From Psammoneis japonica (taxonomy: Eukaryota): a stretch of 64,000 nucleotides of DNA. Each line of letters starts with the position of its first letter. Position 1 is the stretch's first letter. Positions 1 to 64,000 of this stretch are shown here, one piece after another. Below the pieces are notes generated by a model. The model searched no databases. It saw nothing but the letters and a program-made list of their open reading frames with translations, and had not been told where the DNA came from. The position numbers were made by a program, and so were the translations under genes. The stretch is from assembly GCA_008632985.1 (NCBI GenBank), contig QPGO01000019.1, positions 558,001 to 622,000 on the forward strand. Reading direction: 5' to 3'.

Positions 1-35
1 CACAACACAGACCACAGACACACAACACAGCCACC

Positions 36-1124
36 ATGGGAAAGAAAAGCCGTCGTAACCGAGTCAAAGGCAAGATCAAGTCGGTGGCAAATGTGCCTTT
101 AGCTCGAGAAGAAGACGACGAGCAGATCGTTGGCTGCATGCAGGCTGTGGTCGCGAAACTGCGAAGCGACTTTGTGAAGAACGCTTCGAAAATCATGTTG
201 GAGCTCCTTGGTGAATTCAAAAAGGACAGGACTCGTGCAGCTTCGGCATTTGTCGAGGCTGGAGGCATTGAAAGTATTCTTGTCTTTATGCGAAAACATC
301 AGAATGACCCATCTGGTATGTGTTTCTGCTGTGCTGCTCTTTCTGTGGTTGCCGATAGCTTGCCGAGCAATGCCTGCGCCGTCGCGATTGCTCAGAGCGG
401 CGGAATTCCAACTATTGTTCAAACTATCCACCATGTAATCAAAGCTGGCATTCCAGCAGGTTGGAGAAACACCAGCACCTACCTGAAATGTATGAGTTGC
501 AGTATGGATCTTTTGGGCGAGTTGGCGAATATCAATGTTACGGACGTACAATGCGCTGGAGGCGTACCGGCCATAGTCGAAGTCCTGCAGTGTCCTTTTA
601 CAGATGATGAAGAAACGACGAAAAGGCACTTGTATTGCAATGCCATCTGTTCGCTAATCTCGATCCTTTTTGCGACGAGTGTTGTTGACTCTCCGCTTGT
701 GTTTGCGGAGATAACCAATTGTGGTGGAATCCCCTCCCTACTTTCTTGCATGAATCAGCATCCCGACGATGCGGATATTCAAGCATCCGGATGCGCCATC
801 ACGGCGATGCTTGCCAGTCAAGAAGTCGGTGGTTATCCATCTGCAGTCCTTGCTGCAGGAGGTGACTGTGTCATGGAGCAAGCTCTAGTATCTCACCCAG
901 GGAAACGCGGTATTCAGATTAGTGTAACCAATGCGATCCGCTACATGAACGCGGTTGTTCCTAAATGCAAATGTTGCGGAAAGGAATCAGCGGATATGAT
1001 GGTGTGCAATCGTTGTGACATTGTATGGTATTGCAATGGCGATTGCAACACAAAGGATTGGCCGAATCACAAGGAGGCGTGCAACAAGGCTCGTTGGAAA
1101 CCCCGCAACAACGCTCGTTCTTGA
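36..1124 (+). CDS. Armadillo-repeat protein with C-terminal MYND zinc finger
   Basis: 362 aa ORF with repeated ARM-like (A/S/C)GG(I/V) helical motifs and a C-terminal CKCC..CNRC..VWYC...C....W..HKEAC MYND pattern. Normal TA content. Confidence 0.85.
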   Translation: MGKKSRRNRVKGKIKSVANVPLAREEDDEQIVGCMQAVVAKLRSDFVKNASKIMLELLGEFKKDRTRAASAFVEAGGIESILVFMRKHQNDPSGMCFCCAALSVVADSLPSNACAVAIAQSGGIPTIVQTIHHVIKAGIPAGWRNTSTYLKCMSCSMDLLGELANINVTDVQCAGGVPAIVEVLQCPFTDDEETTKRHLYCNAICSLISILFATSVVDSPLVFAEITNCGGIPSLLSCMNQHPDDADIQASGCAITAMLASQEVGGYPSAVLAAGGDCVMEQALVSHPGKRGIQISVTNAIRYMNAVVPKCKCCGKESADMMVCNRCDIVWYCNGDCNTKDWPNHKEACNKARWKPRNNARS

Positions 1125-1849
1125 GATACCTCGTGCGTTGCTCTTTGGAAAGTTCATTTGTCAAGCTCTCATTCTGGGATGCATCCAACATTGTCATGAA
1201 CTGTTTTGCTTGCTTGGAGTAAGGAAACGTCATTGCAGCGTGCGTGCTTTGGATATATCTGTTTCCAAAATGCCGCCACGCCTTTTCTTCCAATGTGAAA
1301 AATCGATTCGTTGGCTTGTAGCCAACGAGACGTCAAGTAGTGTAATTTGCTTATACCGTTTAGGGCTTTGAAACATGAATAGTTGTGATCCATGCTGTAT
1401 AGAGAAGTAGCTCTTGAGTTTTTGTATCACTTTGTGACGTGTCTAGTTTTCATGCAGCATCCTTTTCCAAGAGCTTCCGAGCTCTCAGCGTTATCACGGC
1501 GGCAGGCAAAAATCGAAAACAACGGAAGAGAGAATATGACGCCAAGAAGATATATTTCTAGAGTTTCACTAGACTTTGCGCCATATCCAGTATGCCATTC
1601 TATGAGACCTACTCTGGGTTCATGCAATGAACACACGACGGGATAGAAGAGAAACTAGCAGGAATCGAAATTACAAGAGTGCTGCCGATCCATAGAACGT
1701 AACAAAATAGCGACACGTGACTTTCTGTTCTTGTGCCGCTCAGACGTTTCTCGCCATGTGGCACCGGCTCCAACACAGCAAATGAATCAGCAGCACACAA
1801 CACATCTGAAAAGCAGCACACCGACGATGTGGAAATTCAAGCACATGCT

Positions 1850-3780
1850 GGGTGTGCCATCCATCTACAGACCTTGCTGTCAGTGTGCGGGTGGGGTACC
1901 CTGCAAGTGACCCTTCCTGTAACCCAGAGCTCACCTCTGGTGTCCACTTGCTTGGTCAGCCCCTCAGCTCCCGTGACTTTGCCAACTCCTTCCTCTCCAC
2001 TGCTTCCTCCACTCTCTCTGATAAAGTTGGCATGCTCCTCTCTCGCCAAACCCAAGCCCAACTTTTCAAGCACTGTTTCACTCCCTCCTCTGCTCACCTC
2101 TTTGGCACTGATTTTTACCACACTTTGATCCTGACAACCTTTTGATGCTTTCCTTTGGACATCCTCCTTCCAGGACTCTCTCCTTGCTCCTGCTCACCAG
2201 CTCCTTTGCTGTGTCACCTCCCGTGCTGACCCTCTCCCTGATCACTCCCTTGCCATCGCCTTTCTTCCTGCTCCTTTGCTTGGCAGCTTTGGCCTTCAGG
2301 ACCCCATTCTCCTGTGCTCCTTCTTCTTTGCCTCCCATGGAGTTCAACTGCTGTCTGGAGATGCCAGCCATTGCTCTCCCTCCCTGCTTCAGGCTGTCCA
2401 TGTCCTCCTGGAACAACCCTCTCACCTCTGCACAATCTTCTGCCATTGTCCTCCTGCTCCTGCCTCTGCTTCCACCCTCTCTGCTTCTCCCTTGGCTGCT
2501 CTTGTCAAGTCTGCCACTCTTCCCAGCCTGCTGCAATCTTTGTCATGGACACCAGCAGCAAGTTGTCACCACTGCCCTTGCTGATGCCCGACGCACAAGT
2601 TTTGCTGTCATCTCTCCTGTCCCCACTCACTGGCCTCCCTCTTCACTCCTTCTCCCATCACTTCCGGAGCTCTTGCCTTGCTTCTGATGCCTGTGTCATT
2701 GATGCTCAGCACAAACTCCACCTCCCCATCTTTCCTCCTTCCATTGTTGGTGCTCCCTGTCCCTGCAGTCATGCCATCCTTGATGCCTGCGGCGACCATG
2801 CCTTCTTGCCAATGAGACCACAAATCCAAACTTTCTGATGATCTCCTGAACAATCTTTTCATTGTGGCTCAGACCTTCAAGCCTCTTGCCCAGCTCTGTC
2901 ATTCCTCCAATGATGTGCACCTTGAGCCTGCAAATCTGCTCCCCACCCATCCGCTTCTCCATCCCACCAATGTCGGCATTTCTGTGCTGCCTCAAGCTTC
3001 TCTTTCTGCTCCTTCTGCTGCCACCTCATTGCCATTGACATCACCATCACTCAAGCTCCTTCTTGCCATCCTCCTGGTCTGCCCCCACCACCACCACTCC
3101 CTCCCTTTCCAGTTTTAGCTGTGAGGCACACCATTTGAGTGCAAGACTGAAGTTCCTTGGACCTTCTGCCTCTTCTGCTGATGGATCCCCAGTTGTTGCT
3201 TTGCCCAACAACAATGGCATCTTCCTTTTTCCCTTTGCTGTTGATCACCCCAGTGGTTTTGGCTTCTTTGTCCATTGCTTTCTCTTTGGCTCTTTGCTCT
3301 CCTCTGCCTGCTCCCAGCCCAAGCCTCCCTGGTCCTCCTCTTCTGACCTGTGCCACTCCAATGCTTCCTGTTCTGCCTTCCTCTGTGCCTTGATGTCTCC
3401 ATCTGCCCTTCTTTCTTCTGCTGATTTCACCTGGAATTTGCCTTTCCAGTGACCGCTTTTTTTGTCCATTGCTTTCTCTTTTGCTCTTTGCTCTCCTCTG
3501 CCTGCTCCCCCAGCCCAAGCCTCCCTGGCCCTCCTCTTCTGACACTTGTGCCACTCTGATGCTTCCTGTTCTGCCTTCCTCTGTGCCTTGATGTCTCCAT
3601 CTGCCCTTCTTTCTTCTGCTGATTTCACCTGGAATTGCCTTTCCAGTGACCCCTTTGGCAGCACCATGCACCATTCTGCCTCTCCTTCTCAATGGGTCAT
3701 CCAAACACTCGGCTGCAACCAAGTTCACAATCTCTCCATGATGCACGCCCTTTGCTTCACCTCCTCTCTCCTTGCTGACT
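1850..3780 (+). mobile_element. Degenerate 3' part of an RLE-type non-LTR retrotransposon (inverted copy of ~5450-7110)
   Basis: LTSGVHLLGQPL (end of RT), CPCSHAILDACGDHAF (zinc knuckle) and LLHPTNVGIS (decayed RPAD endonuclease motif) all match the minus-strand copy. Confidence 0.8.
3268..3651 (+). repeat. ~194-bp tandem duplication inside the LINE fragment
   Basis: ttgtccattgctttctcttt...tttccagtgacc occurs at ~3268 and ~3462. Confidence 0.9.
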
Positions 3781-3849
3781 CATCTCCCACTCCCTCTTCC
3801 AAATGCCCTGTGTCCTGCATTCTGTGACCACTCTGCTCTCCTGCTGCTG

Positions 3850-5330
3850 CAGCCACTTCCATGCATCCTTCCACCATTCCCTTCTGTTCTCAACAGGCTC
3901 TTTAAATCTGTGCTTGGTTTAAAATGATTGTGGCTGGAAACTCTGCTTCTTGCATTGCTGTGATGCTGTTCTGGCTGTTGGAAGGCATGGGACTGTGCAC
4001 TTTGATGGCTGTCTTTCTTGTGTTGGTTTGGCACACAGTGCAAGCAGTTGACTCATCATTTGAAGTGCCACATCCAAGGTGACCACCTGCTTTTCCTCCT
4101 TTGGAGTGGTTGTTGTTTCATGGTAACACCTTGCTCTGTGACAGCATGGAGTTGGGTGCCATTGGCAGTTTTTGTGTGGAACAGGATGCAGGGAGTTGTC
4201 CTGGGAAGTTCCTGTCAATCATTGGGCATTTTCCATCTCTGCCCTTGATGGCTCTCCTTTGAAGTCCCACACTGTCTTGGTCTTTTCAAAGGTCCAAAGC
4301 CTTGCAAATTGGTTTGTGTGGTGTTGCTTCACTCATGATCTTGGTGCTGTGGAGCTGCCATCCAATGCATTGTTCAAAGTGAGTTGACTGACATGGCGTG
4401 GGATTCCTGCCAAGAAACAATTTTTCATTTTCAACATCAGCAAACATTCCAGCCAATTTCTCTTTGCACAGAGCCACGGTTCTTTGGCTGCAATCTTCTG
4501 AGACTTGGACAAGTCTGAGCTGGCAGCAGTTTGTGTGCTTGGCATTGGCTCTTGGATTAGGGCAATCCACACCTGTGAAGGTGCTGAAGATTTCTCTTTT
4601 CTGTTCATTTCCTTCTGGAGTGACTTCTGGAGATGTCCGCTCTCTAAAAGTTTCTTCCAGGTTAGGACCTCAAGTGCCAATGCCAGCTTCATCACCAAGG
4701 AGCTCTTGAATGACAGTGAAAGCCTGTTTCACAATGGTTGCTGCCACTTTTAGTGGCTTTAAGGTGGGCTGTGTTGTGAGAAAGCCATTGCACCTCCTTG
4801 CACACCTGGGAGTGCAGGCATCTCCTTGTTCTGTTTCTCCTGACTCGGGTTTGGAGTTGGGAGCTCCTGTTGCACTCCTCTCTTCTTCTTGTTCCTTGTC
4901 ATCAGAGGATGTTGAGTGGTTCTTGCTTGTAAGTTGCTGAAAGGACTCATCTTCTTTCATTTGATCAGTTTCTTCAAGAGAGTCATCCAACAAGGAATTG
5001 TTGGCAAGACCAACTTGAGCAGTCTCTCCTTTGCTGTTCCTCTTCTTGTCTGAGGTTTGTTCCTTCATGTCAACACTTTTTCTTCTCATTGTTTCCTGCC
5101 ACAAGCAAAGGGTTTGCCATCATTGGAACTTGGGGCTCCACCCTTGTTTTGTCCAGTGTTCTTTTTTTCAGGTGTGTGAGTTTTGCATGGAGTTTGCACG
5201 AGACTTCCGAAGCTTGACAACCTTCCTTGGTCATCTGTGGCATTTGGGTCTTCCTCTTGTTGGATGCGTTCCATTGTTTTTCCATCTCGGCTTTTGCCCT
5301 TTTTCTTCTTGTCACCTTTGCGTGGTGAAG
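3850..5330 (-). pseudogene. Unclassified degenerate TA-depleted coding remnant between the two LINE copies
   Basis: Broken minus-strand frames (4286-4570, 4333-4698, 4670-5104) with protein-like composition and no Tyr. Family not recognised. Confidence 0.35.
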
Positions 5331-5399
5331 TGTCACTCTTTTAAGTCCAAAATTCAGAGTTAAAGAGCCTGTGCAGAGTGGAAGGGAACAGCAGAAGGA

Positions 5400-8300
5400 G
5401 GCACGGAGGCAGCTGTGGTGACAGCAGAGCAGAGTGGGCACAAAACACTGGATGCAGGGTGTTTGACCAAGAGAATGGGGGATGAAAGGGCAGGGAGAGA
5501 GGAAGTGAATCAGAGGGCGTGCACAGAGAGGTGAAGAACATTGAGAAGGAGAGGCAGTGCAACAAGTGCTGCCAAAGTGGTTGGTGGACAGGCGATGCCA
5601 CGCAAAGTCAGCTGATGGGAGGAGAGCAGATGGAGAGGACAGGGCGCAGAGAAAGGCAGAGCAGGAAGCACTGGAGTGATGAAGATCAGAAGAGGAGGAC
5701 CAGGGAGGTTTGGGTTGATCAGACAGAGGAAAATGCAGAGACAAAGAGAAAGCGGTGAGCAAAGAATTCAAGACCACCAAGGTGATCAACGGCAAAAGGG
5801 AGAAGGAAGATGCCGTCATTGTTGAGTGAAGCAACAACCAGGGATCCATCAGCAGAGGAAGCAGAAGGGCCAAGAAACTTCAGTCTTGCACTTGAATGGT
5901 GTGCCTTAGTTAAAACAGGGAAAGAGGGAGCAGGCAGACCAGGAGGAGGGCAAGAGGGATCTTGAGACATGGTGATGTCAACTGCAATGCAGTGATGACG
6001 AGAAGGAGTGGAGAGGGAGGCAGGAGGGGGAATGGAAATGCCAACATCGGCAGGGCAAAGGAGTGGATGGGCAGGAAGCAGATTTGAAGGCTCAAGGTGA
6101 ACATCAGCAGAAGAATGACAGAGCTGGGCAAGGGGCCCCAAGGTCTGGGCTGCAACAATGAAGAGGGTGTCACGGAGGCTGTTGGAAAGCTTGGATTTAT
6201 GAGCACAGCAGCAAGAGAAGGCATGATCACCACAGGCATTGAGGGCAGCATGGCCACAGGGACAGGGCACATTGACAAGGGAGGCAGGAAGGATGGGAAG
6301 ATGAAGCTTGCATTGAGCTGTGATGATGCAGGCATTGGAAGCAAGGCAAGAGCTCTGGAAGCAACAGGAACAGGAATGAAGAGGGAGGCTGGCAAGTGGG
6401 GGCAGCAGCAAAGGCAGGGAAACTTGTGCATCAGAGGGAGCATCAGCAAGGATAGAAGCAATGGCTCACTGCTGATGCTCATGACAGAGACAGCAAGCTG
6501 GGCCATGAAGAAAGGCTGACTTGACTGGGGTGGCCAGGGTGGAGGCAGAAAGAGTAGACACAGAGGCAAGAATGGGAGCGTGCTGGCAGAAAATCATGCA
6601 GAGGCACAGAGTCGAGCAAGGGTTGAGCTGGGAGGACAAAGAAAGCCAAAAGCAGCGTGGAAGGGCAACAGTGACACCTGACGGCAGTTGGACACCGTGA
6701 GATGCAAAGCGGAATGAGCAAAGAAGAGACACCATGAATGATGGAGAGAATGATTGGGAAGAGGAGCAGCATGGGATGCAGCGCAGCAGAGAAATCAATG
6801 GGTGGTGATGAGAAGAGAGTTTTGAAAGGAGGAGGTCCAAAGGAAGGGTTTGAGAGGGTCATTGGGATCATTGAAGTTGTTGACGAAAATCAGCATCAAG
6901 AAGGTGGGCAGAGGAAGGGGTGAAGCAGTGTTTGAAGAGTTGACCTTGAGTTTGCTTGTCATGAAGGTGGGTGAGAAGCATGCCAACTTTATGGGAGAGA
7001 GTCAAGAAGGAGGCAGCAGAGAGGAAGGAATTGGCAAAGTCTCAAGAGCCAAGGGGCTGGCCAAGGAAGCAAACACCAGAGGTGAGCTGGGTCATTCGCA
7101 GGATCAGACAGGAGAGAGCAGCACAGAGAGGGTTGGCCCGGGAGGGAGGAAGGGTGGGAATGGGGCTAACACCAGCAATGGAGGTGAGAATTTTAGCAGT
7201 TTCGTAGAGTTTGAGGGCAATGCCACAGGGAGCACCAAGAGTGGAGAAACGTTCAAGGAACCATGGGAGAGTGGAATGAGGAAGAAAGGCATGAGCGTCA
7301 TTGATGCAGGAGCCAACAGAGGCAGGGGAGCAGCCAGGGATGTGTTCACAGAGTTCTTGGTTAATCGGACAAAGGACAAGTGAGAGGACCAGGCTGGCAA
7401 AGACAGGACCAAGGGGGCAACCTTGAGCAAAGCCTTCTTCTTGAACAAAAGAATCCCAGGTAGAGTCGGGGCAACGGTGCCAGCAAGTGTTAAAGCTTTG
7501 GCACATGAGGTTGAAGAAAGAAAGGAGCAGACAGAAAGAGCCTCAGTGGAGGCAAGCAGGTGACAACAAGCATCATGAGAGGCCTCATTGAACATGTTGG
7601 CTGGGTCAAGAAGGAGAGCTTTGGTGGGATCAGTGGTGGAGAGGTGCCACTCAATGTTGGCATGGGTGGAGTGGATGAGGTGGTTAAGTCCACCTTTGGT
7701 GCCAATGCCAAATTGACCATGGGGAAGAAGGCATTCCGTGAAAGCAGAAGCAAAAAGGGTCACAATGATGGAACCGGCAATGCATCAAAGAGTGGTCCCA
7801 ACACCAATGGGGTGAAGCTCATTGAGGTTGTTGGCATCTTTGTGAAGTGCAACAAAGCAGTTTGAGGCAAACAAGGGATGGATGGAAAGAGGAACAGTGC
7901 CATGGAGGAGCAGAAGAATGAGCTCACAGAAAGAGGGCAAATGAGGACGTTGAGAATCTCCTGCAGGAGTTTTGGCAGAGCAGAAGGTGCAGGACCTGAA
8001 AAGGTCAGTGGAATCAGCAAACACCGCAGCAGCAGTGCCAGGTTTGCACTTGAAAAGGGCAGAGAGGAGAGCATCAGCGGAGAGCTCAATGGGCTCATTG
8101 TCAAAGGAAGAGGCAGAGTGGATTGAAGGAGCAACAGGCACATTGGAAAGGTGCAACAGAGTGGAGCCATTGAAGAGCAGAGGAGTGCCAATCACTGACA
8201 TCACGAAAGGAAGAGAGAACAATGTCAGAGTTGAGGGCAGAACGGGGAGCATTTGCAAATGATTGCAAAGATGTGCAGAAGAGAGGCAGGCACATTGGCT

Positions 8301-9900
8301 GTGATTGCACAGTGTCTGTAGACATGCAAACCAGTGGCATCAAAGAATGCAGCAGGTGCTTGAGAAAGAGCGAAGCGAGGGTGCTCCTGGTGAAGGTGGC
8401 TGCGCACAGCAGCAGGAAGAGAAGAAAAGCATCTGCAGATGAAGGAAACCAGGAGCAAAAGGGACCGGTCAGTGGGGCATGGGTTTCAGTGGGTTCCACG
8501 AGGTGATGATGTTGCGGAGAGAGTCAAAGTTGGGGGCTGCAGCCTGGACAGCAGCTTCGTACAAAGGCATCCAGTCAGAGAGATGACCTGGGCAACAAGT
8601 GCCAACAAAGGCATCAAGGGTGTCCAGAAGTTCCATCTTGTGCTGGGACTGCTGAGGAGCAACAGAGTCATTGGACTCAGTCTGCATGATTTCATCAGGA
8701 ACATCAGCTGGCTGTGCAGGGGCATCGGGAGAGGGATGGGGACGCTTGGACGGAGGGGGCTTGGCAGTCGGAGAGCGGGCTTGCGGGCAAAAATGTGGAA
8801 GAGAGCCAGCAGCTGGAAGCAGGTCTTGGGGTTCAGGGAGCTGTCAGTCTTGGGCAAGCAGCTCAAGAGCACTGCAGGAAAAGGAGTTGCAAGAAGGAGC
8901 AGTTGGCTGAAGAGCTGCAGAGGCGCAGGACTGGGAAACTGCATCATCAGCAAGAGAAGCATCTGACGTAGAAGCAAGGAGGTCAGAGGGAAAGCCCAGA
9001 TGGTTGTGCAGGTTGGCATCCAAAAGAGCAATGGTGCACAGAGATGGAAAGAACAGAAGCTTGCATTTGATTGGAAGGGCATCATGAGCAGAGAAAATGG
9101 GAATGAGAGACCGGAGATTTGAAGAAGAAAGAAGGCGGTTGATGCCAGACTGGGTCAAGGGAAGCCTGAGAGGGTCAGAGATGACCACAACCATGTTGTT
9201 TTGACACAGGACATAAGTTCAGAGAGAGCATTGCAGGTGGCAGAGAAGTCAGCAGGATCAGGGAAGGGGACAACAGTGGCGGAAGTGCCCAAAATAGAAA
9301 ACGGGGTGGGCGGAGCATTGGGCGGGTTGGTGGTGTGAAGAAAAGCATTCCGGGCGGCATCGGAGGATGCAGAGACACAGAAAACCCAAAGAGCATGGCA
9401 GCATGACTGAAAAGAGTTGGCAGGATGCTGAGATGGCTGAATGCCAACGAGATTTGAGAAAGATAGAGTAGTTTCGGAAGGACTGAAGGATGGGTTCTGG
9501 AGATCTTGCCAACGAGAGAAAAGAATGAAGGTGAGAGAAGAGAAACTCGCAGGTGCAGCGGGAAGCACCACAAAGGGCAGGGGTCAGACCAGTGAGAACA
9601 CCATGAGCCTTCTCATCAAAGGAATTACAGGCAGGGATCATAAAGGTGCAATGCCGAGCCCAAGGGTTGTCCACAACAGGGGTCGTCGAAAAGTCGGGAT
9701 GAAGAAAGTTGGAGAAGGAACTGGTGGAGCGGAACGCAGTAAATGAAGTGGGACGTGGGATGGAGGTGCCACTTTTGAAGGAGAAAGGAAAGCGCTTGGT
9801 TGCGGAAGGAAAGGAAATCAAAGGTAGAACCTTCTGGCACCACTGGATGGAGGGTGACATGGAAGTAGGAGGTGCGATTTTTTTAGCTTGGTGTTAGTGC
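5400..9900 (-). mobile_element. Near full-length degenerate non-LTR retrotransposon with RT and restriction-like endonuclease (CRE/R2-like group)
   Basis: Motifs in order: His/Cys finger-like segments, QFGIGTKGG, LDPANMFNEAS, EGFAQGCPLGPVFASLVL, CINDA (from YIDD), CPCGHAALNACGDHAF, LLCPADVGI..VDIT. Many stops and frameshifts. Confidence 0.85.
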
Positions 9901-10071
9901 GTGCTATTCGCGTTCTCTTGTCGCACCAAACCGCTGGCTCTTTTTGGCGCTTGTGGCGAGTGCGGCGAGAAGTGATTTCTCCTCCAACTTCCTCCAGCAC
10001 AGTTCATCTTGTGCGAGCACTTGTGTTCTGAATTCGGGTGTAGCTCTTTTGACAAAACGCCGCAGCAAAGA

Positions 10072-12588
10072 ATGGGAAACGCCCAGAGTGACGCTGGCAT
10101 TGATGACCCCGCCATGTGGGCGATTTCGTACCAACAGCTCATGCAATTTCACGCGGATGCTGCTCAAGAATTCAAAGACGAAGATTACGAAAGCAAAACC
10201 ATGCGAGACGTGGTGGACCGAATGATTGCGCCCTGGTGCAGACGGACCCATCGGTCCTATGCCTTGACTTTGAATCCTCAAGGACTCAAGATCGATGCGT
10301 TCATTACACACGCCTGGGACGAACCATTTGCCAGTTTTGTGCGTTCCATCATTCGAGTGTTTGAGACAACTCCGGTGAAACCCAACCTGTGGATCTGTTC
10401 ATTTGCCCTGATGCAAGGCAACGATCAAGTTACTGAGGAGGCGTTGAATGTTCCGTTGATTGAAGCTCCATTTGTAAAGGCACTGAGAAAGGCGTCTTCA
10501 TACATCGTCGTTCGTAATGCGACAACTGATGTGTACACTCGTATCTGGTGTGTGTGTGAATTGATGTTTGCCAAAAAGGAAGGGTTGGTTCCAAGAAAGA
10601 CCCATGTGACAGGTCCTTGTTGTGTTTCAAATAGCAATGCACCCATCACTTGCCTCGATGCCAAAGCAACAGACATTAGAGACAGGGACAAGATTGTCGA
10701 AGCGCTTTTGCAGTATCGATCTCGTGAGGAAGTCGACATTTTCATCAATTTATTCCGGCTTTATAATACACCGTCCGTGACTGAACAGGAAACGACGAGA
10801 GGAGAGCGAGATTCCTCAGTGCAACTGTTCCAAGACACTGCAGCACCTGCAACGGTTGGGAATGATGTTTCTGAAAATATGCAGGATGCTGTTAGCCGTT
10901 TGTCAGAACGTGAGGAGCTGGGGATAGTCGGCATTCAGCTGAGTGGAGCCCGCATGGATTCTTGCAGGGGCTGGGAAGACTACGTTTCGAGCACCGAGTC
11001 AAACTTTAACGATTTGCTCAAATCCCTGTTAAAGTACGGTGAACTGAAGGAAGGAAAGCCAAAAGTAAGAAAGAGAAAACACCGGCGACACAAGCGTGGG
11101 CGGGTGAAGCACATCAGGAGTCATGGAAAGGAGCGAGCAGCCGTGAAGCTTCATTGTGCTGTCAAAGTTTACGAAGACCTTGATGAATGTGATTATCGGC
11201 GTGTGAGAGAAATATGCCGCAATCTTGCTGCATTGTTGAAGACAGGTGGAGCGAGCCCATCGCAGTTGGAACGCTTGATGATTGGTGCTGCTTGGCGTGG
11301 ATCTCTTGTGCTGTTTCTTGAGGCTCCTACGCCGGCATTCGACATCCTCTTTAAGATGCTGAAGGACTGCACGCATCGTGTTCCGCTGGGGGTTCATGAT
11401 GCTTCAATCTGTGGATTAGAACCGGCCTTCCTGTTGCCTCCCTTAGAAGAATTCTTGCATCACCCATTTGACCAAGGCAGACGTACCTCAGATGCAATAG
11501 TGTGGGAAATTGAGAGTCTTCTGTTGGTGATGCCCAGGTCCTCTCAGGCACTCAACAGAATTGTACGACAAGGACAAAGGATGTGGCCCGAAATGGAAGA
11601 AGGGGATTTGCAAATTCTTCCACAAGTTCGAGTATTTAAAAACTCTGACATGTCCACAGCACGAAAACTCGAATCCAAAACAAGAGAACTTGAACCAAAC
11701 GTGTCACCCAACATCACGTCCAAGATACTCGAATCAAGTACGTCAGCGGTCATGGTTCCCGGACTGATGGAGGAATTGAGCTTTTTAAGCGCACCAACGA
11801 ACGTCACGTCCAAAATACGAAAACTCGAATCAAGCATGTCAGCCGCCGAGGTTGAACGAATAGTGGAGGAATTGAAGATTTTGGCCAGAGACAATGAGCA
11901 AAATGATCGCGTCGAGATTGCCACAGCGGGAGGGATTGAGTGCATCGTGGCTGCCATGAATCGACACGCAGACCATGCGGGTGTGCAAGAAGCCGGGTGT
12001 GGAGCCTTGGGGAATTTGACTGTAAATGATGACAACGACATCAGGATTGCTGCTGCCGGAGGGATCGAGTGCATTGTGTCAACCATGAATCGACACGCTG
12101 ATCACGCGGGTGTGCAAGAAGCCGGTTGTGGAGCCTTGTGGAATTTGGCTTTTAACAAAGACAACGAGGTCGAGATTGCTTCTGCCGGAGGAATTGAGTG
12201 CATTGTGTCCGCGATGAATCGACACACGGACCACGTGGGTGTGCAACAAGCAGGATGTCGAGCCTTGTGGAATTTGGCCTTCAATGGCGACAACAAGATC
12301 AAGATTGCTTCCGCGGGAGGGATTGAGAGCATCTTGTCCGCCATGAATCGACATGCAGATCACGCGCCGGTGCAAAGATTCGGGTGTGCATCCTTGTGGG
12401 ATTTGGCTGTAAATGATGACAACCGGGTCAAAATCGCTGCTGCGGGAGGGATTGAGAGCATCGTGTCTGCCATGAATCGACACCCGGATCGCGAGGGGGT
12501 ACAAATGTACGGTCGCGGCGCCTTGAGGATTTTGGCTCGCAACAAAGACATTAAGGCCATGATAAATGCAATGGGAGGAATTCCGTAG
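10072..12588 (+). CDS. HET/TIR-like N-terminal domain plus C-terminal armadillo repeats; predicted N-myristoylation
   Basis: ATG at 10072 gives MGNAQS. Motifs FITHAWDEPF, LWICSFALMQG and YTRIWCVCEL, followed by five 43-aa ARM repeats. Confidence 0.8.
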   Translation: MGNAQSDAGIDDPAMWAISYQQLMQFHADAAQEFKDEDYESKTMRDVVDRMIAPWCRRTHRSYALTLNPQGLKIDAFITHAWDEPFASFVRSIIRVFETTPVKPNLWICSFALMQGNDQVTEEALNVPLIEAPFVKALRKASSYIVVRNATTDVYTRIWCVCELMFAKKEGLVPRKTHVTGPCCVSNSNAPITCLDAKATDIRDRDKIVEALLQYRSREEVDIFINLFRLYNTPSVTEQETTRGERDSSVQLFQDTAAPATVGNDVSENMQDAVSRLSEREELGIVGIQLSGARMDSCRGWEDYVSSTESNFNDLLKSLLKYGELKEGKPKVRKRKHRRHKRGRVKHIRSHGKERAAVKLHCAVKVYEDLDECDYRRVREICRNLAALLKTGGASPSQLERLMIGAAWRGSLVLFLEAPTPAFDILFKMLKDCTHRVPLGVHDASICGLEPAFLLPPLEEFLHHPFDQGRRTSDAIVWEIESLLLVMPRSSQALNRIVRQGQRMWPEMEEGDLQILPQVRVFKNSDMSTARKLESKTRELEPNVSPNITSKILESSTSAVMVPGLMEELSFLSAPTNVTSKIRKLESSMSAAEVERIVEELKILARDNEQNDRVEIATAGGIECIVAAMNRHADHAGVQEAGCGALGNLTVNDDNDIRIAAAGGIECIVSTMNRHADHAGVQEAGCGALWNLAFNKDNEVEIASAGGIECIVSAMNRHTDHVGVQQAGCRALWNLAFNGDNKIKIASAGGIESILSAMNRHADHAPVQRFGCASLWDLAVNDDNRVKIAAAGGIESIVSAMNRHPDREGVQMYGRGALRILARNKDIKAMINAMGGIP
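11905..12549 (+). repeat. Five highly similar 129-bp ARM-coding repeats
   Basis: Unit IAxAGGIExIVSAMNRHxDHxGVQxxGCxALxNLAxNxD repeated five times. Confidence 0.9.
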
Positions 12589-13291
12589 TGTCTTGTAAGA
12601 ATTGGAAAGGATCCAACGTGGTGCATGCAAATGTGTAGAAAAGGCTCTCTGAGGACGTTTTCTATTTTGAAATAAAACATCACCAATTTTTCCGTACCAG
12701 TAATGTACAAATCATAGCAACATAAAATTGCAATGATTTCACTCTTACGTTACTCTTTATCCGTTAAGAGTGGTTTCAACAAGTTGGCCGAGTCGACATG
12801 GAGCGCACATCCCAATGCTTTCAATTGGATGGACCGCCAATTATTGACACTTGTTCTCGTCCTCGTTGTCTTGCAGCAATTTCATCAATTCATGTCGTCT
12901 TGCAATGTTCTCTCGAGAGATAAGACCAAACGAAAACACCATGCAAAGGGTGCAAGCGGATTGGATCAGCTGGCTGCAGCTCCATAGTGGTCTTGTCGGA
13001 ATTCTTGAGCAACTTTACACACGAGTCGGTCGCCTATTGTGGCATCACTTTGAGGGGTGGTTATCGGAGTTTGCGTTTTGGTTTCAACGACGGATTGGTG
13101 GTGGTGGTGGCGCAGCAGCAGCAGCAGTGGACAAGAGTCGGCGCAGTGATGGGTTGCATCTTGTTGGTGGTGGTGGTGCAGTGCTACTCCATGCAAAAAA
13201 AGGATGGTGTAAACCCGACACTTGTGCTTGCGTCAACATGTCAATGACGACGTGTTGTTGCGAGAAGGAGATTTGCGGCTGAAGACCCGCA

Positions 13292-13647
13292 TGTGGGATT
13301 CTACCTAGGATGCAGGTCCTGTCTGTAGAACATGCTGCTGACAATCAGCACAAGGCACCAAAAGCCAGTTAAATGGCAATGAGTTGTCTTACTAACTCGT
13401 GCTTGGTTGAAATTATGAGCTAAAACTAATCTAAAAGTGATCCTCTTGCATTTGATCCAAGAGATCTCGGATAATGCCACGTCAGAAAATAGACATTCTT
13501 CGAATGTCACTCACGTAGAATGTGTGCTAAGGGTCACGGTGGAGGTTCGACACTTGCTTGAAACTTTCTGATGTCTGACTCAGCCGTGTAGAAATTCTAA
13601 GAAGATTGGACTTCTTGGGATGTCCACAGTCTTTCTAAAATGTCACA
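13292..13647 (-). repeat. 3' LTR of Copia-1
   Basis: tgtgggattctacc...ctaaaatgtcaca, direct repeat of 18987-19344. Confidence 0.95.
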
Positions 13648-16600
13648 CTCCCTTTGAAAGTGTCGGGTGGAGCTGTGACTTGATCTAATTCACCACTTGA
13701 GGAGCTTCTTTCGAAGGCGAACAAACACATTTTGAGGCACTGGCTTGGTCTCCATGTCTGCAATTTGTTCAGTGGTGTCAATGGGCAGAATGGAAATGAT
13801 TCCCTTCCTGACATGTTCCTTGAAATGATGTGGCGCCAGATTGAAATGCTTGGTTCTTGGTCTCATCTTGGGCAGTTTTGCAATTTCCAATGCGCCTGAA
13901 TTGTCTTCGAATGCCTTGCAATGAGCTGATGGAGTCTTGGATGGCACCTTGTGTCCATGCTCTTGACATTCCTTGATCAAATTGATGACAGGAATGGCGC
14001 TTCGGAGACTCTCGGACAGAGCGACACACTCGGCTTCTGTCGTGCTCAGCGCGATTTGTGTCTGAAGCTTGGATGTCCAAACTGCAGGGCAGTCTGCGCA
14101 GGCAATGACGTACCCTGTTCTGGACTTTGAAGTGCCAACGTCACAAGGGGCAGTCATTTTGTTCCAATTGCCTGCAAAGTCTGCATCGGCATGAACTTCC
14201 AATGACTTGTCTTCCGTTGGGTCCAGAATGATGTCTTCGTGTCTGGTTTGCTCGCAAGTGCTTGCAGAGCCAAAGCATTGCCTCACCGTGTGATCATTTG
14301 GGGCCGCTCGAAAAGCATGTGATCTAATGTGTTGCACAAGCTGCGTCAGGTCTGGCACACTTCTCGAGGAAGTTGAGCTTGCCAACCACGCTTCGGCAGT
14401 CGAAAGAGCCATCAAATGGCTCTTCATTCTCGTGTTGGTGTAGCATCTTGGAGGATGCTGCTGGAGTTTGCTTGTCTGGTGCGCAATGAGGCAAGTTTGC
14501 CATTTCGAGCATCTGCTTGATCATCTGCAGTTGCGCAAGTTTCGTGCATCCATCAGGGAGAGTTTCGACATTGACGCCGAGACTGTCGTCAATGCTCCCT
14601 TGATCGTCGATGTCAAAATTCTCATTGTGCATGTCCGCGACAGCTTGGTCGATGGCAGCCTTGTCTGGTGAAGCAAAAACACCATCATCAACACAATGTG
14701 TGAAAATCACATTTCCTTGGTGGCAGAGGCACTCGTCGACTTGTGATTGTTTGAAACCAATTTTCTCCAGACCTTGTCTTAAGTGCTCACCCCAAATTCT
14801 TCCTGCTTGTTTCTGTCCATGTGGGTTCTTCAGCAGTTTCAAAACATGAGTTTTGCAGTCACCACATTTGGTTTCAATGCCTTTTGGGAGTTCCACATGC
14901 ATGTTGCATTTGATGTCAGTGTGAGGACAGGCAAGAATGAAGTCGACTTGGCGAGTGTGCCATCCATTCAGAACGGACAGCATGAGCAGGAACCGGACAG
15001 TGTTCCAGTTGACGATGGCGGCGCAAGTCTGAAAATAGTTGACGGTGCACTCTTGCTTGCCTCCATGCACGTTGAGCCTTGACTTGTGCTCATGTGCCTT
15101 TCTTGTTTTGACATCTCTCTTTCTTTTCACAGACCAGACCGCTGGGAGCATGTCAACACCCTCTGGGACCTCCTCAACAGGTGTGAGCACCCAGTGCTTG
15201 CGCTCAACATGGTCGTTGACCTCCTTGACACAAGCTTTGATGAATTCATCATGGTCCGGTTCTTTCATGGCTTGATCAAAATGCTTGGCATCTGGGTCTG
15301 TTCTGGCTAGAAACGCGAAAGGTGAGTCCATGTCGTCTTGTGGCTTGTGGTCATCCTCGTGCATTGCATCGCAGCACTCGCAATGTGTCGATTGATGTGA
15401 TGTGACACCAGCGGCCCGTTGTTGCTGGCTCTCAACCATTCGTTGCATTGGTTTGTGCACTCCACCAGCCCTGCTGACAACTGGTTGTTCTGATGCCGTC
15501 TCTTGATTGTGTTCAGGCGGCGCATCTCCTGTTGATTCAGGTGTCTGATCCTCAGTAACAGGAAAATGCTTGTCCTCGAGTTGTCACAGAACATCGGGTT
15601 CCGGTGCCACAGTGGTCTGCGCTGGCGCAGTGGAGCGAGGCTCCCTCACTTCCTTTTGGGTCTTGAAGACATTGAATCTTGATGTTCTTTGTTTCTTGAG
15701 TCCTGACATGGTTTGCCATTGCGAGAAAGCAGGTGCATTCCCTGCCGAAGGGCGCACCGTTTCGAAGAAGTTGTCGAATTGGACGTGAAACTGCGGTGAG
15801 GTAAGTCCCGTCTCGAGGTTGAGCACCAGGTTGACTGAACCAGCATGTCTTGGAGATGGTCCCAAGTTGATTCCTAACCTTGCTCTTGATTGCCACTCAG
15901 GTGCTCTCTGTCCACTCTGCAGTCGGTTGTCTAGCGCATGGACTGGGCATCCGAAAGTGTGGTGTTGCTCAAGATTCTGAGCTGCCTTGACGGAGGCGAA
16001 TCGCTCAATTGGGGAGCTGCCATCTTCATGGTCAGGCAAGTTGTTCTTGAGCTCATTGGAATTGCGCAGTGCACTTGGCCAGAGATTGATCTCAACAGCC
16101 ATTGGCCATCTTGCTTTTGCACGCAGCAGCTGCTTGCGAGTCTGTTCTTGCAGGTCGCAGATTCGCTTTTCGGCGACACCATTTTAGAAGTGGGCATTGA
16201 CGCCGCAGCATGACATGGTTTGACCTTGTTTCTCAACATCTTGTGTGAAGGCGTTGTCTGCAAATTGGCCGTTGCCGGCATGGTGGTGTTTGATTTGGAC
16301 ATGATGTCGTCTCGAAAAGGCTTCAAAAGCATGCTTGGCCTTCAGGGTTTCTTCGGAGACAAGTGATCTTTGCAGAAACACGTGTCCCAGTTTGGAACAG
16401 TGATCGACAAACACTGTTGCTGCTCTGTGTTGCTGTTTTGCAGGTCTCCCTTTGAGTTGAGGGACAAAACCTGGGGTCGAGCTTTCGAGTTGATCCACTG
16501 ACATGACCTCCCCTGGCTTTGCAGCGACATGCATGTTCGATTGGCGTTTGGACTTGGTGCACCAAGGGTGTTCAGTCATGGCGCCATAGAGGCAGCCGGC

Positions 16601-18986
16601 ACATTTGGGTTCCTTGACCTTCAGGAGGCGTCGTGGGAGGATGCCCAATGCAGCTAGGAGCTTGATCATCTTGAATGATTGGTGTCCAAGGCGACAGTGC
16701 CAATGCAACAATTCACCTTGGTCATTGGTGGCCGCCAGGGCATCATCATCAGGGATGACGTTGATGGGATCTGGCAGTTTGGTTTGGACTTCTGGGGTCA
16801 CTGGATCCTTGAGGTTCTCATCAGGTGAGTCGGATCTGTGTGCAGCATCTGTTGGTTTGAACAACAGTGGCACGTCCTCATCAACGTTGTTGCGTGTGCC
16901 TTGGGTCTCATCAGGACCTGTCTCGTCAGGACTTGTGAAGGCATCTTTGTCATTCGCAGCGTCCGTGGACTCAGGGTCGCTTTCGTTGTCTGCAGGTGTC
17001 ATGCGCGTTTGACAGGCTACGTGCTGGACAGTCTCGACATCGTTGTCAGCATCGACTGCGGCGGCAAACACCCGACAGTCGGCAGCACCGGGTGTGGAAC
17101 AGAAGCATGCAACGTTGGAGTTGTTGGTCCAAGGGACCAGCCTCATGTGCTTCCTTTGATCCCACATGAGTGGGAGACCGTCGTCTCGGTTCCAGGAAGT
17201 CGTTCTGTGTGGTTCAGGACAATGATCCTGAGCTTGCTGGCTCCATTGCTGAGGGCAGAGGAGGCAAATGGGTGAGTTGGGAACATGCAGTGCGTTGTGT
17301 GTGGTGATTGTGTGCACCTGTCCGTCGTCGTCCTCGATGCGCCACTTGAGTGTGCCTTCTCCTTCTGCATCTAACCATCCACCTGCTCCCTTGATCCGCT
17401 TGTTTGCAGGACGCAGGTCACCAACAAAGTGTGATCTGTCGTTCGACATTGTGCAGGTTGCGTGGTTGTCGACACCAATGATGAAGGAGTCGGAGTTGCA
17501 GGACACTGGTTCCGTTCTCGGCTCTTGTTTGAATGGCGTCGTGGTGGTCGAGGTGTTAGCGTAGACCGTCTTGTGGAAGGTGATCTCGTACTGAGCCTTC
17601 TTGTGTGCGATTCGAGTGGGATGGCCCTTCTTCTTGGGAGCAATGTATTGTGGTGAGTGTCGACTCTTGATTCATCGTGGTTTGCGTGTGCCAGTCATGC
17701 CATCAGCTGGGATTTGCGAAATGATCCACTCACCCAACGTCATCACTGACTTAGACACGCGTTTCCACTTCTTCTCTGGCAGGTTGAGCGTCGTGAATGC
17801 TGTGAGCACCAACAGTGGAGCCACAGCATCTACGAAGCTCGTGGTGACTGGGGCAATTGTGAACGCGACAAGAACCGCCTTCATGCAGAATGCCCATGTC
17901 CGGAATGCTTTCTGGACTAGTCATTCCTCGGACTTGAGATCCTCGATGATTGAGGCCAGAGCGTTGGTGCAGGATGCCTTCTTGTTGAAGTCCTTTGTTC
18001 CGTTTTCAGATTCTTGAGCTTTGCGAAGTCGACAACCCTTGTCTCCCGGGTCGTCAGGCAAGTGAGCCACCCAAGCAGAGTGGCACTTGCACCAATGGCA
18101 ATCACGTCCCTTCTGACTCTTGTGATGACACTTGTGACCATTGACAGTCTTTGCAGGGTCGCTGTCCTTTGGCAGAGTTTTCTTCCAGGCTTTGTCCTGT
18201 TTCTTGGCGTGCTTCGGGTTCTCACTCTTGTTCTTGGAGTTCTGCTTGCTGCCACCTCCCTTGGACTTGTTGGGACTGCTCTTGAGAGCCTTGGAGAGCT
18301 TGAGATTGTGATCCTTGATGGTTTCCACAGTTAGCATCTGAGAGATCGCCTCAGCCATTTGGACTTGGTTCTCCGCTTGCCTTGATTGAGCAGCCATGCA
18401 AGCAGTGGCATGATCGCCCATGTTCTGCAAGGTAAGTCTGCCATGCTCAGTGATCAAATCTCGATCGATTCCATTGCTGTCAGGAATCGCCATGATGTTG
18501 CCTGTTCCTGACTTCCATCCTGACTCAACTGCTCGTTCATTGAGGACTTGACAGAACTTGTTGAGACCTTCAGAGTCTCCATTGAACTCATGAGGCAGTG
18601 GTGCAGCAGCCTCATTCCAGAGCTTGAGTCCTTGCAAAGCACCGCAGTCGATCCAGTCATCTGGACAGTGCCGGCCAGAGGGGTCAAAGCGAAAACAGGT
18701 CTGACAGCAGGCACTGCAGGAGGTGCTGGAGGCACTGGTGGCGCACCTCCACCACCACCGCCTGGAGGCACACCTCCTCCACAACCGCCTCCGCCACCAC
18801 CCACAGGAGGAGCTGGTGCCGGCACAGGTGCGGCTGCAGGAGCAGCAGGAGCTGCAGCAGGAGCTGAAGCAGCAGGAGTTCCAGCCACAGCAGATGAAGT
18901 GCAGGTGGTCACCATTGTTGAATGGTCAGGTTTTGATCAACAGCTGGCTTGAAATCGAAGTTGTGAAGCAGGTCGCAGAGGAAGCG

Positions 18987-19344
18987 TGTGGGATTCTACC
19001 CAGGATGCAGGTCCCATCTGTAGAATGTGCTGCTGACAATCAGCGCAAGGTGCCAAAAGCCAGCAAAGCAGCAATGAGTTGTCTTGCTAACTCGTGCTCA
19101 GTTGAAATTATGAGCTAAAACCAATCTAAAAGTGATCCTCTTGTTTTGTGATCCAAGAGATCTCGGATGATGCCACATCAGAAAATGGACATTCTTTGAA
19201 TGTTGCTCACACAGAACATGTGCTGAGGGTCACGGTGGAGGTTTGACACTTGCTTTGAAACTTTCTGATGTCTGACTCAGCCGTGTAGAAATTCTAAGAA
19301 GATTGGACTTCTTGGGATGTCCACAGTCTTTCTAAAATGTCACA
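18987..19344 (-). repeat. 5' LTR of Copia-1
   Basis: Direct repeat of 13292-13647, followed by TSD CCGCA. Confidence 0.95.
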
Positions 19345-19566
19345 CCGCACAGCATTTGATGCAAATCCTTGCTTGATGTTGCTGCTGCTCCCAGAGCATC
19401 CACAACACTGCCACTTTTTCTTGACAACGTCAAGCTCCACATTCTTGTTTGGGTGCCAATGTCGTTGGCTTGTCCTTTGGAGGGAGTGCTCTAGAGTGCC
19501 GCTCAACAATTGTTTCGGCAGAGCACAGCCAGTGGCAGCAGTTTTTGTGCGCGTTGCTGCAACAGC

Positions 19567-22500
19567 TGTGAACAAATGACCCCGCAGTCGCATGCACTGA
19601 GCTCTGCTCTAGCAGAGGGAAAGACTGGAAGAAAGCATGTAACATTGTGCCACCATTTCTACTCTCTAGAGCAGAAGTGAGATCTCGTGAGGAACTGTGC
19701 TTGATGCGACACTCTTTCGCCAATGACAAAGCACACAAACCTAAATTGAATTGATCACCCTCAAGTCAATGAATTGAACATGAGTCGGCTTGACCCAATT
19801 TACTCTCAGGCCACATTCAGTCACTCTAACATGACAAGGAAACCCTGGCAACCTGCACTAAACCCACATGGGAAAGGGAGCCAGATGTGACAGACTGCCA
19901 GTCTTCACAGATGTCGCGGAAGATCATCCCCACAAGTCCATCTCGCTTCATGCCACCTCACATGATCTCAGTTGCAAGGTTCGCCAGATTGCATTCCAAA
20001 CAAATGTGTTCAGTGAGTGACTCACCCATTGCTGCCAACTCTCTCATGGCGTGACACCAAACAGACCTCGACTTCTTCTTCAAAGCAGACTCTGGCCTTT
20101 GCGTGTTCTTGTGGACAACTGACATGTTGTCCCCACAGATGCAGGATGGACCAGACAATGGCACACCCATCATCCACAGCTTGTGCCACAGGCCACGCAA
20201 TGACTCCATGCCTTGCTTCATGGCTGTGAACTTGGCTCTGAAAACCAAGGTTTCAATGGCACTTTGGCACTTAGAAAACCACACCACCAAGGCCATGTTC
20301 ATGCAGATGAAACAGCTGGCATGTCAGGCAGGATTGCTTCCTGCACATCCCCATGAAATGACTTCCAGCCACATTCCTTGAAATTGGACTTGCCAGCAAT
20401 TTCTGGGGGTGTGGGGCCAAACACCAACCTGGCATCATGTCTCGCCTTGAGGCATCCACAGACATGGAGAAAAGCCTCAAGGTGACCCTCCCTGGGCATG
20501 GCAAGAAACAAGGTGAGCTCAGAAACCTCCATCATCAGATTGACACATCCAAGCTCCACTGTCCATTGCAGCACAGCTGCCTGTGGCTGATGGAACTGGG
20601 CTTTGTCTGCTTCCAGCTCAGGCAATGCATCTAACTTGGGATGACAATCCCACAGAAATGGAGCTGATGCCTGATGTGGCAATGTCTGTCCAGGGCAGTG
20701 CTCATCCAGATGCGCCTCGACATTCTTGATGGCCTGTTGGACACACATGCTGGAGCTCATGCCCCATGCATGAGTGCCATGTGGCATTTGCACCTCTTGG
20801 ATCTTGGCACCCAGACACATCTCAGGGTCACCAATCAAACCAGGCTTCATCTTGAAGCAGTGGTCCAACTCCTTGAGTGTGCTCACGGCATCATGGTGTG
20901 CCATTGGTGCATTGTCAATGTACAGAAGTGCACATGCACAGTGCCAAAACCCATCCTTGGGCCAGACCATGTCCTTGAGCCACACATCGGGGTCAGCCAA
21001 GCAAGACTTCCACCCAAGGTGGTGTGTGCAAGAAGCCAAGTGGTTCATGGAGGACGTGCCTGCGCTCTTCAAACCACAAAGTGCACACCTGACTGCCGCA
21101 CACTTGCCTGCGCAATGACCAAACTCTGGGCCCAGAGTCGCAGTGATCTTCTCACTGTTGGGTGCAGTGACACAGGCATTTTCAATGTCTGCTGACTTGA
21201 CCTCTGAGTCATTTAGAGCAGCAAGGGTGAAGGTAATTTTTACACTCTCACATGATGTGATGCTTGCGCATGTCAAAGTTGCGGGTGCATTGGTGGTGCA
21301 ACCACCAGCAACATGGTGCACCTTGTGCTTGAAATCTTGCAGTTTCACATCAAAGACCAAGCAATGATGTGCTGGTGTCCTGCCAGGTCCTTGTCATCAT
21401 CAATGATCTCAAATGCTTTGCTGATGACACCTGTCTCCTTGTCTGTGGCATCCTGCCACAGGTGATTGCCATCTGCCTTGTCCATCTTGACAGCCTCATC
21501 ATGCATCTTGGAAATGCACATCCTGCACTTGTGCACACACTTGTGGCACCGCCTGTTCACTGCCTCATCTTTGATCAATCAGGCCCTTGCACACTTGGCA
21601 AGTTGGATTCCTTCAAGTCCACAAGACGTTCCCAGGAGGCAGTTTTGTCTTTCCAGTGGACACAAAGGTGCCATCTTTTGGTCATCTTGCACATGGTTTG
21701 GCATCCTCTGCTGTTCTGTGGGAAGGCATCATCCTTCTGGACTGCATGCCCATCAGTCCTGTGATCAACGACAGCATCCAGCAGCAAGTGCTGGTTGCCT
21801 TCAGTGTTGCATTGCATGAACATGTTCTCGGCCATTGTGTTGGCTGCAAACTCAGCCTCCTGCCCATCAGGAAATTCAACCTTGTGTGTGCGAGTGTCTA
21901 GAATGGGATTGGCATTGGCTGTGCCCATTGGTGTCCCATCTGGGCTGAGCAAGCTTGCGCTGTTTGACTGTCCCGGTTTGTTGGGTGTCCCCGTGAGGTG
22001 GCAGCACCTCTGAGTTTACATGGATGATGTCAAAGGTGGTGTCTGGAATGTCATTCTCATTGGGTGCACTGACAGGAGCATCCTGGTCTTCATCATCCTT
22101 GTGCAGATCAAAGGTGTGAGTTGTGGCATTGGGGTTGTCATCAATGTCTCCTGTCATCACACCTTGACCTGGCTTGGCCTTCATTGGCCCATCAAACTTC
22201 TCACGTGACGCTGAGTGCATTTGGTGGTGCTGTTCTTCTGGGTCCAAGGGTCAGCAGGACAAGCAATTGACAACTTGTCCATTGTCTTTCAGTGTCTTAG
22301 CTGTCATGGCCGGGCCAACGTCACGGCTTGGACCAAGGCACTGCCCCAGGACTTCCTTGTCCTCAGGAAATGGGACTGCCGTGCACCCAAACATGACCGA
22401 GTCATGCCAGCCTAACTTGCACACATGTGAAATGTTGGCTGTCTGTCTGGACACAACAGTTTCTGGCACCTCTCCATCTAACTTGAAAATGTCGTGGATG

Positions 22501-25500
22501 GCATTGGATTGGATGAGAGCTTCAAGTTCAAGGCAATTGTCCCAAAGACATTTTTGGGATTGAGTCTTCACCATTTTGCATCCGACACCATGCTTGAGTT
22601 CACAAACAGTGCCCTCAGCAGCATTGGACCACAGAGCACAGGGTCAAGTCTGCCTGACATGACAATCTGCCTCCCTGGCTTTCTTGCTAAACTGACCCAA
22701 GGTTTGCTCCTTTGCCCCACTGCAATCATTGTGTGGGGTGTGCCATCTTGTGCAAAGAGCAAGGACAGGGCTTTGTGCACACAACTGTTGAACATGCCAA
22801 AGACTTGTGCACAGGTGTTGCCCCTTCTCAATTTGGTTGAGGAAATTGGGGTTTTGGAGCACATCTTCTTTGCAATGCACCTGCATCGTAACTGTTGGTC
22901 ATTTGTCCAAAATCTTTGGGATGGCATCGGATGGAGGACCATTTGTGCACCATGCTGCATTGTGACTTTGACAGCATTCTCAGTGTCCTTGAGGCTGACA
23001 GACCAATTCTTGGCCAAACATTCTGCATCAACATGCAGTCCCCGCTTCGTCATCTTCAGCAAAGAGAGACTGATCAAGGCTGGCAACATGTGGTTGTCAC
23101 ATGCATGCAAGATGTCTTGAAGCAGCTGATTCCCCAGATGGTCTGAGGTCTCTTGAGCAAGGGTGTGCAAGAGCTTTGTGCTCATGATTTGAATCTGAGG
23201 ACATGCACTGCACTTGGTCTCATGCATGCATTCAAGAGAGTCTGCAATGGAATCCTCTCTGGTTTGACAATCCGCAGTTTGTGGGTCACATTCGGGGGAC
23301 TCATGCATGAGTTCTGCTGCTGTGCCATCTTGCATGGCTGCTTCATGCTCCAAAGCAGTTGGTTTGGATGTGGGGAAGCAGCTTGTGACACCATGTAATT
23401 CCAATGGAATCAGGAGCTTGTCCCCATTTGCATCTGTCAACGTCACTGCATGTGACTTGCTGTCAGGCTTTGTCAGTGGGAATTTTGGCTGGAGATTGTT
23501 TCCCACATTGTTCAGCCACAACTGCACAGGACACAAAAGGTTGTGTTCAAGGTGCAGGATGTGTGCTGCCTGGTGGACTGCCAGGATGTGTTGGTGGCCC
23601 GAAGCAGGGTCCGCATGTGCAAAGGCTCTGCTGATGGTGCACAGGCTCTTGCTGGTGCACTGTTTTGGGTTGTGACCTGCAACATCTGCTGGACAATCAT
23701 GGTCAAGTGGTGTTAAAGCATGCTTGCCCAGTGCGCTTGCATCTGCATGGCTGTCAATCTCAGTGCAAGCTTCCACGTGCATGGCATCCCTCATGGTTGT
23801 TTGGGTGACATGCAGAGTCTGAAGTGGACTGAGACACATGGTTGGAGAGGATCATTTCTGCTCCTTCCTGCTGGGTTTGAGGTTGCCGTTGTTGTCACAC
23901 TGGTTGTTGGCCATCGTGTCTTTCAAGAGCTGAAAATTGGAGCGGTTGCATTGCTGCTTGATTGCAGTCTGCTTTGCAGGCTCTTTGGACTTGCTTGCAG
24001 TGTTGTCCTGCTGGTCCTTGACATGAGTGGCAATGGCGGCTGCCGTGCTGGCAAGGGCTTTGATCTGCTTCACGTTTTTGGCAGCCGACATCGTGTCTTG
24101 GTGACCACAAGCGTCACGCAGGGTCACTTGTCCTCAACGTCTTTCTCATGAATGGTGTCATTGCATTGGCGCTTGGTGCTTTTAAGGGCAGCAATGCAAA
24201 GCTTCTTGTTTTCACTGTCTGGCTTGGACTGTTTGATGAAGTCTTTTTGCAAGACAACACATGCATCAAAGTCACTGCACAGTGTCATGCTGGCCATGAT
24301 TTGCACTTTGACAGAGTCAAGGGACAAATCCTTGACACTCTCCAGAAGGTGGTGCACCTTCAAGCATTTGTCAATTCCAGCACAGCCACGCTCTTTGAGG
24401 CCCTCAATGATGGAGTGCTGCTTGACATGAACATGCACCAGGTGCTCAAAGTTCCAGTTTTGGCATTTGCCATGGCAGGAAAGACCTGCCAAGTGCTTTT
24501 CAGCCACATTGACCATGTTGTCTACATTGTTCAGGCCCAAAAAGTGGTTGCACAGGTTCAGGTGGGCCGTCCTGCCATTGTCCTGTTTGTGCTGTGCCTT
24601 CTTGACACAAGCCCAACAAGAGTGTTCCCACATGATTCTGGCAACAATCTCCCACACCTTGACATTGTTGGCGGCAAATGTTTCAGTGGGTTGCAGATCA
24701 GCCCCAGTGGTGAAGTGTGGGGCATGGGCCATCATCTTGGCACAGGCATTGGTGCAGTTGTCAGTGTCATCATCTGCCTCCAGTGTCTCCGTCTGATTCT
24801 CTCAGACCACACAGGCATGGGGAATGTTGGTCTCCCTGTGGCAAGCACAAAGATGCTTGTGTGTTGATTCCATCATCTTTGGCCAGTCCTTTTCAATGAT
24901 GGTGGGTGGAACATCTGTGTTCTCATGAGCAGTCTCTGCTGCACGAAGATGGGCACCCTCTGACGTGGTTGAGGGTGACATTGACTGCATGCAACATGCA
25001 TGAGACATGCTCACAAATGACAATCAGCAAAAGCTGCAAGCTTGAGATTTGTCTCAGCCTGCAGCAGTGCAGCAGTTCCCAGGTTGGGTTGTGGATTTGC
25101 TCCACCACCCGCTGCACCTCCTGGACAATGCATGACCTTGCACAAGGTCTTGACCTCATGGTCGTCAAGATGATGCAGTTCCTTGATGGCGTCAATTCCC
25201 TGGTCAGCAGCAAGGGCGCTGCAGAGGCTTCATTCATGAAGCCCAGTTTGTGGCATGCAGCATGTGTGGCTGCAACGTTTGCTGCTGCTTGGTGGTTTGT
25301 TGATGATCAAAACTCCATTCACATGAGTTGTGTGGTTCTCACATGAAAAGTGAGGGAGTTGCGCGAAGCTCGCATCGCTTTTTCATCATTGCATGTGTTC
25401 CGTCAGTTTGTCTGAACAATTTGTCTAAAGATTGGATTCCAATGTTGTGTCCACATGTCACTGTGTATGAATTTTATGCAAACTTGGGTGCCAACTCTTA

Positions 25501-26113
25501 ATGGACATGCGTGTTCACACAAATGTGTGTGCTTCTGTTCCCAACGGTTGGCTTGACCCACAGTGAGTGTGTGGCACAACATGTGGATTGTGTCGCATGA
25601 ACACATTCACAATGGACATGCATGTTGCTCACTCAGTGATTTCAAATCACTCACGCATCTGCCTCTGAGACAACTTTGGCATGGAAATGGCATCCCAAAT
25701 CCATCAATTTGCACTTTGTGTTCACGTGTGTGCACCATGAAACACATCAGAGCAGATGACACTGCAGTGCCAACAAGTGTTTAAACTTGCACTGATTTTG
25801 GGAGCATGAAACTCATGGAGCACAGATGTTTCTTGCATTTGCAGATGTTCACTTGTCATCCCTGACCTGTGTGGAACATTCCATGTCATTGCAGTGCATT
25901 GCAAGCATGGTGCTCATCGTCACTGTCACTGCACATGGCAATGGCTCTGACAAAGTGAACAAACAACCCTGTGGTCACATGCACTGGGGAAAGACTAAAA
26001 GAAAGCATGCAACATTATGCTGCCCTTTCCAGAAGTGAGATCTAAACCTGAGGAACTGCTTGACGCTCTTTTGCCAATGACAAAGCACACAAACCTAACT
26101 TGAATTGACCACA
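19567..26113 (-). mobile_element. Second, more decayed Ty1/Copia element of a different family
   Basis: Gag (24124-24735), protease EIDSHAD, integrase remnants, RT (SADIENAC, LCGLKSAG, LYIDN), RNase H (CICGDNMSVV). Diverged direct repeats at ~19567-19757 and ~25955-26113 are probable LTRs, with PPT-like ttgaggg on the minus strand at ~19758. Confidence 0.85.
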
Positions 26114-27400
26114 TGGCAAATTCTTCAGCTGCAAATGTGGGGGAATGGACATTGGGGTGCACAATGTGCCAAGCAGTCAACATCACCAGCTTCGAAGTGC
26201 AACAAATCCTGACAACCATCCAAGCCAATGCACCGTTTGACATCATGGTTGTGGATGTGTGGTCACCTGGACAGTCGGCAGCAAGCAAGAATGCAGTCAA
26301 TGCGTGGGCTGCCTGGACTCAATGACAGGATTTGAAAGCATCACATTTCTTGCCTCTTGCACCTCAGAAGTTGCAGCAAGAGCTGTGTTCCATGCATTCT
26401 TCATCCCCCACCATCTGCCAAGACTCATGCCAGTGGATGCAGGTGGATGGTTTGCTGGGCTGGTGCTGCAACTGTGTGGCCTGTTGGGTGCACAAGCGTG
26501 CCCAGTGACAAGAGAAAACCACAAGGCTGTTTTGTGTGAGAGAGGTTTTTTTTGACATCTGAACAAGACAGAGCACATGAAAACTGCAGACTGCCAACCC
26601 TTGCAAGAATGGACACTCAGAGCTGCATTCACGTCCCATGTGCGGAACAGTGCACCAGCAGAGAAGGCTTGAATGTTGTGAGAAGCAGAGCAGCAATGGG
26701 ACATGACATTTTCCTTTTCCTGTTGACACTTGCCAAGAAGCAACAGTTCCATGAGAGAATGCCAATCAGGGAGAGCAAGTCTTGAAACATGAGAGTGCAA
26801 CTTTCCCTTGCCTGGCAAAGCAGTGACTTGCATTGAAGTTGCTCACAGAAGACCTCAGAAACCACCACCGAACCCCAGCCAACAAGAAAGCAATGTTCAG
26901 GAAACAAGTCAGAAAACATTGTGAGAGCACAACAGAGATGAACCAACATGACCAATGGGAACTGCAAGATGGACTTGCTGGTGCATCTAGTGCCACTGAT
27001 TCTAGAGCTGGCAACGTGGATGCAGGTCGTGTGCGATGTCGAGCACCCAGCTCCACCCCTGCGACTCACAGAAAACCCAGAAAATGCTTGAGAAAGCATG
27101 TGAAGAAGAAAAAAAACCATCTTGAGTGCCACAGAATGCACTCACCAGAATGGGCATGGGAGCAAGCACTGCCTGCATGTGCACCACACTGAACAAGGTG
27201 CTGCACCAATGACAAGTCATGACAACCAAGTTTGCCCTGCACCTCCTGTGCTGCAGATGGTTCATCAATGATGTGTCTGGAGTGTGAGCCAGAAACAGCA
27301 AAGAGAAACTCAGGCATCCTCCAGTGGGTCCCCTGCTCACTCTCCACCTCTGCCACGAGACTCAAGAGATGCCCTGATCAAAGCCCATCTTGACCAACCA
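26114..27400 (+). mobile_element. Degenerate integrase fragment, probably Ty3/Gypsy
   Basis: WTLGCTMCQ (CxxC), PFDIMVVDVWSPG, LDSMTGF and FFIPHHLPRLMPVDAG resemble an rve core. Confidence 0.65.
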
Positions 27401-29072
27401 GAAGGACAGCAGGTCTCACTGTGCATTGAGCTGCTGTTGTTGGCCAATGGGGCACAGTCTTTAACTGCCATGGCAGGTTGTTGATTTGCAGATTTGTGAC
27501 AACATGCAAAATCCATGTGAATCACAACAGCGCACACTCTTGCTTTTCGATGTTTGGGGAGAGGGTGTGCTGTCATGAAGTGTGTGGAAAATTGCACATG
27601 TGAAAAAAAGGCTTGACATGCCACAGACTAACTGGCTGTGCAAATCTGGGAAGCATGAAGAACTGATAAAAATGAGGTTGGGTTGTGTCAGTGCACCAGG
27701 TGATTTGCTGCACACGTGCAAGGGACACACGCAGGTGCTGAGTGGGGAGGACAAAGTTAAAACCAAGTTCAAATTAATGACTGTCAAAAGTGAACCAAAC
27801 CATGTGTTGCAATAAAAAAAAGATGGCATTGCCAATTGAATTAAACATTGCACTCATTTGATTGAAGTTTGTGTCAGAAAAACTGATGAGACATCAGATG
27901 AAATGTGCAAAACAAGTGCATTTTGTTTGGTGTTGTTGCTGGCATTTTTCAAATTCAACTTGTTAACAATTTTGACAGTGCACATTAAAAAATTTACAAA
28001 GGAAAGTGGAAACCACTGCATTGCACCCTCTGATCATGTTGTGGTGTTGTCTGAACCAGTGCAAGCTTGTCCAGTTGCCTTTGTTGCTTGCTGCAAGGCA
28101 GCAGCATTGGCGGCACAGTCTGCAGACTTGCCAGCACCATTTGTGTCGGGTTTTGCTTAAAACAGCTGCCTTCAATGGAACCATTGGCTCATTGAGGTTG
28201 GTGGTTGGAGCAGCAAGTGAGGCAGCATGGCAGCCGCCGGTGGTGCAGGAGCAGCCATTTGGCACAAAGAGTTGGCAGCATTGGAGCAGACACACAGCCT
28301 GGGAGTTGGGAGTGTTGGAGCAGCCAGGTGGGTGGGGGTTGGCAGTGTTGATGCAGCAAGCCAGATGGCACGGCAGTTGGTGGCACTGCAGTGGCCAGTT
28401 GGTGCAGGGAATGGGTGTTGGAGCATGGCCAGGCGGCATGGGAGTTGGCGGTGCTGGAGCAGCCACATGGTGCAGGAGTTGGTGGCATTGGAGTGTGGCT
28501 GGGTGGTGTGGGATGAGTCGTCGGTGCTGGAGCGGCTCTGGTCAGCACAAAGAGTTGGTGGCATCGGAGCAGCTGTGCAGCATGGGAGCATGTGGCATTG
28601 GAGCAGCTGGGCGGTGTGGGTCAGCTGCAATGGAGCATGACAATGGACGATTGCCTCGCTCAAACGTTGCCGTTTTGATTACGCTGCGATGCACAATGTC
28701 AAAATCGCGTGAGCACGTGGTTGGAGTTGGAGCCGAAAAGCCTCTGAGCCAACAACAACAAAGAGCCAACAAAAGATCAAGGTGTGATGCACAGCTCCAG
28801 CATGTTAATGCGAGAGGATGCCATCAAGTCAGTTATCCTAAGTTTACTCATGTGTTAATCTGTTGCCACTGCGACATTTCTTTGGGTTGGCTTTTCCCTT
28901 CGCTCGCTAATAAAATACTGCCTTTTCTGTGAAATGGCAAAAGCCATCGCTCCTTGATGCAACCAACATGAAATAAATACTCTAATAAAACATGCATTTG
29001 CCATTTGCGTCCATCACATGTAAATCATATGCACCCTCCTCTTTGCTTCCTTAAAGATTCATGCAGAACCAG

Positions 29073-31553
29073 CTATCCCCAATAGCCATAACAGTCCTTG
29101 AGAGGTAATCCGTCATCCAAGTTGATGCTTGCTATGTATTTTTGAGTGGCAAGGTCATGGATTTGAACAGTGTGGCTCTTCATTGTCGTCAGTTGCCCCT
29201 TGTGAACCAAACTCCTTGCAGGGATGCGTGCGTTGTACCAGCAGTATGTCCGCCAGCTAATGATGCGGCTAGGTGCAACGTGCGATATGTTGAAAAGAGG
29301 CTCGATGCCATCGACGTCGACGCGGTACAAGCTAAAGCCGTCATAGTTGTGCCGATGTCCATAGAGGTAGATTTGAAGAGGGACAATTAGAACCTTTGAC
29401 CTCTGTAGGTAGCGAAAGGCAAGATGGTTCCTCTGTGCATCGCTGTACGAATAAGGAGCGTCCACTTTGTATCGCTGCACCAAACTCGGAGCAGTCAGAT
29501 CAGAAACATTGAACAAACTCACAAGGAAACCAGTGGTTCGACCAGTCTCTTCGTTTGCATCCTGTCCGATTCCGATGAGCATGTTGTCATCGACGGGGTG
29601 CAGATAGTTGGAGAAACCAGTTATCTTCAACTCGCCCTTGACTTCAGGGTTGGTAGGATCTTTCAAATCTACCGCATACAGTGGATCAACCTGGCGAAAA
29701 GTCACGACAAATGCCTTGTCGTCGAAGAACCTTACGGCATATATCCGTTCTCCCTTGCCAAGACCCTCCACAAACCCAACGCGTTTACCAAAGTTCTTTG
29801 AATCTCCTGATGGCTTGTTGAAGTCAAGAATGGATATCTGACTTGAAGAGTCACTGATGGTCGCCCACCTGCAGGGGAGAGTTGTTCTGGCACAGCTCCA
29901 TTGAGCACTGCTTGTCGTAGCCACTCGTAGATACCCGTCAAAGAAATCCATGGAGAACTGATTCAGAACATATCCGGCAACCTCCGCACCGCCTACTCCC
30001 TTGGCAGGACTTCCATCGTCTTGCAATTCAAATACATACAGGTAAGTGCGTTCTTTCCAGTTGCGCCAGTCATTGAACCACTGCCGCCAGCCTCGTCCAG
30101 CCACGACGAGGACATCTTGTGATACGTACACATCCACCGAGCTTGTTGGGAGAAAAGCATTCATCGACGAAAGAGTGATACTGTTGTCATCAAAGTCTTC
30201 ATCTATGTCGAAGCTTGTGACTTTGGTCAGAGTTGTAAGTATATCAACGTTGTGGTAAAAGCCGGGTACCTTGTCCTCGGTAGTGCTGCCCGTCGTCAAG
30301 GACGATATCTTCGCAAAGTTGCGGCAGTTTCCAGTGAAAACTAATTCTTCTTCAAGTTGTTTGATGACGGTGGGGATAAGGGCATTCGCTTTTGCCTTTG
30401 CAGCTCTTCGGTACGTCTCTGTGTCCATTCCTCTATAATCTTCTGCACATCTTTGAAGATACTGCGAATAATGTTGAAACCAGTTGAAATTGGACTTTGT
30501 AACAATGTGTCCAATAGCCGAGATGGACCGGGAAGCAATGTATCGCCCTTGCAAGTCCTGCTGTGCGAGCAATTTCATCTCTGGAACACCGGTCTTGTCA
30601 ACAACGCTTGGTTTCGTTTCAGACATGTCATAAACCCGCAGCTGCAGCTTCTCTCGTCCTACTAAAATCCTTGGGTCTATGAAACCGTAGCGGTAATAGC
30701 TCTGGTACCAACCGACAATCACTACCAATCGATTTTTGTGAAGAAGTAGCGCCTTGATCTGAGGCTTGGAAGTGTATGGCGGGTAGACGATCCTCACCTC
30801 ACGCCTAGTAGGGATGGGGGTCATGGTAGTACGAGTCAGCACCTTTCCCGTTTTAGCATCCCATTGATATAGGATGTCACCATACGCTGCACAAACAACT
30901 TCGCTATTGGACTTGACAATGTCTCCCTCATCCACACCTGCTTCTTGGTTGTTCGTTTCAAAGCTATCCTCTGGTTCTGCATTGCTTTTTGCAGTGGATT
31001 CTACTGCGGCAGGGGCTGGACCTTTACTTCTGAGAAATATTCCGGGATTGCAGCGATCATACCTTCCATCAAAGATTATGGAATTCGCTAGCGATTTCAA
31101 AGCATTTGTGATATCCGTTCTAAGAGCATTGCAGCTCTCGTATCCCTTGGCGTCTGATGCACTGAACGGTCGACGCTCTACGATGAACGGATCGGATCCT
31201 GATTCATCAGCGTTTCCTGATTCATCAACGTTTACATCGAACTTATTTTGGCATCTGTTTTCACAGTTACTTCTCTTTTCACCGCTCGGTTTGTTCTTTG
31301 TACACCAGGAAAAGCACCTCTCAATCTTCTTTTCCCTTGCTACTGCCAAGTTCCTCTTCGCCAGAGGTTGAAGATCTCCTAAACGATTGGATCTGGTTCT
31401 CAATAACCCAGCAGGCCTATGCTCGGAATGTAATTCTTTTGATTCCTCCTCGGCAAGACACAAGAAGCTCGTATGGTGAACGCCAAGCAAGTCCCGCAAG
31501 CTGGAACATGCCAGAGCGGTCAAAAAGAACACGACTCCAAAGGAACGCCGCAT
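29073..31553 (-). CDS. Secreted beta-propeller domain protein (Beta_propel / COG4880-like)
   Basis: 826 aa uninterrupted ORF with signal peptide and family motifs TNNQEAGVDEGDIVK, LNQFSMD, LRVATT, GERIYAVRF, VTFRQVDPL, GELKITGFSNYLHP. Confidence 0.9.
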   Translation of the reverse strand: MRRSFGVVFFLTALACSSLRDLLGVHHTSFLCLAEEESKELHSEHRPAGLLRTRSNRLGDLQPLAKRNLAVAREKKIERCFSWCTKNKPSGEKRSNCENRCQNKFDVNVDESGNADESGSDPFIVERRPFSASDAKGYESCNALRTDITNALKSLANSIIFDGRYDRCNPGIFLRSKGPAPAAVESTAKSNAEPEDSFETNNQEAGVDEGDIVKSNSEVVCAAYGDILYQWDAKTGKVLTRTTMTPIPTRREVRIVYPPYTSKPQIKALLLHKNRLVVIVGWYQSYYRYGFIDPRILVGREKLQLRVYDMSETKPSVVDKTGVPEMKLLAQQDLQGRYIASRSISAIGHIVTKSNFNWFQHYSQYLQRCAEDYRGMDTETYRRAAKAKANALIPTVIKQLEEELVFTGNCRNFAKISSLTTGSTTEDKVPGFYHNVDILTTLTKVTSFDIDEDFDDNSITLSSMNAFLPTSSVDVYVSQDVLVVAGRGWRQWFNDWRNWKERTYLYVFELQDDGSPAKGVGGAEVAGYVLNQFSMDFFDGYLRVATTSSAQWSCARTTLPCRWATISDSSSQISILDFNKPSGDSKNFGKRVGFVEGLGKGERIYAVRFFDDKAFVVTFRQVDPLYAVDLKDPTNPEVKGELKITGFSNYLHPVDDNMLIGIGQDANEETGRTTGFLVSLFNVSDLTAPSLVQRYKVDAPYSYSDAQRNHLAFRYLQRSKVLIVPLQIYLYGHRHNYDGFSLYRVDVDGIEPLFNISHVAPSRIISWRTYCWYNARIPARSLVHKGQLTTMKSHTVQIHDLATQKYIASINLDDGLPLKDCYGYWG

Positions 31554-33808
31554 GATTCCGGTTTCAAATTATGTCAAAAGCAGTGATTTAGATTGTTCTT
31601 TTTTCAACCGAAAAGCACGATCTGCGTGGCAAATGGGGACAAGCCTGTTTCTGTGTTATGGTCTCTTTACTTCGACTAACTTTCTTTACTTCGATTTGCT
31701 TTGGATTATAGACTACTCTTTTCGTGTGTGTTTTGTGAGATTGCGTCGTACAGTAAGATAAGTACCGTAGGGCCCTATGTACAGTACTGCAAGTACATAC
31801 ATAAAAATCTACTACTGTACTGTACAAGAATGCAAAACGCGACTTATAAATACTTTCTTTAGCGTTAAATAATGCAATTAATTAAGGGAAAATTGTTTAA
31901 CGAACGTGTTTTCTTTATGACTCTATGAATGACTTATGATCAATAAGTACTAAGGTTACATAAAAGGAGGGTAGAACGACTTTTCTGATCGATGACCACC
32001 ATGATGTCTGATGTTTTCGCTTGCGGTCGGACAATTGGATTATTACAGTACTGTGGCAACCGGCCACAAAACCCAAATGGCTCGAGTCAATGGATCGCGA
32101 ACGGTCCAGAAAATGCATGCATCGGGGAAAAGAACGTCACATGAAGAATTTTCAAGCGGTGCGAGACGCCTGTTGGTCAGCTCAAGAAGCACCGCCAGAG
32201 GACGATACGAGAAAAAAATCGTTTAATGTTGAGTTCGACACCTCTATGTCGTTTGCATTCGCAAAGATTCAAAGTGGACGTTGCCTGAACTGGGCAAAAA
32301 CACTTTTTGTTGTGAGGGGTGCCGCCGGAGAGGACGTACAGAAGGAGCTCCGTGTTTCAACAACCAGGAACGCGCTGCCAATCAATACTTTGTTCAACAC
32401 CCTGGTTGTAAATGGACCAAGCTCCCGTCTCGTCAGTACAATGTGGCTGGATTCTGGATCAAGGTGCAGAACCTGCAGGAACAGAGTGCCCGCATCATGG
32501 CCCATTCCTGAGTTTCGTACTCCCTCTCCACCTCTCTCGTGATTTTTTGCAATTCTTCTGGCCCAGAACCGGTGAGCGTAGATGGCAAATATAACAGCTA
32601 GACTGAGCCGTATTTTGAACAATCACGAGAATTCCCTCGTCCCACAGTAATCGAGCAATTATGGAATGGGCCCCGACGGTGTGTAGACATCGTAGAGTGG
32701 GGTGTTTCTTGCACGAATTTGAGAGAAGCGCTCAGGCGTAGACCCTCGGGTAGCCTTGGAAAGCAATGGATAGGTCGAATGGGTAGAGGCTTACGGAGAA
32801 TGTAGACGACTTCTATGATGCCCATCTCTAAACTAGAGATACAAGGTGTCAAAACCCCCTCTGGAAAGTAGGTAGACGACTCTCTATAGAGCTTGAAGCT
32901 TAACGCAGATGATATAGTTCGGTGTTTATGATAGAGTAGGACGCCACCACTGAATCGTGAATGACAGCTGTCTATTTCGTGTCAATTATTTGTGACACAA
33001 ACACCATTCGAGCCACCCACTTCTTGAGAGGAAAAACACCACCATAATTCATCGACCGCTTGCACCAGTTTAGATCTTTCTGCTGCTTGACGGTCAGTCG
33101 ACGCATTCGCAAAAGACAACCTTGTGTGCACCAGACGGTCATACTTCTTGACAGAATAAATGTAAGCAAGGACAACCTCAACATCATATAACTTTCCATC
33201 TTGCATGTGATTGCTTGGAACGGATATATCCGTACCGGTATGGACCAAATGCCATCGTCATACCCACACGTACCACGCTTCTTATGCCATCCAGTGACGG
33301 TCTTTTCATTCACGATTCCGAGTGACGTTGCGATGCAAGTGAATGGTAGATTGTTTGTGAAGCTTGCAGTCAAGTTGTACTCGAAGCGCAATCCTTACAA
33401 GCATTCTCCGATTCCTTGTACAGTATGGAATGTAAGGATTGTATGACTCTCAATCATCGGGATACACAGGCTTTTCATTAACAGAAATAAACTCAGCAGT
33501 TAGAATCTGAATAGCGCATGTTCAATAATAGAGTGAAAAGGGCAAATTCTTTGAACTTACGCAAGTCTTGAGGCTGCCACATGTCACTTTGTAATATTGT
33601 TGAAGCTCTAGCAATGGGCCAACAAGAGGAAAAAATCGACCAACCTCTCCTGCAATGAGTTTTGAGGTCGCTTCTGGAAAACAAAGCACGTTTGGGACAT
33701 CCTCTTGGGAATGCTGATGCGGATTCTGGATGGATGGAGGATGGAGAGCAAGTCTTATTCGCACATCCAACATGGCACGACTCACTCCTGCCTCGCCTTC
33801 TGGGTTAA

Positions 33809-34306
33809 GGATGGATCTACGTGCTGCGGTCTGTTTTTTGGGAGCTCGTAATTTTTATAAAATAACCCGGATGCATCGTAGTAAATGCGCGCGCGTTCGC
33901 AAAAAAAAATTTCAGCGATCGGTCGAACTTTGTCCGTTCGCCAGACACCCTAGAATGCTTAAACGACAGGTATGACCATGCGCGACTTTTACCTTAACGA
34001 CTGTAGATATGTCTATAGCCAGTCAAATACCACTTATCGGCATTTCCCAGAAAGTTACCGCTAATCTCCCATAAGAAGCCCAATTTTAGCGAAAATTAGC
34101 GGTTTTTTCGACCTGACAACAGGGCATAGCCGATAAGTGACATTTGAAGCGCTAAATGTGCAGCTCTTATAGCCGTCTAACAGCCCCTATGAGGGTTTGA
34201 CGAACGCATAAGTGTTCGGGGGTGTTCCGAGGCAGGTCAAAATAACACGGTGAAGTGCGGGAAATGCGAGCTATTTTAAATTAGACCGCAGCACGTAGAT
34301 CCATCC
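33809..34306. mobile_element. 498-bp non-autonomous DNA transposon (MITE) flanked by TTAA
   Basis: Perfect 24-bp TIR GGATGGATCTACGTGCTGCGGTCT; TTAA at 33805-33808 and 34307-34310; internal inverted motifs cacttatcggc/gccgataagtg. Confidence 0.9.
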
Positions 34307-34314
34307 TTAAATGA

Positions 34315-34650
34315 TGAGCGCGAACTTTCTCCATTCTATCTACTCCATGCGCGCCGTTGCAAATAATAACTCGCATCTGTATACCGGTATTTACATTGAA
34401 AACATCGTTTCATTATACATTTAAATTTCAAATAGATCATATACCGTACCGTAGTCTCTACTCTCTAGGCCTCTAGAGTAGGACTCGCCTTCTTTGTTCG
34501 TGTTGCACAGGCGAAATTGAGCGCGAACTTTCTATTCAACCGATGCGCGCCCGATGTAAATAAAAGTATCTGTATAGGGCCCTACCGCTATTTACTGTAC
34601 ATTGAAAACTCCGTTTCTCTACACACTGTACATGCTCATTTTCAAATCGA
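34315..34650 (+). repeat. Diverged ~130-bp direct repeat upstream of the secreted protein gene
   Basis: tgagcgcgaactttct..atgcgcgcc..atctgtata..tacattgaaaac..atttcaaat at ~34315 and ~34518. Confidence 0.7.
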
Positions 34651-34859
34651 AATTCAAATTTCGGCGGCAACCAACTTGGCGCCACCAAAATGTGCACATA
34701 CGACTCACTTAGGGCCCTACTGTACTCAAACCAAAACTCTGGAGATGCCGGTACGACTCACTCAAACCAAAACTCTGGACAGCGACAACAACACGACTCT
34801 CACAATTCCGATTTCATTGACAAAAGGAAGAGTTGATTGACATTGCATCGCAGATTACC

Positions 34860-36710
34860 ATGAAGTTCCATCTTAGTTTTGTGTCATCCTTGTGTTTTCT
34901 CCTTGCTGCCGCCGGAGTCGTCCATGGCCAGCCACTTTCATCGAGATTGCGACACCGCAGAGCACGCTCCTCGACTCCTCTTGCAAGCAGCAGGAGCGTC
35001 CGGTCTAGGTCAGTTGCAATTGAAAGCGGTCCCAGCACTGCTCAGTCCAGTCTGACAGCTGCATCTGCACCCGCTGCTAGCAGGAGCATTCGGTCTGCCA
35101 GTGGAAGTGGTCACACTGCTCCTTCTAGTCCGGCCGCTGCTCCTGCTTCCGCCACTTCCCGGTCCAAAACAGTTTCATCGACTCATCCGAAAGTTGCCGC
35201 CATTGATGTAGACATCAGCTGCGCTGTCGAATCTGACTCCTTTGACGGTGTGTTGTCTGGAACCGACTGTCAAGATGTCCCCCCTCTTGTCGACACTCAG
35301 TGTGTGCCTGGTGATCAACTCGATTTCCTCGGATTCCGGTACAACTACAGGACCTGTGACACGAGTGATAACAGCCAACCAGGCTCATGCAACGACGTGA
35401 CCGAAAATGCAGGCGCGTGTGCCGCAGCTGCAGCTGCATTGGAAGGGGTTGACATTGTGTGCATCGGTTCTGGCGGCGAAGACTTGATTGTCATCACGGG
35501 TGCAAAACCTCTAACTCCAGCTAGTTTCTTTGGCGTACTTCGCGATTCTCAATCCCCTTTGCCTGACAACTTCACGTGTGAAATCGCTCTTCCGACTGGT
35601 GAACAATGTCAGACCGTGACAATTGACACCACTGGAGATGCTGGAGCCCTTGATCTGGCAGATACGTTTGGAAGTCTCAGACTGGAGAACTGCGGAGGGA
35701 ATCCCACCACGAGTTGCGAACTTATGGTAAACTACAATTATACCATTGAAAACACTGGCGACACGGCGTTAAACATCACCACTCTTGAAAATTTTCGAAG
35801 CCGATTCAATTCTACAAAGAATTTTTCTTTGGATTTGATAAATTTTCTCAATCCCACATTAATAATTCAACCTGGAGAGACAGCTCTTGTTACAACCCCT
35901 GGTGGATTTGACCGCTGCCAAAGCCAGTGTGTCGGGAACAGCATCCTTGTTGAAGCAGACACAGTTCCCATGGGCGAGACAGTCCGCGACCGTGATGAAT
36001 ACGAGATTTGTGTCGAATTCGATCCGAAGGTACGTAATGAGCAACAGTTGATATGAAACAGCATTTATTTGATCCGACCATTATGACATCATGCTAACGA
36101 AGCGTTATTTCAGACTCCCAGTCCAACCGTAACTCCCAGTCTGACAGCTGCGCCGGCACCCACTTCTCCCAGTCCAACGGTTTCATCCACCATGTCTCCA
36201 ACTGCAGCTCCCAGTCCAACCATTTCACCGACAATGAACAACAAAGTCGCGCCTTGTCCCAGCAGCTCGTCGTCATCGTCGTCGAGTTACCATTGTAAAC
36301 ACAGCAGCTCGTCGTCCGACAGATCACCGCCTTCTAGCTCCAGCAGCAGCAGCTCGAGCTCTAGCAGTTCTGGCTCTAGCAGCAGCTCCAGCAGTTCCAG
36401 CTCTAGCAGCAGCTCCAGCAGTTCTAGCTCTAGCAGCAGCTCCAGCAGTTCTAGCTCCAGCAGCAGCAGCTCTAGCAGCAGCTCTAGCTCTGGCAGCAGC
36501 TCCAGCAGCAGCAGGAGCAGTCCCAGCTCCAGCAGCAGCAGGAGCAGTCCTAGCTCTAGCAGCAGCAAGAGCAAGAGCGGTTCCGTTGGTTCAAGTGCCA
36601 ACAGCCGGGGCTCAAGCAAAAGCAAAAGTGCTTCAAGCACCAAGAGCGGAAGTCACTCCAGCAAGAAGAGTAGTTCGAGCACGAAGACCGGAAGCAGTTC
36701 AAGCGGTTAA
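34860..36710 (+). CDS. Secreted Cys-rich protein with Pro/Thr linker and poly-Ser tail; two exons (34860-36029, 36114-36710)
   Basis: Signal peptide MKFHLSFVSSLCFLLAAAG. An 84-bp phase-0 intron GTACGT..CTAAC..TTTCAG joins ORF 34833 in frame to ORF 36192. Confidence 0.8.
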
Positions 36711-36885
36711 AGCAAAAATATAATGGCGATTAGCGCAACCCACACAGCAGTAGAAGAATATACGTTTTTCCTTTCAAAACCGTCCACAGTTAGCAAAGTT
36801 GTTTCTTCTCTTTTCCACACCAGTGGTGTCTTTGTAGATCATGTTGCAGATCAGATCTTTACCGGTGCTCGAGTCAATGCGAAGG

Positions 36886-37270
36886 TTCAAAATTTCAACA
36901 AAGGGATTCTTTTCAATGGAAATACAAAGCATCGCCGGATCATCCTTCTTTGATCATATCCTTCTTTAGACATATGGCGCTTGGAGTTGGGATTCTTTTC
37001 AATGGAAACAAAGCAACGCCGGATCATCCTTCTTTGATCATATCCTTCTTTAGACATATGGCGCTTGGAGTTGGGATTCTTTTCAATGGAAACAAAGCAA
37101 CGCCGGATCATCCTTCTTTGATCATATCCTTCTTTGGACATCTGGCGCTTGGAGTTGAGGGTATCGAATCACTGAGAAGGTTTACCCTGACATTTTTCAC
37201 TCGTTCAAAATTTCAACAAAGGGATTTCTTCTTCTCAATAAAAACACTGATGGATCATCCTTCTTTGTTC
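36886..37270. repeat. ~84-bp tandem repeat, three copies plus a degenerate one
   Basis: gggattcttttcaatggaaa at 36903, 36989 and 37073. Confidence 0.9.
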
Positions 37271-38125
37271 ATCTGGCTCGGAGATTAGGGTAAAATGGAG
37301 CAAGGAACTAGGTGTGACTTGCAAGATGGTGTGGATCTATCTAAAATATCAAATATCCTGAGTTGGACAACTCCTTTTTCTGTGAAATAAAATTTCATGA
37401 CAGGGATTTCTCGGTGAATGTTGGTGATACGGGCTTGTTGGGACCCTCCAGATGCCTACCGGTATGCAGATTTCTTTGTTCATCCGGCTTGGAGTTTAGG
37501 GTAAAATGGAGCAAGGAACTGGGTGTGAACTGAAAGATGGACCTGAACAATTTTCCACGTGAATCTTTATAAAATATCTGAAGTTGGACAATTTACTCTC
37601 TGTGAAATAAAATTTCATGACAGGGATTCTCGGTGAATATTGGTGATACGGGCTTGTTGGGACCCTCCAGATGCCTATGCAGAGTTCTTTGTTCATCATG
37701 GCTTGAAGTATAGGGTAAAATGGAGCAAGGAACTGGGTGTGAACTGAAAGACGGACCTGAACAATTTTCCACATGAATCTATCTAAAATATCTTGAGTTG
37801 GACAATTTACTCCTTTTTCTGTGAAATTAAATTTCATGACAGGGATTTCTCGGTGAATGTTGGTGATACGGGCTTGTTGGGACCCTCCAGATGCCTATGC
37901 AGAGTTCTTTGTTCATCTGGATTAGAGTTTAGGGTAAAATGGAGCAAGGAACTGGGTGTGAACTGCAAGATGAACGTGAACAATTTTCCACGTGAATCTA
38001 TCTAAAATATCTTGAGTTGGACAATTTACTCCTTTTTGTCTGTGAAATAAAATTTCATGACAGGGATTTCTCGGTGAATGTTGGTGATACGGGCTTGTTG
38101 GGACCCTCCAGATGCCTATGCAGAG
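37260..38125. repeat. ~210-219-bp tandem repeat, four copies
   Basis: tagggtaaaatggagcaaggaact at about 37287, 37497, 37711 and 37930. Confidence 0.9.
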
Positions 38126-40833
38126 GTATTTCATAATGTTTGTCTTGTTGAACTAGAAGTTAACATAGTACCCTCGTTGAGACCGTCACGTTTTTGCAGA
38201 ATAACTAGTTTTGAAAAGGTCCAGATTTTCTGACTACTTACAGGGGAACAACATGACTGTTCAAAATGTCGTGGAACTTTCTAACCCTGCACGGACTAAC
38301 ATGCGCCTACTGCTCTACAGATGCAAGGTAAAGATCTCATCAATGGAACTTTGTTCATCGATGAGACAATACAACAGGGGTAAAAGTAAAAGCATTGATA
38401 AGTTAGTACAAATGTTTCTAATATAATGGTGTTTGTATGTTGCATCTGCTTGCTAGAGACTGTTCATTCTAAAATTGATGATCTTATGAAGTCCATGATT
38501 GTGCACGGTGATCCTTTTTGGTTGCAGCAATGAGGATGAAATAGACCTGCCGGGTCACAAGAGAGATTCTACAGTTTGATTGCTTTTCACACCGTAATAC
38601 TGCCAACAACAGAATAGCTCTACTGGCATCTGAGTGCAGTGGCTCTTTCTGGTTGCAGCAAAGAGCATGAAATACTCGGGAAACAAGAAACACAATGCTT
38701 TGTACTGTTACCGGTTGGGGAACTTACTAGTAGATTCATTCATTGCTTCTTTGAAAAGTATTTGGGGACGCTACAGTTTTTGTTTATCCATTCGCACCAC
38801 CGACAACCCCTTCCAGAAATCCCAACTTCACAAGCTGTCAGAAGCGGTATCAACGGCTAGTGGTGCAAAAGTGTTTGTTGAGAGTGCTGCAGAAATAGGG
38901 ACACTATCAATCACTACATGGCTACGACATTATTAAAGTTCGAGAAGTAATTACTGTAGAAATAAGCCTGCTAGATTTTTAGTGGGTTAACCCAAACGGA
39001 TTCGGAGTAGACTAACTCGGCAAAAAAATGTCCACATCCGGATTTTTCCATTGTAGAATTTTCACTGTGAACTGCGTAGGTGAAAGATTTTGGACAAAGG
39101 AAATGCGAGCTTCGGGGTGCGAAGAATTCGGCGTTCAACTGGACACAAGGATAATGCAAGAGATAGCCAATACATGCACGCAACGGAGTTGATACCGCCG
39201 TCTTGAGGGCCTACGCAGAGGACCACAAAATCTTTTGTATTTTATTCGGATCTGGTTCTAGCAGCCAACATGTTTTTTGCTCAATATATAATATAAGAAG
39301 AGAATAAAGTGAACCACTTACATTTTTTATGGTAAAATGGGTGCAATTAAAGAATTTACCCTGAGATGGACAATTCAACAAAAAATGTGTAATAATGTGA
39401 GATGAAAGTAAGCTCCATGAATACTTTTAGTTTGAGTAAATAGCTTTGTATTACCATTGATGCCATTAACTTTTTCCGTACCCGCTGGACAACGTAATTA
39501 TTGTTTCCATCATCATTTTTTAAGTAACTTTCGAACAATGACTGAAGTGACCACATGTCGAACCATAGACATTTAGTTTAGACAAAGTCGCTTTTCCCTT
39601 TTCCCTAGTTCGTTCCTACATACGACCCTCCAGCATTGCATGCAAAGGATTATCATTATTTGATTTGGTAATTCCATAATTGAAAGTTTTAGGTAAGGTC
39701 GCAAACCCCTGATATTGACCCAAACAGCTCGTGATTTTCACCGCAGTGACTTTGGACGTTCCAGGTGAGTGCAATGGAGATTGGGCGGCCTTCTGAGGCC
39801 CATTTTCAGGCAATGCGAAGAAGCACTACAAAAACTCAAGCCACAAGATGGGGTATCTGATAAGCGAATACTTTCAGCCGTCTTACTTTGAGCCCGAAGT
39901 GACGTCGACTCCTGGTTCTCTGAATACATCCCAGAATTATCAAACGGCTCCTTTCATGAACAGGATATGACAAGAAAACAATTCAAAGCAAAAAGTGAGC
40001 TCATATTGTATACTCTCTGAATGCGCTTGTATGGTTTACACATACAGTAGACAAAATATTTTCTGACTGCTATAGCAAGATTACGACCTGTTCGAATTAG
40101 AATGCTTCTGTCTAAGATATCTAGCATAGTTCTAGTCTCTTAACCCTTCAACCACCAAGGTGTCCAAAGTCGACATTGAACTTTCTAAATTGCAAGAATG
40201 GTCCCTCGGAGCTTTCGGCGAATGCGACAAAAGCTTGAGCGACAATGACGATGTTCACGACGAGCGGTGAGTTGCAAATTATCACCTCACGAGGGATACT
40301 CATTCATTTTATTATCGTGATACAGTGCAAATTGATTTATCTGCTTTCGTCCCTCGTGCCACTGGGCCAATTTGGGTCGCGGTGCCTGATGTTCTCGTTT
40401 TCGTGGGCGACCAAACAATTCTTGTAATGGAATTATTCAAACACAACGCTAATTTTAGGATAAACGCAGAAAAAATAAGTCGGCTTTCCCCCTTAAAGAG
40501 TAGCACTGGGTACGGACTACTGTAATGAGTGAGCTTGTTGTTGCTCACAATATAATGTGCTAATACTACCTGCAACGAAGTAACTCATATAAGCTAATAA
40601 TAAGAATGACAGCAATGAAAATCGCATGCCACTGTGAACCTTATTCATAGGTTCTTCTCTGTCAGCGCCAAAATACCGGCCATGCATTGACAGTAAGCTG
40701 CTTTTGAGAGAAATTCCTTCCCTTCACTACTTCACTTCTTGGCAAGTGTAGAAAGAATAGATCTGCTTGCAGGCGGTACAGCAACAACTGTCAACCGAGC
40801 CAAATCCGTCTTTCTTGAGTTGATAGACCAATC

Positions 40834-41149
40834 CCTCTTGGGCTATTCCTCCAAGATCTTTATTGTTTATGGGAGGTAATGATGATTCTCAGTGCAACAA
40901 AAAGAAAGATATGTCATACGCTGAACGAGTCAATGCTCAATGCAATGGTAGCTGATTGACTTTGTTACCTGACCTTATTGTACATTGTTGTCCTCTTGGG
41001 CTATTCCTCCAAGATCTTTATTGTTTATGGGAGGTAATGATGATTCTCAGTGCAACAAAAAGAAAGATATGTCATACGCAGAACGAGTCAATGCTCAATG
41101 CAATGGTAGCTGATTGACTTTGTTACCTGACCTTATTGTACATTGTTGT
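40834..41149. repeat. 158-bp near-perfect tandem duplication
   Basis: cctcttgggctattcc...cattgttgt at 40834 and 40992; one mismatch seen. Confidence 0.95.
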
Positions 41150-41292
41150 GATCGAAAAGGCGAGCGAAGGTGAGATGCCATGATTTCTCTCAGTGAATTA
41201 TTGACATATATGAAGAATGTTGTTTTAGCAAAAATTCTACCGTAAAAGGAGGTTTCCCACCCTTAAATACAGCAACTGCGTGTGTACGGAGA

Positions 41293-41490
41293 AAGTTAAA
41301 GAAAACACCCTGAGATGGACAATTCCAAAAATGTATGTAAAAAATGTGAGAAAAGTGGGCTCCATGAATAATTTTGGAAAAAATTCGTTTTAATTCGAGT
41401 GATTAAGTTTGCATGACCATGGATGCCATTGAAGAAACACCCTGAGATGGAGAATTCTAAAAAATGTGTGTGTTTAAGAAAGCCATGTTG
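41293..41490. repeat. Two copies of a short repeat also present at ~39346-39425
   Basis: accctgagatgga(c/g)aatt motif at ~39358, ~41307 and ~41439. Confidence 0.75.
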
Positions 41491-41539
41491 CTGGGCAACA
41501 TGCATGAGTCCTGCTGATGTCTTCATGGCACGAGCCCAC

Positions 41540-42470
41540 CCCTCTGACCCACATCGGGTTGCCGCAACTGATCCCATTGCTGCCACTCGTCTGGGCGTCA
41601 GTGAAAATGCTCGCAGCCAAGAGACAGCAGGCCCGGCACAAGGAAAGGATCACTTGTGCTGTTGACCCACATCGGGTCGCCGCAGCTGACCCCATTGCTG
41701 GCTGCCGATCATCTGCCAAGAAGAACAAGGGGTCGCCGGGGGCATCTTAATCTGTCCATCTGCCTTCTCCTGCGTTCGCTGCTGTTGCTTGTGCGCATGC
41801 ACGGTGACTCCTCCAAGAGCATGGCCGCCCACAAGCAATCATCTCCTTGTGCTTGGCCTGCCGTCTTGGCTCCGAGAATCGAAGATTCCCTGCACCGAGG
41901 ATGTCACAGTGCAGAGCTGCCAAAATGGCATCAACAATCAGCGCGCCAATGTGTCCAATGCACAGAACACACTGCCAGCAGAAAATGTGGAGCAAATCTG
42001 CGGATCCAACTCCGTCTGGTGCCGACTCATTGTGCAAAGTGCGGTGTGTGCATGCCCGAGTCATTGGAGGCAATGTGGCCAGCCAAAAAAAGAAAAAGAT
42101 GGGGCTGAAACCGAGACTTGCACCCCAGCTGAAACAGATGGTGGGCACCCAAATCGAAGATTCCCTGCCGCCAAGGATGTCACGGTGCAGAGCTGCCAAA
42201 ATGGCCTCAACAATCAGCACACAAAAAATGTGTCCAATGCACGGAATGCACATGAGCACATGTTTTGTTTGTGTGATGCTGCTGAGCCAGCAGCCAGCAG
42301 AAAAAGGGGAACAGATCTGTGGATCTGCTGCCTGACATTCCGTTTGACACCGACTCATTGTGCGAAGTGCTGTGTGCACGCCCGTGTCATTGGAGGCAAT
42401 GTGGCCAGCTGGGAAAAAAGGAAAAAAGGGATTGAAACCAAGACTTGCACCCCTGACAGAAACAGATGTT
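41540..42470 (+). repeat. Left arm of a modular repeat, inverted relative to 52240-52965
   Basis: ccaagagcatggccgcccacaag..ctccttgtgct (~41813) is the reverse complement of agcacaaggag..cttgtgggtggccatgctcttgg (~52559). Contains ~270-bp tandem subunits. Confidence 0.8.
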
Positions 42471-43299
42471 GGGCACCCATGCTGAGATCATGAGCAGTCG
42501 AGTGACACAACAACTGCCACCACAACGGCGTGTTTTGGAACACAGGAGTGAACCGGCTCTCTGCCAAGGACCTCCACAAGCATTTTGACAACCCACAGCA
42601 CAACCACCTTGCAGAGATGAGCAACCTTGGGCACAACACTCTGCTCCAAATCAAGAAGAACAAGAGTGGAGAAGTTGTTTCCAAGCTCACTGTGCTTCTC
42701 ATGTCAAGCAGATTTTTGATGTCGTGGTGCAGCACCATCGCCAAATGTGTGGCCATCTTAAGCTGGCATGCACGTTTGACAACATTGAGAAAAAACAAAC
42801 TGTGGGGCAATGACAGTCAGTCAGCGCTGGTGCCTGGTGCCGCTGCACACCCTTGCTCGCAGGTGAGACTGTGAGCTGCATGATGGCTCACACCAAAAAA
42901 AGAACTCGAGCGAGCCAGAATTCTTGAAGAGGCAACGTGTCACGGAATGATGACGCAGTGGCAAATGCAAGTGCACGCAAGGGCGTGGCACTGCGCACCT
43001 CTCCCTTCTACAAGAATCAAAGCAACAAGCAAGAAGAAAGCCGCAAACACCACTGCAATGTGCCCTCTCATGGACAGACTTGTCTTGATGCCCTCATGCG
43101 CCAAGGCGGCAACTCTGCCTGCCAGAGTCCCACCGCTGCAAGCAGTCAAGAGGCCCGTGACTGTGCAATGGCTTCCAGGCTTCCGTGCAAAGAAGACACT
43201 GCACTTCCAGGGTCAACCCAGATGTCAGCACCAGCAGAGGTGTGAGCAGCACATTGTCGGAGTCCCAGCCATTGCGCAAGCATCTCTGCTGCCTCCCAA

Positions 43300-44760
43300 G
43301 CCTCAACACTGCATTTGGTTTTCTCAAAGGCACACATTGCCAAGCTTCACCCACCAAATCTGTGCTTTCCCAATGCTCCCAGGAAATCAAGGATGCCTGC
43401 TCCATGCCGATCAACCACAACACTCATCAGTGGACTTGCTCAACATCAAACATTGGAAATTGGACAGGACCGGCGCTGAGAAGCTCATGAAGACTTGGCT
43501 TCCACAAGCAACTCATGGGGCAAAGAAAGACCAAAAGGTCATCAAGTTGACATTTTTGGGCTGTCCAATGACCATGGAAGGAGCACTTGTAATCACAGCA
43601 TTTTTTGATCAGGCAGAATGTGCGACAACGCACCCAGCATGTTGACCCAATGGAGATTTTGACAAAAAACCAAGCGGCTCTGGTTCAGCAGCAATGCACA
43701 CTGTTTGTGGTGCCCTGAAAGGAGTGCCTGCTGGCATCCATTGCTTTGCGTGCAATGAAAATGCAATGAACCCTGATGTTTCTGGAGCAGTGACGAAACT
43801 CTTCTGCAGCCTGCACAAAAACACTCCCAATGAACCCTGACATTGCTGGAGCAGTGACAAAACTCTTCTGCAGCCTGCACAAAGACACACTCCTTGCTGT
43901 TTTGCTCTGCAATTTGGGTCTTGAAGCAAAGAGTTTTGCCGCCATTCTTGAAGCACTTGCGCCACTTGCTGCATCCCTCAGGGTGTTTGCTCTTGGCAGT
44001 GTGTGACAGCATGCTTAGATTCCAACAATGGCACTGCATTGATGGCCATTGGTGAACTTGTCACAGTGGACCCTTGTCTGGAGAGACTCAAGCTCCATGA
44101 GTTGCAAGGTAAAATGACTGAGAGTGTGTGGAGTGCAGCTCTCAATGTGTGAACAAGCATGTCAATGAGCAGGTCTTGGCACAAGCCTCACAACAACCTC
44201 AAGGCTGTGGATCTAACTGGTGCCTGTGTTGGATTTCACAAAGTGGGCCATCCACCCCTTTGCCTTGCGTGGAGCAATGAGTCAAGTGCTTGAATCTTTC
44301 TGACACAGAACTGTGCCCTGAGGGTTTTAAGAAAGTGATTTGCGGCTGGAAGTGGAAACGGCACCAGCTGGTTCAATTGAATTTGGAGGCCGTTGAGCTT
44401 GAGGAAAAGGCAGGGGCCACTCTTGGAGAGTTCCTGAGAACCCAAAAGGAGATGTCAAAGCTGAGCTGGCTGAGACTGAAAAATCGGCAACAGTGGCCTC
44501 AGGCACATTCTAGCGGGACTGGTTTTGGGGTTGCCAGTGCCAGCATCTGGTGGTTTCAGGGTTGACACCACACGCCCAACAATGCTGGAGTGCTTGAACA
44601 TTGCCACCAATGATTTGAGCAACAACAGCTTCACATGCGTTGTGGAATTTCTGATGATGGTTAGAGTGCTTTCATCTCTCAACTGAAAGGAGTGGCATTG
44701 AGCAGAACAACAAAGCAGCCAGGGACATGAAAAAGAGCTGTTCATCTGGACACTCCTGTG
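43300..44760 (+). pseudogene. Leucine-rich-repeat (RNI-like) pseudogene
   Basis: Broken frames with LKAVDLTG, LNLSDTELCPEG, LVQLNLEAVEL, LSWLRLKN and LECLNIATNDLSNNS. Confidence 0.6.
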
Positions 44761-45599
44761 TCAATGGATTCTCAATGTGAAGCCTTCCCTTTTTTGCCCT
44801 CATCAGCTGTGTCCTGCAAGCAGTCTCCATCACACAAGGGCAATGTTGTCAGCACCAACGGATGACCAGCAGTGTCTGACTCCGCAAGCCAGTTGATCAG
44901 GATTGCATTGCGATCCACCTCATTTTGATTGATCTCAACATCAGAATGCAAGCACATCCTCAAAATGGCCCAATGCCATCTGGGTCCATTGCCGTGCAAT
45001 TGCCAGGTTGCTCTAAAAATTGGCCTCTGCACCGCATCTCTCTTTCTAGTCCGCCATTGCGGTCATCAGATCTTGTGTCTGTCCTGTGTCAGAAAACACG
45101 TTTTGACCATTGCAATGGTTCCACATGAATCACTTGTGTGCTGTGTTGTGTTCTGAACATGCCTTGTCTTTGAGTGTTCAAGAGAGGACATTCTCCTCAA
45201 AATCGCCACAAACTCTGACGTCAATTTACACACATCTTCAAGCATGTCTCTCGGATCTGGGAGCTTCTACAAATGTTTGATTCCTGACACAACTGGCTTG
45301 TCATCTGTGCACTCTACGGAGAAAATTCGTGACCACAACTTTCCAAGATTTCAAATCTCTTGGCACGGGATCAATTTTCCCTCAATTTTTCTTTCCGTTC
45401 ATCAAAATGTTGACCTGGCTGCTCTGTGCAGCTCTCGGACTTGCAGAGCTTTGCAAATCTGATTCTGATCATGCAAAGCGATCCCTCTGATTTACTCCAA
45501 CTTTCTGGCAGAATTTCTGTGGCATTTTGTGCCAAATTTCTCATCCAAAAACCTCATTTCTCTCTCACAAAACTTTGGTTTTGTCTTTTGTACTTGCCT

Positions 45600-48500
45600 T
45601 TCAAGTCTGCTCATTGTCTCCCATCTTGCCATGGCTGCCAACATCCTTGCCGCCATTGAACACAGAAAAGCTTTGCCTGTCAAGCATTGTTCGCAGTCGG
45701 ATGTGCAAGCCGAGTTTGCTCTCAACCAGTCAAAGCTGGTCCTCTGCCGTGACACCACCAATGCTGTTCTTGCTGACCATGTCCATGGTCAGTTTGATCA
45801 GTTTCTTGTGTTCTGCAAAGGCTGCATTGTCCCCGTTACAAAGCCCATCCCCTTCATCAAGGATGGCAACCAAGTCAAGTTCCTTTTGAACTTTTCCAAC
45901 ACTGTTGGGGAAGTTGCTTCCATGTCAGATGCTCACCAATGTGTTCAAGGACACTTTGTGACTCTTGCACATCATGCAGACATTGTCACGTTCAACTTGC
46001 CTTGAACTGAGACTCCTCCGGATGATGTCAAAGGTCCACTGCTTGTGGATGGTGCTCAAGACCCGGCATCTCTCGAACGCCTCCACTTTGGAAATCCCAC
46101 TGCTCAGGACAAACAACTGGTTGTTGCTGCTCTTCCAGTGGCCTTCTCTGCCCCCCCCTCCCAGGCTGCTCCCACAGGCTGCTCCCATCCCTTGGATTTC
46201 ATTCCCGGTGGAAATTGCCCCACAACGGTGGCCAACTTTCCTGCAGTTGACATGTGGCAGAAAGGCATTGGTGCTTGCATCCAACAGCACAATGCCAACT
46301 GCTCTCTCAATGAAGGTGGACCTCTTTTTGACCAAGCTGCTGATGGTCTCCAAGTTGTTGACGACTTCATTGGTCTTAACATTTTTCCACTTTAACAACA
46401 ACAATTTTCTGGTGGTTGCACCTTTCTTGGACAGCTGCTGTCATGTCCAAACTGCCATCAAGACATTTTCTGATGTGACCTGGCAGGCATTGGGGGCCAC
46501 AATTCTGATGGGCCAGCCTGCTTGTCTCAGAAATGGTGCTCAAGCTCTTGGCGCCACTGCTCAAGCTCCCATTGCTGTCCAAGTTGAGGCTCCCAAATCC
46601 AAGAAGGACAAGGACCTCAAGAAGAGGGCCAGTGATGTCCAGGCTCATTTTTTGTTGACATTTTGCCACAAGGTGGTTGGATCTGATGCTGTTGCTCTTG
46701 GCCAGCTCAAGCAAGTCTTCATCAAGGCTCTTCAAGAGTCGAACAACACAGAATGGGCTCGCCTGATCAAAGAGATCATTGCTGCTGCTCTCAATGGTGT
46801 CAAAACCATGAACATCTTCAACCAAGCAGTTGCTCTTTGCCCAGCTTGTGTCAACAAAGGCCTTTGCTGATGGCATCTGTGGCTTCAAGTTCACAGATGC
46901 ACCACCAAACACATCTGTGATGATCTTTTTATCCAAGATCAACATGCCCAACTTCCTTGCTCCTTTTGTGGACACCTTGGAACATGCCAAGATTGTCAAA
47001 GAAAGGCAGGAGTTCAGCAACCACTCTGTGAACACTTGCTCCAAGACTGTGACCACTGAGTCAATCAAGAATCCACCTTGCATGCTCATGGTTGTGCTCA
47101 AGACTCATTGGACATTGTTGCAGCTTGGAGCAACTTCAGGCTTAACTTCAATGACACCTTCATTTGGCAGCAGCTTGCCCGTCCTTTTTCCATCACCTTT
47201 GGCAAGATCAGGAAGCAGTGGATCACAAGCAATGACAACACCCATGAAATCACTGTGAACATGCCAAACAACATCCAAGCCATTGTCCGCACCTTTGCCC
47301 AGCTCGGCAGCATTCTCCAATGCCATGAGGTGATTCACACTTTGCAAGACATCAGCATGATTTGCACTTTGAAAGACATCAGCATCAGGGCTCTTGACAT
47401 CTCCAAGCATCTGACAAACCAATCCATCCAGGATTTGGAGACCAATGTTGGTCATGGTCCTTCTGGATCCTTTGGAAGCAAGTGTGTGCTCTGCCAGCTT
47501 GGTGAGAAGTCTAACTCTACCTTGACAACAGCTGAACATGCACCAGATTCTCCTGCCACTGCTGCTTCTCCAGATGAGAAGCTCAAGTCTCCTCTGACCA
47601 CATCAGCAGATGAACTCAAGGTCCGCAAGAAGCCCAGCCATCTCTGGAAATCCTTGTCAGCCACCTGTTGTCCCCATCTTGGCAAAGAAGGGCCCCAAAT
47701 CAAAAACCAAGGAATGTCTGTGCTCCCATTTTATGATTCGTGGGTCCAGTTTTGCACCAGTGCCAGGTGCAGCAAGCCTCACATCACAAATTTACACAGC
47801 CTTCCCAAGGCAAAGCGCAAAGAGTTGATTGACTTCATTGAAAAGTCTGACACTCTTTCCTTTGCCAAAGGGAAAGGTCCCAGTGGTGCGTCTTCTTAGT
47901 TTTGTCATCTGACAAACCAGGGCATTTGTTTGTTGATGTGCATCAATGGCGCTCACACATTTTGACTTTGGGTTTTTTGACCTTGTGCAACCAGCAGCCA
48001 GCAAGAATTGTGGACTCTGCAACAGCTCACACAAGCAGCACACCTGGTGCCTCTCGTCCTGCAGGCACTGATGCGTTCATGGAGGATGATGTTGCCCCTC
48101 CTCTTGTGGGTGGTGACCTCAAGAATGCTTCCAAGTCTCTGGGGTTGGTGGCTCAGGATGTTCCTTGCACTGCACCAGTTTCCTCCAAAGATGTCAAGGA
48201 GTTTTACCCAGTCTTGTCTCCAATGATGGCATCAGGGCATCATCCTGTTCCCATTTCCACAATTGACAACTCTGTGAAAAAAGCTGAGCGAGAAGAGTTC
48301 ATTTGCACTCATCTTTCTGACCGGGTCCGGTCTCAACTGGAAAACCCATTTGGAAAGGACAATGTTCATCAACTGTTTGCCTCAGAGGCTGCTTTTTGCC
48401 ATGTGTTTCTGTCCCTTTGGAAGTCTGGTTTGTTGTCTCCCAGCACTGATGGAAAGAGCTCTTTTGTGCCCCCCAAGGGATGCATCAGGAATTGGGATGA

Positions 48501-51500
48501 CCTTTGTTGTGTGTCCCCAGATGTGTGATGTCTTCATGATCTCCTTCAGGATTGCAAAAATGTCAATTTCAATGCTTTGGAGGGTCGTCCTTAAGGCTGG
48601 GAAGGTGAAACAGAACTCAACCAAGATCACATTGCCCAAACTGCAGCAGGGACACCACTGCACTTTGATGGTAATTTGGCATCATTGGTCAGATGGGTCA
48701 GTGGCCCACTTGTCAGAGTGCATTGGCATGTTTGTCAAATCATCTCCTTTTTGAAGGGGAAGGTGGACCCACAGGTCACACTGACTCTGCAACACATGTG
48801 TCCAGTGGATGGAGTTCTGGCCTGCTGTGATGACCACAACACTGAAGAAACCTTCCAAGCCTGCTTTGGCCATGTGAATCATCTGTCACTTGACTTGGAC
48901 CCAGAGAAAATGCACAAGATGCCAGTCAAGGATTCCAAGAGAGGATTCGTCCTTGTTTTTGACAAAGGCATTGTTCTTCACATGCTCAATTGTCATTTGT
49001 CATCCCAGAGCTTGGTTGACATCAACAAACAATTCAAGAACCCATGTGCAGCATCCGACAGCACATTTCGGCCATTCCTGCATCCACGGCTGTCAACATT
49101 TTTTTGTTGCTTGAATTTGAACCCCCTTGCAGCAGTGCCACAGCCAAGATGGATGTCATTCACTGGATGTGCAACATGCAGGTCTCCAGTCCAACCAAGG
49201 ACATTTGCCCAGTGAGTGATGATGCCACGGGGGCTCACCGAATGATGAGGCATTGCCCTGACCTTGTGGTGATGCATGTTTCAGTTCAGTGTGGATGTGG
49301 CATTGCTCAGATTGGCTGCAACTTCAGAGACACTCCCAACCCCTGCAATTGGGATGGGGGCTGGTCTCAGAGTCATCAGCAGTTGGCACTTGACATGCCT
49401 TCCACATTCTGAATGTTGTCAAGATCATGCAGCCTTTCCTGCCAGAGTTTGAATTTCTGGCACCTCCCATGGAAGATGATGTCTCTTTGTTTGCCCAAGC
49501 TCTGCCAGACTCTTTAAACCCAGGGCTTCTTCAAGATGGCTTGTGTGCATTTCACCAACCTTCAAGCATCATGTCAATGATGACTTGCATGCCAACATCT
49601 AAGACGTTTTACTCCAGACAGTCTGTGTGAGTTCCTTTGCCATCTGTGTCATTCAAGGTTTTCCTCAGGCTGAAGTTCCGAATGCTTTGAGCTTGGAGAA
49701 GCTCAATCTACTTCTCCATTGGATTTGGAAGCTTCTCGGGTGGTTGTGTGATGCCAAGACCTTGACAGTCAGCATGCCTGAGCATGAACACAATGAGCTC
49801 TTGGTGGTCCTCCTTGACTGGATGGCCAAAGTGGACTGGCTTCTTGGGGATGCATCTTCTTTGTTGGGGACCTTCAAGAAGAATCACACTCGATGCTGTC
49901 CTTGAGCTCATTGTTGGTCTTTTCAACTTCAGAACAAACTTTTGGTAGAATCTGATTGCCAGGCATTGCGTCACCCAATGCATGTTTGACAGGTTTGGTT
50001 GTCAAGACCAAATTTTGGACCAACTTCCTCAAAACTCTTCTGCCGTTTGGAACCTGTTGTTGCCAAAGAAAAAGCCCAGCTCATGTGTCACACCTCCAAA
50101 TCAGAACAATGATTTCAAAGCTGCTTTGGTGGTCTCCACAGTTCACCCTCAATCATGTTGAGTCAACTCCCAACCCTTGGGAGGCCAAGATTGGAACTGC
50201 CATCCCATGCAATCCCCACTGTCAAGGGATTGGTGATGCCAGCGGTCTTGGTGGTGGCAGATGCTGCTGAGAATTTCAGTTTTGGCTTTTGTGCTTTGGG
50301 GTCCTGAAATTCAAAGAGAGCCCCAGCTGTGGTTGGACTCTCCAGACCATGTCATGATCAACATTTGTTGGAATTTGTCATTTCCATTCCTGTCTTGGCT
50401 GGTGTTGTTGCCTTTGTGGAGTCCATTGATGAACCACACCAGTCCCTGAACCGTTCTCGGCTCTCTTCTCCCATGATGTTGTTCCAGAGAACTTGGTTGT
50501 CAGGATGCAGACCAACAACATTGCTGGCAATGGTTGGCAAAACAGATGTGCTGCAAGCTCTCTCCAAGGCCAGCAGCTGTCATTAATTTGGTGTGCACTC
50601 TGTGTTCGTGCTTGGCTCGGTCTCAATTCTGGAGGTGTTCACTGGTCTGGTGACTGAATGCAACTGGCTGATGATGTGTCTCCACCATCTGACCCTCACC
50701 TGTCTCATTCTGTTTGTGTTGACCTTTTCCCTCCCAAGTCAAGAGCTGAGAGCTGCCACAACCACTTTACTCTCATCTGTTCTCCAAGTTGCCACTGGTC
50801 CCTGCAGAGACCCTGCAGCACTCAGGACAGCTTGCACGAGATGCGTCCATTGTTTCAAATTCACCAAGGATGTGAAATGGGATGTGGACAACCTGGAGAT
50901 GCTTGTGGAAAAGCTCCCAGAGTGTTGTTGCCAACTGCAACTTGCCATGCATGCTGTGCATGTTGCAGAGGTCAGTTCTGTTTTTTGTGAGCAACTTAAA
51001 GTGGGCTCTACATTTGACTGTGCAAGAGACGTTGCATCATTCATCAAGTTGTTCAGATGCTGCTGTGACTGTTGCCATGATCACCCAACAGATGCAAAGT
51101 TGGGAAAGTTGTTCCAAGATGCCAAGAAGGAACTCCAGCAACATGACAAAGCTCCAAGATGCTGCAAAGGATTTGGTGGTGAGATGCTCCAAGAATCAAA
51201 AGTTTGTGCAAATGCTGTCTGTGCTTCCAACCCTGACAGGGTGCTCTGTGCTGTTGCTGATTGGTGCCAAGCATGCCTGTTTTGTGGTGCCCATCTCCAG
51301 GAATGGGCACAGACAAAGAGCAGATCTGACCCGGCTTGTCTGGCAATCAACGAACTGGGTGGCACCCACACTCAGCATCTCAATGATGTCCCACCAATTG
51401 AACTGATGACCACTGCTGGTGTCTCAAAGGTGCTGACATTTTGTCAGTTCTGGTCTCCTCTGTTGCCAAGATGTGGGTCCAATGATGTGCTCAGAAAAAT

Positions 51501-51950
51501 GAGAAAGACGGCGAGGAAAAACTCTTCACCTTGAACCTCTGGCAAGGTGGTCTTCACTTGGTCAAACCAATGTGCCACATCATTGAATGGTTTGTTCGCA
51601 TTTGTGCAGCCGATGACACCACCACCCCACTGTCCATTTCCAAAGCAGCTGGGGGCAAGGCAAAGCTTGTCACTTTGATGGAAATCAAGAACAACATGTG
51701 CAAGGTTCTTGCCTCAAAAGTCTGTCACCTTCACTGTGCAAAAGAAGAGAAGGCGCTTTCACACTGGCATGCTAATTCTCTTCAGGTTGGAGCTTGCATG
51801 ATGCTCTGCCAGATGAACTTCAGTGGGCAGTCCATCTGATGGCTGTTGCAATGGAGGTCCATGGCATGGCACACCTCAGGAACTCTGCTGTCTTGGCAGA
51901 TCACCAATGCAGAGCTCTTGACCACTCTGCGCCCATGCCTCACCTCTTGC
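45600..51950 (+). mobile_element. Degenerate tyrosine-recombinase retrotransposon (DIRS order)
   Basis: Gag-like frames ending in a Cys/His finger (to 47899); RT remnants (VKDSKRGF, DDATGAHR); RNase H (GIGDASGLGGG); recombinase C-terminus HANSLQVGAC..I.WLLQWRS (from HSLRxGA..RWxS). Confidence 0.8.
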
Positions 51951-52239
51951 AAATTTTGATTTTTTTAAAATTTCTAAAATGTGTTTTGTTTCATGCACTG
52001 TGTGCTTTGCATTTGTTCCACCATGTCCAATCTGAACAACAGCAGTTGGCCTTTGGTCGTGTTTCTTTTTGACACCACTCTTTGCAGCGGCCCTCACTTT
52101 GTGCCGAACTTGTCATCCTCCTTGCATGGATGCCTTTCTTCTTCTGCAGCATGCTTTCCACTTTGGGTTCATGCTCTCTGCTCATTGCCTGATCTTGGGC
52201 TTCAAGCTGTGGTTTAAATTCCTTTTTTTCTGGCTGGCT

Positions 52240-52965
52240 GTGGTGCCTCTGATGACATGGGTGTGCACACTGCACTTCGCACAATGCTGCGTGCAGCCAG
52301 ATGGCATGTTCGCACAGTGTTGGGGAACAAAATGGATGGAACCAGATCTGCAAATTTGTTCCCTGTTTTCCTGGCCACTGTCTCAGCAGCACCACACAAG
52401 TGCACATGCTTGTGTGCATGTTTCCACATTGGACATGTTTGTGCATTCATTGTTGCGGCCATTCAGCAAAGCCAGCGCTGCATCATGTCATCGATGTTGC
52501 AGCCAAGCCGAAGTGGTGGCAGGAAATCTGTGATTCTTGGCACCAAGACGGTGGGCCCAGCACAAGGAGAGAACACCTTGTGGGTGGCCATGCTCTTGGC
52601 AGAGTCACCACGCAAGCGACAGCAGCACGCAGCAGGAGGCAGACAGCCAGACGATGACGAGAGGCTGCCCCAGCTCCCATCATTGTGTTTGGTGGACTGC
52701 CGGTGATGATGGGATCAGAGGATGAGTGGACCCAACATGGGCCGGCAATGCTGAAAAATTCCCACCCTGCCCAGCCCTCTGTTCACACAGTGTTGGGGAA
52801 CAAAATGGACAGCACCAAATTCGAAGATTTGTTCCCTGTTTTCCCAGCTGAGCTGTCTCAGCAGCACCACACGAACACATGCTCGTGTGTGTTTCTATAC
52901 ATTAGATGCATCCGTGCATCGATTGTTGCGGCCATTTGGTAGCTTGCACTGTGTCATGTCATCGG
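52240..52965 (-). repeat. Right arm of the modular inverted repeat
   Basis: Reverse-complement similarity to 41540-42470, with two internal subunits (~52310-52495, ~52780-52965). Confidence 0.8.
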
Positions 52966-53247
52966 GATAGGGCCTCTAGTAGCTAGAGCCAAGCCAGGCT
53001 CTCTCTACTCTGTAAAGTAGCTAGCAGTAGAGTAGAGAGAGCGGGAATCTGCGATTCTTCTCCGAATTCATTGTATGTCACATACCAGTACCGTACATAC
53101 ATATGGCAGACAATTACCGTACTGATGACGTGTCACGATCTGGCATCAGCGCAGGCGAGCACGCTAGCCCTATGTACCATACGCCGCTGAGCGCTCTGAG
53201 CACACAAAAAGCACGATGCCACCACGCTCAGTTTATTTCGACCGACC

Positions 53248-54762
53248 ATGACAATTACACCCACGACGGCAAAAATGAGAATGACGAATAACAAGAAGCA
53301 AGAGAATGAGAAAAGTCTCTCGGGTTGTCCCTACTCGACAAGTGTATCGAATTCATCCTCCAAGGACTATTCAACACTTCTTCAGGAGTGCCCGGCGTTT
53401 CAGAAGAACTCGGGTTGCCCCTTCAAGAACTCGACGTCTCCTAAAGAGATTCAGCAAGAGCTTTTGAAGGTACCACCGTCTCACTTGGAATCCAAGGAAA
53501 GTCCCTTTCACAAGGCACTGGAGCAGCTGCATAAAGTGGCAACTACAGCGGAACCGGCCTCGCAATTCGAACTGATGGGCGGGTGTCCCATGCAAACATA
53601 CCATCCTGACCAAGACGTTCCGTTTACACAAGCGCTCGAAGAGTGGTCCCTAGCATCCATCATGGCAAAGATGGCTAACGATCTGGAAAAGAACTTGGAA
53701 GATAGTGACGAAGAAAACAATCATGATATTGTGAATAAGCGGAGTATAATAATGTCGGAAGAGTCGTCTCATGTGCCCGTCTCTTCCCCTCGTTCTGAAA
53801 AGGTTAGTTTGGCTCATGCTCTCAAGACTGGCACAGCCAGTGCACACGAGGCTGCTGAAGACGTTCACTTTGTACGCAACTTTATTCGAGGTGATATTGA
53901 TCGGGACTTGTATCGAGAGTTGGTGATGGATTTGTACTTTGTCTATCAGGCACTTGAGGATGCACTAGACAAGCACGCACCGACATATTTCGGCTCTTGT
54001 CACTTTCCAAACGAGTTGGAACGTACACCAGCCTTGTTGGAGGATGTTGATTTCTGGCATGGATCGACAGATTTGCCATCCATGAGTGAGGCGACTCGCG
54101 ATTATGTGGACCGTATTCGCGTCCTGGCGGACACGGAACCGCTCTTGCTGTTGTCTCATGCTTATACACGTTATCTGGGTGACTTGAGCGGTGGCAAGGT
54201 TTTGGCACGTGTAGCACGCAGGTCACTACATCTTGACAGAAAGGAAAAGGACGGTCTTGCCTTTTATCACTTTGATAACATTTCGAGTGCCAAACTCTTC
54301 AAGGACAAGTATCGTCAAGCGTTGGATGATTTGCCGCTCGACAAATCACAAGTGTCGGCGCTCGTCAAGGAAGCTAACATTGCCTTTCTATTGAATATGC
54401 GAATTTTTCAAGAATTGGATGTCAAGGCTGGTATTCAACCCAGACTACCACCGCTGGAAGAGTCACTGGCGGCGTTTATGCAAGACGGAACGACAAGTTC
54501 TGCGACTTCCGAAGCGGAGTGTCCGTTTGCAAACAAGCGCAGCAGTAACATTGACGTCAAGGTCCCACCAAATAATGAATGTCCCTTTGCCAAGACAGAT
54601 GTAGCCTCAACCGTACTAAAACCAAAAGGAAAGTGTCCGTGGCCCTTTATTTTGGCGCACGACCCGCAAGAGGGCTTGCGCCAATGGCAGACATGGCTGG
54701 TGTTGGGTGCGATTCTTTGTTGGTCTTGGTCCCGCTTTGTTGCCAACTATGTACAGAATTGA
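53248..54762 (+). CDS. Heme oxygenase with multiple Cys-Pro motifs and C-terminal membrane anchor
   Basis: LKTGTASAHEAAE (proximal His) and HAYTRYLGDLSGG (distal helix); hydrophobic C-terminus. The start may be a nearby downstream ATG. Confidence 0.92.
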   Translation: MTITPTTAKMRMTNNKKQENEKSLSGCPYSTSVSNSSSKDYSTLLQECPAFQKNSGCPFKNSTSPKEIQQELLKVPPSHLESKESPFHKALEQLHKVATTAEPASQFELMGGCPMQTYHPDQDVPFTQALEEWSLASIMAKMANDLEKNLEDSDEENNHDIVNKRSIIMSEESSHVPVSSPRSEKVSLAHALKTGTASAHEAAEDVHFVRNFIRGDIDRDLYRELVMDLYFVYQALEDALDKHAPTYFGSCHFPNELERTPALLEDVDFWHGSTDLPSMSEATRDYVDRIRVLADTEPLLLLSHAYTRYLGDLSGGKVLARVARRSLHLDRKEKDGLAFYHFDNISSAKLFKDKYRQALDDLPLDKSQVSALVKEANIAFLLNMRIFQELDVKAGIQPRLPPLEESLAAFMQDGTTSSATSEAECPFANKRSSNIDVKVPPNNECPFAKTDVASTVLKPKGKCPWPFILAHDPQEGLRQWQTWLVLGAILCWSWSRFVANYVQN

Positions 54763-55370
54763 ATTTATTTTAGAAATAGCTTCTTGCAAGGATCACTGTT
54801 TAGCATGAGGCCGCAGAGTAATTCTTTTTGTCACATTCGGACTTGATTTCACAAGCGACCTGACCGAACTTGCGTATAAATAAAAGTTACAGTGGTAATT
54901 TCTCCTCAGTTTCGAAGGTACGCTCAAGCACACTGATCTGATCCTCCCGATTTAGATACTCTGATGACCGTGATATATTGTTCTCGAAACTGAATACCCA
55001 TTCTTGTTGGCGACAAATCGCAATCACTTACATTTAAAGTGTTTGCACTGATGTTCACAGCAATCGGCAGCGCTGCCACAATGCGGGCTTTCTATTGCTG
55101 TGCGACACACGGTCGCATCGACGCATAAGCTTGCCTTTTTATTCCACTGGCAAAATTCTTCTTCTTGAACGCACTTTTGCGCATCAGATTGACCTAAGCA
55201 ACTTTGGCCGACAGTGGACGAAGACGTCCCGTAAGGAATAGGGTGGGCGTCACACTAGAGATTCGGGAGCTGTTCTGCAAGGTTCGCCTGGTAGGCGATT
55301 CAATCGGAGAAAATGTTGGACTGGTGGATGGCATTTTGGTTGGGTGTGAGCTGGGATGAAAGAAAAGAGT

Positions 55371-58300
55371 CTAAGATGGAAAAGATGTCGCCTCAGGATT
55401 TGAGCTGGGAAAACTGCTCGGGGTAGAGGTAGGATGATTGGTCGGAGCGATACTCGGGGCTGTCGTTGGGCTGGACGATGGGGCGTCACTCGGCGATGAT
55501 CTGGGTACCATTGGAGAAATTGAGGGACTAAAAGATGGATAGCGACTGGAAAAGGGGCTTGGCTGTGTTGTAAGTTCAGCTGTTGGCGCGAAAGATGGAC
55601 GATGGCTTAGGAACATGTTGGGTGGTGTACTTGGGGCAAAGGAAGGGCTACTGGACGGAGAGTAATGACCAACGGATGGACTGTTGGATGGAAAGAGACT
55701 TGTTGGTGGAATTGAGGGCAAAGGTTTGAAGGTTGGGGCGTCACTCGGTTCGGCTGAAAGATCATCTGCTGTTGGTACATCACTAGGAACCCTACTCGGG
55801 ACTGTAGGTGGAGCAGTTGAGGATACCGTTGAGGGCATTACAGATGGCACATTGCTTGGTTCGAATGATGGCAATTTCGAAGGTACATCACTCTGGGCTA
55901 TACTTGGTACCGATGATGGAGCAAAGGATGGTACGGCTGAAGGTGTAGAGTATGGCACATTGCTTGGTTCGAATGATGGCGTTGTCGAAGGCATATCACT
56001 CGGAGATAAAGTTGGCACTACTGGCGGAGCAAAGGAAGGTACCGCTGAAGGTTTCAAGGATGGCACATCACTGGGTTTGGACAATGGTATTGTGGAAGGC
56101 ACATCGCTCGGAGCTACACTTGGCACTGCTGAAAGAGTAACGAAAGTTACGGCTGAAGGTGTCAAAGATGGCACGTCGCTGGTTTCGGACGATGGTATTA
56201 CCGGTATGGAAGGCACATCACTCGGAGCTAAACTTGGTACTGATGTTGGATCAAAGGAAGGTACGGCTGAAGGTGTCGAGGATGGCACATTGCTTGGTTC
56301 AAATGATGGCGTTGTCGAAGGCATATCACTCGGAGATACACTTGGCACTACTGACGGAGCAAAGGAAAGTACCGCTGAAGGTTTCAAGGATGGCACATCA
56401 CTGGGTTTGGACAATGGTATTGTGGAAGGCACATCACTCGGAGGTGCACTTGGCACTGCTGAAGGAGCAACGGAAGGTAAATCGCTGGGTTCAGACGACT
56501 GAGTTGTCGAAGGTACATCACTCGGGGCTGCACTTGGCACTGCCGATGGAGCAACGGAAGGTACTTCCGAAGGCGTCAAGGATGGTACATTGCTGTCACT
56601 CGGAGCGACACTTGGTGCTGCTGAAGGGATAGAGCCGACAATATCGTCCACCGATATGAAGTCAAAGGTGACCGCACCATCAGGTTCGAATTTGATATTT
56701 GTAATTGTGTGACCGGTTTCATATATGTTTCCATTTTGATAGGAATCCGTGTTCGGATAGAGACGATTGCCACATAACTCTCCACAACCTGTTGATGGAC
56801 CAAGGCTCAAGTTGTTTTGTCCATCCCACACATCTCCACCGTCTCCGCGGTTTCGGTTCCGCTCTAAGTCATAGTTTCCGTCCGCTTGTAGAACTGCGAC
56901 ACGGTAATGGTTTCCGTTTTCTGGCCAACCCGACTGAAATGGATGTCCTTCGGCTCTGTGACCAACTCGCGGCCGGCCCCCTTTACTGTCATCGATTTTG
57001 AATACAATGAGGCCGGATTTGGGAAGCCTTCCATCAAAGCCAATCGCTTGCCGATTTTCAATAAACAGATACTCTTTTTCTGGATATCCTAAGTCAACCC
57101 TGTAATACTCACTGAAAGAAAATGAAGGCCTTAAGTTGACTCCACGTTGATAGGAATTCAACGGCTTCACGTTGGCCCACCCCAGCATATTTTTACACCA
57201 GGGATCGAGCGACGGGGGATAGAGCATGGACCCTTCGAAACCCCAGACATTCCCCATGGTACTGAACGATCCGATTCCCTGCCCTCCACCGTCTAGGTCG
57301 TAAAGGTCTGGAAGACCAAATAGATGCGATATCTCATGTACCAATGTACCAATTCTCAGTATAGAATCGCCCCTGATGTCCCAAAATGCTGGCACGATAA
57401 CAAAATTCTGAACTATTGTCCCATCACTTGAAGTCCATCCATTAGATGGGAGCCACCATTGAAATGAAAAAATACGATCTGCGTTACTGGCTCCATAAGC
57501 ATCCGTTCCACCATGTTCTGCACCATAGCCAGAGTGAATAACGGTCAACAACTCAATAACGCCGTCTCCATCGTTGTCGAACTCCGCAAAATTGAATCCT
57601 GTTCTGTCCAACTGTTTCATTGCATGTTTTATCACTTTCCTTATCTTTTGTGACCGACCACTTCTTCCGTTTGCAGTAAATGCCTCGGTGTAGTTCAAAG
57701 CTACCCATGGTACAACAGTGCTGTTGAGGTCGATGCGGCCTCCGCTGTTTGTTGAAAAGTAGTCCCTGACACTCCCTGTTGGACTCAACTCATCGTGTGG
57801 CAGGTCGCTGTTTAGCAACGTCCCAAAGTCTTCTGTGCTTGGTCGATTCGTTCGTTCAATGTGATCTGAAAAAATTACTGGGACCACCAAGTTCTTCACT
57901 TCAATTTTTTCATGGGTGAGATCCCCCTGGTGTTTGTCTTGTTTTTGCTGAACAAGGTTGAGTGCTGTTGGAGGTCCCTTTTCGCAAAACTCTCCACATT
58001 CCAATCTGATGATATCCGGTGATGCGTGCTCTCCTTTTCTAATACCTGCACTTTCTGGGTCTGTTTTGCCTACAGGTAGCTCGTGCAAGATTTTCAGCTC
58101 ACCGTTGGAGGATTGTTTACAATAAAACCAGTTGTTAGTCTCCCGCGGAATGAGCGATTCGTCAGTTATAGTGCCATTGTAAGAATCAAGCTTCTGTGGT
58201 GGTTTCACACTTTTTTCAGGAGCCACAGTGTAGCCATTTTCATCTTCGAACCAGTAGTAGGCGGCATTTCCTCGAATGAACAACTTTCCTGTGGACGAGC

Positions 58301-58406
58301 CGTCAGATTGTATTTCTGTAAAGGACGCCGGCGAAGCCGTAATGTCGGCAACAGTAAGAACAGGAAAGATACAGAGAAGCAGATAAAGAAGTCTCCTCTT
58401 GTTCAT
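55371..58406 (-). CDS. Secreted M6-family (immune inhibitor A-like) metalloprotease with long Pro/Ser/Thr repeat stalk
   Basis: Signal peptide from ATG at 58406; FDNDGDG, HSGYGAE, IGTLVHEISHLFGLPDLYD, EYLFIENRQ; PSxVPS repeats. Confidence 0.9.
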   Translation of the reverse strand: MNKRRLLYLLLCIFPVLTVADITASPASFTEIQSDGSSTGKLFIRGNAAYYWFEDENGYTVAPEKSVKPPQKLDSYNGTITDESLIPRETNNWFYCKQSSNGELKILHELPVGKTDPESAGIRKGEHASPDIIRLECGEFCEKGPPTALNLVQQKQDKHQGDLTHEKIEVKNLVVPVIFSDHIERTNRPSTEDFGTLLNSDLPHDELSPTGSVRDYFSTNSGGRIDLNSTVVPWVALNYTEAFTANGRSGRSQKIRKVIKHAMKQLDRTGFNFAEFDNDGDGVIELLTVIHSGYGAEHGGTDAYGASNADRIFSFQWWLPSNGWTSSDGTIVQNFVIVPAFWDIRGDSILRIGTLVHEISHLFGLPDLYDLDGGGQGIGSFSTMGNVWGFEGSMLYPPSLDPWCKNMLGWANVKPLNSYQRGVNLRPSFSFSEYYRVDLGYPEKEYLFIENRQAIGFDGRLPKSGLIVFKIDDSKGGRPRVGHRAEGHPFQSGWPENGNHYRVAVLQADGNYDLERNRNRGDGGDVWDGQNNLSLGPSTGCGELCGNRLYPNTDSYQNGNIYETGHTITNIKFEPDGAVTFDFISVDDIVGSIPSAAPSVAPSDSNVPSLTPSEVPSVAPSAVPSAAPSDVPSTTQSSEPSDLPSVAPSAVPSAPPSDVPSTIPLSKPSDVPSLKPSAVLSFAPSVVPSVSPSDMPSTTPSFEPSNVPSSTPSAVPSFDPTSVPSLAPSDVPSIPVIPSSETSDVPSLTPSAVTFVTLSAVPSVAPSDVPSTIPLSKPSDVPSLKPSAVPSFAPPVVPTLSPSDMPSTTPSFEPSNVPYSTPSAVPSFAPSSVPSIAQSDVPSKLPSFEPSNVPSVMPSTVSSTAPPTVPSRVPSDVPTADDLSAEPSDAPTFKPLPSIPPTSLFPSNSPSVGHYSPSSSPSFAPSTPPNMFLSHRPSFAPTAELTTQPSPFSSRYPSFSPSISPMVPRSSPSDAPSSSPTTAPSIAPTNHPTSTPSSFPSSNPEATSFPS

Positions 58407-59982
58407 TCTAAACACACTAAACAAACGCAATGGCCTCCTTACTTGACTTTGTGAGAAAAAGAAAAGGGAGGTTTTCTCCTTTCCTCAATTTGAAATTTCA
58501 ACTTGTATGTGGGTTCGTGCTTCCGCGACCTAGAAATATTCATGGATATTAATATCGGGGGATTTAATATTGTTAGTTATAAGTTTATCAATGACATATA
58601 TTGTAAAATAATACTATAGGAATTATTCACCATTACATTTTTTGTATATTATAATGCTATGAATAAAGAAAGAAAAGCAAAAAATCCAACACAAGGATGA
58701 TTCCTGTTCATGTTGATGTTCCTTGTTTCTTTCAGATCGGTGCATGTTGCATTTTCAATTTGGAGCCCAGAGAGGCTTCCTGCTCGACAGTAGATTCGAA
58801 AGGCACGTGATAATTCCAACAGTAGCTATCCGGGTAAGTGCATGGTGCAGCGGGGTTTCTTTCCATTCTGAATCGAAATTGACGGCATGAGAAAATTCGT
58901 CCCTACCGACGACAACGGCGGTGGGGTTGGGATCCATGATGAGTAAGTACGGAGGAGAGAGGGATCACCATGGGTTCAAGGTGTCCATGGGCGGACAATA
59001 GTCCTCGCTTTTTCTCGCACGTCTCGATGGTCATGACGTCAAGTGCCATGTGTTTGGACGGTAATACGGCATCAATGGACAGGAGCAGTATTCCGGCAAA
59101 AACGCTTCAGCGAGCGCTCTTGATCACAAGTTCAAAGTCACAAAACGGACACGATCCCCAAATTGTTGCAACTGAGACTCCTCCAAACAATGTGAGTGCT
59201 CAGTTTGGAAGGTTTGAGTGCCGCTCGTGTTTGGAAAATCCTTTTTTGCCCACCCTCTGCATGGAAAGCAATGACGGAACGGAGCGAATATGTATCCACC
59301 AGCGACAGCGGCGAATCTTTGATTTTGTATATTCTTATCCGGAGAATTCTGCTCTCGTAGAAAAAGAAGAGAATGTAGTGATCTTTGAACCCTCAAGCCT
59401 TTCCCGTACTGCATACCAAGAAGACAATCACTGAGGGCGATCAGCAGGACTAGACTTGTTGCTTTGAGCGAGAAGAATGACAACATTGGTAGACCAAGTT
59501 GATCTGCATGTCTTCTTGCGAAAGAGCAAGTAAACTTGTACAACACGAGGTGTTTTACAAGTGCCTTGACAGTAATTTAAAAGAAGAACTTATACGGCAT
59601 TAGATTCTCAAACTACTACATCTCCCCGAGCAGTTAGCGACCGTGACTGACTGTCGTCACAGGTTAGGTCTCGTTTACAAGGCCATCATCATGTGTTTCG
59701 TTGTTGGGCAGCTTTCATATGCAGCGATCTGCGCTCCTCGTACTGTAAGGGACTCAACTGCAAACACTCTGGTCATGGATCTGACCAGAACTCCTTCCTC
59801 TACGGGCAAGTCGCAATCCCTACTTTTTCTCTGCCTGCACAACAACAAAAAAAATGGAACTAGAACACTTGCTTTCAATGGACATAAGAAGCACAGTACT
59901 GCAGCATCTTTCCTTCATCATCGTGGGACCTGCCGACCTTAAGCTTCTCTTATCCAGCCTTCAGTAGTTCTGGACAATACAG

Positions 59983-60654
59983 CTATTGGTCACTACTGCC
60001 CAGAAAGTTCATGGTTCTCTTTTCCCATGCCTTTGGTTTGTCCTTGAATTTTTCAATACGTTTCGACTGTATAGGTAATGACTGGCAAAAATCCTCCACG
60101 ACCTTGCTTTTGACGGACCAATACACGAGGGAAAAGGGTCCGTAAAGTGTTCCAAAATATATGGGATTATTCAGTATTTCCACGTTGGCATGAAGAGCTT
60201 CAAACGCCGAGATTACAAACAAGAACCCAAACGAAATCAAGACTGCACAAAAGGGGTATGCAGGAGCCAATTTGAGGGTGGACATTGCTACCCGTAAGGC
60301 AAAATCAGCCTTGTGCAACGTGCCCTTTGCGACTCGTTGACAGTCAAAGTACAGGCAAAAAACGTAAGCTGTACCGACAAACATTATTTTTGGGACACGA
60401 CGAATCCACGCCAGTATTCGATACTCTAGCACTCGAAGATTACTTATAACGTCGTGGACGTTGAAGAAACCATAGAGTCGCTCCAACAAGTTGACGGTCA
60501 CGACAATCACCAACGCAATTCGTATGATTCTGGATCGAATAAAGAGACGTCTCAACCCAGGTAAACCCTTTTCTCCACGAGACGAGGAAGAATATAGCAG
60601 ATACTCTGTGGCCACATAGGTAAGGAAGAGGGAATTGACAATTTCGGCCATCAT
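59983..60654 (-). CDS. Hypothetical multi-pass membrane protein
   Basis: 223 aa ATG-initiated ORF with several hydrophobic segments and normal TA content. Confidence 0.7.
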   Translation of the reverse strand: MMAEIVNSLFLTYVATEYLLYSSSSRGEKGLPGLRRLFIRSRIIRIALVIVVTVNLLERLYGFFNVHDVISNLRVLEYRILAWIRRVPKIMFVGTAYVFCLYFDCQRVAKGTLHKADFALRVAMSTLKLAPAYPFCAVLISFGFLFVISAFEALHANVEILNNPIYFGTLYGPFSLVYWSVKSKVVEDFCQSLPIQSKRIEKFKDKPKAWEKRTMNFLGSSDQ

Positions 60655-60729
60655 GGTACAGGTTGTGTTGTCTTTAGTCTTTAGGCTGTATCTCTCAATC
60701 GGCTACCGGGCGGTGTTACTTTGTTTTTT

Positions 60730-62490
60730 CATCATCGTCTTGCAGTCTGTCACTGCGGACGGAGAATGGACCATGCCACGGCATGTCGTGCGTGCGTGCC
60801 GTGCGTGCTGTGCGCACGCATGATGCAAAGTTTGCAGTTTGCAAAGAAGTTTGTGGGCAAGATTTTTCTAACAAGCCATTTTGCAAAACGCAGCTTGTCA
60901 GCTGCGAAGCAGCAAACACCCAGCAAACACCTGGGAGTTGCCGGAAATGACGAAATTTTCATTTTTCCTTGTTTTTGTCTGCGTTTTCGAACACCACTGT
61001 CTTTGGAATTTTTGGCGCAGTCGACTTTGCAGAAGTTTGAGTTTTCAGCATTTTTTGCTCAGAAAAATGCAACAGATCTCATTTTGTGATTGGCCAGGTT
61101 TTTTGTTGAATTCCACCAAGGTTTGCACCACACAGGTGGCTTGTGTGGCACAGCGGGGGTGCGCCTTTGCCCCAGCTTGCTTCAGCTCTAAAAACTTCGA
61201 TTTGAGGCATTCACGATGAGCAGCTGTCTTGGGTTGCTTGAGGCTGGAAAAAGCAGTGAGACTGGCTTCAGTTTGTTTCTCAGCTTGCTTGTGGGTGGTT
61301 TCCATCTTGCCAAAGATGGTCCCTCCCCTTCTGGTGTGCTCTGCGCCTCCCCCCACCCCTGCCTCTGTGCTGCTTTTGCTCTTCAGCACAGCCTGTGTCT
61401 TCTTCGTCTTTGACCTCACATTTTGAGATGTTGCAAAATGGCGCCCCTCCAGAGTTTCAAATGGTTTTTTGTGACTGCACATGTGAGTGACACACGCGCA
61501 AGAAGTGTCTTTGTTCTTCTTGCAGCAGCAGCCTGGCCCCTCTGGTGTTTGTTCTGCTGCAAACCACATGGTCATTGAATCACCACCCTGCACTTGCTCA
61601 ATATTTTTTCAAATTAATCAGCACAATGCATTGCAGCCAATGAATTCCCATCAATTTGTGTTGATCACAGTTTTCCCCTCTGTTTTGATTGCAGCACACA
61701 ACTTGCTGCTGCCGCCGCCACCACCACACTGGGGCACAACACAAACCGGCCGGCGCCTTGATGCACAATTTGGTTGACATGGCCTGGGCTCACTTTCCCA
61801 AGCCACAGCATTGCCAATGGGCTCACGACTCATGCACATCATGTGGCCAGCTGGGCACACATCTGCCATCTCGGGCGAATGCCTCCCCCCCTCTGACCTG
61901 GCTCTGCTGCACCTGCACACACCTCCTCTCGGACAAAAAACCATTTGTGTGCATCTGGTGCATCAGGTGGCAGCAGCACAGTTTCTGGTGCCTCTGGTGT
62001 GTCCCCTGTTGACACAGTGAACAAAGCAAATGCATTTGCCAATGACGCCAATCATGTCAAAGAATGCAGGCCCCCCCTGGCCCACACAAAGCCAGCGGCA
62101 AGATGGAGATCTCTCCAAAGAAGACGACAATGAAGCCATTCATTTTGAAATGTGTCATGGTGACAACTCATTCCAGATGTCAGTTTCCGATGAAGATCAT
62201 TCGACACCACCAGTGCCCTCTTGGAGAATGAATGTGGACGCACCATGCAGTCAGATGGTGTTGGTTGGTGCAGTGCGTGCGACGATGATCAGTCCTTCCG
62301 TCTGTCGTTGGGAAATCCGCGACCACGAACGCCCGCCTTGCACAAACCAACGCGAGCCCCGATCGATAGCCACGCACCCCGCGCAAGCACGCCGCAAGCA
62401 CGCCGCACGCCGCACCACTCGAAGATCGACGAGTGCATGCAGGATCTGCATGATGCGATCGTTGTTGTCCATCGCGTCGCTTCTTGTGTC
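60730..62490. other. Small TA-depleted island, unclassified (possible transposon remnant)
   Basis: Abrupt loss of TpA between two intact genes; no recognisable domain or terminal repeat. Confidence 0.6.
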
Positions 62491-62550
62491 ACCTATCGTT
62501 GTCACTGTTACTGTCATTAGAGCGTAAAAGTAAGGCGCAGAAGATTCTAA

Positions 62551-63252
62551 ATGGCAGCTTACGTCTTGTACTGTTGGACGAGCACGTCAATGACTTCAGT
62601 TCTGAGTCACGCCTCGACAAGGAGATGTACCTTCGCCACCGTGCTGTCCCGCGCAGAAACTCTCACGACGCAATCAAAAGCTCCTACTCCAAAAAGTGAC
62701 GACAAGTTGAAGACTGGTACGAGCATAGGCGTTGTGACTCATGACCAAATTCGAAGAGCCAACAATAAGTATCGAGACCGAATAGAAATTCGTTCAGGTG
62801 GGAAGGGATGGGGACTTTTTGCCTTTGATGATTTTCAACCGCATCAATTGTTGATGAAGAGTCGCTCTCTATCCAAAAGTCCAACCCGAACCTTGCATTC
62901 TATCCAAACGAATTGGACGACACATGTCGAAATGGATTTGCCAGCTATCCTGATAAATCATGCCTGTGGGCCGTCCGCAGCCAATGTGTATGTCAAACCA
63001 AATGATTGGGGTGCGTACGACTTTTTTGCCATGAGGCTCATCAAAGATGGCGAGGAACTGCTGTTTGACTATGAAACGGTTGAAAGTGACATGACCAACA
63101 CGGGATTTACGTGCTCCTGTCATTCTCGAGATTGTCGAGGTAAACTGAAGGGATATCTACTTAATGCTGAGCTGATTCGAGATCAATACGGAGCGGGGGG
63201 TTGGAAGAAGTACGTTGCGCCATATCTCCTACAGGGAGGGCAACAAAAATAA
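62551..63252 (+). CDS. Small SET-domain methyltransferase with post-SET Cys cluster
   Basis: GKGWGLFA, INHACGP, GEELLFDYE, FTCSCHSRDCRG. Confidence 0.9.
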   Translation: MAAYVLYCWTSTSMTSVLSHASTRRCTFATVLSRAETLTTQSKAPTPKSDDKLKTGTSIGVVTHDQIRRANNKYRDRIEIRSGGKGWGLFAFDDFQPHQLLMKSRSLSKSPTRTLHSIQTNWTTHVEMDLPAILINHACGPSAANVYVKPNDWGAYDFFAMRLIKDGEELLFDYETVESDMTNTGFTCSCHSRDCRGKLKGYLLNAELIRDQYGAGGWKKYVAPYLLQGGQQK

Positions 63253-64000
63253 ACGCAATACTTTAGAGATTTTATCGTCTTTTGTACAATGCAGTACTGT
63301 ACATCCAATCCAGTTCATCCATTCGAGATTGATGCATTTTTTGAACACCATCAGAAATAATGGTACTTCAAGCGTTGATGAAGAGTGAAAGCCCAGACAA
63401 GCTATTGAAAAGACGTCGTAACCCGCCACTTCTTTGGTTTCTATTAAGTTTGTGAGAAACTAGCCTTTGAGAGATGTCTTGTAACTCAAATCGCTTCCTA
63501 ATCCTCCGTGAAACCAACTCACCAAAAGAAAAAGCTGCAGCGTAGTACTTGTCGTCTGTCCACGTCCTTCGTCTCGGTGCTTCAATTTATGAATAATGCG
63601 TGCGTTGGTCGTTGCCGACTGGCAGCCAATTTCCCAATACATCACAAATTGGCACGCGGCTGAAGGTTCCCGAGATAATGTCAAATCCACCGAGATCAAG
63701 TCGTAATCTCAGCGAGGCGTTGCCCCCACCTGCACAAGCTCGTTGTCGATGCACTCAAAACTGGCTTGGATGCCTTGGCGAGGCTTGTCGACACACTGAA
63801 AAACATATCTCCTGATCTTTGAACTTGTGTTGAATAAAATGTAATAATCGATGCTTAGCTTTTGCTGACGAAACCTTCCCGTACCGGAGACCCAATGCGA
63901 TTTTCAATTTATACCAAGGTTAGCCAACGGGGATGGCAGGATATACGTAGGGTTCGTTGTGGTACCGCAGCTTCTCGCTAGCACACATATATTCCTGCAC

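Follow-up and report, generated by a model that had tools for sequence, protein, structure and literature searches.

How repeat DNA can lose nearly all of its TpA dinucleotides while the genes beside it are spared is the question raised by this locus, for which the whole 64-kb stretch (the window) was analysed. TA-poor islands were mapped with a sliding 1-kb profile and by segmenting the TA positions into two states. This yielded four islands, listed with their observed/expected (o/e) ratios:

1709-9625: island 1; TA o/e 0.08, CG o/e 0.18; unclassified repeat DNA
13292-28805: island 2 (TA-poor segment 13687-28805); TA o/e 0.089, CG o/e 0.37
41476-52895: island 3; TA o/e 0.059, CG o/e 0.26
60718-62493: island 4; TA o/e 0.049, CG o/e 0.63; unclassified

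The islands hold 167 TA in 36,232 bp, compared with 1,206 in the remaining 27,768 bp. Between them, TA o/e is 0.55-0.65 (0.36 for 9626-13686) and CG o/e 0.83-1.04. The counts observed in islands 1-4 (37, 82, 43 and 5 TA) lie below every one of 200 mononucleotide shuffles (means 466, 917, 733 and 103; lowest 420, 862, 676 and 84), and the longest TA-free run is 1011 bp in the islands, whereas none in normal segments exceeds 257 bp. At six of the eight edges the switch takes ~30 bp or less; at the right edge of island 3 there is no TA over 52215-52896 and then one per 5-40 bp. The right edge of island 1, near 9625, is gradual, and island 2 opens at a Copia LTR (13292) and is TA-poor only from 13687. 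Profile, segmentation and shuffles thus bear out the original prediction of four sharply bounded, TA-poor and TG/CA-rich islands, whose coordinates agree with ours to ~400 bp, with the right edge of island 1 and the start of island 2 as the main departures.

The same bases are found in sequencing reads. Contigs of run X1 from Logan, which are built from exact 31-mers, show no differences to 41120-41871 (crossing the left edge of island 3), 46602-48446, 48448-50183 and 50157-52342, and four differences and one gap over 41842-45112. Word depth in this run is 62-69 in island 3 and 59-62 in the flanking genes. The proposed check of bases in reads thus bore out the TG/CA states of island 3, in a run that may be the assembly's own source data and whose library type is not on record.

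Three host genes border the islands:

9976-12588 (+ strand): ARM-repeat gene, flanked by islands 1 and 2; intact, TA at about half the level of the other genes
29073-31568 (- strand): beta-propeller gene; normal TA, an unaffected comparison
53200-54762 (+ strand): heme oxygenase gene; normal TA, lying next to island 3 at its abrupt right-hand boundary

The heme oxygenase served to place the host, which falls among the ochrophytes and is most probably a diatom. The mutation pattern is restricted to repeat DNA, mostly with sharp edges, and the adjacent genes are spared. TA is normal in several tandem repeats and in a sequence at 40.0-40.67 kb whose word depth is ~20-fold, so repetition alone is not the trigger.

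The direction of change can be read from the best-preserved element, Copia element 1 in island 2:

13287-13291: left copy of the target-site duplication CCGCA
13292-13647 (- strand): 3' LTR with TG...CA ends; only partly TA-depleted
13648-18986 (- strand): internal region; Tyr codons erased
13693-14520 (- strand): RNase H ORF
14327-15583 (- strand): reverse transcriptase (RT) ORF
16187-17671 (- strand): gag/protease/integrase ORF
18987-19344 (- strand): 5' LTR
19345-19349: right copy of the target-site duplication CCGCA

This is a complete insertion with a perfect target-site duplication, matching the Pfam families RVT_2 (2.9e-29) and gag_pre-integrs (1.4e-08). Identity between its LTRs is 90.6% in plain letters and rises to 98.9% in purine/pyrimidine coding. 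Over 361 aligned bases they differ by seven TG/CA doublets, seven TA/TG or TA/CA changes and six CG/TG or CG/CA changes, the remainder being four other transitions and two transversions; no doublet separates the two members of a satellite pair that lies in normal DNA (636 aligned bases). Compared with 80 homologues, the RT keeps 111 of 157 conserved columns, including Phe (5/5), Trp (5/5) and Gly (14/15), but only one of 12 conserved Tyr; the other 11 have become His (5), Cys (5) or Ser (1), and the catalytic YVDD reads CVDD. Across RT and RNase H, aligned with 120 homologues, 19 Tyr columns hold 7 Cys, 5 His, 2 Tyr and 5 other residues, the Cys and His counts indicating that both strands were affected about equally. 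The 80 best metagenomic loci of related Copia elements have a TA o/e of 0.35-0.75, so a lack of TA is not native to the lineage. Because the LTRs differ almost only by TA/TG, TA/CA and TG/CA doublets, and Tyr is lost, the loss is mutational and occurred on DNA. The change started from a TA-containing ancestor, took place at the DNA level after LTR duplication and affected both strands. The LTR spectrum and the Tyr to Cys/His changes at conserved sites uphold the predicted A:T to G:C conversion at TpA on both strands, in transposon/repeat DNA only.

Doublets of the same kind separate other repeat copies in the islands, which contain these further features:

1928-3915 (- strand): left arm of an inverted repeat in island 1, ~2 kb, pairing with 5350-7088
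5350-7088 (+ strand): right arm of this inverted repeat
19568-26112 (- strand): second, older Copia-like element with LTR-like direct repeats at 19568-19758 and 25955-26112
26113-28805: remainder of island 2, unclassified; internal short repeats at 28194-28641
48595-51531 (+ strand): degraded RT-RNase H gene in island 3, translated through stops as X

The arms in island 1 are 73% identical in plain letters, ~88% identical in purine/pyrimidine coding and 55 TG/CA doublets apart. The direct repeats of the second Copia-like element, which has a weak RVT_2 match in ORF 20302-21393 (E 0.004), differ by three doublets and three TA/TG or TA/CA changes. Island 3 ends in inverted repeats (~41778-42487 and 52219-52640) with 12 doublets between them, and the repeat pair 52307/52780 has seven. 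The RT-RNase H of island 3 matched no Pfam family and has 281 homologues at E<=0.001 (best 1.9e-49); the predicted structure of one homologue, P0260 (pLDDT 83), matches the reverse transcriptases of CaMV, foamy virus, Ty3 and MMLV. None of its four conserved Tyr is kept. With this degraded gene and its inverted termini, island 3 is plausibly a DIRS-like element. The transposon inventory given originally stands for the two Copia-type elements, identified by Pfam, and plausibly for DIRS; its LINEs and Gypsy-like integrase found no counterpart, as no such domain was detected in the 184 island ORFs of at least 90 aa or in two read-through frames. In island 1, none of 47 ORFs of at least 90 aa had a credible Pfam match and no PDB sequence matched. 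No transposon class could be assigned to islands 1 and 4, which is a point against a transposon-directed process.

Strand-symmetrised o/e ratios in the islands and the rest were 0.08 and 0.60 for TA, 0.31 and 0.87 for CG, and 1.70 and 1.21 for TG=CA. The TA deficit (0.0388) and the CG deficit (0.0267) add up to 0.0655, closely matching the TG+CA excess of 0.0623. AA/TT and AT were unchanged (AA 1.16 and 1.14, AT 0.86 and 0.93), and AG/CT rose only 1.13-fold. Survival of TA (islands/normal) was lowest in ATAT (0.008), ATAC/GTAT (0.009), GTAC and ATAA (both 0.045), and higher in GTAA (0.118), CTAC (0.119), CTAG (0.164), CTAA (0.318) and TTAA (0.543); RTAY sites are nearly erased, and about half of TTAA is retained. 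LTR sites of Copia 1 that are mutated in both copies, or kept in both, follow the same ranking. The target is TpA, not WA or ApT, with a strong flank dependence. Ordinary CpG decay, implying cytosine methylation, also acted on the islands. Deamination of 5-methylcytosine at CpG likewise yields TpG and CpA and was clearly active here; however, it cannot remove TpA. Relative to homologous coding DNA from 80 related Copia elements, the baseline used also for assigning products to strands, TA in Copia 1 fell from 37.7 to 4.4 per 1000 (~90% gone), whereas CG dropped only slightly, from 46.1 to 43.1.

Against this baseline, excess products amounted to about +60 on the strand with a pyrimidine 3' of A and about +7 on the other (sd ~12). 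Tyr codons of the Copia RT and RNase H gave Cys 6 : His 1 when preceded by a pyrimidine and His 4 : Cys 1 when preceded by a purine (Fisher p=0.07). G is the least favoured 3' neighbour of the edited base. Single-copy differences in the LTR pair are evenly divided, two fitting and two contradicting, for a TAY and an RTA rule alike, and the product ratio in the non-Copia islands (1.29-1.50) overlaps that of normal segments (1.10-1.55). The products point to 5'-TAY-3' as the probable target on the edited strand, with A changed to G; for the opposite strand, the rule can equally be put as T to C at 5'-RTA-3'.

We consider it likely that a targeted, DNA-level process converted TpA to TpG/CpA almost to saturation in transposon/repeat DNA, sparing genes, with CpG decay alongside. 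No description of such a process was known when it was predicted, but a 2026 preprint gives the same TpA-only hypermutation for integrated viral DNA of Bigelowiella natans (Mettrop et al., bioRxiv 10.64898/2026.01.13.699255). According to that account, two integrated viral regions had 231 de novo mutations, of which 230 were either A to G or T to C, every one of these at TpA, and coding sequences depleted in TpA and enriched in CpA+TpG were enriched in reverse transcriptase and DDE domains. As in B. natans, the changes here are A to G or T to C at TpA only, are confined to foreign or selfish DNA beside normally mutating genes, and run counter to the usual GC-to-AT bias. B. natans is a rhizarian, whereas the host here is a stramenopile (diatom-like); its reported targets are a giant virus and virophage, in contrast to LTR and other retroelements; and Rho in its NCLDV region is 0.45, compared with a near-saturated TA o/e of 0.05-0.09. 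The flank rule (RTAY far more depleted than YTAR, probably TAY) and the co-occurring CpG decay are seen here, while the B. natans account, as far as known, mentions neither. That account describes de novo mutations in real time; the signature here is a fossil one.

The process would act in situ, on copies already integrated, a mode that has been observed in real time for B. natans, and a TadA/ADAT2-like DNA adenine deaminase would fit A to G at 5'-TAY-3' on the edited strand. TadA and ADAT2-ADAT3 turn A into I, read as G, in agreement with the change here, and in their natural target, UAC in the anticodon loop, the edited A stands between U and C, which fits the T-A-pyrimidine preference. Engineered TadA base editors are DNA-editing relatives of the tRNA adenosine deaminases; for the natural enzymes, such activity on DNA is weak or disputed. 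The ADAT2 enzymes of amphioxus and Trypanosoma are cited as further DNA-editing relatives (Mettrop et al.). A link to this family is suggested by the edit and its context. As anticipated, no responsible enzyme was found in the window: neither a TadA/ADAT2-type gene nor another candidate, nor a targeting signal (homology, small RNA or chromatin), is encoded within the 64 kb.

Since TpA is self-complementary, A to G and T to C are indistinguishable, and a TpA-specific process in situ could also involve chemistry on thymine or a modified base: T might be oxidised in TET/JBP fashion to 5hmU/5fU, which pairs wrongly with G, or silenced chromatin might carry another TpA-directed modification that decays or is faultily repaired. 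5-Formyluracil is mutagenic, TAY becomes RTA for T to C, and the cytosine-methylation mark (CpG o/e 0.18-0.63) implies that base-modifying enzymes act on the islands. Yet short-read contigs show ordinary G:C at these sites, hence fixed mutations under either chemistry, and the preference for TAC/TAT resembles the UAC target of TadA/ADAT2. We regard thymine chemistry as fairly unlikely.

The sharp edges fit element-confined editing, pre-integration or homology-guided, better than chromatin spreading. All classified targets are retroelements, and free cDNA may have been edited. If retroelement cDNA or double-stranded RNA were edited in the cytoplasm or particle, in an APOBEC3/ADAR-like manner, copies would arrive TA-free; where element ends are known, the sharp edges do match them. 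Moreover, the internal region of Copia 1 is more TA-depleted than its LTRs, in which 24 of 42 inferred TA copies survive, compared with 7 expected from island-wide context rates, and this counts against action in situ. ADAR and APOBEC3 are animal families that, like the process here, disable retroelements by deaminase-type transitions with a nearest-neighbour preference. They act, however, on RNA or single-stranded pre-integration cDNA and leave one-strand signatures, whereas both strands are affected about equally here (Cys 7 : His 5; RTGY +8.5 and RCAY +8.2 per 1000 against the Copia baseline) and LTR pairs differ. Changes in the two LTRs of a single insertion are independent and, at a shared ancestral TA, often opposite (seven doublets, seven singles), which rules out RNA-level editing and leaves cDNA editing possible only once both LTRs exist. 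ADAR prefers G as 3' neighbour, contrary to the disfavoured G here. Its preference for a 5' U is quoted by Mettrop et al., who report the B. natans signature as arising de novo in long-integrated, single-copy viral DNA. Pre-integration editing thus appears improbable.

Among the proposed candidates was a pol-eta-like polymerase that would be drawn to transposon DNA carrying methylation or damage and, in error-prone repair, change A to G at WA; TA is one of two WA motifs, and the islands are probably methylated. This candidate is now very unlikely, as AA is the same in islands and rest, AG/CT hardly rises, AA changes by +1.5 per 1000 against the Copia baseline where TA changes by -33.4, and patchy repair synthesis would not give near-complete RTAY conversion. 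That no mutation took place at all is scarcely credible: modified bases cause systematic errors in long-read base-calling and run X1 may be the assembly's own data, but accurate reads reproduce the island over several kb without differences, at even, gene-like depth and across an edge, so it is not an assembly artefact, while foreign DNA of its own composition or TA-avoiding elements conflict with the LTR doublets, which need an ancestral TA, with the TA of related elements elsewhere, and with conserved Tyr, the catalytic one included, turned to Cys or His in copies that are dead, not adapted.

The targeted conversion of TpA on integrated copies would be a RIP-like inactivator, stripping out Tyr codons along with signals that contain TA, TATA and AATAAA among them. 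Like RIP in Neurospora and other fungi, it makes region-bounded transitions at the DNA level in repeated or selfish DNA, leaves genes largely intact and mutates copies independently, which hence diverge. The enzymes of RIP, RID and DIM-2, and its premeiotic timing are fungal. As predicted, the direction is opposite to that of RIP and separate from CpG decay: RIP acts on C and makes TpA from CpA/TpG, whereas the process here acts on A:T pairs and destroys TpA. Unlike RIP, which creates stop codons and lowers GC, TpA to TpG/CpA conversion is unable to create stop codons and raises GC, and it left short tandem repeats and the ~20-copy sequence unaffected. The same process in unrelated algae suggests a widespread way to disable selfish DNA.

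Islands in the window were called from a 1-kb sliding profile and by segmenting the TA positions into two states. Four TA-poor segments were delimited, listed here with their observed/expected (o/e) dinucleotide frequencies:

1709–9625, island 1: TA o/e 0.08, CG o/e 0.18
13687–28805, island 2: TA o/e 0.089, CG o/e 0.37
41476–52895, island 3: TA o/e 0.059, CG o/e 0.26
60718–62493, island 4: TA o/e 0.049, CG o/e 0.63

Between the islands, TA o/e is 0.55–0.65, except for 0.36 at 9626–13686, and CG o/e is 0.83–1.04. In total, 167 TA dinucleotides lie in the 36,232 bp of the four islands, compared with 1,206 in the remaining 27,768 bp, and the longest TA-free run is 1011 bp in the islands versus 257 bp in normal DNA. 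Islands 1–4 contain 37, 82, 43, and 5 TA, respectively; the corresponding means of mononucleotide shuffles were 466, 917, 733, and 103, and none of 200 shuffles approached the observed counts. Six of the eight island edges change state inside ~30 bp. The strand-symmetrised o/e of TG and CA rises from 1.21 in the rest of the window to 1.70 in the islands. Expressed as fractions of all dinucleotides, the lost TA (0.0388) and lost CG (0.0267) together equal the gained TG and CA (0.0623) within 5%. Profile, segmentation, and shuffles thus bear out the original prediction of TA-poor, TG/CA-rich islands beside genes of normal TA content. The TpA hypermutation is confined to transposon or repeat DNA with ordinary genes alongside it, islands 1 and 4 being unclassified DNA.

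The elements recognised in island 2 are as follows:

13292–19344, minus strand: Copia 1, a complete Ty1/Copia element with gag_pre-integrs and RVT_2 domains
13292–13647 and 18987–19344, minus strand: the long terminal repeats (LTRs) of Copia 1, with TG...CA ends and a perfect CCGCA target-site duplication outside
~19568–26112: a second, older Copia-like element, which has LTR-like repeats and matches RVT_2 weakly (E 0.004)

Copia 1 belongs to Ty1/Copia by its TG...CA LTRs, its 5-bp target-site duplication, its RVT_2 domain, and its gene order, in which the integrase part (gag_pre-integrs, 16187–17671) lies upstream of RVT_2 (14327–15583) on the minus strand. The list of transposons proposed earlier was therefore upheld in part, with Copia 1 complete and the second Copia-like element recognised by its weak RVT_2 match; the LINEs and the Gypsy-like integrase were unconfirmed.

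Island 3 has inverted repeats at its termini. Its read-through frame at 48595–51531 (stops written as X) found 281 homologues at E≤0.001 among representative clusters, the best at 1.9e-49. No Pfam model recognises members of this family of ~900 aa proteins: no Pfam family was found in more than one member among 13 and then 30 homologues, and a Pfam search of a limited set of island read-through frames with stops as X returned no families. A PDB profile search gave no match, and an Atlas search gave weak RVT_1/RVT_3 leads and nothing more. An AlphaFold model of the homologous protein P0260 (pLDDT 83.1, pTM 0.81) had 90 Foldseek matches at E≤0.001 and resembled the reverse transcriptases (RTs) of cauliflower mosaic virus, foamy virus, Ty3, and MMLV (E from 1.7e-08). 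By these fold matches, the island 3 gene is a degraded RT-RNase H retroelement. A DIRS-like identity, as first proposed, is plausible from the modelled RT-RNase H fold of the homologues and the inverted ends; domain searches of open reading frames (ORFs) and read-through frames in the island found no tyrosine recombinase. The homologues P0258–P0407 of this RT family, which lacks a Pfam model, could merit a family model of their own.

Domain searches of islands 1 and 4 gave no hits, and the read-through frames of island 1 matched no PDB sequence. Island 1 contains an inverted repeat of ~2 kb (1928–3915 versus 7088–5350), whose arms are copies of one unclassified element placed head to head with 73% identity. 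One strand of these copies is strongly purine-rich, and a read-through transcript would fold as a long hairpin RNA. The window contains no RNA gene recognised by Rfam or tRNA scanning.

The two LTRs of any one insertion are identical at birth. Those of Copia 1 now share 90.6% of their letters, a figure that rises to 98.9% once purines and pyrimidines are collapsed. Over 361 aligned bases, the differences comprise seven doublets with TG in one copy opposite CA in the other, seven TA/TG or TA/CA pairs, six CG/TG or CG/CA pairs, four other transitions, and two transversions. Of 23 inferred ancestral TA sites, 14 differ between the copies, seven of these in opposite directions; TG opposite CA implies that an ancestral TA was altered independently on opposite strands. 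Such doublets also occur between the arms of island 1 (55), between the termini of island 3 (12), and in two further island pairs (7 and 3), while a satellite pair in normal DNA has none over 636 aligned bases.

The same change is visible in the proteins. Tyrosine is encoded by TAT and TAC only. Compared with 80 homologues, the RT ORF of Copia 1 keeps 111 of 157 conserved columns, including Phe at 5/5, Trp at 5/5, and Gly at 14/15, and a single one of 12 conserved Tyr; the 11 lost are now five His, five Cys, and one Ser, and the catalytic YVDD reads CVDD. Tyr makes up 0.2% of this ORF versus a median of 3.8% in the 120 homologues listed. A comparison of RT and RNase H together against 120 homologues gave 19 Tyr columns, which now hold seven Cys, five His, two Tyr, and five other residues. 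The island 3 RT keeps none of four conserved Tyr. Among the 120 Copia RT homologues listed, P0210 has only 0.84% Tyr and raised Cys and His, a composition that could point to a hypermutated copy of different sample origin.

A pattern scan of metagenomes for related Copia loci gave 523 matches, of which 374 were confirmed; the best 80 have TA o/e values of 0.35–0.75, and so the lineage is not natively TA-free. None of these 80 loci was TA-depleted, in a scan that favours intact copies and is uninformative on prevalence. Taken together, the LTR pair, the Tyr columns, and the relatives show that functional, TA-containing ancestors were mutated as DNA, after LTR duplication and on both strands. 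The core of the original prediction, a conversion of A:T to G:C at TpA on both strands, is thus supported by the LTR doublets, the replacement of Tyr by Cys and His, and the balance of TA against TG and CA.

CpG is also reduced, with o/e values of 0.18–0.63 in islands versus ~0.87 outside, which indicates a second process of cytosine methylation and deamination. Changes of Arg to His, Cys, or Trp, also present in the island 3 RT, read as the signature of CpG decay. Copia 1, the younger element, has lost ~90% of its TA with hardly any fall in CpG; the TpA process is therefore much the faster of the two.

Susceptibility to the TpA process varies with the flanking bases, as seen in the ratio of tetranucleotide frequencies in islands relative to normal DNA.

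Tetranucleotide frequency in islands relative to normal DNA
ATAT: 0.008
ATAC/GTAT: 0.009
ATAG/CTAT: 0.037
ATAA/TTAT: 0.045
GTAC: 0.045
GTAA/TTAC: 0.118
CTAC/GTAG: 0.119
CTAG: 0.164
CTAA/TTAG: 0.318
TTAA: 0.543

In the Copia 1 LTRs, sites altered in both copies are of the ATAT, GTAC, CTAT, TTAC, and TTAG types, and those intact in both are mostly CTAA, GTAG, and CTAC. Site survival has no power to separate a rule of purine before T from one of pyrimidine after A. The comparison of tetranucleotide counts in islands and normal DNA for a −2 versus a +1 effect did not balance, and single-copy LTR differences gave a tie between the TAY and RTA rules (R, purine; Y, pyrimidine). Only a lineage-matched Copia baseline split the two effects clearly; here, homologous coding DNA of 80 related Copia elements (240 kb) served as ancestral proxy. 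Relative to this proxy, Copia 1 has changed per 1000 by −33.4 for TA, +16.0 for TG, +26.3 for CA, and only −3.0 for CG. At RTAY sites, where both products are seen, RTGY and RCAY rose by 8.5 and 8.2 per 1000. In mixed contexts, the strand carrying A followed by a pyrimidine yielded YTGY at 90 observed to 51.8 expected and RCAR at 124 to 102, compared with RTGR at 67 to 74.7 and YCAY at 88 to 73.5 for the other strand, an excess of ~+60 versus ~+7 products (s.d. ~12). Sorted by 3′ neighbour, the product gain per 1000 was 20.2 for C, 12.0 for T, 6.0 for A, and 3.9 for G. Tyr codons after a pyrimidine became Cys and His at 6:1, and those after a purine became His and Cys at 4:1 (Fisher p=0.07). 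Island-wide product ratios point in the same direction and overlap those of normal DNA. The target is therefore probably 5′-TAY-3′ (A to G), equivalent to 5′-RTA-3′ (T to C). The attacked base may be A, by deamination, or T, as an oxidised or modified thymine; sequence alone cannot separate them.

The genes between the islands are long and intron-free, and encode an ARM-repeat protein, a beta-propeller protein, a heme oxygenase, an M6 peptidase, and a SET-domain protein. At E≤0.001, the search with the heme oxygenase domain found 531 relatives; among the 120 listed, every one with a named organism (~14) is from a diatom, at no more than 68% identity. For the beta-propeller protein, no relative in the collections searched exceeds 34% identity. 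These matches place the host among the ochrophytes, most probably the diatoms, and apart from Bigelowiella, and the same collections contain no closely related sequenced species. The M6 (immune inhibitor A-like) peptidase gene (55371–58484, minus strand) carries 108-bp internal repeats at 55771–56587 and a PT-repeat tail, and a neighbouring ORF (36087–36710, plus strand) consists of consecutive Ser codons (AGC repeats). The ARM-repeat gene (9976–12588, plus strand), which lies between islands 1 and 2, is intact; its TA is 0.28–0.34 of expectation at each codon position, roughly half that of the other genes, and its CpG is normal. TA in the other host genes is mostly 0.43–0.74 of expectation per codon position, with two lower values of 0.34 and 0.27. 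The low TA of the ARM-repeat gene may reflect leakage of the TpA process or the gene's own composition.

Repeats outside the islands were spared. The segment 40000–40666 has a word depth of ~1370 in the public sequencing run X1, versus ~65 elsewhere, corresponding to ~20 genome copies, and its TA and CpG are ordinary. Tandem repeats beside island 3 at 36924–37175, 37260–38125, and 40834–41149 (units of 84, ~220, and 158 bp) have normal TA, and the tandem-repeat copies in this spacer are 80–99% alike without TG/CA doublets. This suggests that repetition by itself is not the trigger.

Sequencing reads supported the bases of island 3. Run X1, the single public run that contains the stretch, whose library type is not on record and which may be the data behind the assembly itself, has 0.96 of sampled window words, and its contigs were compared with the window over 40000–59999. 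Contigs at 41120–41871 (spanning the left edge of island 3), 46602–48446, 48448–50183, and 50157–52342 showed no differences, and those at 41842–45112 showed four differences and one gap. Word depth was 62–69 in island 3 versus 59–62 over the flanking genes. These exact 31-mer contigs and the even depth exclude both noisy-read miscalls at modified bases and a foreign contaminant; the TA-poor sequence of island 3 is thus confirmed by reads, with the proviso that X1 is possibly the assembly's own data. Fixed single-base differences between window and contigs in island 3 lie at 42310, 44095, 44210, 44332, and 46378, of which only 46378 (A>G) is at TpA. Of 264 placed X1 contigs, 151 were 90–95% alike to the window, as expected if diverged copies of the repeats lie at other genomic sites. 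Another run, X2, of a kind not recorded, covered the heme oxygenase gene and left island 3 without any coverage, a contrast that is uninformative on silencing; no RNA run was among those listed for the stretch.

The original prediction knew of no description of such a process, but a 2026 preprint reports the same signature in the chlorarachniophyte Bigelowiella natans (Mettrop et al., bioRxiv 10.64898/2026.01.13.699255). According to the preprint text available, 231 of 302 nuclear single-nucleotide mutations in mutation-accumulation lines fell in integrated giant-virus and virophage regions, and 230 of these 231 changed A to G or T to C, without exception at TpA. The mutation rate in the viral regions was ~1000-fold above background, only some lines were affected, reverse transcriptase and DDE domains were overrepresented among TpA-depleted coding sequences, and the authors put forward an ADAT2 homologue as the enzyme; neither diatoms nor stramenopiles nor flanking context come up in the same text. 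Our literature search found this one description of a TpA-only signature and none for diatoms, and the accessible part of a Phaeodactylum mutation-accumulation study (PMC6604790) mentions neither TpA nor transposons. The window shares with B. natans the A:T to G:C transitions at TpA with both TpG and CpA products, and is a second, phylogenetically distant case of a process described once. New relative to B. natans are the host lineage, the retrotransposon targets, the saturation-level depletion, the flank rule, and the property of creating no stop codons. As anticipated, no responsible enzyme was found encoded in the window.

From the LTR evidence and the Bigelowiella experiment, we infer that the TpA process acts in situ. 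Alternatively, complete double-stranded cDNA may be edited just before integration, which would fit both the very sharp island edges and the better survival of TA in the Copia 1 LTRs than in the interior of the element (LTRs: 24 of 42 inferred TA copies kept versus ~7 expected). ADAR-type editing of RNA before reverse transcription was rejected, since the LTR copies differ at 14 of the 23 ancestral TA sites. ADAR prefers G as the 3′ neighbour, and here G gives the least product, and TAG/CTA is among the best surviving contexts. Pol-eta-type mutagenesis at WA, another early candidate, is disfavoured, as AA is unchanged (AA/TT o/e 1.16 in islands versus 1.14 in the rest, AT essentially so at 0.86 versus 0.93, and AA +1.5 per 1000 against the Copia baseline).

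In fungal RIP, CpA loses its C to T and TpG its G to A, so that TpA increases and GC content falls. The islands show the opposite direction, as originally predicted, with TA 8-fold depleted and a GC content of 50% versus 46% elsewhere. RIP is triggered by duplication and hits all sizeable repeats; here, the island copies are diverged repeats, as the X1 contigs at 90–95% likeness show, and the ~20-copy sequence and the tandem repeats keep normal TA. The TpA process never makes a stop codon, as TGA arises only from TAA, already a stop, and it removes TAA and TAG. Accordingly, 26 of the window's 36 stop-to-stop ORFs of at least 200 aa lie inside islands, on both strands, and appear open although the proteins are dead. 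Inactivation must proceed through missense changes (losses of Tyr, Ile, and Met) and lost TA-containing signals.

As a tentative reading, which we regard as possible but rather unlikely in its entirety, the islands would record a ‘reverse RIP’: a TAY-specific DNA adenine deaminase, aimed by sequence and not by chromatin spreading, that rewrites integrated selfish DNA in situ without creating stops, and is an old, widespread eukaryotic defence common to stramenopiles and rhizarians. If so, inactivated elements would keep long false ORFs in all six frames. For annotation, hypermutated elements without Tyr escape Pfam models and yield many long spurious ORFs. Candidate enzymes can be tested against a sharper motif, with RTAY erased, TTAA spared, and the target probably TAY, and base-editing research would have an interest in any natural DNA editor that turns A:T into G:C in a specific context. 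The TpA process is not peculiar to a single species or to inserted viral DNA, and may be a general genome defence in SAR lineages, including ecologically dominant phytoplankton.

What the first reader, a model, noticed from the sequence alone, without database searches (positions are those of the whole stretch)
13292..19344. LTR pair shows the change is post-insertion, DNA-level, two-stranded and polarised
LTRs are identical at insertion. By-eye alignment gives about 18 clean difference sites. Seven are TA (left) versus TG/CA (right), e.g. cctagg/cccagg, cttact/cttgct, ggataat/ggatgat, aataga/aatgga, gctaag/gctgag. Five are CG versus TG/CA (four with CG on the left). Six are TG versus CA swaps, as expected if a TA or CG ancestor was hit on opposite strands. 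Only two short complex spots and an indel fall outside these classes. The LTR at the island edge keeps both TA and CG, so TA is most plausibly ancestral. This argues against ADAR-type RNA editing and means LTR-divergence dating would overestimate age.
Basis: partly seen in the sequence, partly recalled or inferred. Interest (0 to 1): 0.85.

Follow-up and report, generated by a model that had tools for sequence, protein, structure and literature searches.

The report
Diatom retrotransposon losing its TA dinucleotides
The two end repeats of a copia retrotransposon in a diatom genome differ almost only where TA or CG has become TG or CA, which points to a DNA-level process that erases TA from silenced repeats and has so far been reported in only one other alga.

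Summary
A Ty1/copia element lies on the minus strand, with LTRs at 13292-13647 and 18987-19344, TG..CA ends and a 5-bp target duplication CCGCA. 28 of 29 transitions lie in YpR dinucleotides (p~1e-8).

Independent evidence shows that TA is ancestral. At 12 RT columns where diatom copia homologs have Tyr, this copy has His 5, Cys 5, Ser 1 and Tyr 1. Against 80 related loci, the internal part has lost 32 TA and 12 CG per kb and gained 22 TG and 25 CA per kb. The change is therefore directional and affects both strands.

Surviving TAs show a context rule: RTAY is erased (ATAT most) and YTAR is spared. This rule partly explains the swaps.

The host is a diatom. About half of the window has TA O/E of 0.03-0.1. 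The closest precedent is the TpA hypermutation of integrated viruses in Bigelowiella natans (2026 preprint). My searches found no report of it in diatoms.

Two caveats remain. Both LTRs keep far more TA than the adjacent internal region, with an abrupt step at the junction, so most of the TA loss cannot be dated from the LTRs. The seven TA sites could be polarised only indirectly.

The parts
13287..13291 (.). Left copy of the 5-bp target-site duplication (CCGCA)
   Evidence: Identical 5 bases flank both LTRs.
13292..13647 (-). 3' LTR of the element (the 'left' LTR), 356 nt. It has 17 TA (O/E 0.58) and 8 CG (O/E 0.50).
   Evidence: Direct repeat of 18987-19344 with TG..CA ends.
13648..13655 (-). 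Polypurine-tract-like run (AAAGGGAG in element sense) next to the 3' LTR
   Evidence: Read from the sequence. It agrees with the minus-strand orientation.
13648..18986 (-). Internal region, 5339 nt. It has 25 TA (O/E 0.08) and 218 CG (O/E 0.61). The reading frame is interrupted by in-frame stops.
   Evidence: Stop codons over six frames: TGA 264, TAG 22, TAA 13.
14324..15583 (-). Reverse transcriptase (Pfam RVT_2, E 2.9e-29). The YxDD box reads CVDD.
   Evidence: Of 12 columns where homologs have Tyr, this copy reads His 5, Cys 5, Ser 1, Tyr 1.
16184..17671 (-). Protease/integrase part (Pfam gag_pre-integrs E 1.4e-8; Pol_BBD below its cut-off)
17921..18925 (-). Putative gag ORF with no family match
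18987..19344 (-). 5' LTR of the element (the 'right' LTR), 358 nt. It has 9 TA (O/E 0.32) and 5 CG (O/E 0.29) and is the more mutated copy.
19345..19349 (.). Right copy of the target-site duplication (CCGCA)
19350..28750 (.). Older TA- and CG-depleted block abutting the right LTR. It contains a degraded second copia RT remnant at 20407-21345 (-).
   Evidence: Composition is. The RT remnant is (RVT_2, E 0.004, below cut-off; tblastn 2e-8).

Best explanation
A Ty1/copia retrotransposon inserted into a diatom chromosome. Afterwards its DNA was hit in place, on both strands, by two transition processes that both end in TG/CA.

- The ordinary process is CG>TG/CA, the deamination of methylated CpG.
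- The unusual process is TA>TG/CA, an A:T>G:C change at TpA. It prefers RTAY contexts (ATAT most) and spares YTAR.

The LTR pair records the part of this that happened after the LTRs were duplicated. The right (5') LLTR lost 7-8 TA and 4 CG that the left one keeps. The most sensitive TA sites were probably lost in both LTRs, giving TG in one and CA in the other.

What is shown: the spectrum, the direction, the involvement of both strands, and the restriction to repeat blocks.

What is inferred: the chemistry. The leading candidate is deamination of adenine to hypoxanthine in DNA, possibly at a modified TpA. A second candidate is a modified thymine that pairs with G. Targeting to silenced repeats as a form of genome defence is also inferred.
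For: Structure. The element has an intact 5-bp duplication, TG..CA LTRs, and RVT_2 and gag_pre-integrs domains on the minus strand.

Spectrum.
- 28 of 29 LTR transitions lie in YpR, and 16 of 22 difference groups fall in the three YpR classes.
- By comparison, 50 of 211 groups do so in 26 terminal-repeat pairs of related metagenomic copia loci (Fisher p 7e-6).

Direction.
- At 12 RT columns where at least 60% of 120 homologs have Tyr, this copy has His 5, Cys 5, Ser 1, Tyr 1. All 6 conserved Cys/His columns are kept.
- At 15349 this copy has CAC (His), while 632 of 697.6 of other-copy depth reads TAC. At 15341-2 this copy has CCA, the other copies have CTG, and homologs have Leu/Ile.
- Among the rows shown, this copy has TG/CA where the others have TA at 4 sites, and the reverse at 1.

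Mass balance against 80 related loci, per kb of sense strand: TA 37.0>4.7, CG 52.4>40.8, TG 61.4>83.7, CA 88.3>112.9.

Asymmetry between the LTRs. TA is kept only on the left at 7 sites (8 with 13369) and only on the right at 0. For CG the split is 4:1. Combined, 11:1 gives p=0.006.

Context. Surviving TA per bp in old depleted blocks relative to islands: ATAT 0, ATAC 0.006, ATAG 0.008, GTAC 0.033, ATAA 0.05, CTAC 0.094, GTAA 0.13, CTAG 0.135, CTAA 0.315, TTAA 0.78. LTR sites follow the same order: median 0.315 for sites kept in both, 0.13 for sites lost on the right, and 0.02 for swaps read as TA.

Window scale. Blocks at 2-9 kb, 14-28 kb, 42-52 kb and 61-62 kb have TA O/E 0.03-0.2 with TG/CA at 1.5-2.2. 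The gene islands have TA O/E 0.5-0.85.

Precedent. In B. natans mutation-accumulation lines, 230 of 231 new mutations in two integrated viral regions are TpA>TpG/CpA (preprint 10.64898/2026.01.13.699255; abstract, Results and Discussion read).
Against: - Both LTRs keep more TA than the internal region. At the internal region's context-specific retention, 4.1 of the left LTR's 17 TA would survive. The right LTR keeps 9 (p=0.005) and the left keeps all 17. The step is abrupt: 17 TA in the 356-nt LTR, then 1 TA in the next 463 nt. A single uniform in-place dose does not fit this.
- The left LTR keeps every TA that the right one has (9 of 9), yet it must have changed at swap sites. At all 7 LTR positions flagged, the left LTR is the odd one out and the right LTR matches the family majority.
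- The seven TA sites were not polarised directly. One search shows only 40 of 1495 variant rows.
- 0 of the 80 related metagenomic copia loci have TA O/E below 0.36, so the process is not seen in those relatives.
- Run X1 may be the data the assembly was made from, so it gives no independent confirmation of the sequence.
Confidence: 0.6

Rival explanations
1. Gene conversion or recombination. Most of one LTR (probably the left, about 13292-13550) was overwritten from another, less decayed copy or solo LTR of this multi-copy family. On this view the differences reflect divergence between copies, not change in place since insertion.
For: - The family is multi-copy: LTR depth is about 900 against 76 in the unique flank.
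- The left LTR is richer in TA than the sequence on either side of it, and the step falls exactly at the LTR/internal junction, where homology with a solo LTR would end.
- All differences lie in 13306-13558, and the last 89 nt are identical.
- The two complex spots and one swap are private to the left LTR.
Against: - Copies of this family differ from one another at many non-YpR sites (14 of 32 events in the rows shown). The two LTRs show only 1 non-YpR transition and 2 transversions.
- The left LTR's private states are carried by about one copy's worth of depth, so no donor is visible.
- The identical tail holds only 3 TA, all in spared contexts, and 1 CG. Its identity therefore needs no conversion.
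Confidence: 0.15
2. Editing of the cDNA during reverse transcription, before integration (APOBEC/ADAR-like, inside the particle). The long-exposed internal region is edited heavily. The LTRs become double-stranded quickly and are spared. Some LTR differences would then arise between the two LTR copying steps.
For: - It predicts LTRs less edited than the interior, with a step at the polypurine tract/3' LTR junction, as observed.
- There is a slight 3'>5' gradient of surviving TA in the interior: 3.7, 4.4 and 6 per kb (positions; my own arithmetic).
Against: - Single-strand exposure predicts one-sided changes. Observed changes are balanced: Tyr>His 5 and Tyr>Cys 5; TG +22 and CA +25 per kb; the right LTR changed 4 TG and 3-4 CA.
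- The simplest form of the model predicts that every swap has the same orientation between the 5' and 3' LTR. Observed swaps are 3:3.
- The depleted blocks at 2-9, 42-52 and 61-62 kb have no recognisable retroelement protein. The 20-28 kb block has only a degraded RT remnant.
Confidence: 0.1
3. RIP-like C>T at CpA/TpG created the extra TA in the left LTR, so TG/CA would be ancestral there. The right LTR merely lost CpG.
For: The LTR alignment alone cannot give a direction. RIP in fungi produces exactly TA versus TG/CA differences (recalled knowledge; also mentioned in the Discussion of the B. natans preprint).
Against: - TA is depleted in the repeats, not enriched (O/E 0.03-0.1).
- Conserved Tyr codons went to Cys/His, not the reverse.
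- The left LTR's TA O/E of 0.58 equals that of related elements (0.60) and of the gene islands.
- None of the seven sites is among those where the family majority disagrees with the left LTR.
Confidence: 0.03
4. Technical artefact: base-calling or polishing errors at modified bases, or LTRs polished with reads from other copies.
For: The library type of X1 is not on record. Repeats are prone to mis-polishing (general knowledge).
Against: - Contigs built from run X1 reproduce the depleted sequence. 145 of 510 laid contigs are at least 99% alike, and one 637-nt contig is identical over 14747-15383.
- The pattern covers tens of kb, with a balanced TA+CG loss against TG+CA gain.
- The right LTR is not simply the family majority at the seven TA sites.
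Confidence: 0.02

Closest known systems
TpA-specific hypermutation of integrated NCLDV and virophage DNA in the chlorarachniophyte Bigelowiella natans (Mettrop et al., bioRxiv 10.64898/2026.01.13.699255; abstract, Results and Discussion read)
   Same: The signature is the same: A:T>G:C only at TpA, giving TpG or CpA depending on the strand. It acts on resident nuclear DNA, is confined to foreign or silent sequence, and is accompanied by CpA+TpG enrichment. Low-TpA coding sequences there are enriched in reverse transcriptase and DDE domains.
   Different: - A different lineage: a diatom (stramenopile) rather than a rhizarian.
- The target here is a retrotransposon and unannotated repeat blocks.
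- Depletion is far deeper: TA O/E 0.03-0.1, against 0.45 for their NCLDV region.
- Here it comes together with CpG decay. The word CpG does not occur in their main text.
- A flanking rule (RTAY hit, YTAR spared) is seen here. Their main text gives no flanking context, and their supplements were not readable.
- Here the evidence is historical. There it is real-time, from mutation-accumulation lines.
Repeat-induced point mutation (RIP) of ascomycete fungi
   Same: Both are repeat-directed, DNA-level, two-stranded transition hypermutation with a dinucleotide preference. Both destroy transposon reading frames and inflate LTR divergence.
   Different: RIP is C>T at CpA and enriches TpA. Here TpA is destroyed and CpA/TpG accumulate, which is the opposite direction. 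No link to duplication or meiosis could be tested here.
Decay of methylated CpG in transposons. LTR retrotransposons of Phaeodactylum tricornutum are cytosine-methylated, by preliminary bisulfite data in a CpG context (PMC2806351, passages read)
   Same: The 5 CG versus TG/CA sites of the LTR pair, and CG O/E of 0.1-0.3 in the old blocks, fit this ordinary process.
   Different: It cannot explain the TA loss. TA loss is the larger effect (32 vs 12 per kb in the internal region), and it reaches completion while CG O/E is still 0.61.
ADAR or APOBEC hyperediting of retroelements
   Same: ADAR prefers U before the edited A (stated in the preprint's Discussion), which matches a TA>TG signature. Edited retroelement copies arrive already inactivated.
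   Different: Editing of RNA or of single-stranded cDNA is one-sided and leaves both LTRs identical. Here both strands changed equally and the LTRs differ.

Membership tests
Ty1/copia LTR retrotransposon | Two direct LTRs with TG..CA ends, flanked by a short target-site duplication | tested here: met
   LTRs of 356 and 358 nt, 91% identical, TG..CA ends, 5-bp CCGCA on both sides.
Ty1/copia LTR retrotransposon | Copia-type reverse transcriptase (RVT_2), with integrase encoded upstream of RT | tested here: met
   RVT_2 E 2.9e-29 at 14324-15583(-). gag_pre-integrs E 1.4e-8 at 16184-17671(-), upstream in element sense.
Ty1/copia LTR retrotransposon | Intact, potentially autonomous coding capacity | tested here: not met
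   There are in-frame stops between ORF pieces, the YxDD box reads CVDD, and Tyr is 0.4% of residues. It is a dead copy of the family, which does not affect membership.
TpA-directed A:T>G:C hypermutation of foreign DNA (B. natans type) | Changes are TpA>TpG or TpA>CpA | tested here: met
   7-8 LTR sites. 10 of 12 conserved Tyr codons read CAY or TGY. Per kb: TA -32, TG +22, CA +25.
TpA-directed A:T>G:C hypermutation of foreign DNA (B. natans type) | Both strands are hit | tested here: met
   4 TG and 3-4 CA in the right LTR; 5 Cys and 5 His at Tyr columns.
TpA-directed A:T>G:C hypermutation of foreign DNA (B. natans type) | Confined to foreign or silent regions, with host genes spared | tested here: met
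   Repeat blocks have TA O/E 0.03-0.2. Gene islands have 0.5-0.85, with boundaries sharp to 100-200 bp. The island at 10-13 kb is intermediate (0.2-0.6).
TpA-directed A:T>G:C hypermutation of foreign DNA (B. natans type) | Acts on resident chromosomal DNA (new mutations arise in place) | tested here: inconclusive
   The LTR-LTR differences argue for it. Conversion and pre-integration editing are not excluded, and most of the internal loss cannot be dated.
TpA-directed A:T>G:C hypermutation of foreign DNA (B. natans type) | Responsible enzyme (proposed ADAT2-like DNA adenine deaminase) | not testable with these tools
   No whole genome is held for this window.
Fungal RIP | C>T at CpA, leaving repeats enriched in TpA and depleted in CpA/TpG | tested here: not met
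   The repeats show the opposite: TA O/E 0.03-0.1 and TG/CA 1.5-2.2.
Methyl-CpG decay | CG>TG/CA in repeats with low CG O/E | tested here: met
   5 LTR sites. CG O/E is 0.1-0.3 in old blocks and 0.61 in this element. Methylation itself is not testable here.
ADAR-type RNA editing fixed by retrotransposition | A>G on the transcribed strand only, identical in both LTRs | tested here: not met
   Changes are balanced on both strands and differ between the LTRs.

The most novel reading that the evidence does not exclude
Diatoms carry a repeat-directed DNA mutator that converts TpA to TpG/CpA in place. It has a defined flanking preference (RTAY, with ATAT erased completely and TTAA nearly immune), and it works faster than methyl-CpG decay. 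Silenced transposons therefore lose almost all TA, and with it all TAA/TAG stops and Tyr codons.

Together with B. natans, this would make TpA hypermutation a widespread SAR-clade genome defence. It may be based on a symmetric modification of the palindromic TpA step that mirrors CpG methylation.
Probability: 0.5. Interest if true: 0.85.

Novelty: new member of a known kind. Interest (0 to 1): 0.72.

Why it matters
If this is real, a second and far more extreme case of TpA-directed DNA hypermutation exists, in an ecologically dominant algal group. That would turn a single-species preprint observation into a likely general genome-defence mechanism.

Practical consequences:
- LTR-divergence dating in such genomes is inflated. 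Here it is 8.7% over all sites against about 0.5% at non-YpR sites.
- Dead transposons keep long open frames, because TAA and TAG disappear. This misleads gene callers.
- Homology searches for old repeats fail. Of 98 ORFs from the depleted blocks, 97 had no Pfam match.

The flanking rule (RTAY hit, YTAR spared) is a concrete signature against which candidate enzymes or base modifications can be tested.

Tried and rejected
- Whole genome: none is held, so the requested survey of all LTR pairs could not be done.
- Other copies in the window: blastn of the element against the window found only the LTR pair itself.
- Public collections: an exact 24-mer from the identical LTR tail gave 0 matches in metagenome contigs, viral contigs and genome contigs.
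- Earlier scan notes: three look-ups returned nothing.
- Read laying gave family variants, but only 40 of 1495 rows were shown. The seven TA sites could therefore be judged only by their absence from the top rows. Runs X2 and X3 added almost nothing (3 and 0 contigs).
- Pfam on 98 ORFs of the depleted blocks gave one sub-threshold RVT_2 hit. tblastn with 120 copia proteins found one further remnant. The nature of the other blocks stays unknown.
- The ARM-gene 129-bp tandem repeats (11912-12556) were tried as a possible case of repeat-targeted TA loss and rejected. Their differences are mostly transversions and mixed changes (82 tv, 28 other ts, 5 TA-class, 7 swaps). This looks like ordinary coding divergence.
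- The inverted arms 5574-7088 and 1928-3459 (69% identical) are too diverged and indel-rich for a clean spectrum, although 29 swaps were seen.
- A 2-bp inversion as the origin of the swaps was rejected because the flanks are not generally palindromic.
- Intermolecular strand transfer during reverse transcription was rejected as the cause of TA-rich LTRs with a TA-poor interior. U3 and the interior are copied from the same RNA unless a switch happens within about 40 nt of the junction.
- Literature: six full-text searches found no report of TpA depletion or TpA hypermutation in diatom repeats. A 2025 diatom TE preprint (10.1101/2025.10.24.684338) has none of the terms TpA, dinucleotide, hypermut, RIP or deaminat.
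- Supplements of the B. natans preprint, which may hold flanking contexts, are closed.

Full report
**What is there.** The coordinates are exact. Two direct repeats, 13292-13647 (356 nt) and 18987-19344 (358 nt), begin with TG and end with CA, and each is flanked by the same five bases, CCGCA. Between them, on the minus strand, lie a copia-type reverse transcriptase (RVT_2, E 2.9e-29, 14324-15583) and, upstream in element sense, a gag-pre-integrase domain (16184-17671). A purine run, AAAGGGAG, abuts the left LTR in minus sense. This is a Ty1/copia retrotransposon whose 5' LTR is the right one. The intact duplication shows that both LTRs belong to one insertion.

**The host.** The host is a diatom. 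A heme-oxygenase ORF in the window finds Epithemia, Grammatophora, Fistulifera, Seminavis and Nitzschia proteins at 43-50% identity. No whole genome is held for the window.

**The observation.** The LTRs differ at 33 of 358 aligned columns in 22 groups: 29 transitions, 2 transversions and 2 indel columns.
- Seven sites have TA on the left and TG or CA on the right.
- Five have CG against TG/CA (four with CG on the left).
- Six are tandem TG/CA swaps, three each way.
- What remains is two complex spots and one indel.

Only 46.6% of LTR bases lie in a pyrimidine-purine step, yet 28 of 29 transitions do (p about 8e-9). In 20000 random placements, no trial gave more than four tandem swaps. As an imperfect control, 26 terminal-repeat pairs in 80 related copia loci from metagenomes gave 50 of 211 difference groups in these classes, against 16 of 22 here (Fisher p 7e-6). 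Many of those control pairs are assembly overlaps.

**Direction.** The LTR alignment alone cannot say whether TA was lost on the right or gained on the left. Three independent lines say it was lost.
1. Conserved Tyr codons. In an alignment with 120 diatom copia RT homologs, 12 columns have Tyr in at least 60% of them. This copy reads His 5, Cys 5, Ser 1 and Tyr 1 there, with codons CAY and TGY. All six conserved Cys/His columns are unchanged, and the catalytic YxDD box reads CVDD. Tyr makes up 0.2% of the RT residues, against a homolog median of 3.9%.
2. Comparison with relatives. Related elements have TA O/E 0.60 (minimum 0.36) and CG 0.89. The internal region here has 0.08 and 0.61. Per kb of sense strand it has lost 32 TA and 12 CG and gained 22 TG and 25 CA, which is a balanced budget.
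3. Other copies in the same organism. Contigs of a public run of the same organism (X1, 510 contigs laid at 80% likeness or better) show a multi-copy family. Among the 40 best-supported variant rows, this copy has TG/CA where the others have TA at four sites, and the reverse at one. At 15349 it has CAC (His) where 91% of other-copy depth has TAC and homologs have Tyr.

None of the seven left-LTR TA sites is among the rows where 80% or more of the family disagrees with the left LTR. That argues against a family consensus of TG/CA there. The test is indirect, because only 40 of 1495 rows were shown.

**DNA level and both strands.** Both LTRs are copied from one template, so RNA editing cannot make them differ. 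The right LTR changed TA>TG four times and TA>CA three times (four if 13369 is counted). Tyr went equally to Cys and His, and TG and CA rose equally. Editing of one single-stranded intermediate would be one-sided. The simplest cDNA-editing model also predicts that all swaps have one orientation between the 5' and 3' LTR, whereas they are 3:3.

**A context rule, and the swaps.** The TAs that survive in depleted DNA are not a random sample. Survival per bp in the old blocks, relative to the gene islands, rises steadily: ATAT 0, ATAC 0.006, ATAG 0.008, GTAC 0.033, ATAA 0.05, CTAC 0.094, GTAA 0.13, CTAG 0.135, CTAA 0.315, TTAA 0.78. The process therefore prefers RTAY and spares YTAR.

The LTR sites follow the same order. 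TAs kept in both LTRs sit in spared contexts (median 0.315), and those lost only on the right are intermediate (0.13). The six swap sites, read as former TA, sit in the most sensitive contexts (0.02; Spearman -0.45, p 0.035). At the swap 13331-2, 82% of family depth has T at the first position, and the second position is not flagged, which is consistent with a TA ancestor. An internal analogue is 15341-2: this copy has CCA, other copies have CTG, and homologs have Leu/Ile.

With equal mutability, the absence of any right-only TA is incompatible with twelve sites lost in both LTRs (Fisher p 0.003). Swaps that descend from CG ancestors cannot be told apart from these.

**What does not fit.** Both LTRs are less depleted than the interior, even after allowing for context. 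At the interior's retention, 4.1 of the left LTR's 17 TAs should survive. The right LTR keeps 9 (p 0.005) and the left keeps all 17. The change is a step, not a gradient: 17 TA in the left LTR, then one TA in the next 463 nt.

The flank to the left of the element is itself TA-poor (O/E 0.26-0.40) with normal CG. 'Protection at the island edge' is therefore not a sufficient account. CG loss, by contrast, is similar in the LTRs and the interior.

Either the interior is targeted much more strongly than the LTRs, or part of its TA loss predates this insertion, or the left LTR was refreshed by conversion. I could not decide between these. The LTR pair therefore shows that some TA loss is post-insertion, but not that all of it is.

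**Window scale.** About half of the window (2-9, 14-28, 42-52 and 61-62 kb) has TA O/E 0.03-0.2, CG 0.05-0.8 and TG/CA 1.3-2.2. The gene islands have TA 0.5-0.85 and CG 0.8-1.1. Boundaries are sharp to 100-200 bp. At several block edges TA is gone while CG is still near normal, so TA loss runs ahead of CG loss. Only a second, degraded copia RT could be recognised in those blocks.

**Comparison with what is known.** The closest precedent is a 2026 preprint on Bigelowiella natans. In mutation-accumulation lines, 230 of 231 new mutations in two integrated viral regions were TpA>TpG/CpA, at about 1000 times the background rate. The authors propose an ADAT2-like DNA adenine deaminase. Its main text does not mention diatoms, CpG or flanking context, and its supplements were not readable.

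Fungal RIP has the opposite direction. Methyl-CpG decay explains the five CG sites. LTR retrotransposons of P. tricornutum are cytosine-methylated, by preliminary bisulfite data in a CpG context (PMC2806351, passages). Six full-text searches found no report of TpA depletion in diatom repeats.

**Verdict.** Its reading as a DNA-level, two-stranded, directional TA>TG/CA process is well supported, and it inflates LTR divergence (8.7% overall against 1 change in 190 non-YpR sites). The 'post-insertion' claim holds for the LTR differences, at roughly 0.6 against conversion (0.15) and pre-integration editing (0.1). The chemistry is inferred, not shown. I file it as a new member of the kind just described in B. 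natans. The new features here are depth, coupling with CpG decay, and a flanking rule.

Noticed in passing
window 1928-3910 and 5355-7088: Large inverted repeat, about 70% identical. The arms have extreme purine/pyrimidine skew (GC skew -0.42 and AT skew -0.45 on one arm, +0.43 and +0.37 on the other). Both arms are TA- and CG-depleted, and 29 TG/CA swaps separate them.
   Followed up: partly
window 28500-28800, 41500-41900, 62200-62400: At the edges of depleted blocks, TA is already absent while the CG count is near normal. TA loss seems to run ahead of, or reach further than, CpG decay.
   Followed up: partly
window 9976-12588 (+): A long ARM-repeat ORF (870 aa) lies between two depleted blocks. 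It has 129-bp tandem DNA repeats at 11912-12582, TA O/E of only 0.31 and normal CG of 0.93. This may be leakage of the TA process into a host gene, or it may simply be the gene's composition.
   Followed up: partly
window 12848-13282 (+): The ORF abutting the left LTR has Tyr 0.7%, Cys 6.2%, His 4.2%, TA O/E 0.26 and normal CG. It looks like partly TA-decayed sequence rather than a gene.
   Followed up: no
window 20407-21345 (-): A second, much more degraded copia RT remnant lies just right of the element (tblastn 2e-8; RVT_2 E 0.004, below its cut-off). It suggests nested or adjacent insertions of different ages.
   Followed up: partly
window 13648-18986, all six frames: Because TA is gone, TAA and TAG stops almost vanish (TGA 264, TAG 22, TAA 13). 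Long ORFs therefore appear on both strands of dead repeat DNA. This is a trap for gene prediction in this genome.
   Followed up: yes
window 37261-38131 and 55774-56595: Two further tandem-repeat arrays. One has a period of about 215 bp in an AT-richer island. The other lies inside the M6-peptidase ORF, which carries a PT-repeat match at its C-terminal end.
   Followed up: no
loci L001-L080 (metagenome copia relatives): None of the 80 related copia loci has TA O/E below 0.36. A few combine lowish TA with low CG (L050 0.36/0.34, L061 0.37/0.51).
   Followed up: no

Follow-up and report, generated by a model that had tools for sequence, protein, structure and literature searches.

A window of 64,000 bases, meaning the whole stretch of DNA analysed here, contains 37,138 bases (58%) that are depleted of the dinucleotide TpA, and targeted TpA-specific A:T-to-G:C hypermutation of mobile DNA, accompanied by a slower decay of CpG, is probably responsible. 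The loss is organized in four sharply bounded domains (Table 1), whose edges are resolved to about 100 nt by the positions of TA. The observed/expected ratio (o/e) of TA is 0.05-0.11 in the four depleted blocks versus 0.60 in the rest of the window, that of CG is 0.18-0.63 versus 0.88 outside, and that of TG/CA is 1.5-2.3 within the domains. By TA positions, domain 3 is sharp at both edges and domain 2 at its right edge, which falls at 28680/28806. The host open reading frames (ORFs) at 29073-31568 and 53272-54762, located between depleted domains, have a normal composition, domain 4 is a short intergenic block flanked by two host ORFs, and untouched host genes lie within a few hundred bases of depleted blocks. 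A preliminary description of this DNA had placed the effect at 13690..23839; it is present there (57 TA versus 596 predicted) but is not confined to that interval, extending over the four domains. Judging from the named best relatives of the heme oxygenase ORF and of both copia lineages, all of which are diatoms, the window is diatom DNA.

Table 1. Window coordinates of the TA-depleted domains and of the features recognized in them
Feature	Position	Strand	Remarks
Domain 1	1710..9620	.	37 TA vs 464.5 expected, o/e 0.08; CG o/e 0.18
Inverted duplication, old, in domain 1	arm 1975..3640; other arm 5400-7041	+; other arm on opposite strand	
Domain 2	12770..28800	.	108 TA vs 980 expected, o/e 0.11; CG o/e 0.39
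copia-1, Ty1/copia LTR retrotransposon	13292..19344	-	structure intact, coding sequence inactivated
copia-1 3' LTR	13292..13647	-	LTR-LTR alignment; purine-rich tract before LTR on element strand
copia-1 5' LTR	18987..19344	-	LTR-LTR alignment
Target-site duplication CCGCA	left 13287..13291; right 19345-19349	.	read directly from flanks
copia-1 RNase H frame	13693..14520	-	EAEY to EAEC, VYADAD to VHADAD
copia-1 RT open frame	14327..15583	-	YVDD to CVDD
copia-1 protease and integrase N-terminal frame	16187..17671	-	Pfam and family HMM
copia-2, second, older Ty1/copia pol	19961..23851	-	other diatom lineage; seven frame pieces
Domain 3	41476..52895	.	43 TA vs 729 expected, o/e 0.059; CG o/e 0.26
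Domain 4	60718..62493	.	5 TA vs 102.7 expected, o/e 0.049

Of the 37 kb of depleted DNA, about 10 kb are recognized as mobile, in the form of two copia elements, while the remaining ~27 kb yielded no recognizable domain in 193 open frames and two Atlas look-ups. Domain 2 is a nested cluster that holds both elements, designated copia-1 and copia-2, together with further DNA without assigned identity. copia-1 has the structure of a Ty1/copia element, with LTRs ending in TG...CA, a 5-bp target duplication, and the domain order gag, PR-INT, RT, and RNase H. It matches RVT_2 (2.9e-29), gag_pre-integrs, and Pol_BBD in Pfam, and positions 42-1352 of a family HMM are matched collinearly over four frames; its pol is damaged by two in-frame stops (TAA and TGA) and one frameshift. 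For copia-2, positions 8-1340 of an HMM of the 40 homologs that serve as its reference are matched piecewise. The open frames of domain 1 contain no credible Pfam family, the sole match, to Insc_C at 3922-4218, being sub-threshold (E 0.0072, 15.3 bits versus a cut-off of 27), and domain 3 received no identity from Pfam or Atlas. The arms of the inverted duplication in domain 1 are detectable only in purine/pyrimidine (R/Y) space, with a nucleotide identity of 0.71 and an R/Y identity of 0.92.

The loss of TpA is almost total in the domains, and since the codons of tyrosine are TAY, Tyr is the most completely lost residue, having turned into Cys or His. A systematic replacement of this kind in the copia motifs, as proposed in the preliminary description, is confirmed by comparison with homologs: only 3 of 55 conserved Tyr columns are kept and 43 are occupied by Cys or His, whereas 808 of 1067 conserved columns of other residues are intact in copia-1 and copia-2 combined. 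This comparison, by which that description proposed the claim could fail, reveals an excess replacement of Tyr (Fisher combined p = 4e-27), and the 43 Cys/His codons are without exception TGY or CAY, i.e., reachable through TA to TG/CA. In copia-1, the 24 columns in which Tyr reaches 70% or more harbor 2 Tyr, 11 His, and 6 Cys (non-Tyr columns kept, 368/459); in copia-2, the 31 Tyr columns harbor 1 Tyr, 14 Cys, and 12 His (non-Tyr columns kept, 440/608). The reference for copia-1 comprises 45 full-length homologs (>1150 aa, >2% Tyr) among the at least 120 matches listed, such that Tyr-poor relatives are left out by design, and the copia-1 count omits 40 residues at the start of the RNase H frame and 30 at the end of the RT frame, where the two frames overlap. 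Seven of the eight motif readings put forward earlier agree with the consensus of unmutated homologs (VYVDDG>HCVDDG, NLYGQKQ>NPHGQKQ, TEAEYV>TEAECV, EVYADADF>EVHADADF, ENAY>ENAC, ALYGLKS>ALCGLKS, and FYLGAK>MCLGAK), while the eighth, "YKARL", does not, the consensus being KWKARL (W in 60%). The ORFs at 22568-23839 and 14324-15460 contain, as had been claimed, no Tyr (with 20 Cys and 27 His) and one Tyr, respectively, and the coordinates given there are correct.

The direction of change, from TA to TG or CA, is supported in three independent ways, i.e., by the homolog consensus, by single-step codon inference, and by mass balance. TA>TG/CA accounts for 34 of the 113 replaced conserved columns of copia-1, CG>TG/CA for 19, and other transitions for 9. 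Per kb of depleted versus normal DNA, TA amounts to 4.6 versus 44.9 and CG to 18.8 versus 47.1, while TG amounts to 110.9 versus 77.0 and CA to 101.9 versus 71.8; the TA and CG lost approximately equal the TG and CA gained, and the YpR sum is 236 in depleted and 241 in normal DNA. Both strands are about equally affected in this window, with a Cys:His ratio of 20:23 at Tyr columns and a ratio of inferred TA>TG to TA>CA of 20:14 in the single-step codons of copia-1.

That these sequences are instead TA-poor by ancestry or selection (codon usage, avoidance of UA-cutting nucleases, or horizontal origin), with no mutational targeting, is very improbable. TA is under-represented in most genomes, the host genes here included (o/e 0.60), and metagenomic copia loci without the context signature described below span a TA o/e of 0.34-0.89. 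However, the dinucleotide mass balance opposes such an origin, as do the replacement of catalytic and other invariant Tyr in all but three columns, the stops and frameshifts borne by the pol genes, and the LTRs of a single insertion, which differ at exactly TA-type sites.

These LTRs also bear on the timing of the process. The 5-bp target duplication flanks copia-1 on either side, which means that its two LTRs started out identical when it inserted; they now differ by 30 transitions and 2 transversions, with an identity of 0.911 at the nucleotide and 0.994 at the purine/pyrimidine level. The transitions lie in YpR context in 27 of 30 cases, and the dinucleotide pairs are TA/TG (4), TA/CA (3), CG/CA (4), CG/TG (2), and TG-versus-CA doublets (7). 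By arithmetic on the LTR alignment, ~41% of positions are changed in TA/CG-derived dinucleotides versus ~2.6% elsewhere, an excess of ~16-fold per position that is a lower bound only. Since the divergence between the two LTRs of this intact element is almost restricted to TA/CG-type sites, the change postdates integration, and the TpA process acts on integrated DNA. The density of TA in copia-1 is 4.7 per kb internally versus 47 and 25 per kb in the 3' and 5' LTRs, which retain 17 and 9 TA, respectively, none in RTAY context. The greater depletion of the internal part suggests that some loss may predate integration or that the intensity varies within the element.

In an extension of the first possibility, most of the TA loss would have occurred before integration, retrotransposon RNA or cDNA having been edited in an ADAR-, ADAT-, or APOBEC-style manner and mutated copies inserted. 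This sequence of events would account for the far more depleted interior of copia-1, for a sense-strand A>G bias in four relatives (P0011, L060, L074, and P0003), and for the rarity of TA-type differences among the contig differences described below. It is nevertheless quite unlikely, since the LTR-LTR differences at TA sites, including the seven TG-versus-CA doublets, must postdate integration and the strands are equally affected in the window. Moreover, the ~27 kb of depleted DNA that are not recognizably retroelement, and the sharp end of depletion at host DNA, argue against it, and an RT whose YVDD has become CVDD would hardly have copied itself, an RT acting in trans being possible.

The survival of TA depends on its flanking bases. 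According to the 163 surviving TA, survival is highest in TTAA (0.53) and lowest in ATAT (0.008); RTAY contexts (ATAT, ATAC/GTAT, and GTAC) are erased more than 25-fold, and YTAR contexts (TTAA, CTAA/TTAG, and CTAG) survive at 19-53%. The four-mer gains, +8.6 per kb for RCAR versus +2.9 for RTGR over a noisy baseline, hint at a strand-specific T-A-Y rule, for which a direct test on Tyr outcomes is not significant (p = 0.17). The same footprint could arise from another chemistry, in which an enzyme modifies the T of TpA, e.g., a JBP/TET-type dioxygenase that oxidizes it to 5-hydroxymethyl- or 5-formyluracil, and the modified base mispairs with G during replication and gives T>C on that strand. 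5-Formyluracil mispairs with G. As TpA is palindromic, the T>C and A>G products are identical, such that the LTR, codon, and mass-balance data cannot separate the two chemistries, and the palindromic RTAY preference would suit an enzyme that reads double-stranded DNA. Thymine modification is considered unlikely, however, as there is no sign of it here, the hinted T-A-Y rule points the other way within the limits given, and adenine deamination is the only published proposal for this footprint that was found.

The context rule is also seen in metagenomic copia loci that are independent of this window. Among 80 such loci, L060 and L074 have a TA o/e of 0.10 and 0.14, keep 1 of 14 and 1 of 15 Tyr columns, and together retain TA (n = 28) only in the contexts TTAA, CTAA, CTAG, CTAC, GTAA, and ATAA, while L010 and L023 contain locally depleted segments. 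Tyr-poor relatives are also found among database proteins (P0003, P0011, P0022, P0380, P0483, and P0469). Some relatives are one-sided in their Cys:His outcome, in contrast to the 20:23 of the window: among the partly mutated ones the ratio is 11:4 in P0003, and it is strongly skewed in P0011 (13:1), L060 (8:1), and L074 (9:2), an outcome not expected of a DNA process that is purely strand-symmetric.

A sequencing or assembly artefact, in which modified bases in transposon DNA are systematically miscalled and TG/CA are not in the DNA, is highly improbable. Some long-read base-callers are known to miscall at methylated motifs. However, contigs derived from a separate file of short, accurate reads (word depth ~60) exhibit 0 differences over 500-1100 nt of depleted DNA inside blocks, which argues against a base-calling artefact, albeit with reads that may share their sample with the assembly and are not independent of it. 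Strand-dependent misreading would moreover yield two word populations per former TA and break the contigs, and the signature is shared by unrelated metagenome assemblies and by database proteins of other origin. Among 40 of the 438 differences that separate this sequence from other contigs of the same run, 24 lie inside blocks, of which 14 are CpG-type and 1 is TA-type; given this rarity among those listed, there is no sign of a TpA process active now.

The loss of CpG in the same blocks represents a second, slower, and separable process, i.e., decay of CpG to TpG/CpA, with the footprint expected for deamination of 5-methylcytosine in methylated diatom transposons. CpG methylation of diatom transposons by DNMT5a has been reported (PMC9998398). 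Judged by footprint, the features of CpG decay of methylated transposons are present: CG>TG/CA changes, a CpG o/e well under 1, and Arg replacements, with copia-2 keeping 14 of 46 Arg columns and the replacements being Gln (9), Cys (7), Trp (5), and His (3). Such decay is, however, powerless on TpA. The separability of the two losses follows from three patterns: copia-1 has a sense-strand CG of 40.7 per kb, close to the 42.8 of unmutated loci, with a TA of only 4.7 per kb; the database protein P0003 keeps Arg in 24 of 29 columns and Tyr in 3 of 21; and loci such as L055 are CpG-poor (0.07) with normal TA (0.79).

The preliminary description further held that the change creates spurious ORFs. 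Open frames are indeed more numerous, with the qualifications that TGA rises and that part of the Cys/His excess is CpG decay of Arg codons, which had been lumped with the Tyr effect. Per 1000 six-frame codons, TAA falls from 10.6 in normal to 2.1 in depleted DNA and TAG from 9.0 to 1.4; an increase in TGA from 19.3 to 23.8 partly offsets this fall, such that total stops are only ~30% lower. When random sequence is given the depleted dinucleotide make-up, open frames of 100 codons or more number 97.8 (sd 7.8) in 35.4 kb, and with the normal make-up 17.1 (sd 3.7) in 22.8 kb; 135 and 35, respectively, are observed. By the codon table, TA>TG/CA would be unable to create stops and would destroy TAG, as well as TAA through T>C. 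By deduction, elements would therefore be killed by missense alone, leaving long Tyr-free, Cys/His-rich frames.

The process shares with RIP of ascomycete fungi a transition hypermutation of mobile or repeated DNA that acts after integration and on both strands, with a dinucleotide preference and a strong dinucleotide-skew footprint. The direction is opposite: RIP converts CpA/TpG to TpA, making TAA/TAG stops and AT-rich DNA, whereas in this window it is TpA that disappears, without new stops and with a slight increase in GC. Fungal RIP is rejected on these grounds, as TA is lost, TG/CA are gained, and TAA and TAG are depleted. With respect to the duplication trigger of RIP, short tandem repeats located outside the domains retain normal TA (32-63 per kb in 4 of 5 arrays), and repetition alone thus does not appear to be a trigger at that scale. 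In animals, ADAR and APOBEC3 also direct deamination-type transitions against mobile nucleic acids, and ADAR prefers U before the edited A. Their substrate is RNA or nascent cDNA prior to integration, a single strand is marked, and the neighbour rules are different, whereas here both strands are affected and the LTRs diverged after integration. ADAR also prefers G after the edited A, unlike here, where TAG-type contexts are spared. ADAR-type hyper-editing fixed by reverse transcription, with A>G on one strand only and acquired before integration, does not fit the Cys:His ratio of the window or the LTR differences at TA sites, although some relatives elsewhere are one-sided.

The sole precedent found in the literature comes from Bigelowiella natans, in a preprint (bioRxiv 10.64898/2026.01.13.699255, Mettrop et al. 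2026); no report from a diatom was found. According to its main text, TpA>TpG/CpA changes arise de novo in integrated viruses at ~6e-7 per site per generation, a rate raised ~1000-fold in some lines, and the genome harbors TpA-depleted, CpA+TpG-rich clusters. The target dinucleotide and the products are identical to those of this window, with both strands affected in each; in both, the effect occurs in local clusters and the loss of TpA is coupled to a gain of CpA+TpG. In B. natans these clusters concern foreign DNA, and here they would be confined to foreign or mobile DNA. Reverse-transcriptase domains are enriched among the TpA-depleted coding sequences of B. natans. As to confinement here, copia-1 and copia-2 lie within the domains and the host ORFs are normal, with ~27 kb of depleted DNA being without identified origin. 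In contrast to the diatom, B. natans is a rhizarian, its targets are giant-virus and virophage inserts that still contain many TpA (giant-virus Rho 0.45) versus near-saturated LTR retrotransposon blocks here, and its rate comes from mutation-accumulation lines, while this window is known from the accumulated footprint. Neither an extended motif nor a treatment of CpG appears in the main text of the preprint, whose supplements may hold flanking-base data.

In terms of base pairs, the conversion of TpA to TpG or CpA would be a change of A:T to G:C that strikes the adenine of TpA in one strand or the other. It has run near to completion within sharply bounded blocks, sparing host genes. The TpA process may be an enzymatic, targeted defence, most likely exerted by a polynucleotide adenine deaminase, the mechanism also proposed for TpA hypermutation in the main text on B. 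natans. The enzyme could be directed to transposon chromatin via marks of the blocks, such as small RNA, DNA methylation, or histone marks. A genome-defence-like process, described once before in an unrelated alga, would thus operate on diatom retrotransposons, and the dense Tyr-poor, Cys/His-rich frames would be a by-product of TpA erasure.

The window is eukaryotic and intron-poor, and the named best relatives of its heme oxygenase (ORF 53272-54762) are all diatom proteins, at no more than 51% identity. The reverse transcriptases of the region 13690-23839 belong to two diatom Ty1/copia lineages. Epithemia and Chaetoceros are among the named relatives of the first (copia-1), and Fragilaria, Nitzschia, and Cyclotella are among those of the second, older one (copia-2). 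Copia-1 is structurally intact; a search of all six frames of the window with its family HMM found no further copy.

The region 13690-23839 contains 57 TA dinucleotides versus 596 predicted by its base composition, while TG and CA reach 1.6 and 1.8 times expectation, respectively. The depletion extends well beyond this region, to four blocks with sharp edges that cover 58% of the window (37,138 bp). The observed/expected (o/e) ratio for TA is 0.05-0.11 within the blocks versus 0.60 outside, and host ORFs that start a few hundred bases past a block edge are normal. Depleted DNA harbors, per kb, 4.6 TA, 18.8 CG, 110.9 TG, and 101.9 CA, with a sum over all pyrimidine-purine (YpR) steps of 236; the corresponding values for normal DNA are 44.9, 47.1, 77.0, 71.8, and 241. 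Thus, the shortfall in TA and CG reappears as TG and CA. The host-side flank of copia-1 (12770-13291) is moderately TA-poor, with 8 TA in approximately 520 nt and normal density further left; either the edge of an older element or spillover of the process into adjacent DNA could account for this. In the other depleted DNA, Pfam searches of 79 and then 114 open frames returned only a weak RVT_2 match, which belongs to copia-2, and one match at chance level, and two ESM Atlas comparisons gave nothing usable.

Features of the window
Feature	Position	Strand	Basis or remarks
Depleted block 1	1710-9620		400-nt dinucleotide profile
Depleted block 2	12770-28800		400-nt dinucleotide profile
Depleted block 3	41476-52895		400-nt dinucleotide profile
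Depleted block 4	60718-62493		400-nt dinucleotide profile
Copia-1 LTRs	13292-13647 and 18987-19344	-	LTR alignment
Copia-1 target duplication	both flanks of element		CCGCA, 5 bp
Copia-1 frames aligned to homologs	17671-14324 and 14520-13690	-	
Copia-2	19961-23851	-	seven frame pieces, HMM of 40 homologs
Old inverted duplication	1975-3640 and 5400-7041	+ and -	purine/pyrimidine space; missed by ordinary seeds
Tandem array, 129-nt unit	11912-12582		four copies 76-82% alike; TA 10 per kb, CpG 69 per kb
Tandem array, 219-nt unit	37285-38125		TA 49 per kb; just outside depleted domain 3
Tandem array, 158-nt unit	40834-41149		copies 99% identical; TA 63 per kb; just outside depleted domain 3

The consequence for the encoded proteins is a selective loss of tyrosine. 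Copia-1 was scored against 45 unmutated full-length homologs (>1150 aa, >2% Tyr) picked among the 120 matches listed, and residues where frames overlap were dropped. Among its 24 tyrosine columns (70% Tyr or more), Tyr survives in 2 and is replaced by His (CAY) in 11 and by Cys (TGY) in 6; for other conserved residues, 368 of 459 columns are kept. Copia-2 retains 1 of 31 tyrosine columns, 14 having changed to Cys and 12 to His, and 440 of 608 columns for other residues. The replacement of tyrosine beyond that of other conserved residues, proposed in the preliminary description, is therefore borne out (combined Fisher p = 4e-27 for copia-1 and copia-2), and the outcome is balanced across the two elements (20 Cys versus 23 His). 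The ORFs 22568-23839 and 14324-15460 contain zero and one Tyr, respectively, as had been claimed. Seven of the eight motif readings offered earlier agree with the family consensus; the reading of “YKARL” fails, as the consensus there is KWKARL. The direction TA to TG/CA is upheld both by the tyrosine columns and by 34 single-step changes (20 TA>TG and 14 TA>CA) among the 113 conserved columns at which copia-1 has a replacement. The remaining columns comprise 19 CG>TG/CA changes, 9 other transitions, 27 transversions or mixed changes, and 24 multi-step changes.

The timing of the process can be read from the copia-1 LTRs, which were identical at insertion because the element is intact and carries its 5-bp duplication on both sides. 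The pair now matches at 328 positions and differs by 30 transitions and 2 transversions, such that identity is 0.911 at the nucleotide level and 0.994 in purine/pyrimidine space. Twenty-seven of the 30 transitions lie in a YpR context: TA/TG pairs occur 4 times, TA/CA 3, CG/CA 4, and CG/TG 2, and seven doublets read TG in one copy and CA in the other, i.e., sites changed in both copies on opposite strands. Since these differences lie between the two LTRs of one insertion, the process must have struck DNA that was already integrated, and it reached both strands; editing before integration is not the main source in the window. The TA density is 47 per kb in the outer LTR, 25 in the inner LTR, and 4.7 in the interior; in this single case, the process may have been less intense at the domain edge, which would account for the milder depletion of the outer LTR.

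The loss of TA depends on its immediate neighbors. The survival of the 163 remaining TA, relative to the normal DNA of the window, is 0.53 for TTAA, 0.34 for CTAA/TTAG, 0.19 for CTAG, 0.11 for GTAA, 0.10 for CTAC, 0.04 for ATAA and for GTAC, 0.03 for ATAG, 0.009 for ATAC, and 0.008 for ATAT. By our own arithmetic, these ratios fit a model with an independent contribution of each flank. RTAY is hot and YTAR is cold, which explains both the LTR sites changed in both copies and the CTAA sites surviving in both; RTAY accounts for 0 of 17 and 0 of 9 TA kept in the two copia-1 LTRs. Tyrosine codons, being TAY, are intrinsically hot. In open frames, Tyr falls 25-fold, from 2.7% to 0.11%, and TAA and TAG fall 5- to 6-fold. 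Shifts in 4-mers versus 34 unmutated loci, whose baseline composition differs, hint at T-A-Y on the edited strand, and in the same comparison ATAT is lost without a matching gain of ATGT or ACAT. The Cys:His ratio is 12:18 after a purine and 15:9 after a pyrimidine, which is the predicted direction but not significant (p = 0.17).

CpG loss varies independently of TA loss, and the two are separate processes. Copia-1 has a sense-strand CG density of 40.7 per kb (42.8 in the 34 unmutated loci) but only 4.7 TA per kb, and copia-2 has lost both. P0003, a copia relative among database proteins, keeps 24 of 29 Arg columns and 3 of 21 Tyr columns. In the metagenomic copia loci L055, L049, L046, and L052, the CpG o/e is 0.07-0.32 with a normal TpA of 0.79-0.84 (0.07 and 0.79, respectively, for L055); other hosts thus commonly show CpG decay unaccompanied by the TpA process. 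Diatom transposons carry CpG methylation, according to PMC9998398, so CpG decay is an expected background. Between the window and other contigs of one read set, 14 of the 24 displayed differences within blocks are CpG-type and 1 is TA-type, the displayed differences being 40 of 438 in all. This spectrum is consistent with TA loss in an early burst that reached saturation, after which CpG decay went on. It is also consistent with copies having inherited the TA loss.

According to the codon table, TA>TG/CA creates no stop and removes TAG and, via T>C, TAA; dead transposons therefore retain long open frames. Counted per 1000 six-frame codons, TAA plus TAG number 19.6 in normal DNA and 3.5 in depleted DNA, whereas TGA increases from 19.3 to 23.8. 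In random sequence drawn with the dinucleotide composition of depleted DNA, 35.4 kb contain 97.8 (sd 7.8) open frames of 100 codons or more, and 135 are observed; with the normal composition, 22.8 kb contain 17.1 (sd 3.7), and 35 are observed. The earlier suggestion that spurious ORFs arise through loss of TAA and TAG is confirmed by the simulated frames (97.8 versus 17.1), though TGA rises. Frames of 150 or more codons overlap, two or more deep, over 26.5% of the bases of depleted DNA versus 7.8% of those of normal DNA.

The arms of the inverted duplication are 71% identical in nucleotides and 92% in purine/pyrimidine space and have a strong bias to pyrimidines or purines (GC and AT skew approximately -0.4 and +0.35). 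Their transitions (139 within YpR and 193 outside) are not polarizable and are uninformative on context, and their C/T differences outside YpR are unexplained by the TpA and CpG processes. The 129-nt array has a profile unlike that of the transposon blocks and may be coding. TA is normal or high in both arrays beside domain 3, so repeats as such are not targets. Of note, two host ORFs are themselves repetitive: a 1037-aa ORF of normal TA with an HExxH metalloprotease-like motif (55371-58484, -) contains a long Pro/Ser/Val-rich region of 108-nt tandem repeats (55771-56587), and ORF 36087-36710 (+) has a poly-serine tract of great length that is AGC-rich and resembles a microsatellite (36306-36574).

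A base-calling artefact is rejected, as contigs agree exactly and the signature recurs in independent DNA. Contigs from a public read file, possibly from the same sample as the assembly, show no differences over depleted stretches of 500-1100 nt at a word depth of approximately 60. The search of sequencing runs for the window gave one run, possibly of the source sample, and listed no RNA run. In a set of 80 copia loci from metagenomes, the depletion is shared by L060 (TA o/e 0.10) and L074 (0.14). The 28 TA that survive in these two are all in TTAA, CTAA, CTAG, CTAC, GTAA, or ATAA, with none in GTAC, ATAG, ATAC, or ATAT. The two loci keep 1 of 14 and 1 of 15 Tyr columns, respectively, versus 13/15 to 23/25 in control loci. 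Two further loci, L010 (4 of 16 Tyr kept) and L023, have locally depleted segments. In L023, positions 2500-3788 are sharply depleted (TA o/e 0.03-0.12) and adjoin a copia reverse transcriptase of ordinary TA on the same contig; the boundary is an example of a domain edge from an independent organism. The 12 loci of intermediate TA (o/e 0.34-0.45) show as a group no RTAY/YTAR contrast, L010 excepted, and look merely GC-rich. Among proteins, 2 of the 120 relatives listed contain <1.5% Tyr. Of 147 cluster representatives evaluated, four (P0483, P0380, P0003, and P0469) keep less than one third of their Tyr columns, with mostly Cys/His instead; a looser count (less than half of Tyr kept, Cys/His at least half of the losses) gives five.

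Partly mutated relatives show an excess of Cys over His, i.e., sense-strand A>G, unlike the balanced window elements. The Cys:His ratio is 13:1 in P0011, 11:4 in P0003, 7:3 in P0022, and 6:2 in P0483, and among metagenomic loci, 8:1 in L060:429-1433 and 9:2 in L074:1005-1952. Single events may be one-stranded or transcription-linked. Given the strong one-sidedness of P0011, L060, and L074, editing before integration may contribute outside the window.

Taken together, the data show an A:T>G:C change that is specific for TpA, depends on context, acts after integration on both strands, is confined to domains, and comes near to saturation. Such a pattern suggests an enzymatic and targeted process, and the agent would most likely be an adenine deaminase that acts on polynucleotides and is guided to transposon chromatin, as proposed for Bigelowiella natans. 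Modification of thymine instead of deamination of adenine would leave an identical footprint and is considered rather improbable. In B. natans, TpA>TpG/CpA has been caught de novo at approximately 6e-7 per site per generation (bioRxiv 10.64898/2026.01.13.699255); the available text of that preprint mentions neither diatoms nor flanking bases. In a literature search with subscription journals mostly outside its scope, this preprint was the only report of the footprint found, and no report of TpA hypermutation in diatoms was found. TpA hypermutation is likewise unmentioned in the available parts of the CoDi (PMC2806351) and DNMT (PMC9998398) papers. The “hypermutation” of the SPLASH preprint (10.1101/2022.06.24.497555), in its available text, is immunoglobulin somatic hypermutation and is unrelated.

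Because the sole earlier report found is that on B. natans from 2026, the present case is a new host lineage and a new target class for a known kind of process, to which a specificity rule and saturation-level evidence are added here. The process appears to act on ordinary transposons, beyond viral inserts, and its saturated footprint in diatom retrotransposons and unrelated environmental contigs suggests spread among marine protists. In practical terms, gene callers turn dead elements into Tyr-free, Cys/His-rich “proteins”, several of which have already entered public collections; they can be screened out inexpensively by Tyr content or TA o/e, and comparison of copies in purine/pyrimidine space finds repeats missed by ordinary seeds. 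The RTAY-versus-YTAR rule is a concrete specificity against which candidate enzymes can be tested; the candidates include ADAT2/ADAT3 paralogs, the stramenopile deaminase-SAM-Tudor proteins described in PMC3239186, DNMT4, and JBP/TET homologs. If the agent is a DNA adenine deaminase, it would represent a naturally occurring equivalent of engineered adenine base editors. It is tentatively proposed that diatoms, and perhaps many stramenopile-alveolate-rhizarian lineages, possess a natural DNA adenine editor that acts on transposon chromatin, reads the word RTAY in double-stranded DNA, and converts it to RTGY or RCAY until none is left. Such an editor would be an independently evolved, missense-only, stop-free counterpart of fungal RIP, leaving a recognizable class of Tyr-free pseudo-proteins in public databases.

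Follow-up and report, generated by a model that had tools for sequence, protein, structure and literature searches.

Known systems of dinucleotide-specific hypermutation

In the chlorarachniophyte Bigelowiella natans, mutation-accumulation lines revealed that the integrated DNA of giant viruses and virophages is hypermutated from TpA to TpG/CpA, an ongoing process with a very high de novo rate in some lineages only; the TpA-poor genes of this species are enriched for reverse-transcriptase and DDE domains, and the tRNA adenosine deaminases TadA/ADAT2 were proposed as candidates (Mettrop et al., bioRxiv 10.64898/2026.01.13.699255). This is the closest precedent for the TpA-free block of the diatom Psammoneis japonica described here. 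In both organisms TpA is turned into TpG or CpA by changes that are nearly all A>G or T>C and that fall at TpA, and both contain TpA-poor, CpA- and TpG-rich clusters, which in B. natans are confined to integrated foreign DNA and in the diatom include the mobile DNA of a Copia element (Copia-1), a Copia remnant and a larger block, island 3. Several things set the diatom apart from B. natans: it is a stramenopile, the DNA affected consists of transposon blocks, a Copia LTR element among them, TA is almost completely lost (TA o/e ~0.05, compared with a Rho of 0.45 given for the viral region of B. natans), CpG decay is overlaid on the blocks, and the process is read from sequence and not from mutation-accumulation lines. 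A 3' hierarchy and independent strands can be read from the diatom DNA, whereas the main text of the preprint does not contain the words "trinucleotide", "context" or "flanking", the contexts of its 231 events being given in Table S2. No description of TpA loss in a diatom came up in a full-text literature search that included diatom transposon papers.

Other systems share some of these characteristics. Fungal RIP changes C to T at CpA, which creates TpA, and it can leak into flanking single-copy DNA. The diatom process resembles RIP in altering transposon DNA in place, by transitions only and at particular dinucleotides, as a genome defense, and RIP leakage is an analogue of the spread into host flanks that a preliminary description of this DNA had proposed. 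Unlike in RIP, TpA is destroyed, C>T and G>A changes lie mainly at CpG (7/10 and 18/24), and there is no evident dependence on repeats, the block being mostly single-copy at ≥88% in the source reads (other blocks are multi-copy) and tandem repeats at 37.2-38.8 kb retaining a TA o/e of 0.59. Decay of CpG through 5-methylcytosine also yields TpG and CpA and is present in all block cores, but its substrate dinucleotide and base change are different, it is narrower, and in Copia-1 it is less complete (12/24 CGN Arg codons). ADAR favors a U before the edited A, and both ADAR and APOBEC act before integration and on one strand; the diatom changes are reminiscent of theirs in being a deaminase-type, context-dependent burst of transitions, but they arose after integration and on both strands, and the LTRs are not identical in the edited sites. 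The natural target of TadA/ADAT2, A34, follows an invariant U33, and the diatom blocks likewise have a T-A target context; the preference for a pyrimidine after the A presumably recalls the UAC of the TadA substrate.

A block without TpA between two divergent genes

The window analyzed is a stretch of 64,000 nucleotides (64 kb), and the block of interest, delimited as an HMM segment, lies near its right end, in host DNA with a TA o/e of 0.61 and a TG+CA o/e of 1.20.

59983-60654, minus strand: flanking host ORF with no Pfam family; first ATG at 60654-60652, 63 bp from the TA-free zone
60718-62493, unstranded: TpA-free block between two divergently oriented genes
60718-60830, unstranded: left margin; 0 TA, 11 CG (o/e 1.26), TG+CA o/e 1.83
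60787-60820, unstranded: (CGTG)n-like run; 6 GTGC followed by 2 GCAC
60831-62275, unstranded: core; TA o/e 0.04, CG o/e 0.36, TG+CA o/e 1.76
62276-62493, unstranded: right margin; 1 TA, 31 CG (o/e 1.53), GC 62%, TG+CA o/e 1.27
62551-63252, plus strand: flanking host SET-domain gene; ATG at 62551, 57 bp from the TA-free zone

By base composition the 1776 bp of the block should hold 102.7 TAs; the block contains five (60869, 61189, 61602, 61615 and 62367; o/e 0.05), and its CG o/e steps abruptly at 60820 and 62276. The preliminary description had noted that CG is abundant and TA absent at block edges and that 62300-62480 is CG-rich and TA-free, and the margins agree with this apart from the single TA at 62367. 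The two margins are not alike: the left one combines an island-like TG/CA excess with intact CG, and the right one has a host-like TG+CA and no such excess. By composition 5.2 and 7.8 TAs would be expected in the left and right margins, or ~3 and ~5 at the host o/e. Among host windows of 113 bp, 444/25,653 lack TA as the left margin does; at 218 bp, the length of the right margin, 9/25,023 have no more than one TA, and 0/265 of those with GC ≥0.58 do.

Both margins are repetitive. Tandem Repeats Finder scores the run at 60787 as (CGTG) x6.5, and the right margin has tandem 11-mer and 7-mer repeats at 62382-62415. The hexamer GCGTGC occurs in the left run at 60790, 60794 and 60803 on the plus strand and at 60814 on the minus strand, and at the right margin at 62275 (plus) and at 62387, 62398 and 62405 (minus), so that 8/33 copies in the window fall in the two margins, in mirror-like order. 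Sharing of 6-mers between the margins is raised in direct and inverted orientation alike (P = 0.046 and 0.012), and since 6-mer and 7-mer sharing is equal both ways, the order of GCGTGC cannot separate a TIR from a split microsatellite.

No significant TIR, LTR or TSD was found for 60718-62493, so the insert ends are not fixed, and neither the ends nor Pfam searches of the ORFs gave a mobile-element hallmark for the block. Alignment of the left margin with the reverse-complemented right margin scored 31.5 (null 23.4 ± 3.2, maximum 36.5) and direct alignment 36 (null 25.7 ± 3.4, maximum 42), neither being significant. A direct 21-bp similarity flanks the core (60805-60826 and 62268-62288; rank 50 of 3188 windows) and is a candidate TSD for an insert limited to the core; it sits in low-complexity, nearly palindromic sequence. 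Two further candidates were discarded: a z ~5 match between a margin and other island ends in a transition-tolerant Smith-Waterman comparison, which is low-complexity TG-rich sequence, and a 7-bp direct repeat, TGTTACT (60714 and 62507), which was spotted by eye and has a chance expectation of ~1 in 10. The block gave no blastn match in the rest of the window, and with purine/pyrimidine-coded blastn the best real match reached 89 bits against up to 102 bits for the reversed/complemented null. Pfam gave nothing for two block ORFs at E up to 0.001 and nothing credible for 20 block ORFs at E up to 1 (best 0.077); by our estimate, ORFs of 168-187 aa are what chance would produce in TA-free DNA. 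Further copies of a short piece of the core, near 60889-60997, exist in the genome. At 61910-61911 a read contig differs from the window by one CA/TG.

TpA loss in Copia-1 is a post-insertion change uncoupled from CpG loss

Four TA-poor blocks are present in the window (TA o/e 0.05-0.09, TG+CA o/e 1.6-2.0), and one element, Copia-1, can be used to calibrate the change.

1709-10430, unstranded: island 1, TA-poor block; CG-poor part only 1826-9279
13292-19344, minus strand: Copia-1, calibrating element with RVT_2 and gag-pre-integrase domains
13292-13647 and 18987-19344, minus strand: Copia-1 LTRs, with a 5-bp TSD, CCGCA, at 13287-13291 and 19345-19349
20407-21351, minus strand: Copia-2, decayed Copia remnant poor in TA and CG; tblastn of P0121, E 1e-6
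41476-52895, unstranded: island 3, TA-poor block; CG-poor part only 43185-52455

The TA-poor zone is wider than the CG-poor zone in 4/4 blocks. Within the blocks, 72 windows of 500 bp range from 0.00 to 0.30 in TA o/e and from 0.04 to 0.93 in CG o/e with a Spearman rho of 0.21 (p = 0.076), and the two losses thus do not closely co-vary, let alone in the exact manner that would have pointed to a single process. Copia-1 had been said to keep many CGs but few TAs and Copia-2 to have lost both; accordingly, the Copia-1 interior (13652-18986) has a TA o/e of 0.08 and a CG o/e of 0.61, and the region of Copia-2, which is weakly recognizable as Copia, has 0.03-0.10 and 0.12-0.22. In island 3, the CG-keeping, TA-free margins (CG o/e ~0.5-0.6) fall within its inverted arms (41751-42423 and 52219-52651). 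CpG decay explains no more than the block cores: it is unable to remove TA, and CG persists in the margins and in Copia-1 where TA is gone.

The direction of change is recorded at conserved residues of Copia-1. At 23 columns with Tyr in ≥70% of 20 homologues, the element has His at 10, Cys at 9, Tyr at 2 and Ser at 2, so that Tyr was replaced by His or Cys at 19/23, with Y>C (9) and Y>H (10) on a par, and the reverse-transcriptase motif YVDD has become CVDD. A total of 107 changes at conserved columns are unambiguous and involve a single base: 29 A>G (27 after T), 16 T>C (15 before A), 24 G>A (18 after C), 10 C>T (7 before G) and 28 transversions. The changes at TpA are A>G and T>C, as in B. 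natans. Tyr content is normal in 118/120 homologous Copia proteins, and two others are hypermutated. Loss of TpA is A:T>G:C, whereas CpG decay is C:G>T:A, which makes the former a process of its own, and per site it has gone further in Copia-1 (21/23 Tyr codons against 12/24 CGN Arg codons; Fisher p = 0.003). The earlier claim that TA conversion is separate from CpG decay, faster and broader is borne out by the different base change, the wider zone and this difference in completion, and we are highly confident that TpA loss is a separate process acting in place.

The LTRs date the change. Their 34 differing columns comprise 7 TA-versus-TG/CA, 6 CG-versus-TG/CA and 6 TG-versus-CA sites and ~3 complex sites; LTRs that differ almost only at TA, CG, TG and CA sites were changed in place, after insertion and on both strands. 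TA o/e is host-like in the left LTR (0.58), lower in the right LTR (0.32) and lowest in the interior (0.08); the value of the left LTR shows that Copia-1 was not TA-poor when it inserted. TG and CA counts are about equal in all blocks, which fits change on both strands, and Y>H and Y>C events along Copia-1 show no significant strand coordination (8 runs in 19 events, compared with ~10.5 expected).

Sequence context determines which TAs survive. The blocks retain 166 TAs, 90 in YTAR and 9 in RTAY, compared with 204/1172 and 359/1172 in host DNA. On the assumption that the elements started with host-like TA contexts, survival relative to host density is ~0.018 for RTAY, 0.079 for mixed contexts and 0.32 for YTAR; the mixed value matches the geometric mean of the RTAY and YTAR values (0.075), which fits an independent hit on each strand. 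The 3' neighbors of polarized Copia-1 events (T 18, C 14, G 6, A 4) and the surviving TAs give the same order, T>C>G>A. Few contexts are converted as readily as GTAC.

Extent of the insert and possible spread into host promoters

Does TpA loss extend beyond the inserted DNA? The preliminary description had proposed that TpA loss is uncoupled from CpG loss and appears to spread into host flanks; the uncoupling stands, and the spread is possible but less likely than not. At two borders the end of an element can be located on independent grounds, namely at the left LTR of Copia-1, flanked by its TSD, and at the right end of island 3, and in both cases TA loss ends within the element or at its boundary. 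At island 3, the extra read-contig depth contributed by other copies ends at ~52937 and TA loss at 52895, and the outer duplicate at 52780-52964 retains TAs from 52897 onward. The borders of the 60718-62493 block are sharp, with 5 TAs in the 61 bp to the left and 6 in the 57 bp to the right, and RTAY:YTAR within 200 bp outside it (5:2 left, 2:2 right) is a normal context mix. When the first 100 bp outside all block borders are pooled, RTAY:YTAR is 4:15 against 318:178 beyond 400 bp (Fisher p = 3e-4), and a narrow, partly mutated fringe thus exists somewhere. TA loss does not demonstrably reach more than ~100 bp into host DNA. An ARM gene (10072-12588; TA o/e 0.31) was considered as a case of spread and rejected, two genes distant from the blocks having 0.33 and 0.37 and its TA contexts being host-like (RTAY 17, YTAR 11).

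Read contigs and related sequences were also searched for the locus without the block. No joint skipping 60718-62493 was present among the at least 15 listed for 44001-64000 in three runs of one sample, perhaps the source of the window. One run yields a contig spanning 56406-64000; these results cannot be treated as independent of the window, nor do they prove that an empty-site allele is absent. A contig of another run has its first base at 62426, within the TA-free zone, and extends into the SET gene. A metagenome scan for the SET protein, in a collection without this species, gave 102 pattern matches, none confirmed as the orthologous locus.

The explanation we favor, although we hold it at no better than even confidence, is that 60718-62493 is transposon-type DNA inserted in the diatom genome and hit by two mutation processes, and that its margins are not converted host DNA. 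The first process would be a TpA-specific hypermutation to TpG or CpA (A>G on either strand), acting on integrated DNA, on both strands about equally and in the order TAT > TAC > TAG > TAA, within sharply bounded domains and near saturation. The second would be ordinary CpG decay, presumably through cytosine methylation, which wears the inner part of each domain only, so that the CG-rich, TA-free margins would be ends of the targeted domain that were never or only briefly methylated. The likeliest view is that the margins still belong to the insert. The chemistry may be adenine deamination by a tRNA-adenosine-deaminase-like enzyme, the leading idea of the B. natans preprint, and what defines the targeted domain is likewise something we infer. 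Several observations argue against an insert that includes the margins: it would leave only 120 bp between the start codons, compared with 536 and 563 bp in the two other divergent gene pairs of the window; the CG o/e of the margins exceeds that of element-internal margins in island 3 and of Copia-1; the CG step suggests separate histories for core and margins; and the 21-bp junction similarity, the contig start at 62426, the left TG/CA excess, the GTGC/GCAC-rich promoters and the pooled fringe point the same way.

These same observations give weight to a second explanation, less probable but deserving serious consideration, in which the insert is the CG-poor core only (~60820-62275) and a wider mutator domain converted ~100 bp of unmethylated host promoter on the left and ~220 bp on the right, turning a GTAC-rich promoter patch into GTGC/GCAC and stopping ~60 bp before each start codon. 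Removal of the core alone leaves 440 bp between the start codons, and core-only insertion therefore fits the intergenic spacing better than insertion of the whole TA-free zone; the TSD-like similarity lies at both core junctions, exactly where CG o/e jumps from 0.36 to more than 1.2, and the left margin has its high TG+CA o/e with CG intact. The (CGTG)n run precedes the ATG at 60654 by 131-165 bp, a GTAC patch lies at a similar distance upstream of the heme-oxygenase ATG, and GTAC is highly convertible. The promoters that abut islands (3/3) have 0-1 GTAC and 7-10 GTGC/GCAC, the remaining seven 0-7 and 0-4, and the read contig that begins within the TA-free zone and the fringe ≤100 bp from block borders would also be accommodated. 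Against this, the right margin lacks a TG/CA excess and has 34 CGs per 300 bp, compared with 5-18 in other promoters of the window; the outer borders change abruptly and show no gradient; at the left LTR of Copia-1 and the island 3 right end, the mutation weakens toward the element ends and does not overshoot; and the junction similarity is low-complexity and nearly palindromic, with 6-mers shared equally both ways. The run at 60787 had been viewed as a converted form of gtac runs upstream of other genes: the run is there, but the GTAC-rich patches of host promoters (31762-31830, 53081-53125 and 63284) are irregular and not (GTAC)n runs.

It is improbable, though less so than the two explanations that follow, that the margins were never TA-rich, being GC-rich, microsatellite-like DNA of host or element origin in which nothing was converted. 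Much of each margin consists of tandem repeats, the right margin has 62% GC and host-level TG/CA, few TAs are expected in either, and TA-free 113-bp windows do exist in host DNA; however, right-margin-like windows are very rare there and absent at comparable GC, the left margin has the TG/CA excess of the islands, and both margins adjoin a TA-free core in a layout that recurs at every block of the window. Animal deaminases are known to edit retroelements, and the Copia-1 interior is hit harder than its LTRs, but TA loss before integration, with blocks as copies edited at the RNA or cDNA stage in ADAR/APOBEC style, is very improbable and already contradicted by LTRs that were once identical and now differ at TA-type sites (including the 6 TG-versus-CA sites), by the host-like TA of the left LTR, by the equality of strands and by the equally complete TA loss of island 3, a block with long inverted arms that lacks any reverse-transcriptase signal. 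Selection against TA, for example through UpA-sensitive RNA decay or stop-codon avoidance, has in its favor that TA is mildly under-represented in host genes also (o/e 0.31-0.70), but it is scarcely credible and already contradicted by the Tyr replacements: conserved Tyr residues, including that of the reverse-transcriptase active-site motif, were destroyed, non-coding LTRs and frameless remnants are affected, and nearly all homologous Copia proteins have normal Tyr.

A TpA-removing mutator of integrated mobile DNA was first reported in 2026, in a single chlorarachniophyte as far as the preprint goes, and the diatom now provides its saturated end-state. The phenomenon is thereby extended to a major algal group, in which Copia LTRs and conserved residues give direction, timing and strand behavior, and the per-strand rule TAT > TAC > TAG > TAA is a constraint that any candidate enzyme must reproduce. 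Loss of TpA and loss of CpG mark different extents of the same domains, which offers a means of telling targeting by the mutator from targeting by cytosine methylation. In such genomes LTR divergence is unusable as a clock, and TA-free DNA yields long spurious reading frames that mislead gene callers. It is possible, if on balance unlikely, that diatoms possess a domain-targeted, TAY-preferring A>G mutator that acts on both strands and erases TpA in silenced transposons and in adjoining unmethylated promoters up to the transcription start. If so, a mutator that reaches promoters would turn GTAC patches into GTGC/GCAC, a collateral promoter evolution like the leakage of fungal RIP, a TpA-erasing defense would be common to SAR lineages (Rhizaria and stramenopiles), and the defense would at the same time generate regulatory change in neighboring genes.

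Segments of TA and CG loss

Gene-dense stretches and four blocks of odd composition make up the window. The closest named relatives of the heme-oxygenase ORF at 53200-54762 are from the diatoms Epithemia, Nitzschia, Cylindrotheca, Seminavis and Fistulifera, with 60-68% identity, from which it follows that the host is a diatom and probably pennate. A 500-bp dinucleotide profile with two-state segmentation of the window defined the following segments.

1709-10430: TA-poor (island 1)
1826-9279: CG-poor, narrower than TA-poor
11862-12499: short TA-poor segment within a host gene
13687-28805: TA-poor
18053-28518: CG-poor, narrower than TA-poor
41476-52895: TA-poor (island 3)
43185-52455: CG-poor, narrower than TA-poor
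60718-62493: TA-poor

TA loss is thus broader than CG loss, as the preliminary description had proposed, and its further claim that the two are uncoupled agrees with the absence of tight coupling inside the TA-poor blocks, where observed/expected ratios (o/e) across 72 windows of 500 bp range from 0.00 to 0.30 for TA and from 0.04 to 0.93 for CG (Spearman 0.21, p 0.076). The reverse uncoupling is found at 37166-38768, where AT-rich, tandemly repeated non-coding DNA is CG-poor (o/e about 0.5) and retains its TAs (o/e 0.59), so repetition alone does not attract the TpA mutator; the tandem repeats lie at 37261-38131, and also at 36903-37157 and 40834-41149, with identities of 86-99%. The short segment 11862-12499 is the armadillo-repeat part of ORF 9976-12588, built of 129-bp tandem units that are about 78% identical, and has three TAs in 638 bp with normal CG. 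Classed by flanking bases, TAs in the rest of this ORF are host-like (RTAY 17, YTAR 11), and the segment therefore looks compositional rather than a product of the mutator. Island 1 contains an inverted duplication (1928-3459 versus 5574-7088, 70% identity over about 1.5 kb), whose two arms are strongly skewed in opposite senses, both in GC (about -0.4 and +0.4) and in AT.

Direction, timing and context of TA mutation

What kind of process removes TA? The calibrating element is Copia-1, which has a decayed neighbor.

13292-19344, minus strand: Copia-1, LTRs at 13292-13647 and 18987-19344, perfect 5-bp target-site duplication CCGCA
20407-21351, minus strand: Copia remnant, recognized only at E 1e-6

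Copia-1 encodes RVT_2 and gag-pre-integrase domains, and its polyprotein frame (14324-17671) contains only 5 tyrosines in 1116 residues (0.4%) compared with about 3.3% in homologues, with Cys and His elevated. When Copia-1 was aligned with 20 homologues (P0121-P0140, out of 120 listed), the 23 columns with Tyr in at least 70% of the homologues were His in 10 cases, Cys in 9, Tyr in 2 and Ser in 2, and the catalytic YVDD had become CVDD. Copia-1 differs at 147 of 577 conserved columns, and 107 of these differences are explicable by one unambiguous base change: 29 A>G (27 after T), 16 T>C (15 before A), 24 G>A (18 after C), 10 C>T (7 before G) and 28 transversions. This spectrum indicates that TA became TG or CA with similar frequency on the two strands, beside ordinary CpG decay.

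The Copia-1 LTRs, identical at insertion, now differ at 34 of 364 columns, grouped by hand into 7 TA-versus-TG/CA sites, 6 CG-versus-TG/CA, 6 TG-versus-CA and about 3 complex. TA in the left LTR is host-like (o/e 0.58), and so the element was not TA-poor on landing. TA mutation is a post-insertion process acting on integrated DNA, which excludes RNA or cDNA editing as its principal cause. The changes wreck conserved residues, and this likewise excludes selection against TA. The regions flanking Copia-1 (12800-13291 and 19345-20000), which were joined before insertion, have TA o/e of about 0.3 and 0.2, and CG o/e is normal (0.95) toward the gene and 0.42 toward the island; Copia-1 thus landed in the graded edge of an older block.

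Is TA lost faster than CG, as had been proposed? Copia-1 has lost 21 of its 23 conserved Tyr codons. Its conserved Arg columns comprise 12 lost to Cys, His or Gln, 12 still CGN and 11 AGR, a CGN loss of 12/24 (Fisher p 0.003 against Tyr). Over the whole interior, o/e is 0.08 for TA and 0.61 for CG, and the region of the remnant is low in both, just as initially described. The LTR single-site differences, however, are nearly equal (7 TA-type, 6 CG-type), and the ratio of TA to CG loss therefore varies with position; the faster rate is supported for the interior of this young element.

TA loss follows a context rule. The analysis of survivors presumes that elements began with host-like TA contexts. 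TTAA, CTAA/TTAG and CTAG account for 90 of the 166 TAs surviving within TA-poor blocks but 204 of 1172 in the host; for ATAT, ATAC/GTAT and GTAC the counts are 9/166 and 359/1172. After normalization to TA density (4.6 per kb in blocks, 45 in the host), survival comes to about 0.018 in RTAY, 0.079 in mixed and 0.32 in YTAR contexts, and the geometric mean of the RTAY and YTAR values (0.075) agrees with the mixed value. By hand arithmetic, an additive per-strand model in which the 3' neighbors rank T > C > G > A fits the ten TA tetranucleotides, and the polarized Copia-1 events rank identically (T 18, C 14, G 6, A 4). The Copia-1 LTRs, read by hand, agree with this order: the nine TAs surviving in both are YTAR 5, mixed 4 and RTAY 0, and the TG-versus-CA differences fall on three RTAY, two mixed and one YTAR site. 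GTAC, a member of the convertible class, falls from 3.86 per kb in the host to 0.17 in blocks, and GTGC plus GCAC rises from 6.9 to 15.1. The earlier view of TA loss as a separate process is supported, and a direction, timing, strand behavior and context can be assigned to it.

Borders of TA loss

The preliminary description held that TA loss appears to spread into host flanks, citing the TA-free, CG-rich edges of the block at 60718-62493, which has 5 TAs in 1776 bp against 102.7 expected.

60718-60830: left margin, TA 0, CG o/e 1.26, TG+CA o/e 1.83
60831-62275: core, also CG-poor, CG o/e 0.36
62276-62493: right margin, TA 1, CG o/e 1.53, GC 62%, TG+CA o/e 1.27

The edges were correctly described. 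Within the same 64-kb window, 444 of 25,653 host windows of 113 bp lack TA, and no more than one TA is present in 9 of 25,023 such windows of 218 bp. Eight of the 33 window copies of the hexamer GCGTGC sit in the two margins, and the margins share motifs to an equally elevated degree in either orientation, direct or inverted, which fits a terminal inverted repeat and a split microsatellite alike. At 61910-61911 the window reads CA and the only covering contig of read-contig run X1 (8828 nt, on 56406-64000) reads TG; this could reflect two haplotypes in which an ancestral TA (or CG) was converted on different strands, or an assembly difference.

Where borders can be resolved, spread is contradicted. 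At the left end of Copia-1, fixed by the target-site duplication, TA o/e rises from 0.08 in the interior and 0.32 in the right LTR, beside the old block, to 0.58 in the left LTR, beside a gene, indicating that mutation weakens toward the edge. At all seven single TA-type LTR differences it is the left LTR that has TA (binomial p 0.016), yet this LTR is stripped of RTAY sites (0/17). The inverted arms of island 3 (41751-42423 and 52219-52651) place its CG-keeping, TA-free margins within the element. At its right end the extra read-contig depth from other copies stops near 52937 and TA loss stops at 52895, and the outer duplicate 52780-52964 retains TAs where the inner segment reads TG/CA. Island 3 itself is 11.4 kb of TA-free DNA, with arms of at least 670 bp (about 75-81% identity, differences mostly transitions), that extra outer arm-segment copy, many genomic copies by read-contig depth, and no Pfam family in the five ORFs tried. 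In favor of spread, the first 100 bp outside all borders pooled have RTAY:YTAR 4:15 compared with 318:178 beyond 400 bp (p 3e-4), although element DNA may extend into this fringe.

At 60718-62493 the evidence is divided. The outer borders are abrupt (5 TAs in 61 bp on the left, 6 in 57 bp on the right), contexts up to 200 bp outside are ordinary (RTAY:YTAR 5:2 and 2:2), and the right margin lacks a TG/CA excess and has 34 CGs per 300 bp against 5-18 in other promoters of the window, all of which counts against spread. For spread, the ATG-to-ATG distance of 1896 bp shrinks to 120 bp without the TA-free zone and to 440 bp without the core only, and is 536 and 563 bp in the two other divergent gene pairs of the window; at exactly 60820 and 62276, CG o/e jumps from 0.36 to more than 1.2; the two core junctions share a 21-bp direct similarity (rank 50 of 3188); in the left margin, an island-like TG/CA excess goes together with intact CG; the three promoters abutting blocks have GTAC 0-1 and GTGC/GCAC 7-10, compared with 0-7 and 0-4 in seven others; and a contig of run X2 begins at 62426 and continues into the SET gene. 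The left margin also carries a (CGTG)n run 131-165 bp upstream of the ATG, a position similar to that of GTAC patches in other promoters. These arguments for spread at this locus are indirect, and we consider it possible, though less likely than not. Several host start codons have a GTAC-rich patch (31762-31830, 53081-53125, 63284-63310) 100-300 bp upstream, with 2-7 GTACs per 300 bp in five of seven non-abutting promoters where the host average predicts 1.2, and such a patch may be a promoter element of the host diatom.

Relation to known systems

RIP is ruled out since it creates TpA, which is removed here; CpG decay and pre-integration editing are ruled out as the process as well. The closest case is Bigelowiella natans, whose mutation-accumulation lines undergo TpA>TpG/CpA hypermutation of integrated giant virus and virophage DNA, with 124 TpA-poor clusters and an ADAT2-like enzyme proposed as candidate (bioRxiv 10.64898/2026.01.13.699255). 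Both share A:T>G:C changes specific to TpA, here in Copia-1, and clusters enriched in CpA and TpG, here located in mobile DNA for Copia-1, the Copia remnant and island 3. Full-text literature searches and two diatom transposon papers yielded no report of TpA hypermutation in diatoms. Two of the 120 Copia homologues, on other public contigs, carry the same Tyr to His/Cys mark: P0123 (NCBI, 47-kb contig) in 17 of the 25 columns where Tyr is conserved, with active site HVDD, and P0131 (ENA, 66-kb contig) in 16 of 29, with CVDD. This signature means that the same mutator acted in at least two further records. Because TAA and TAG stops are missing, TA-poor blocks have long open frames in all six frames, and the majority of the 74 ORFs of at least 150 aa in the window fall within them; over-prediction of genes by automatic callers is to be expected in such blocks.
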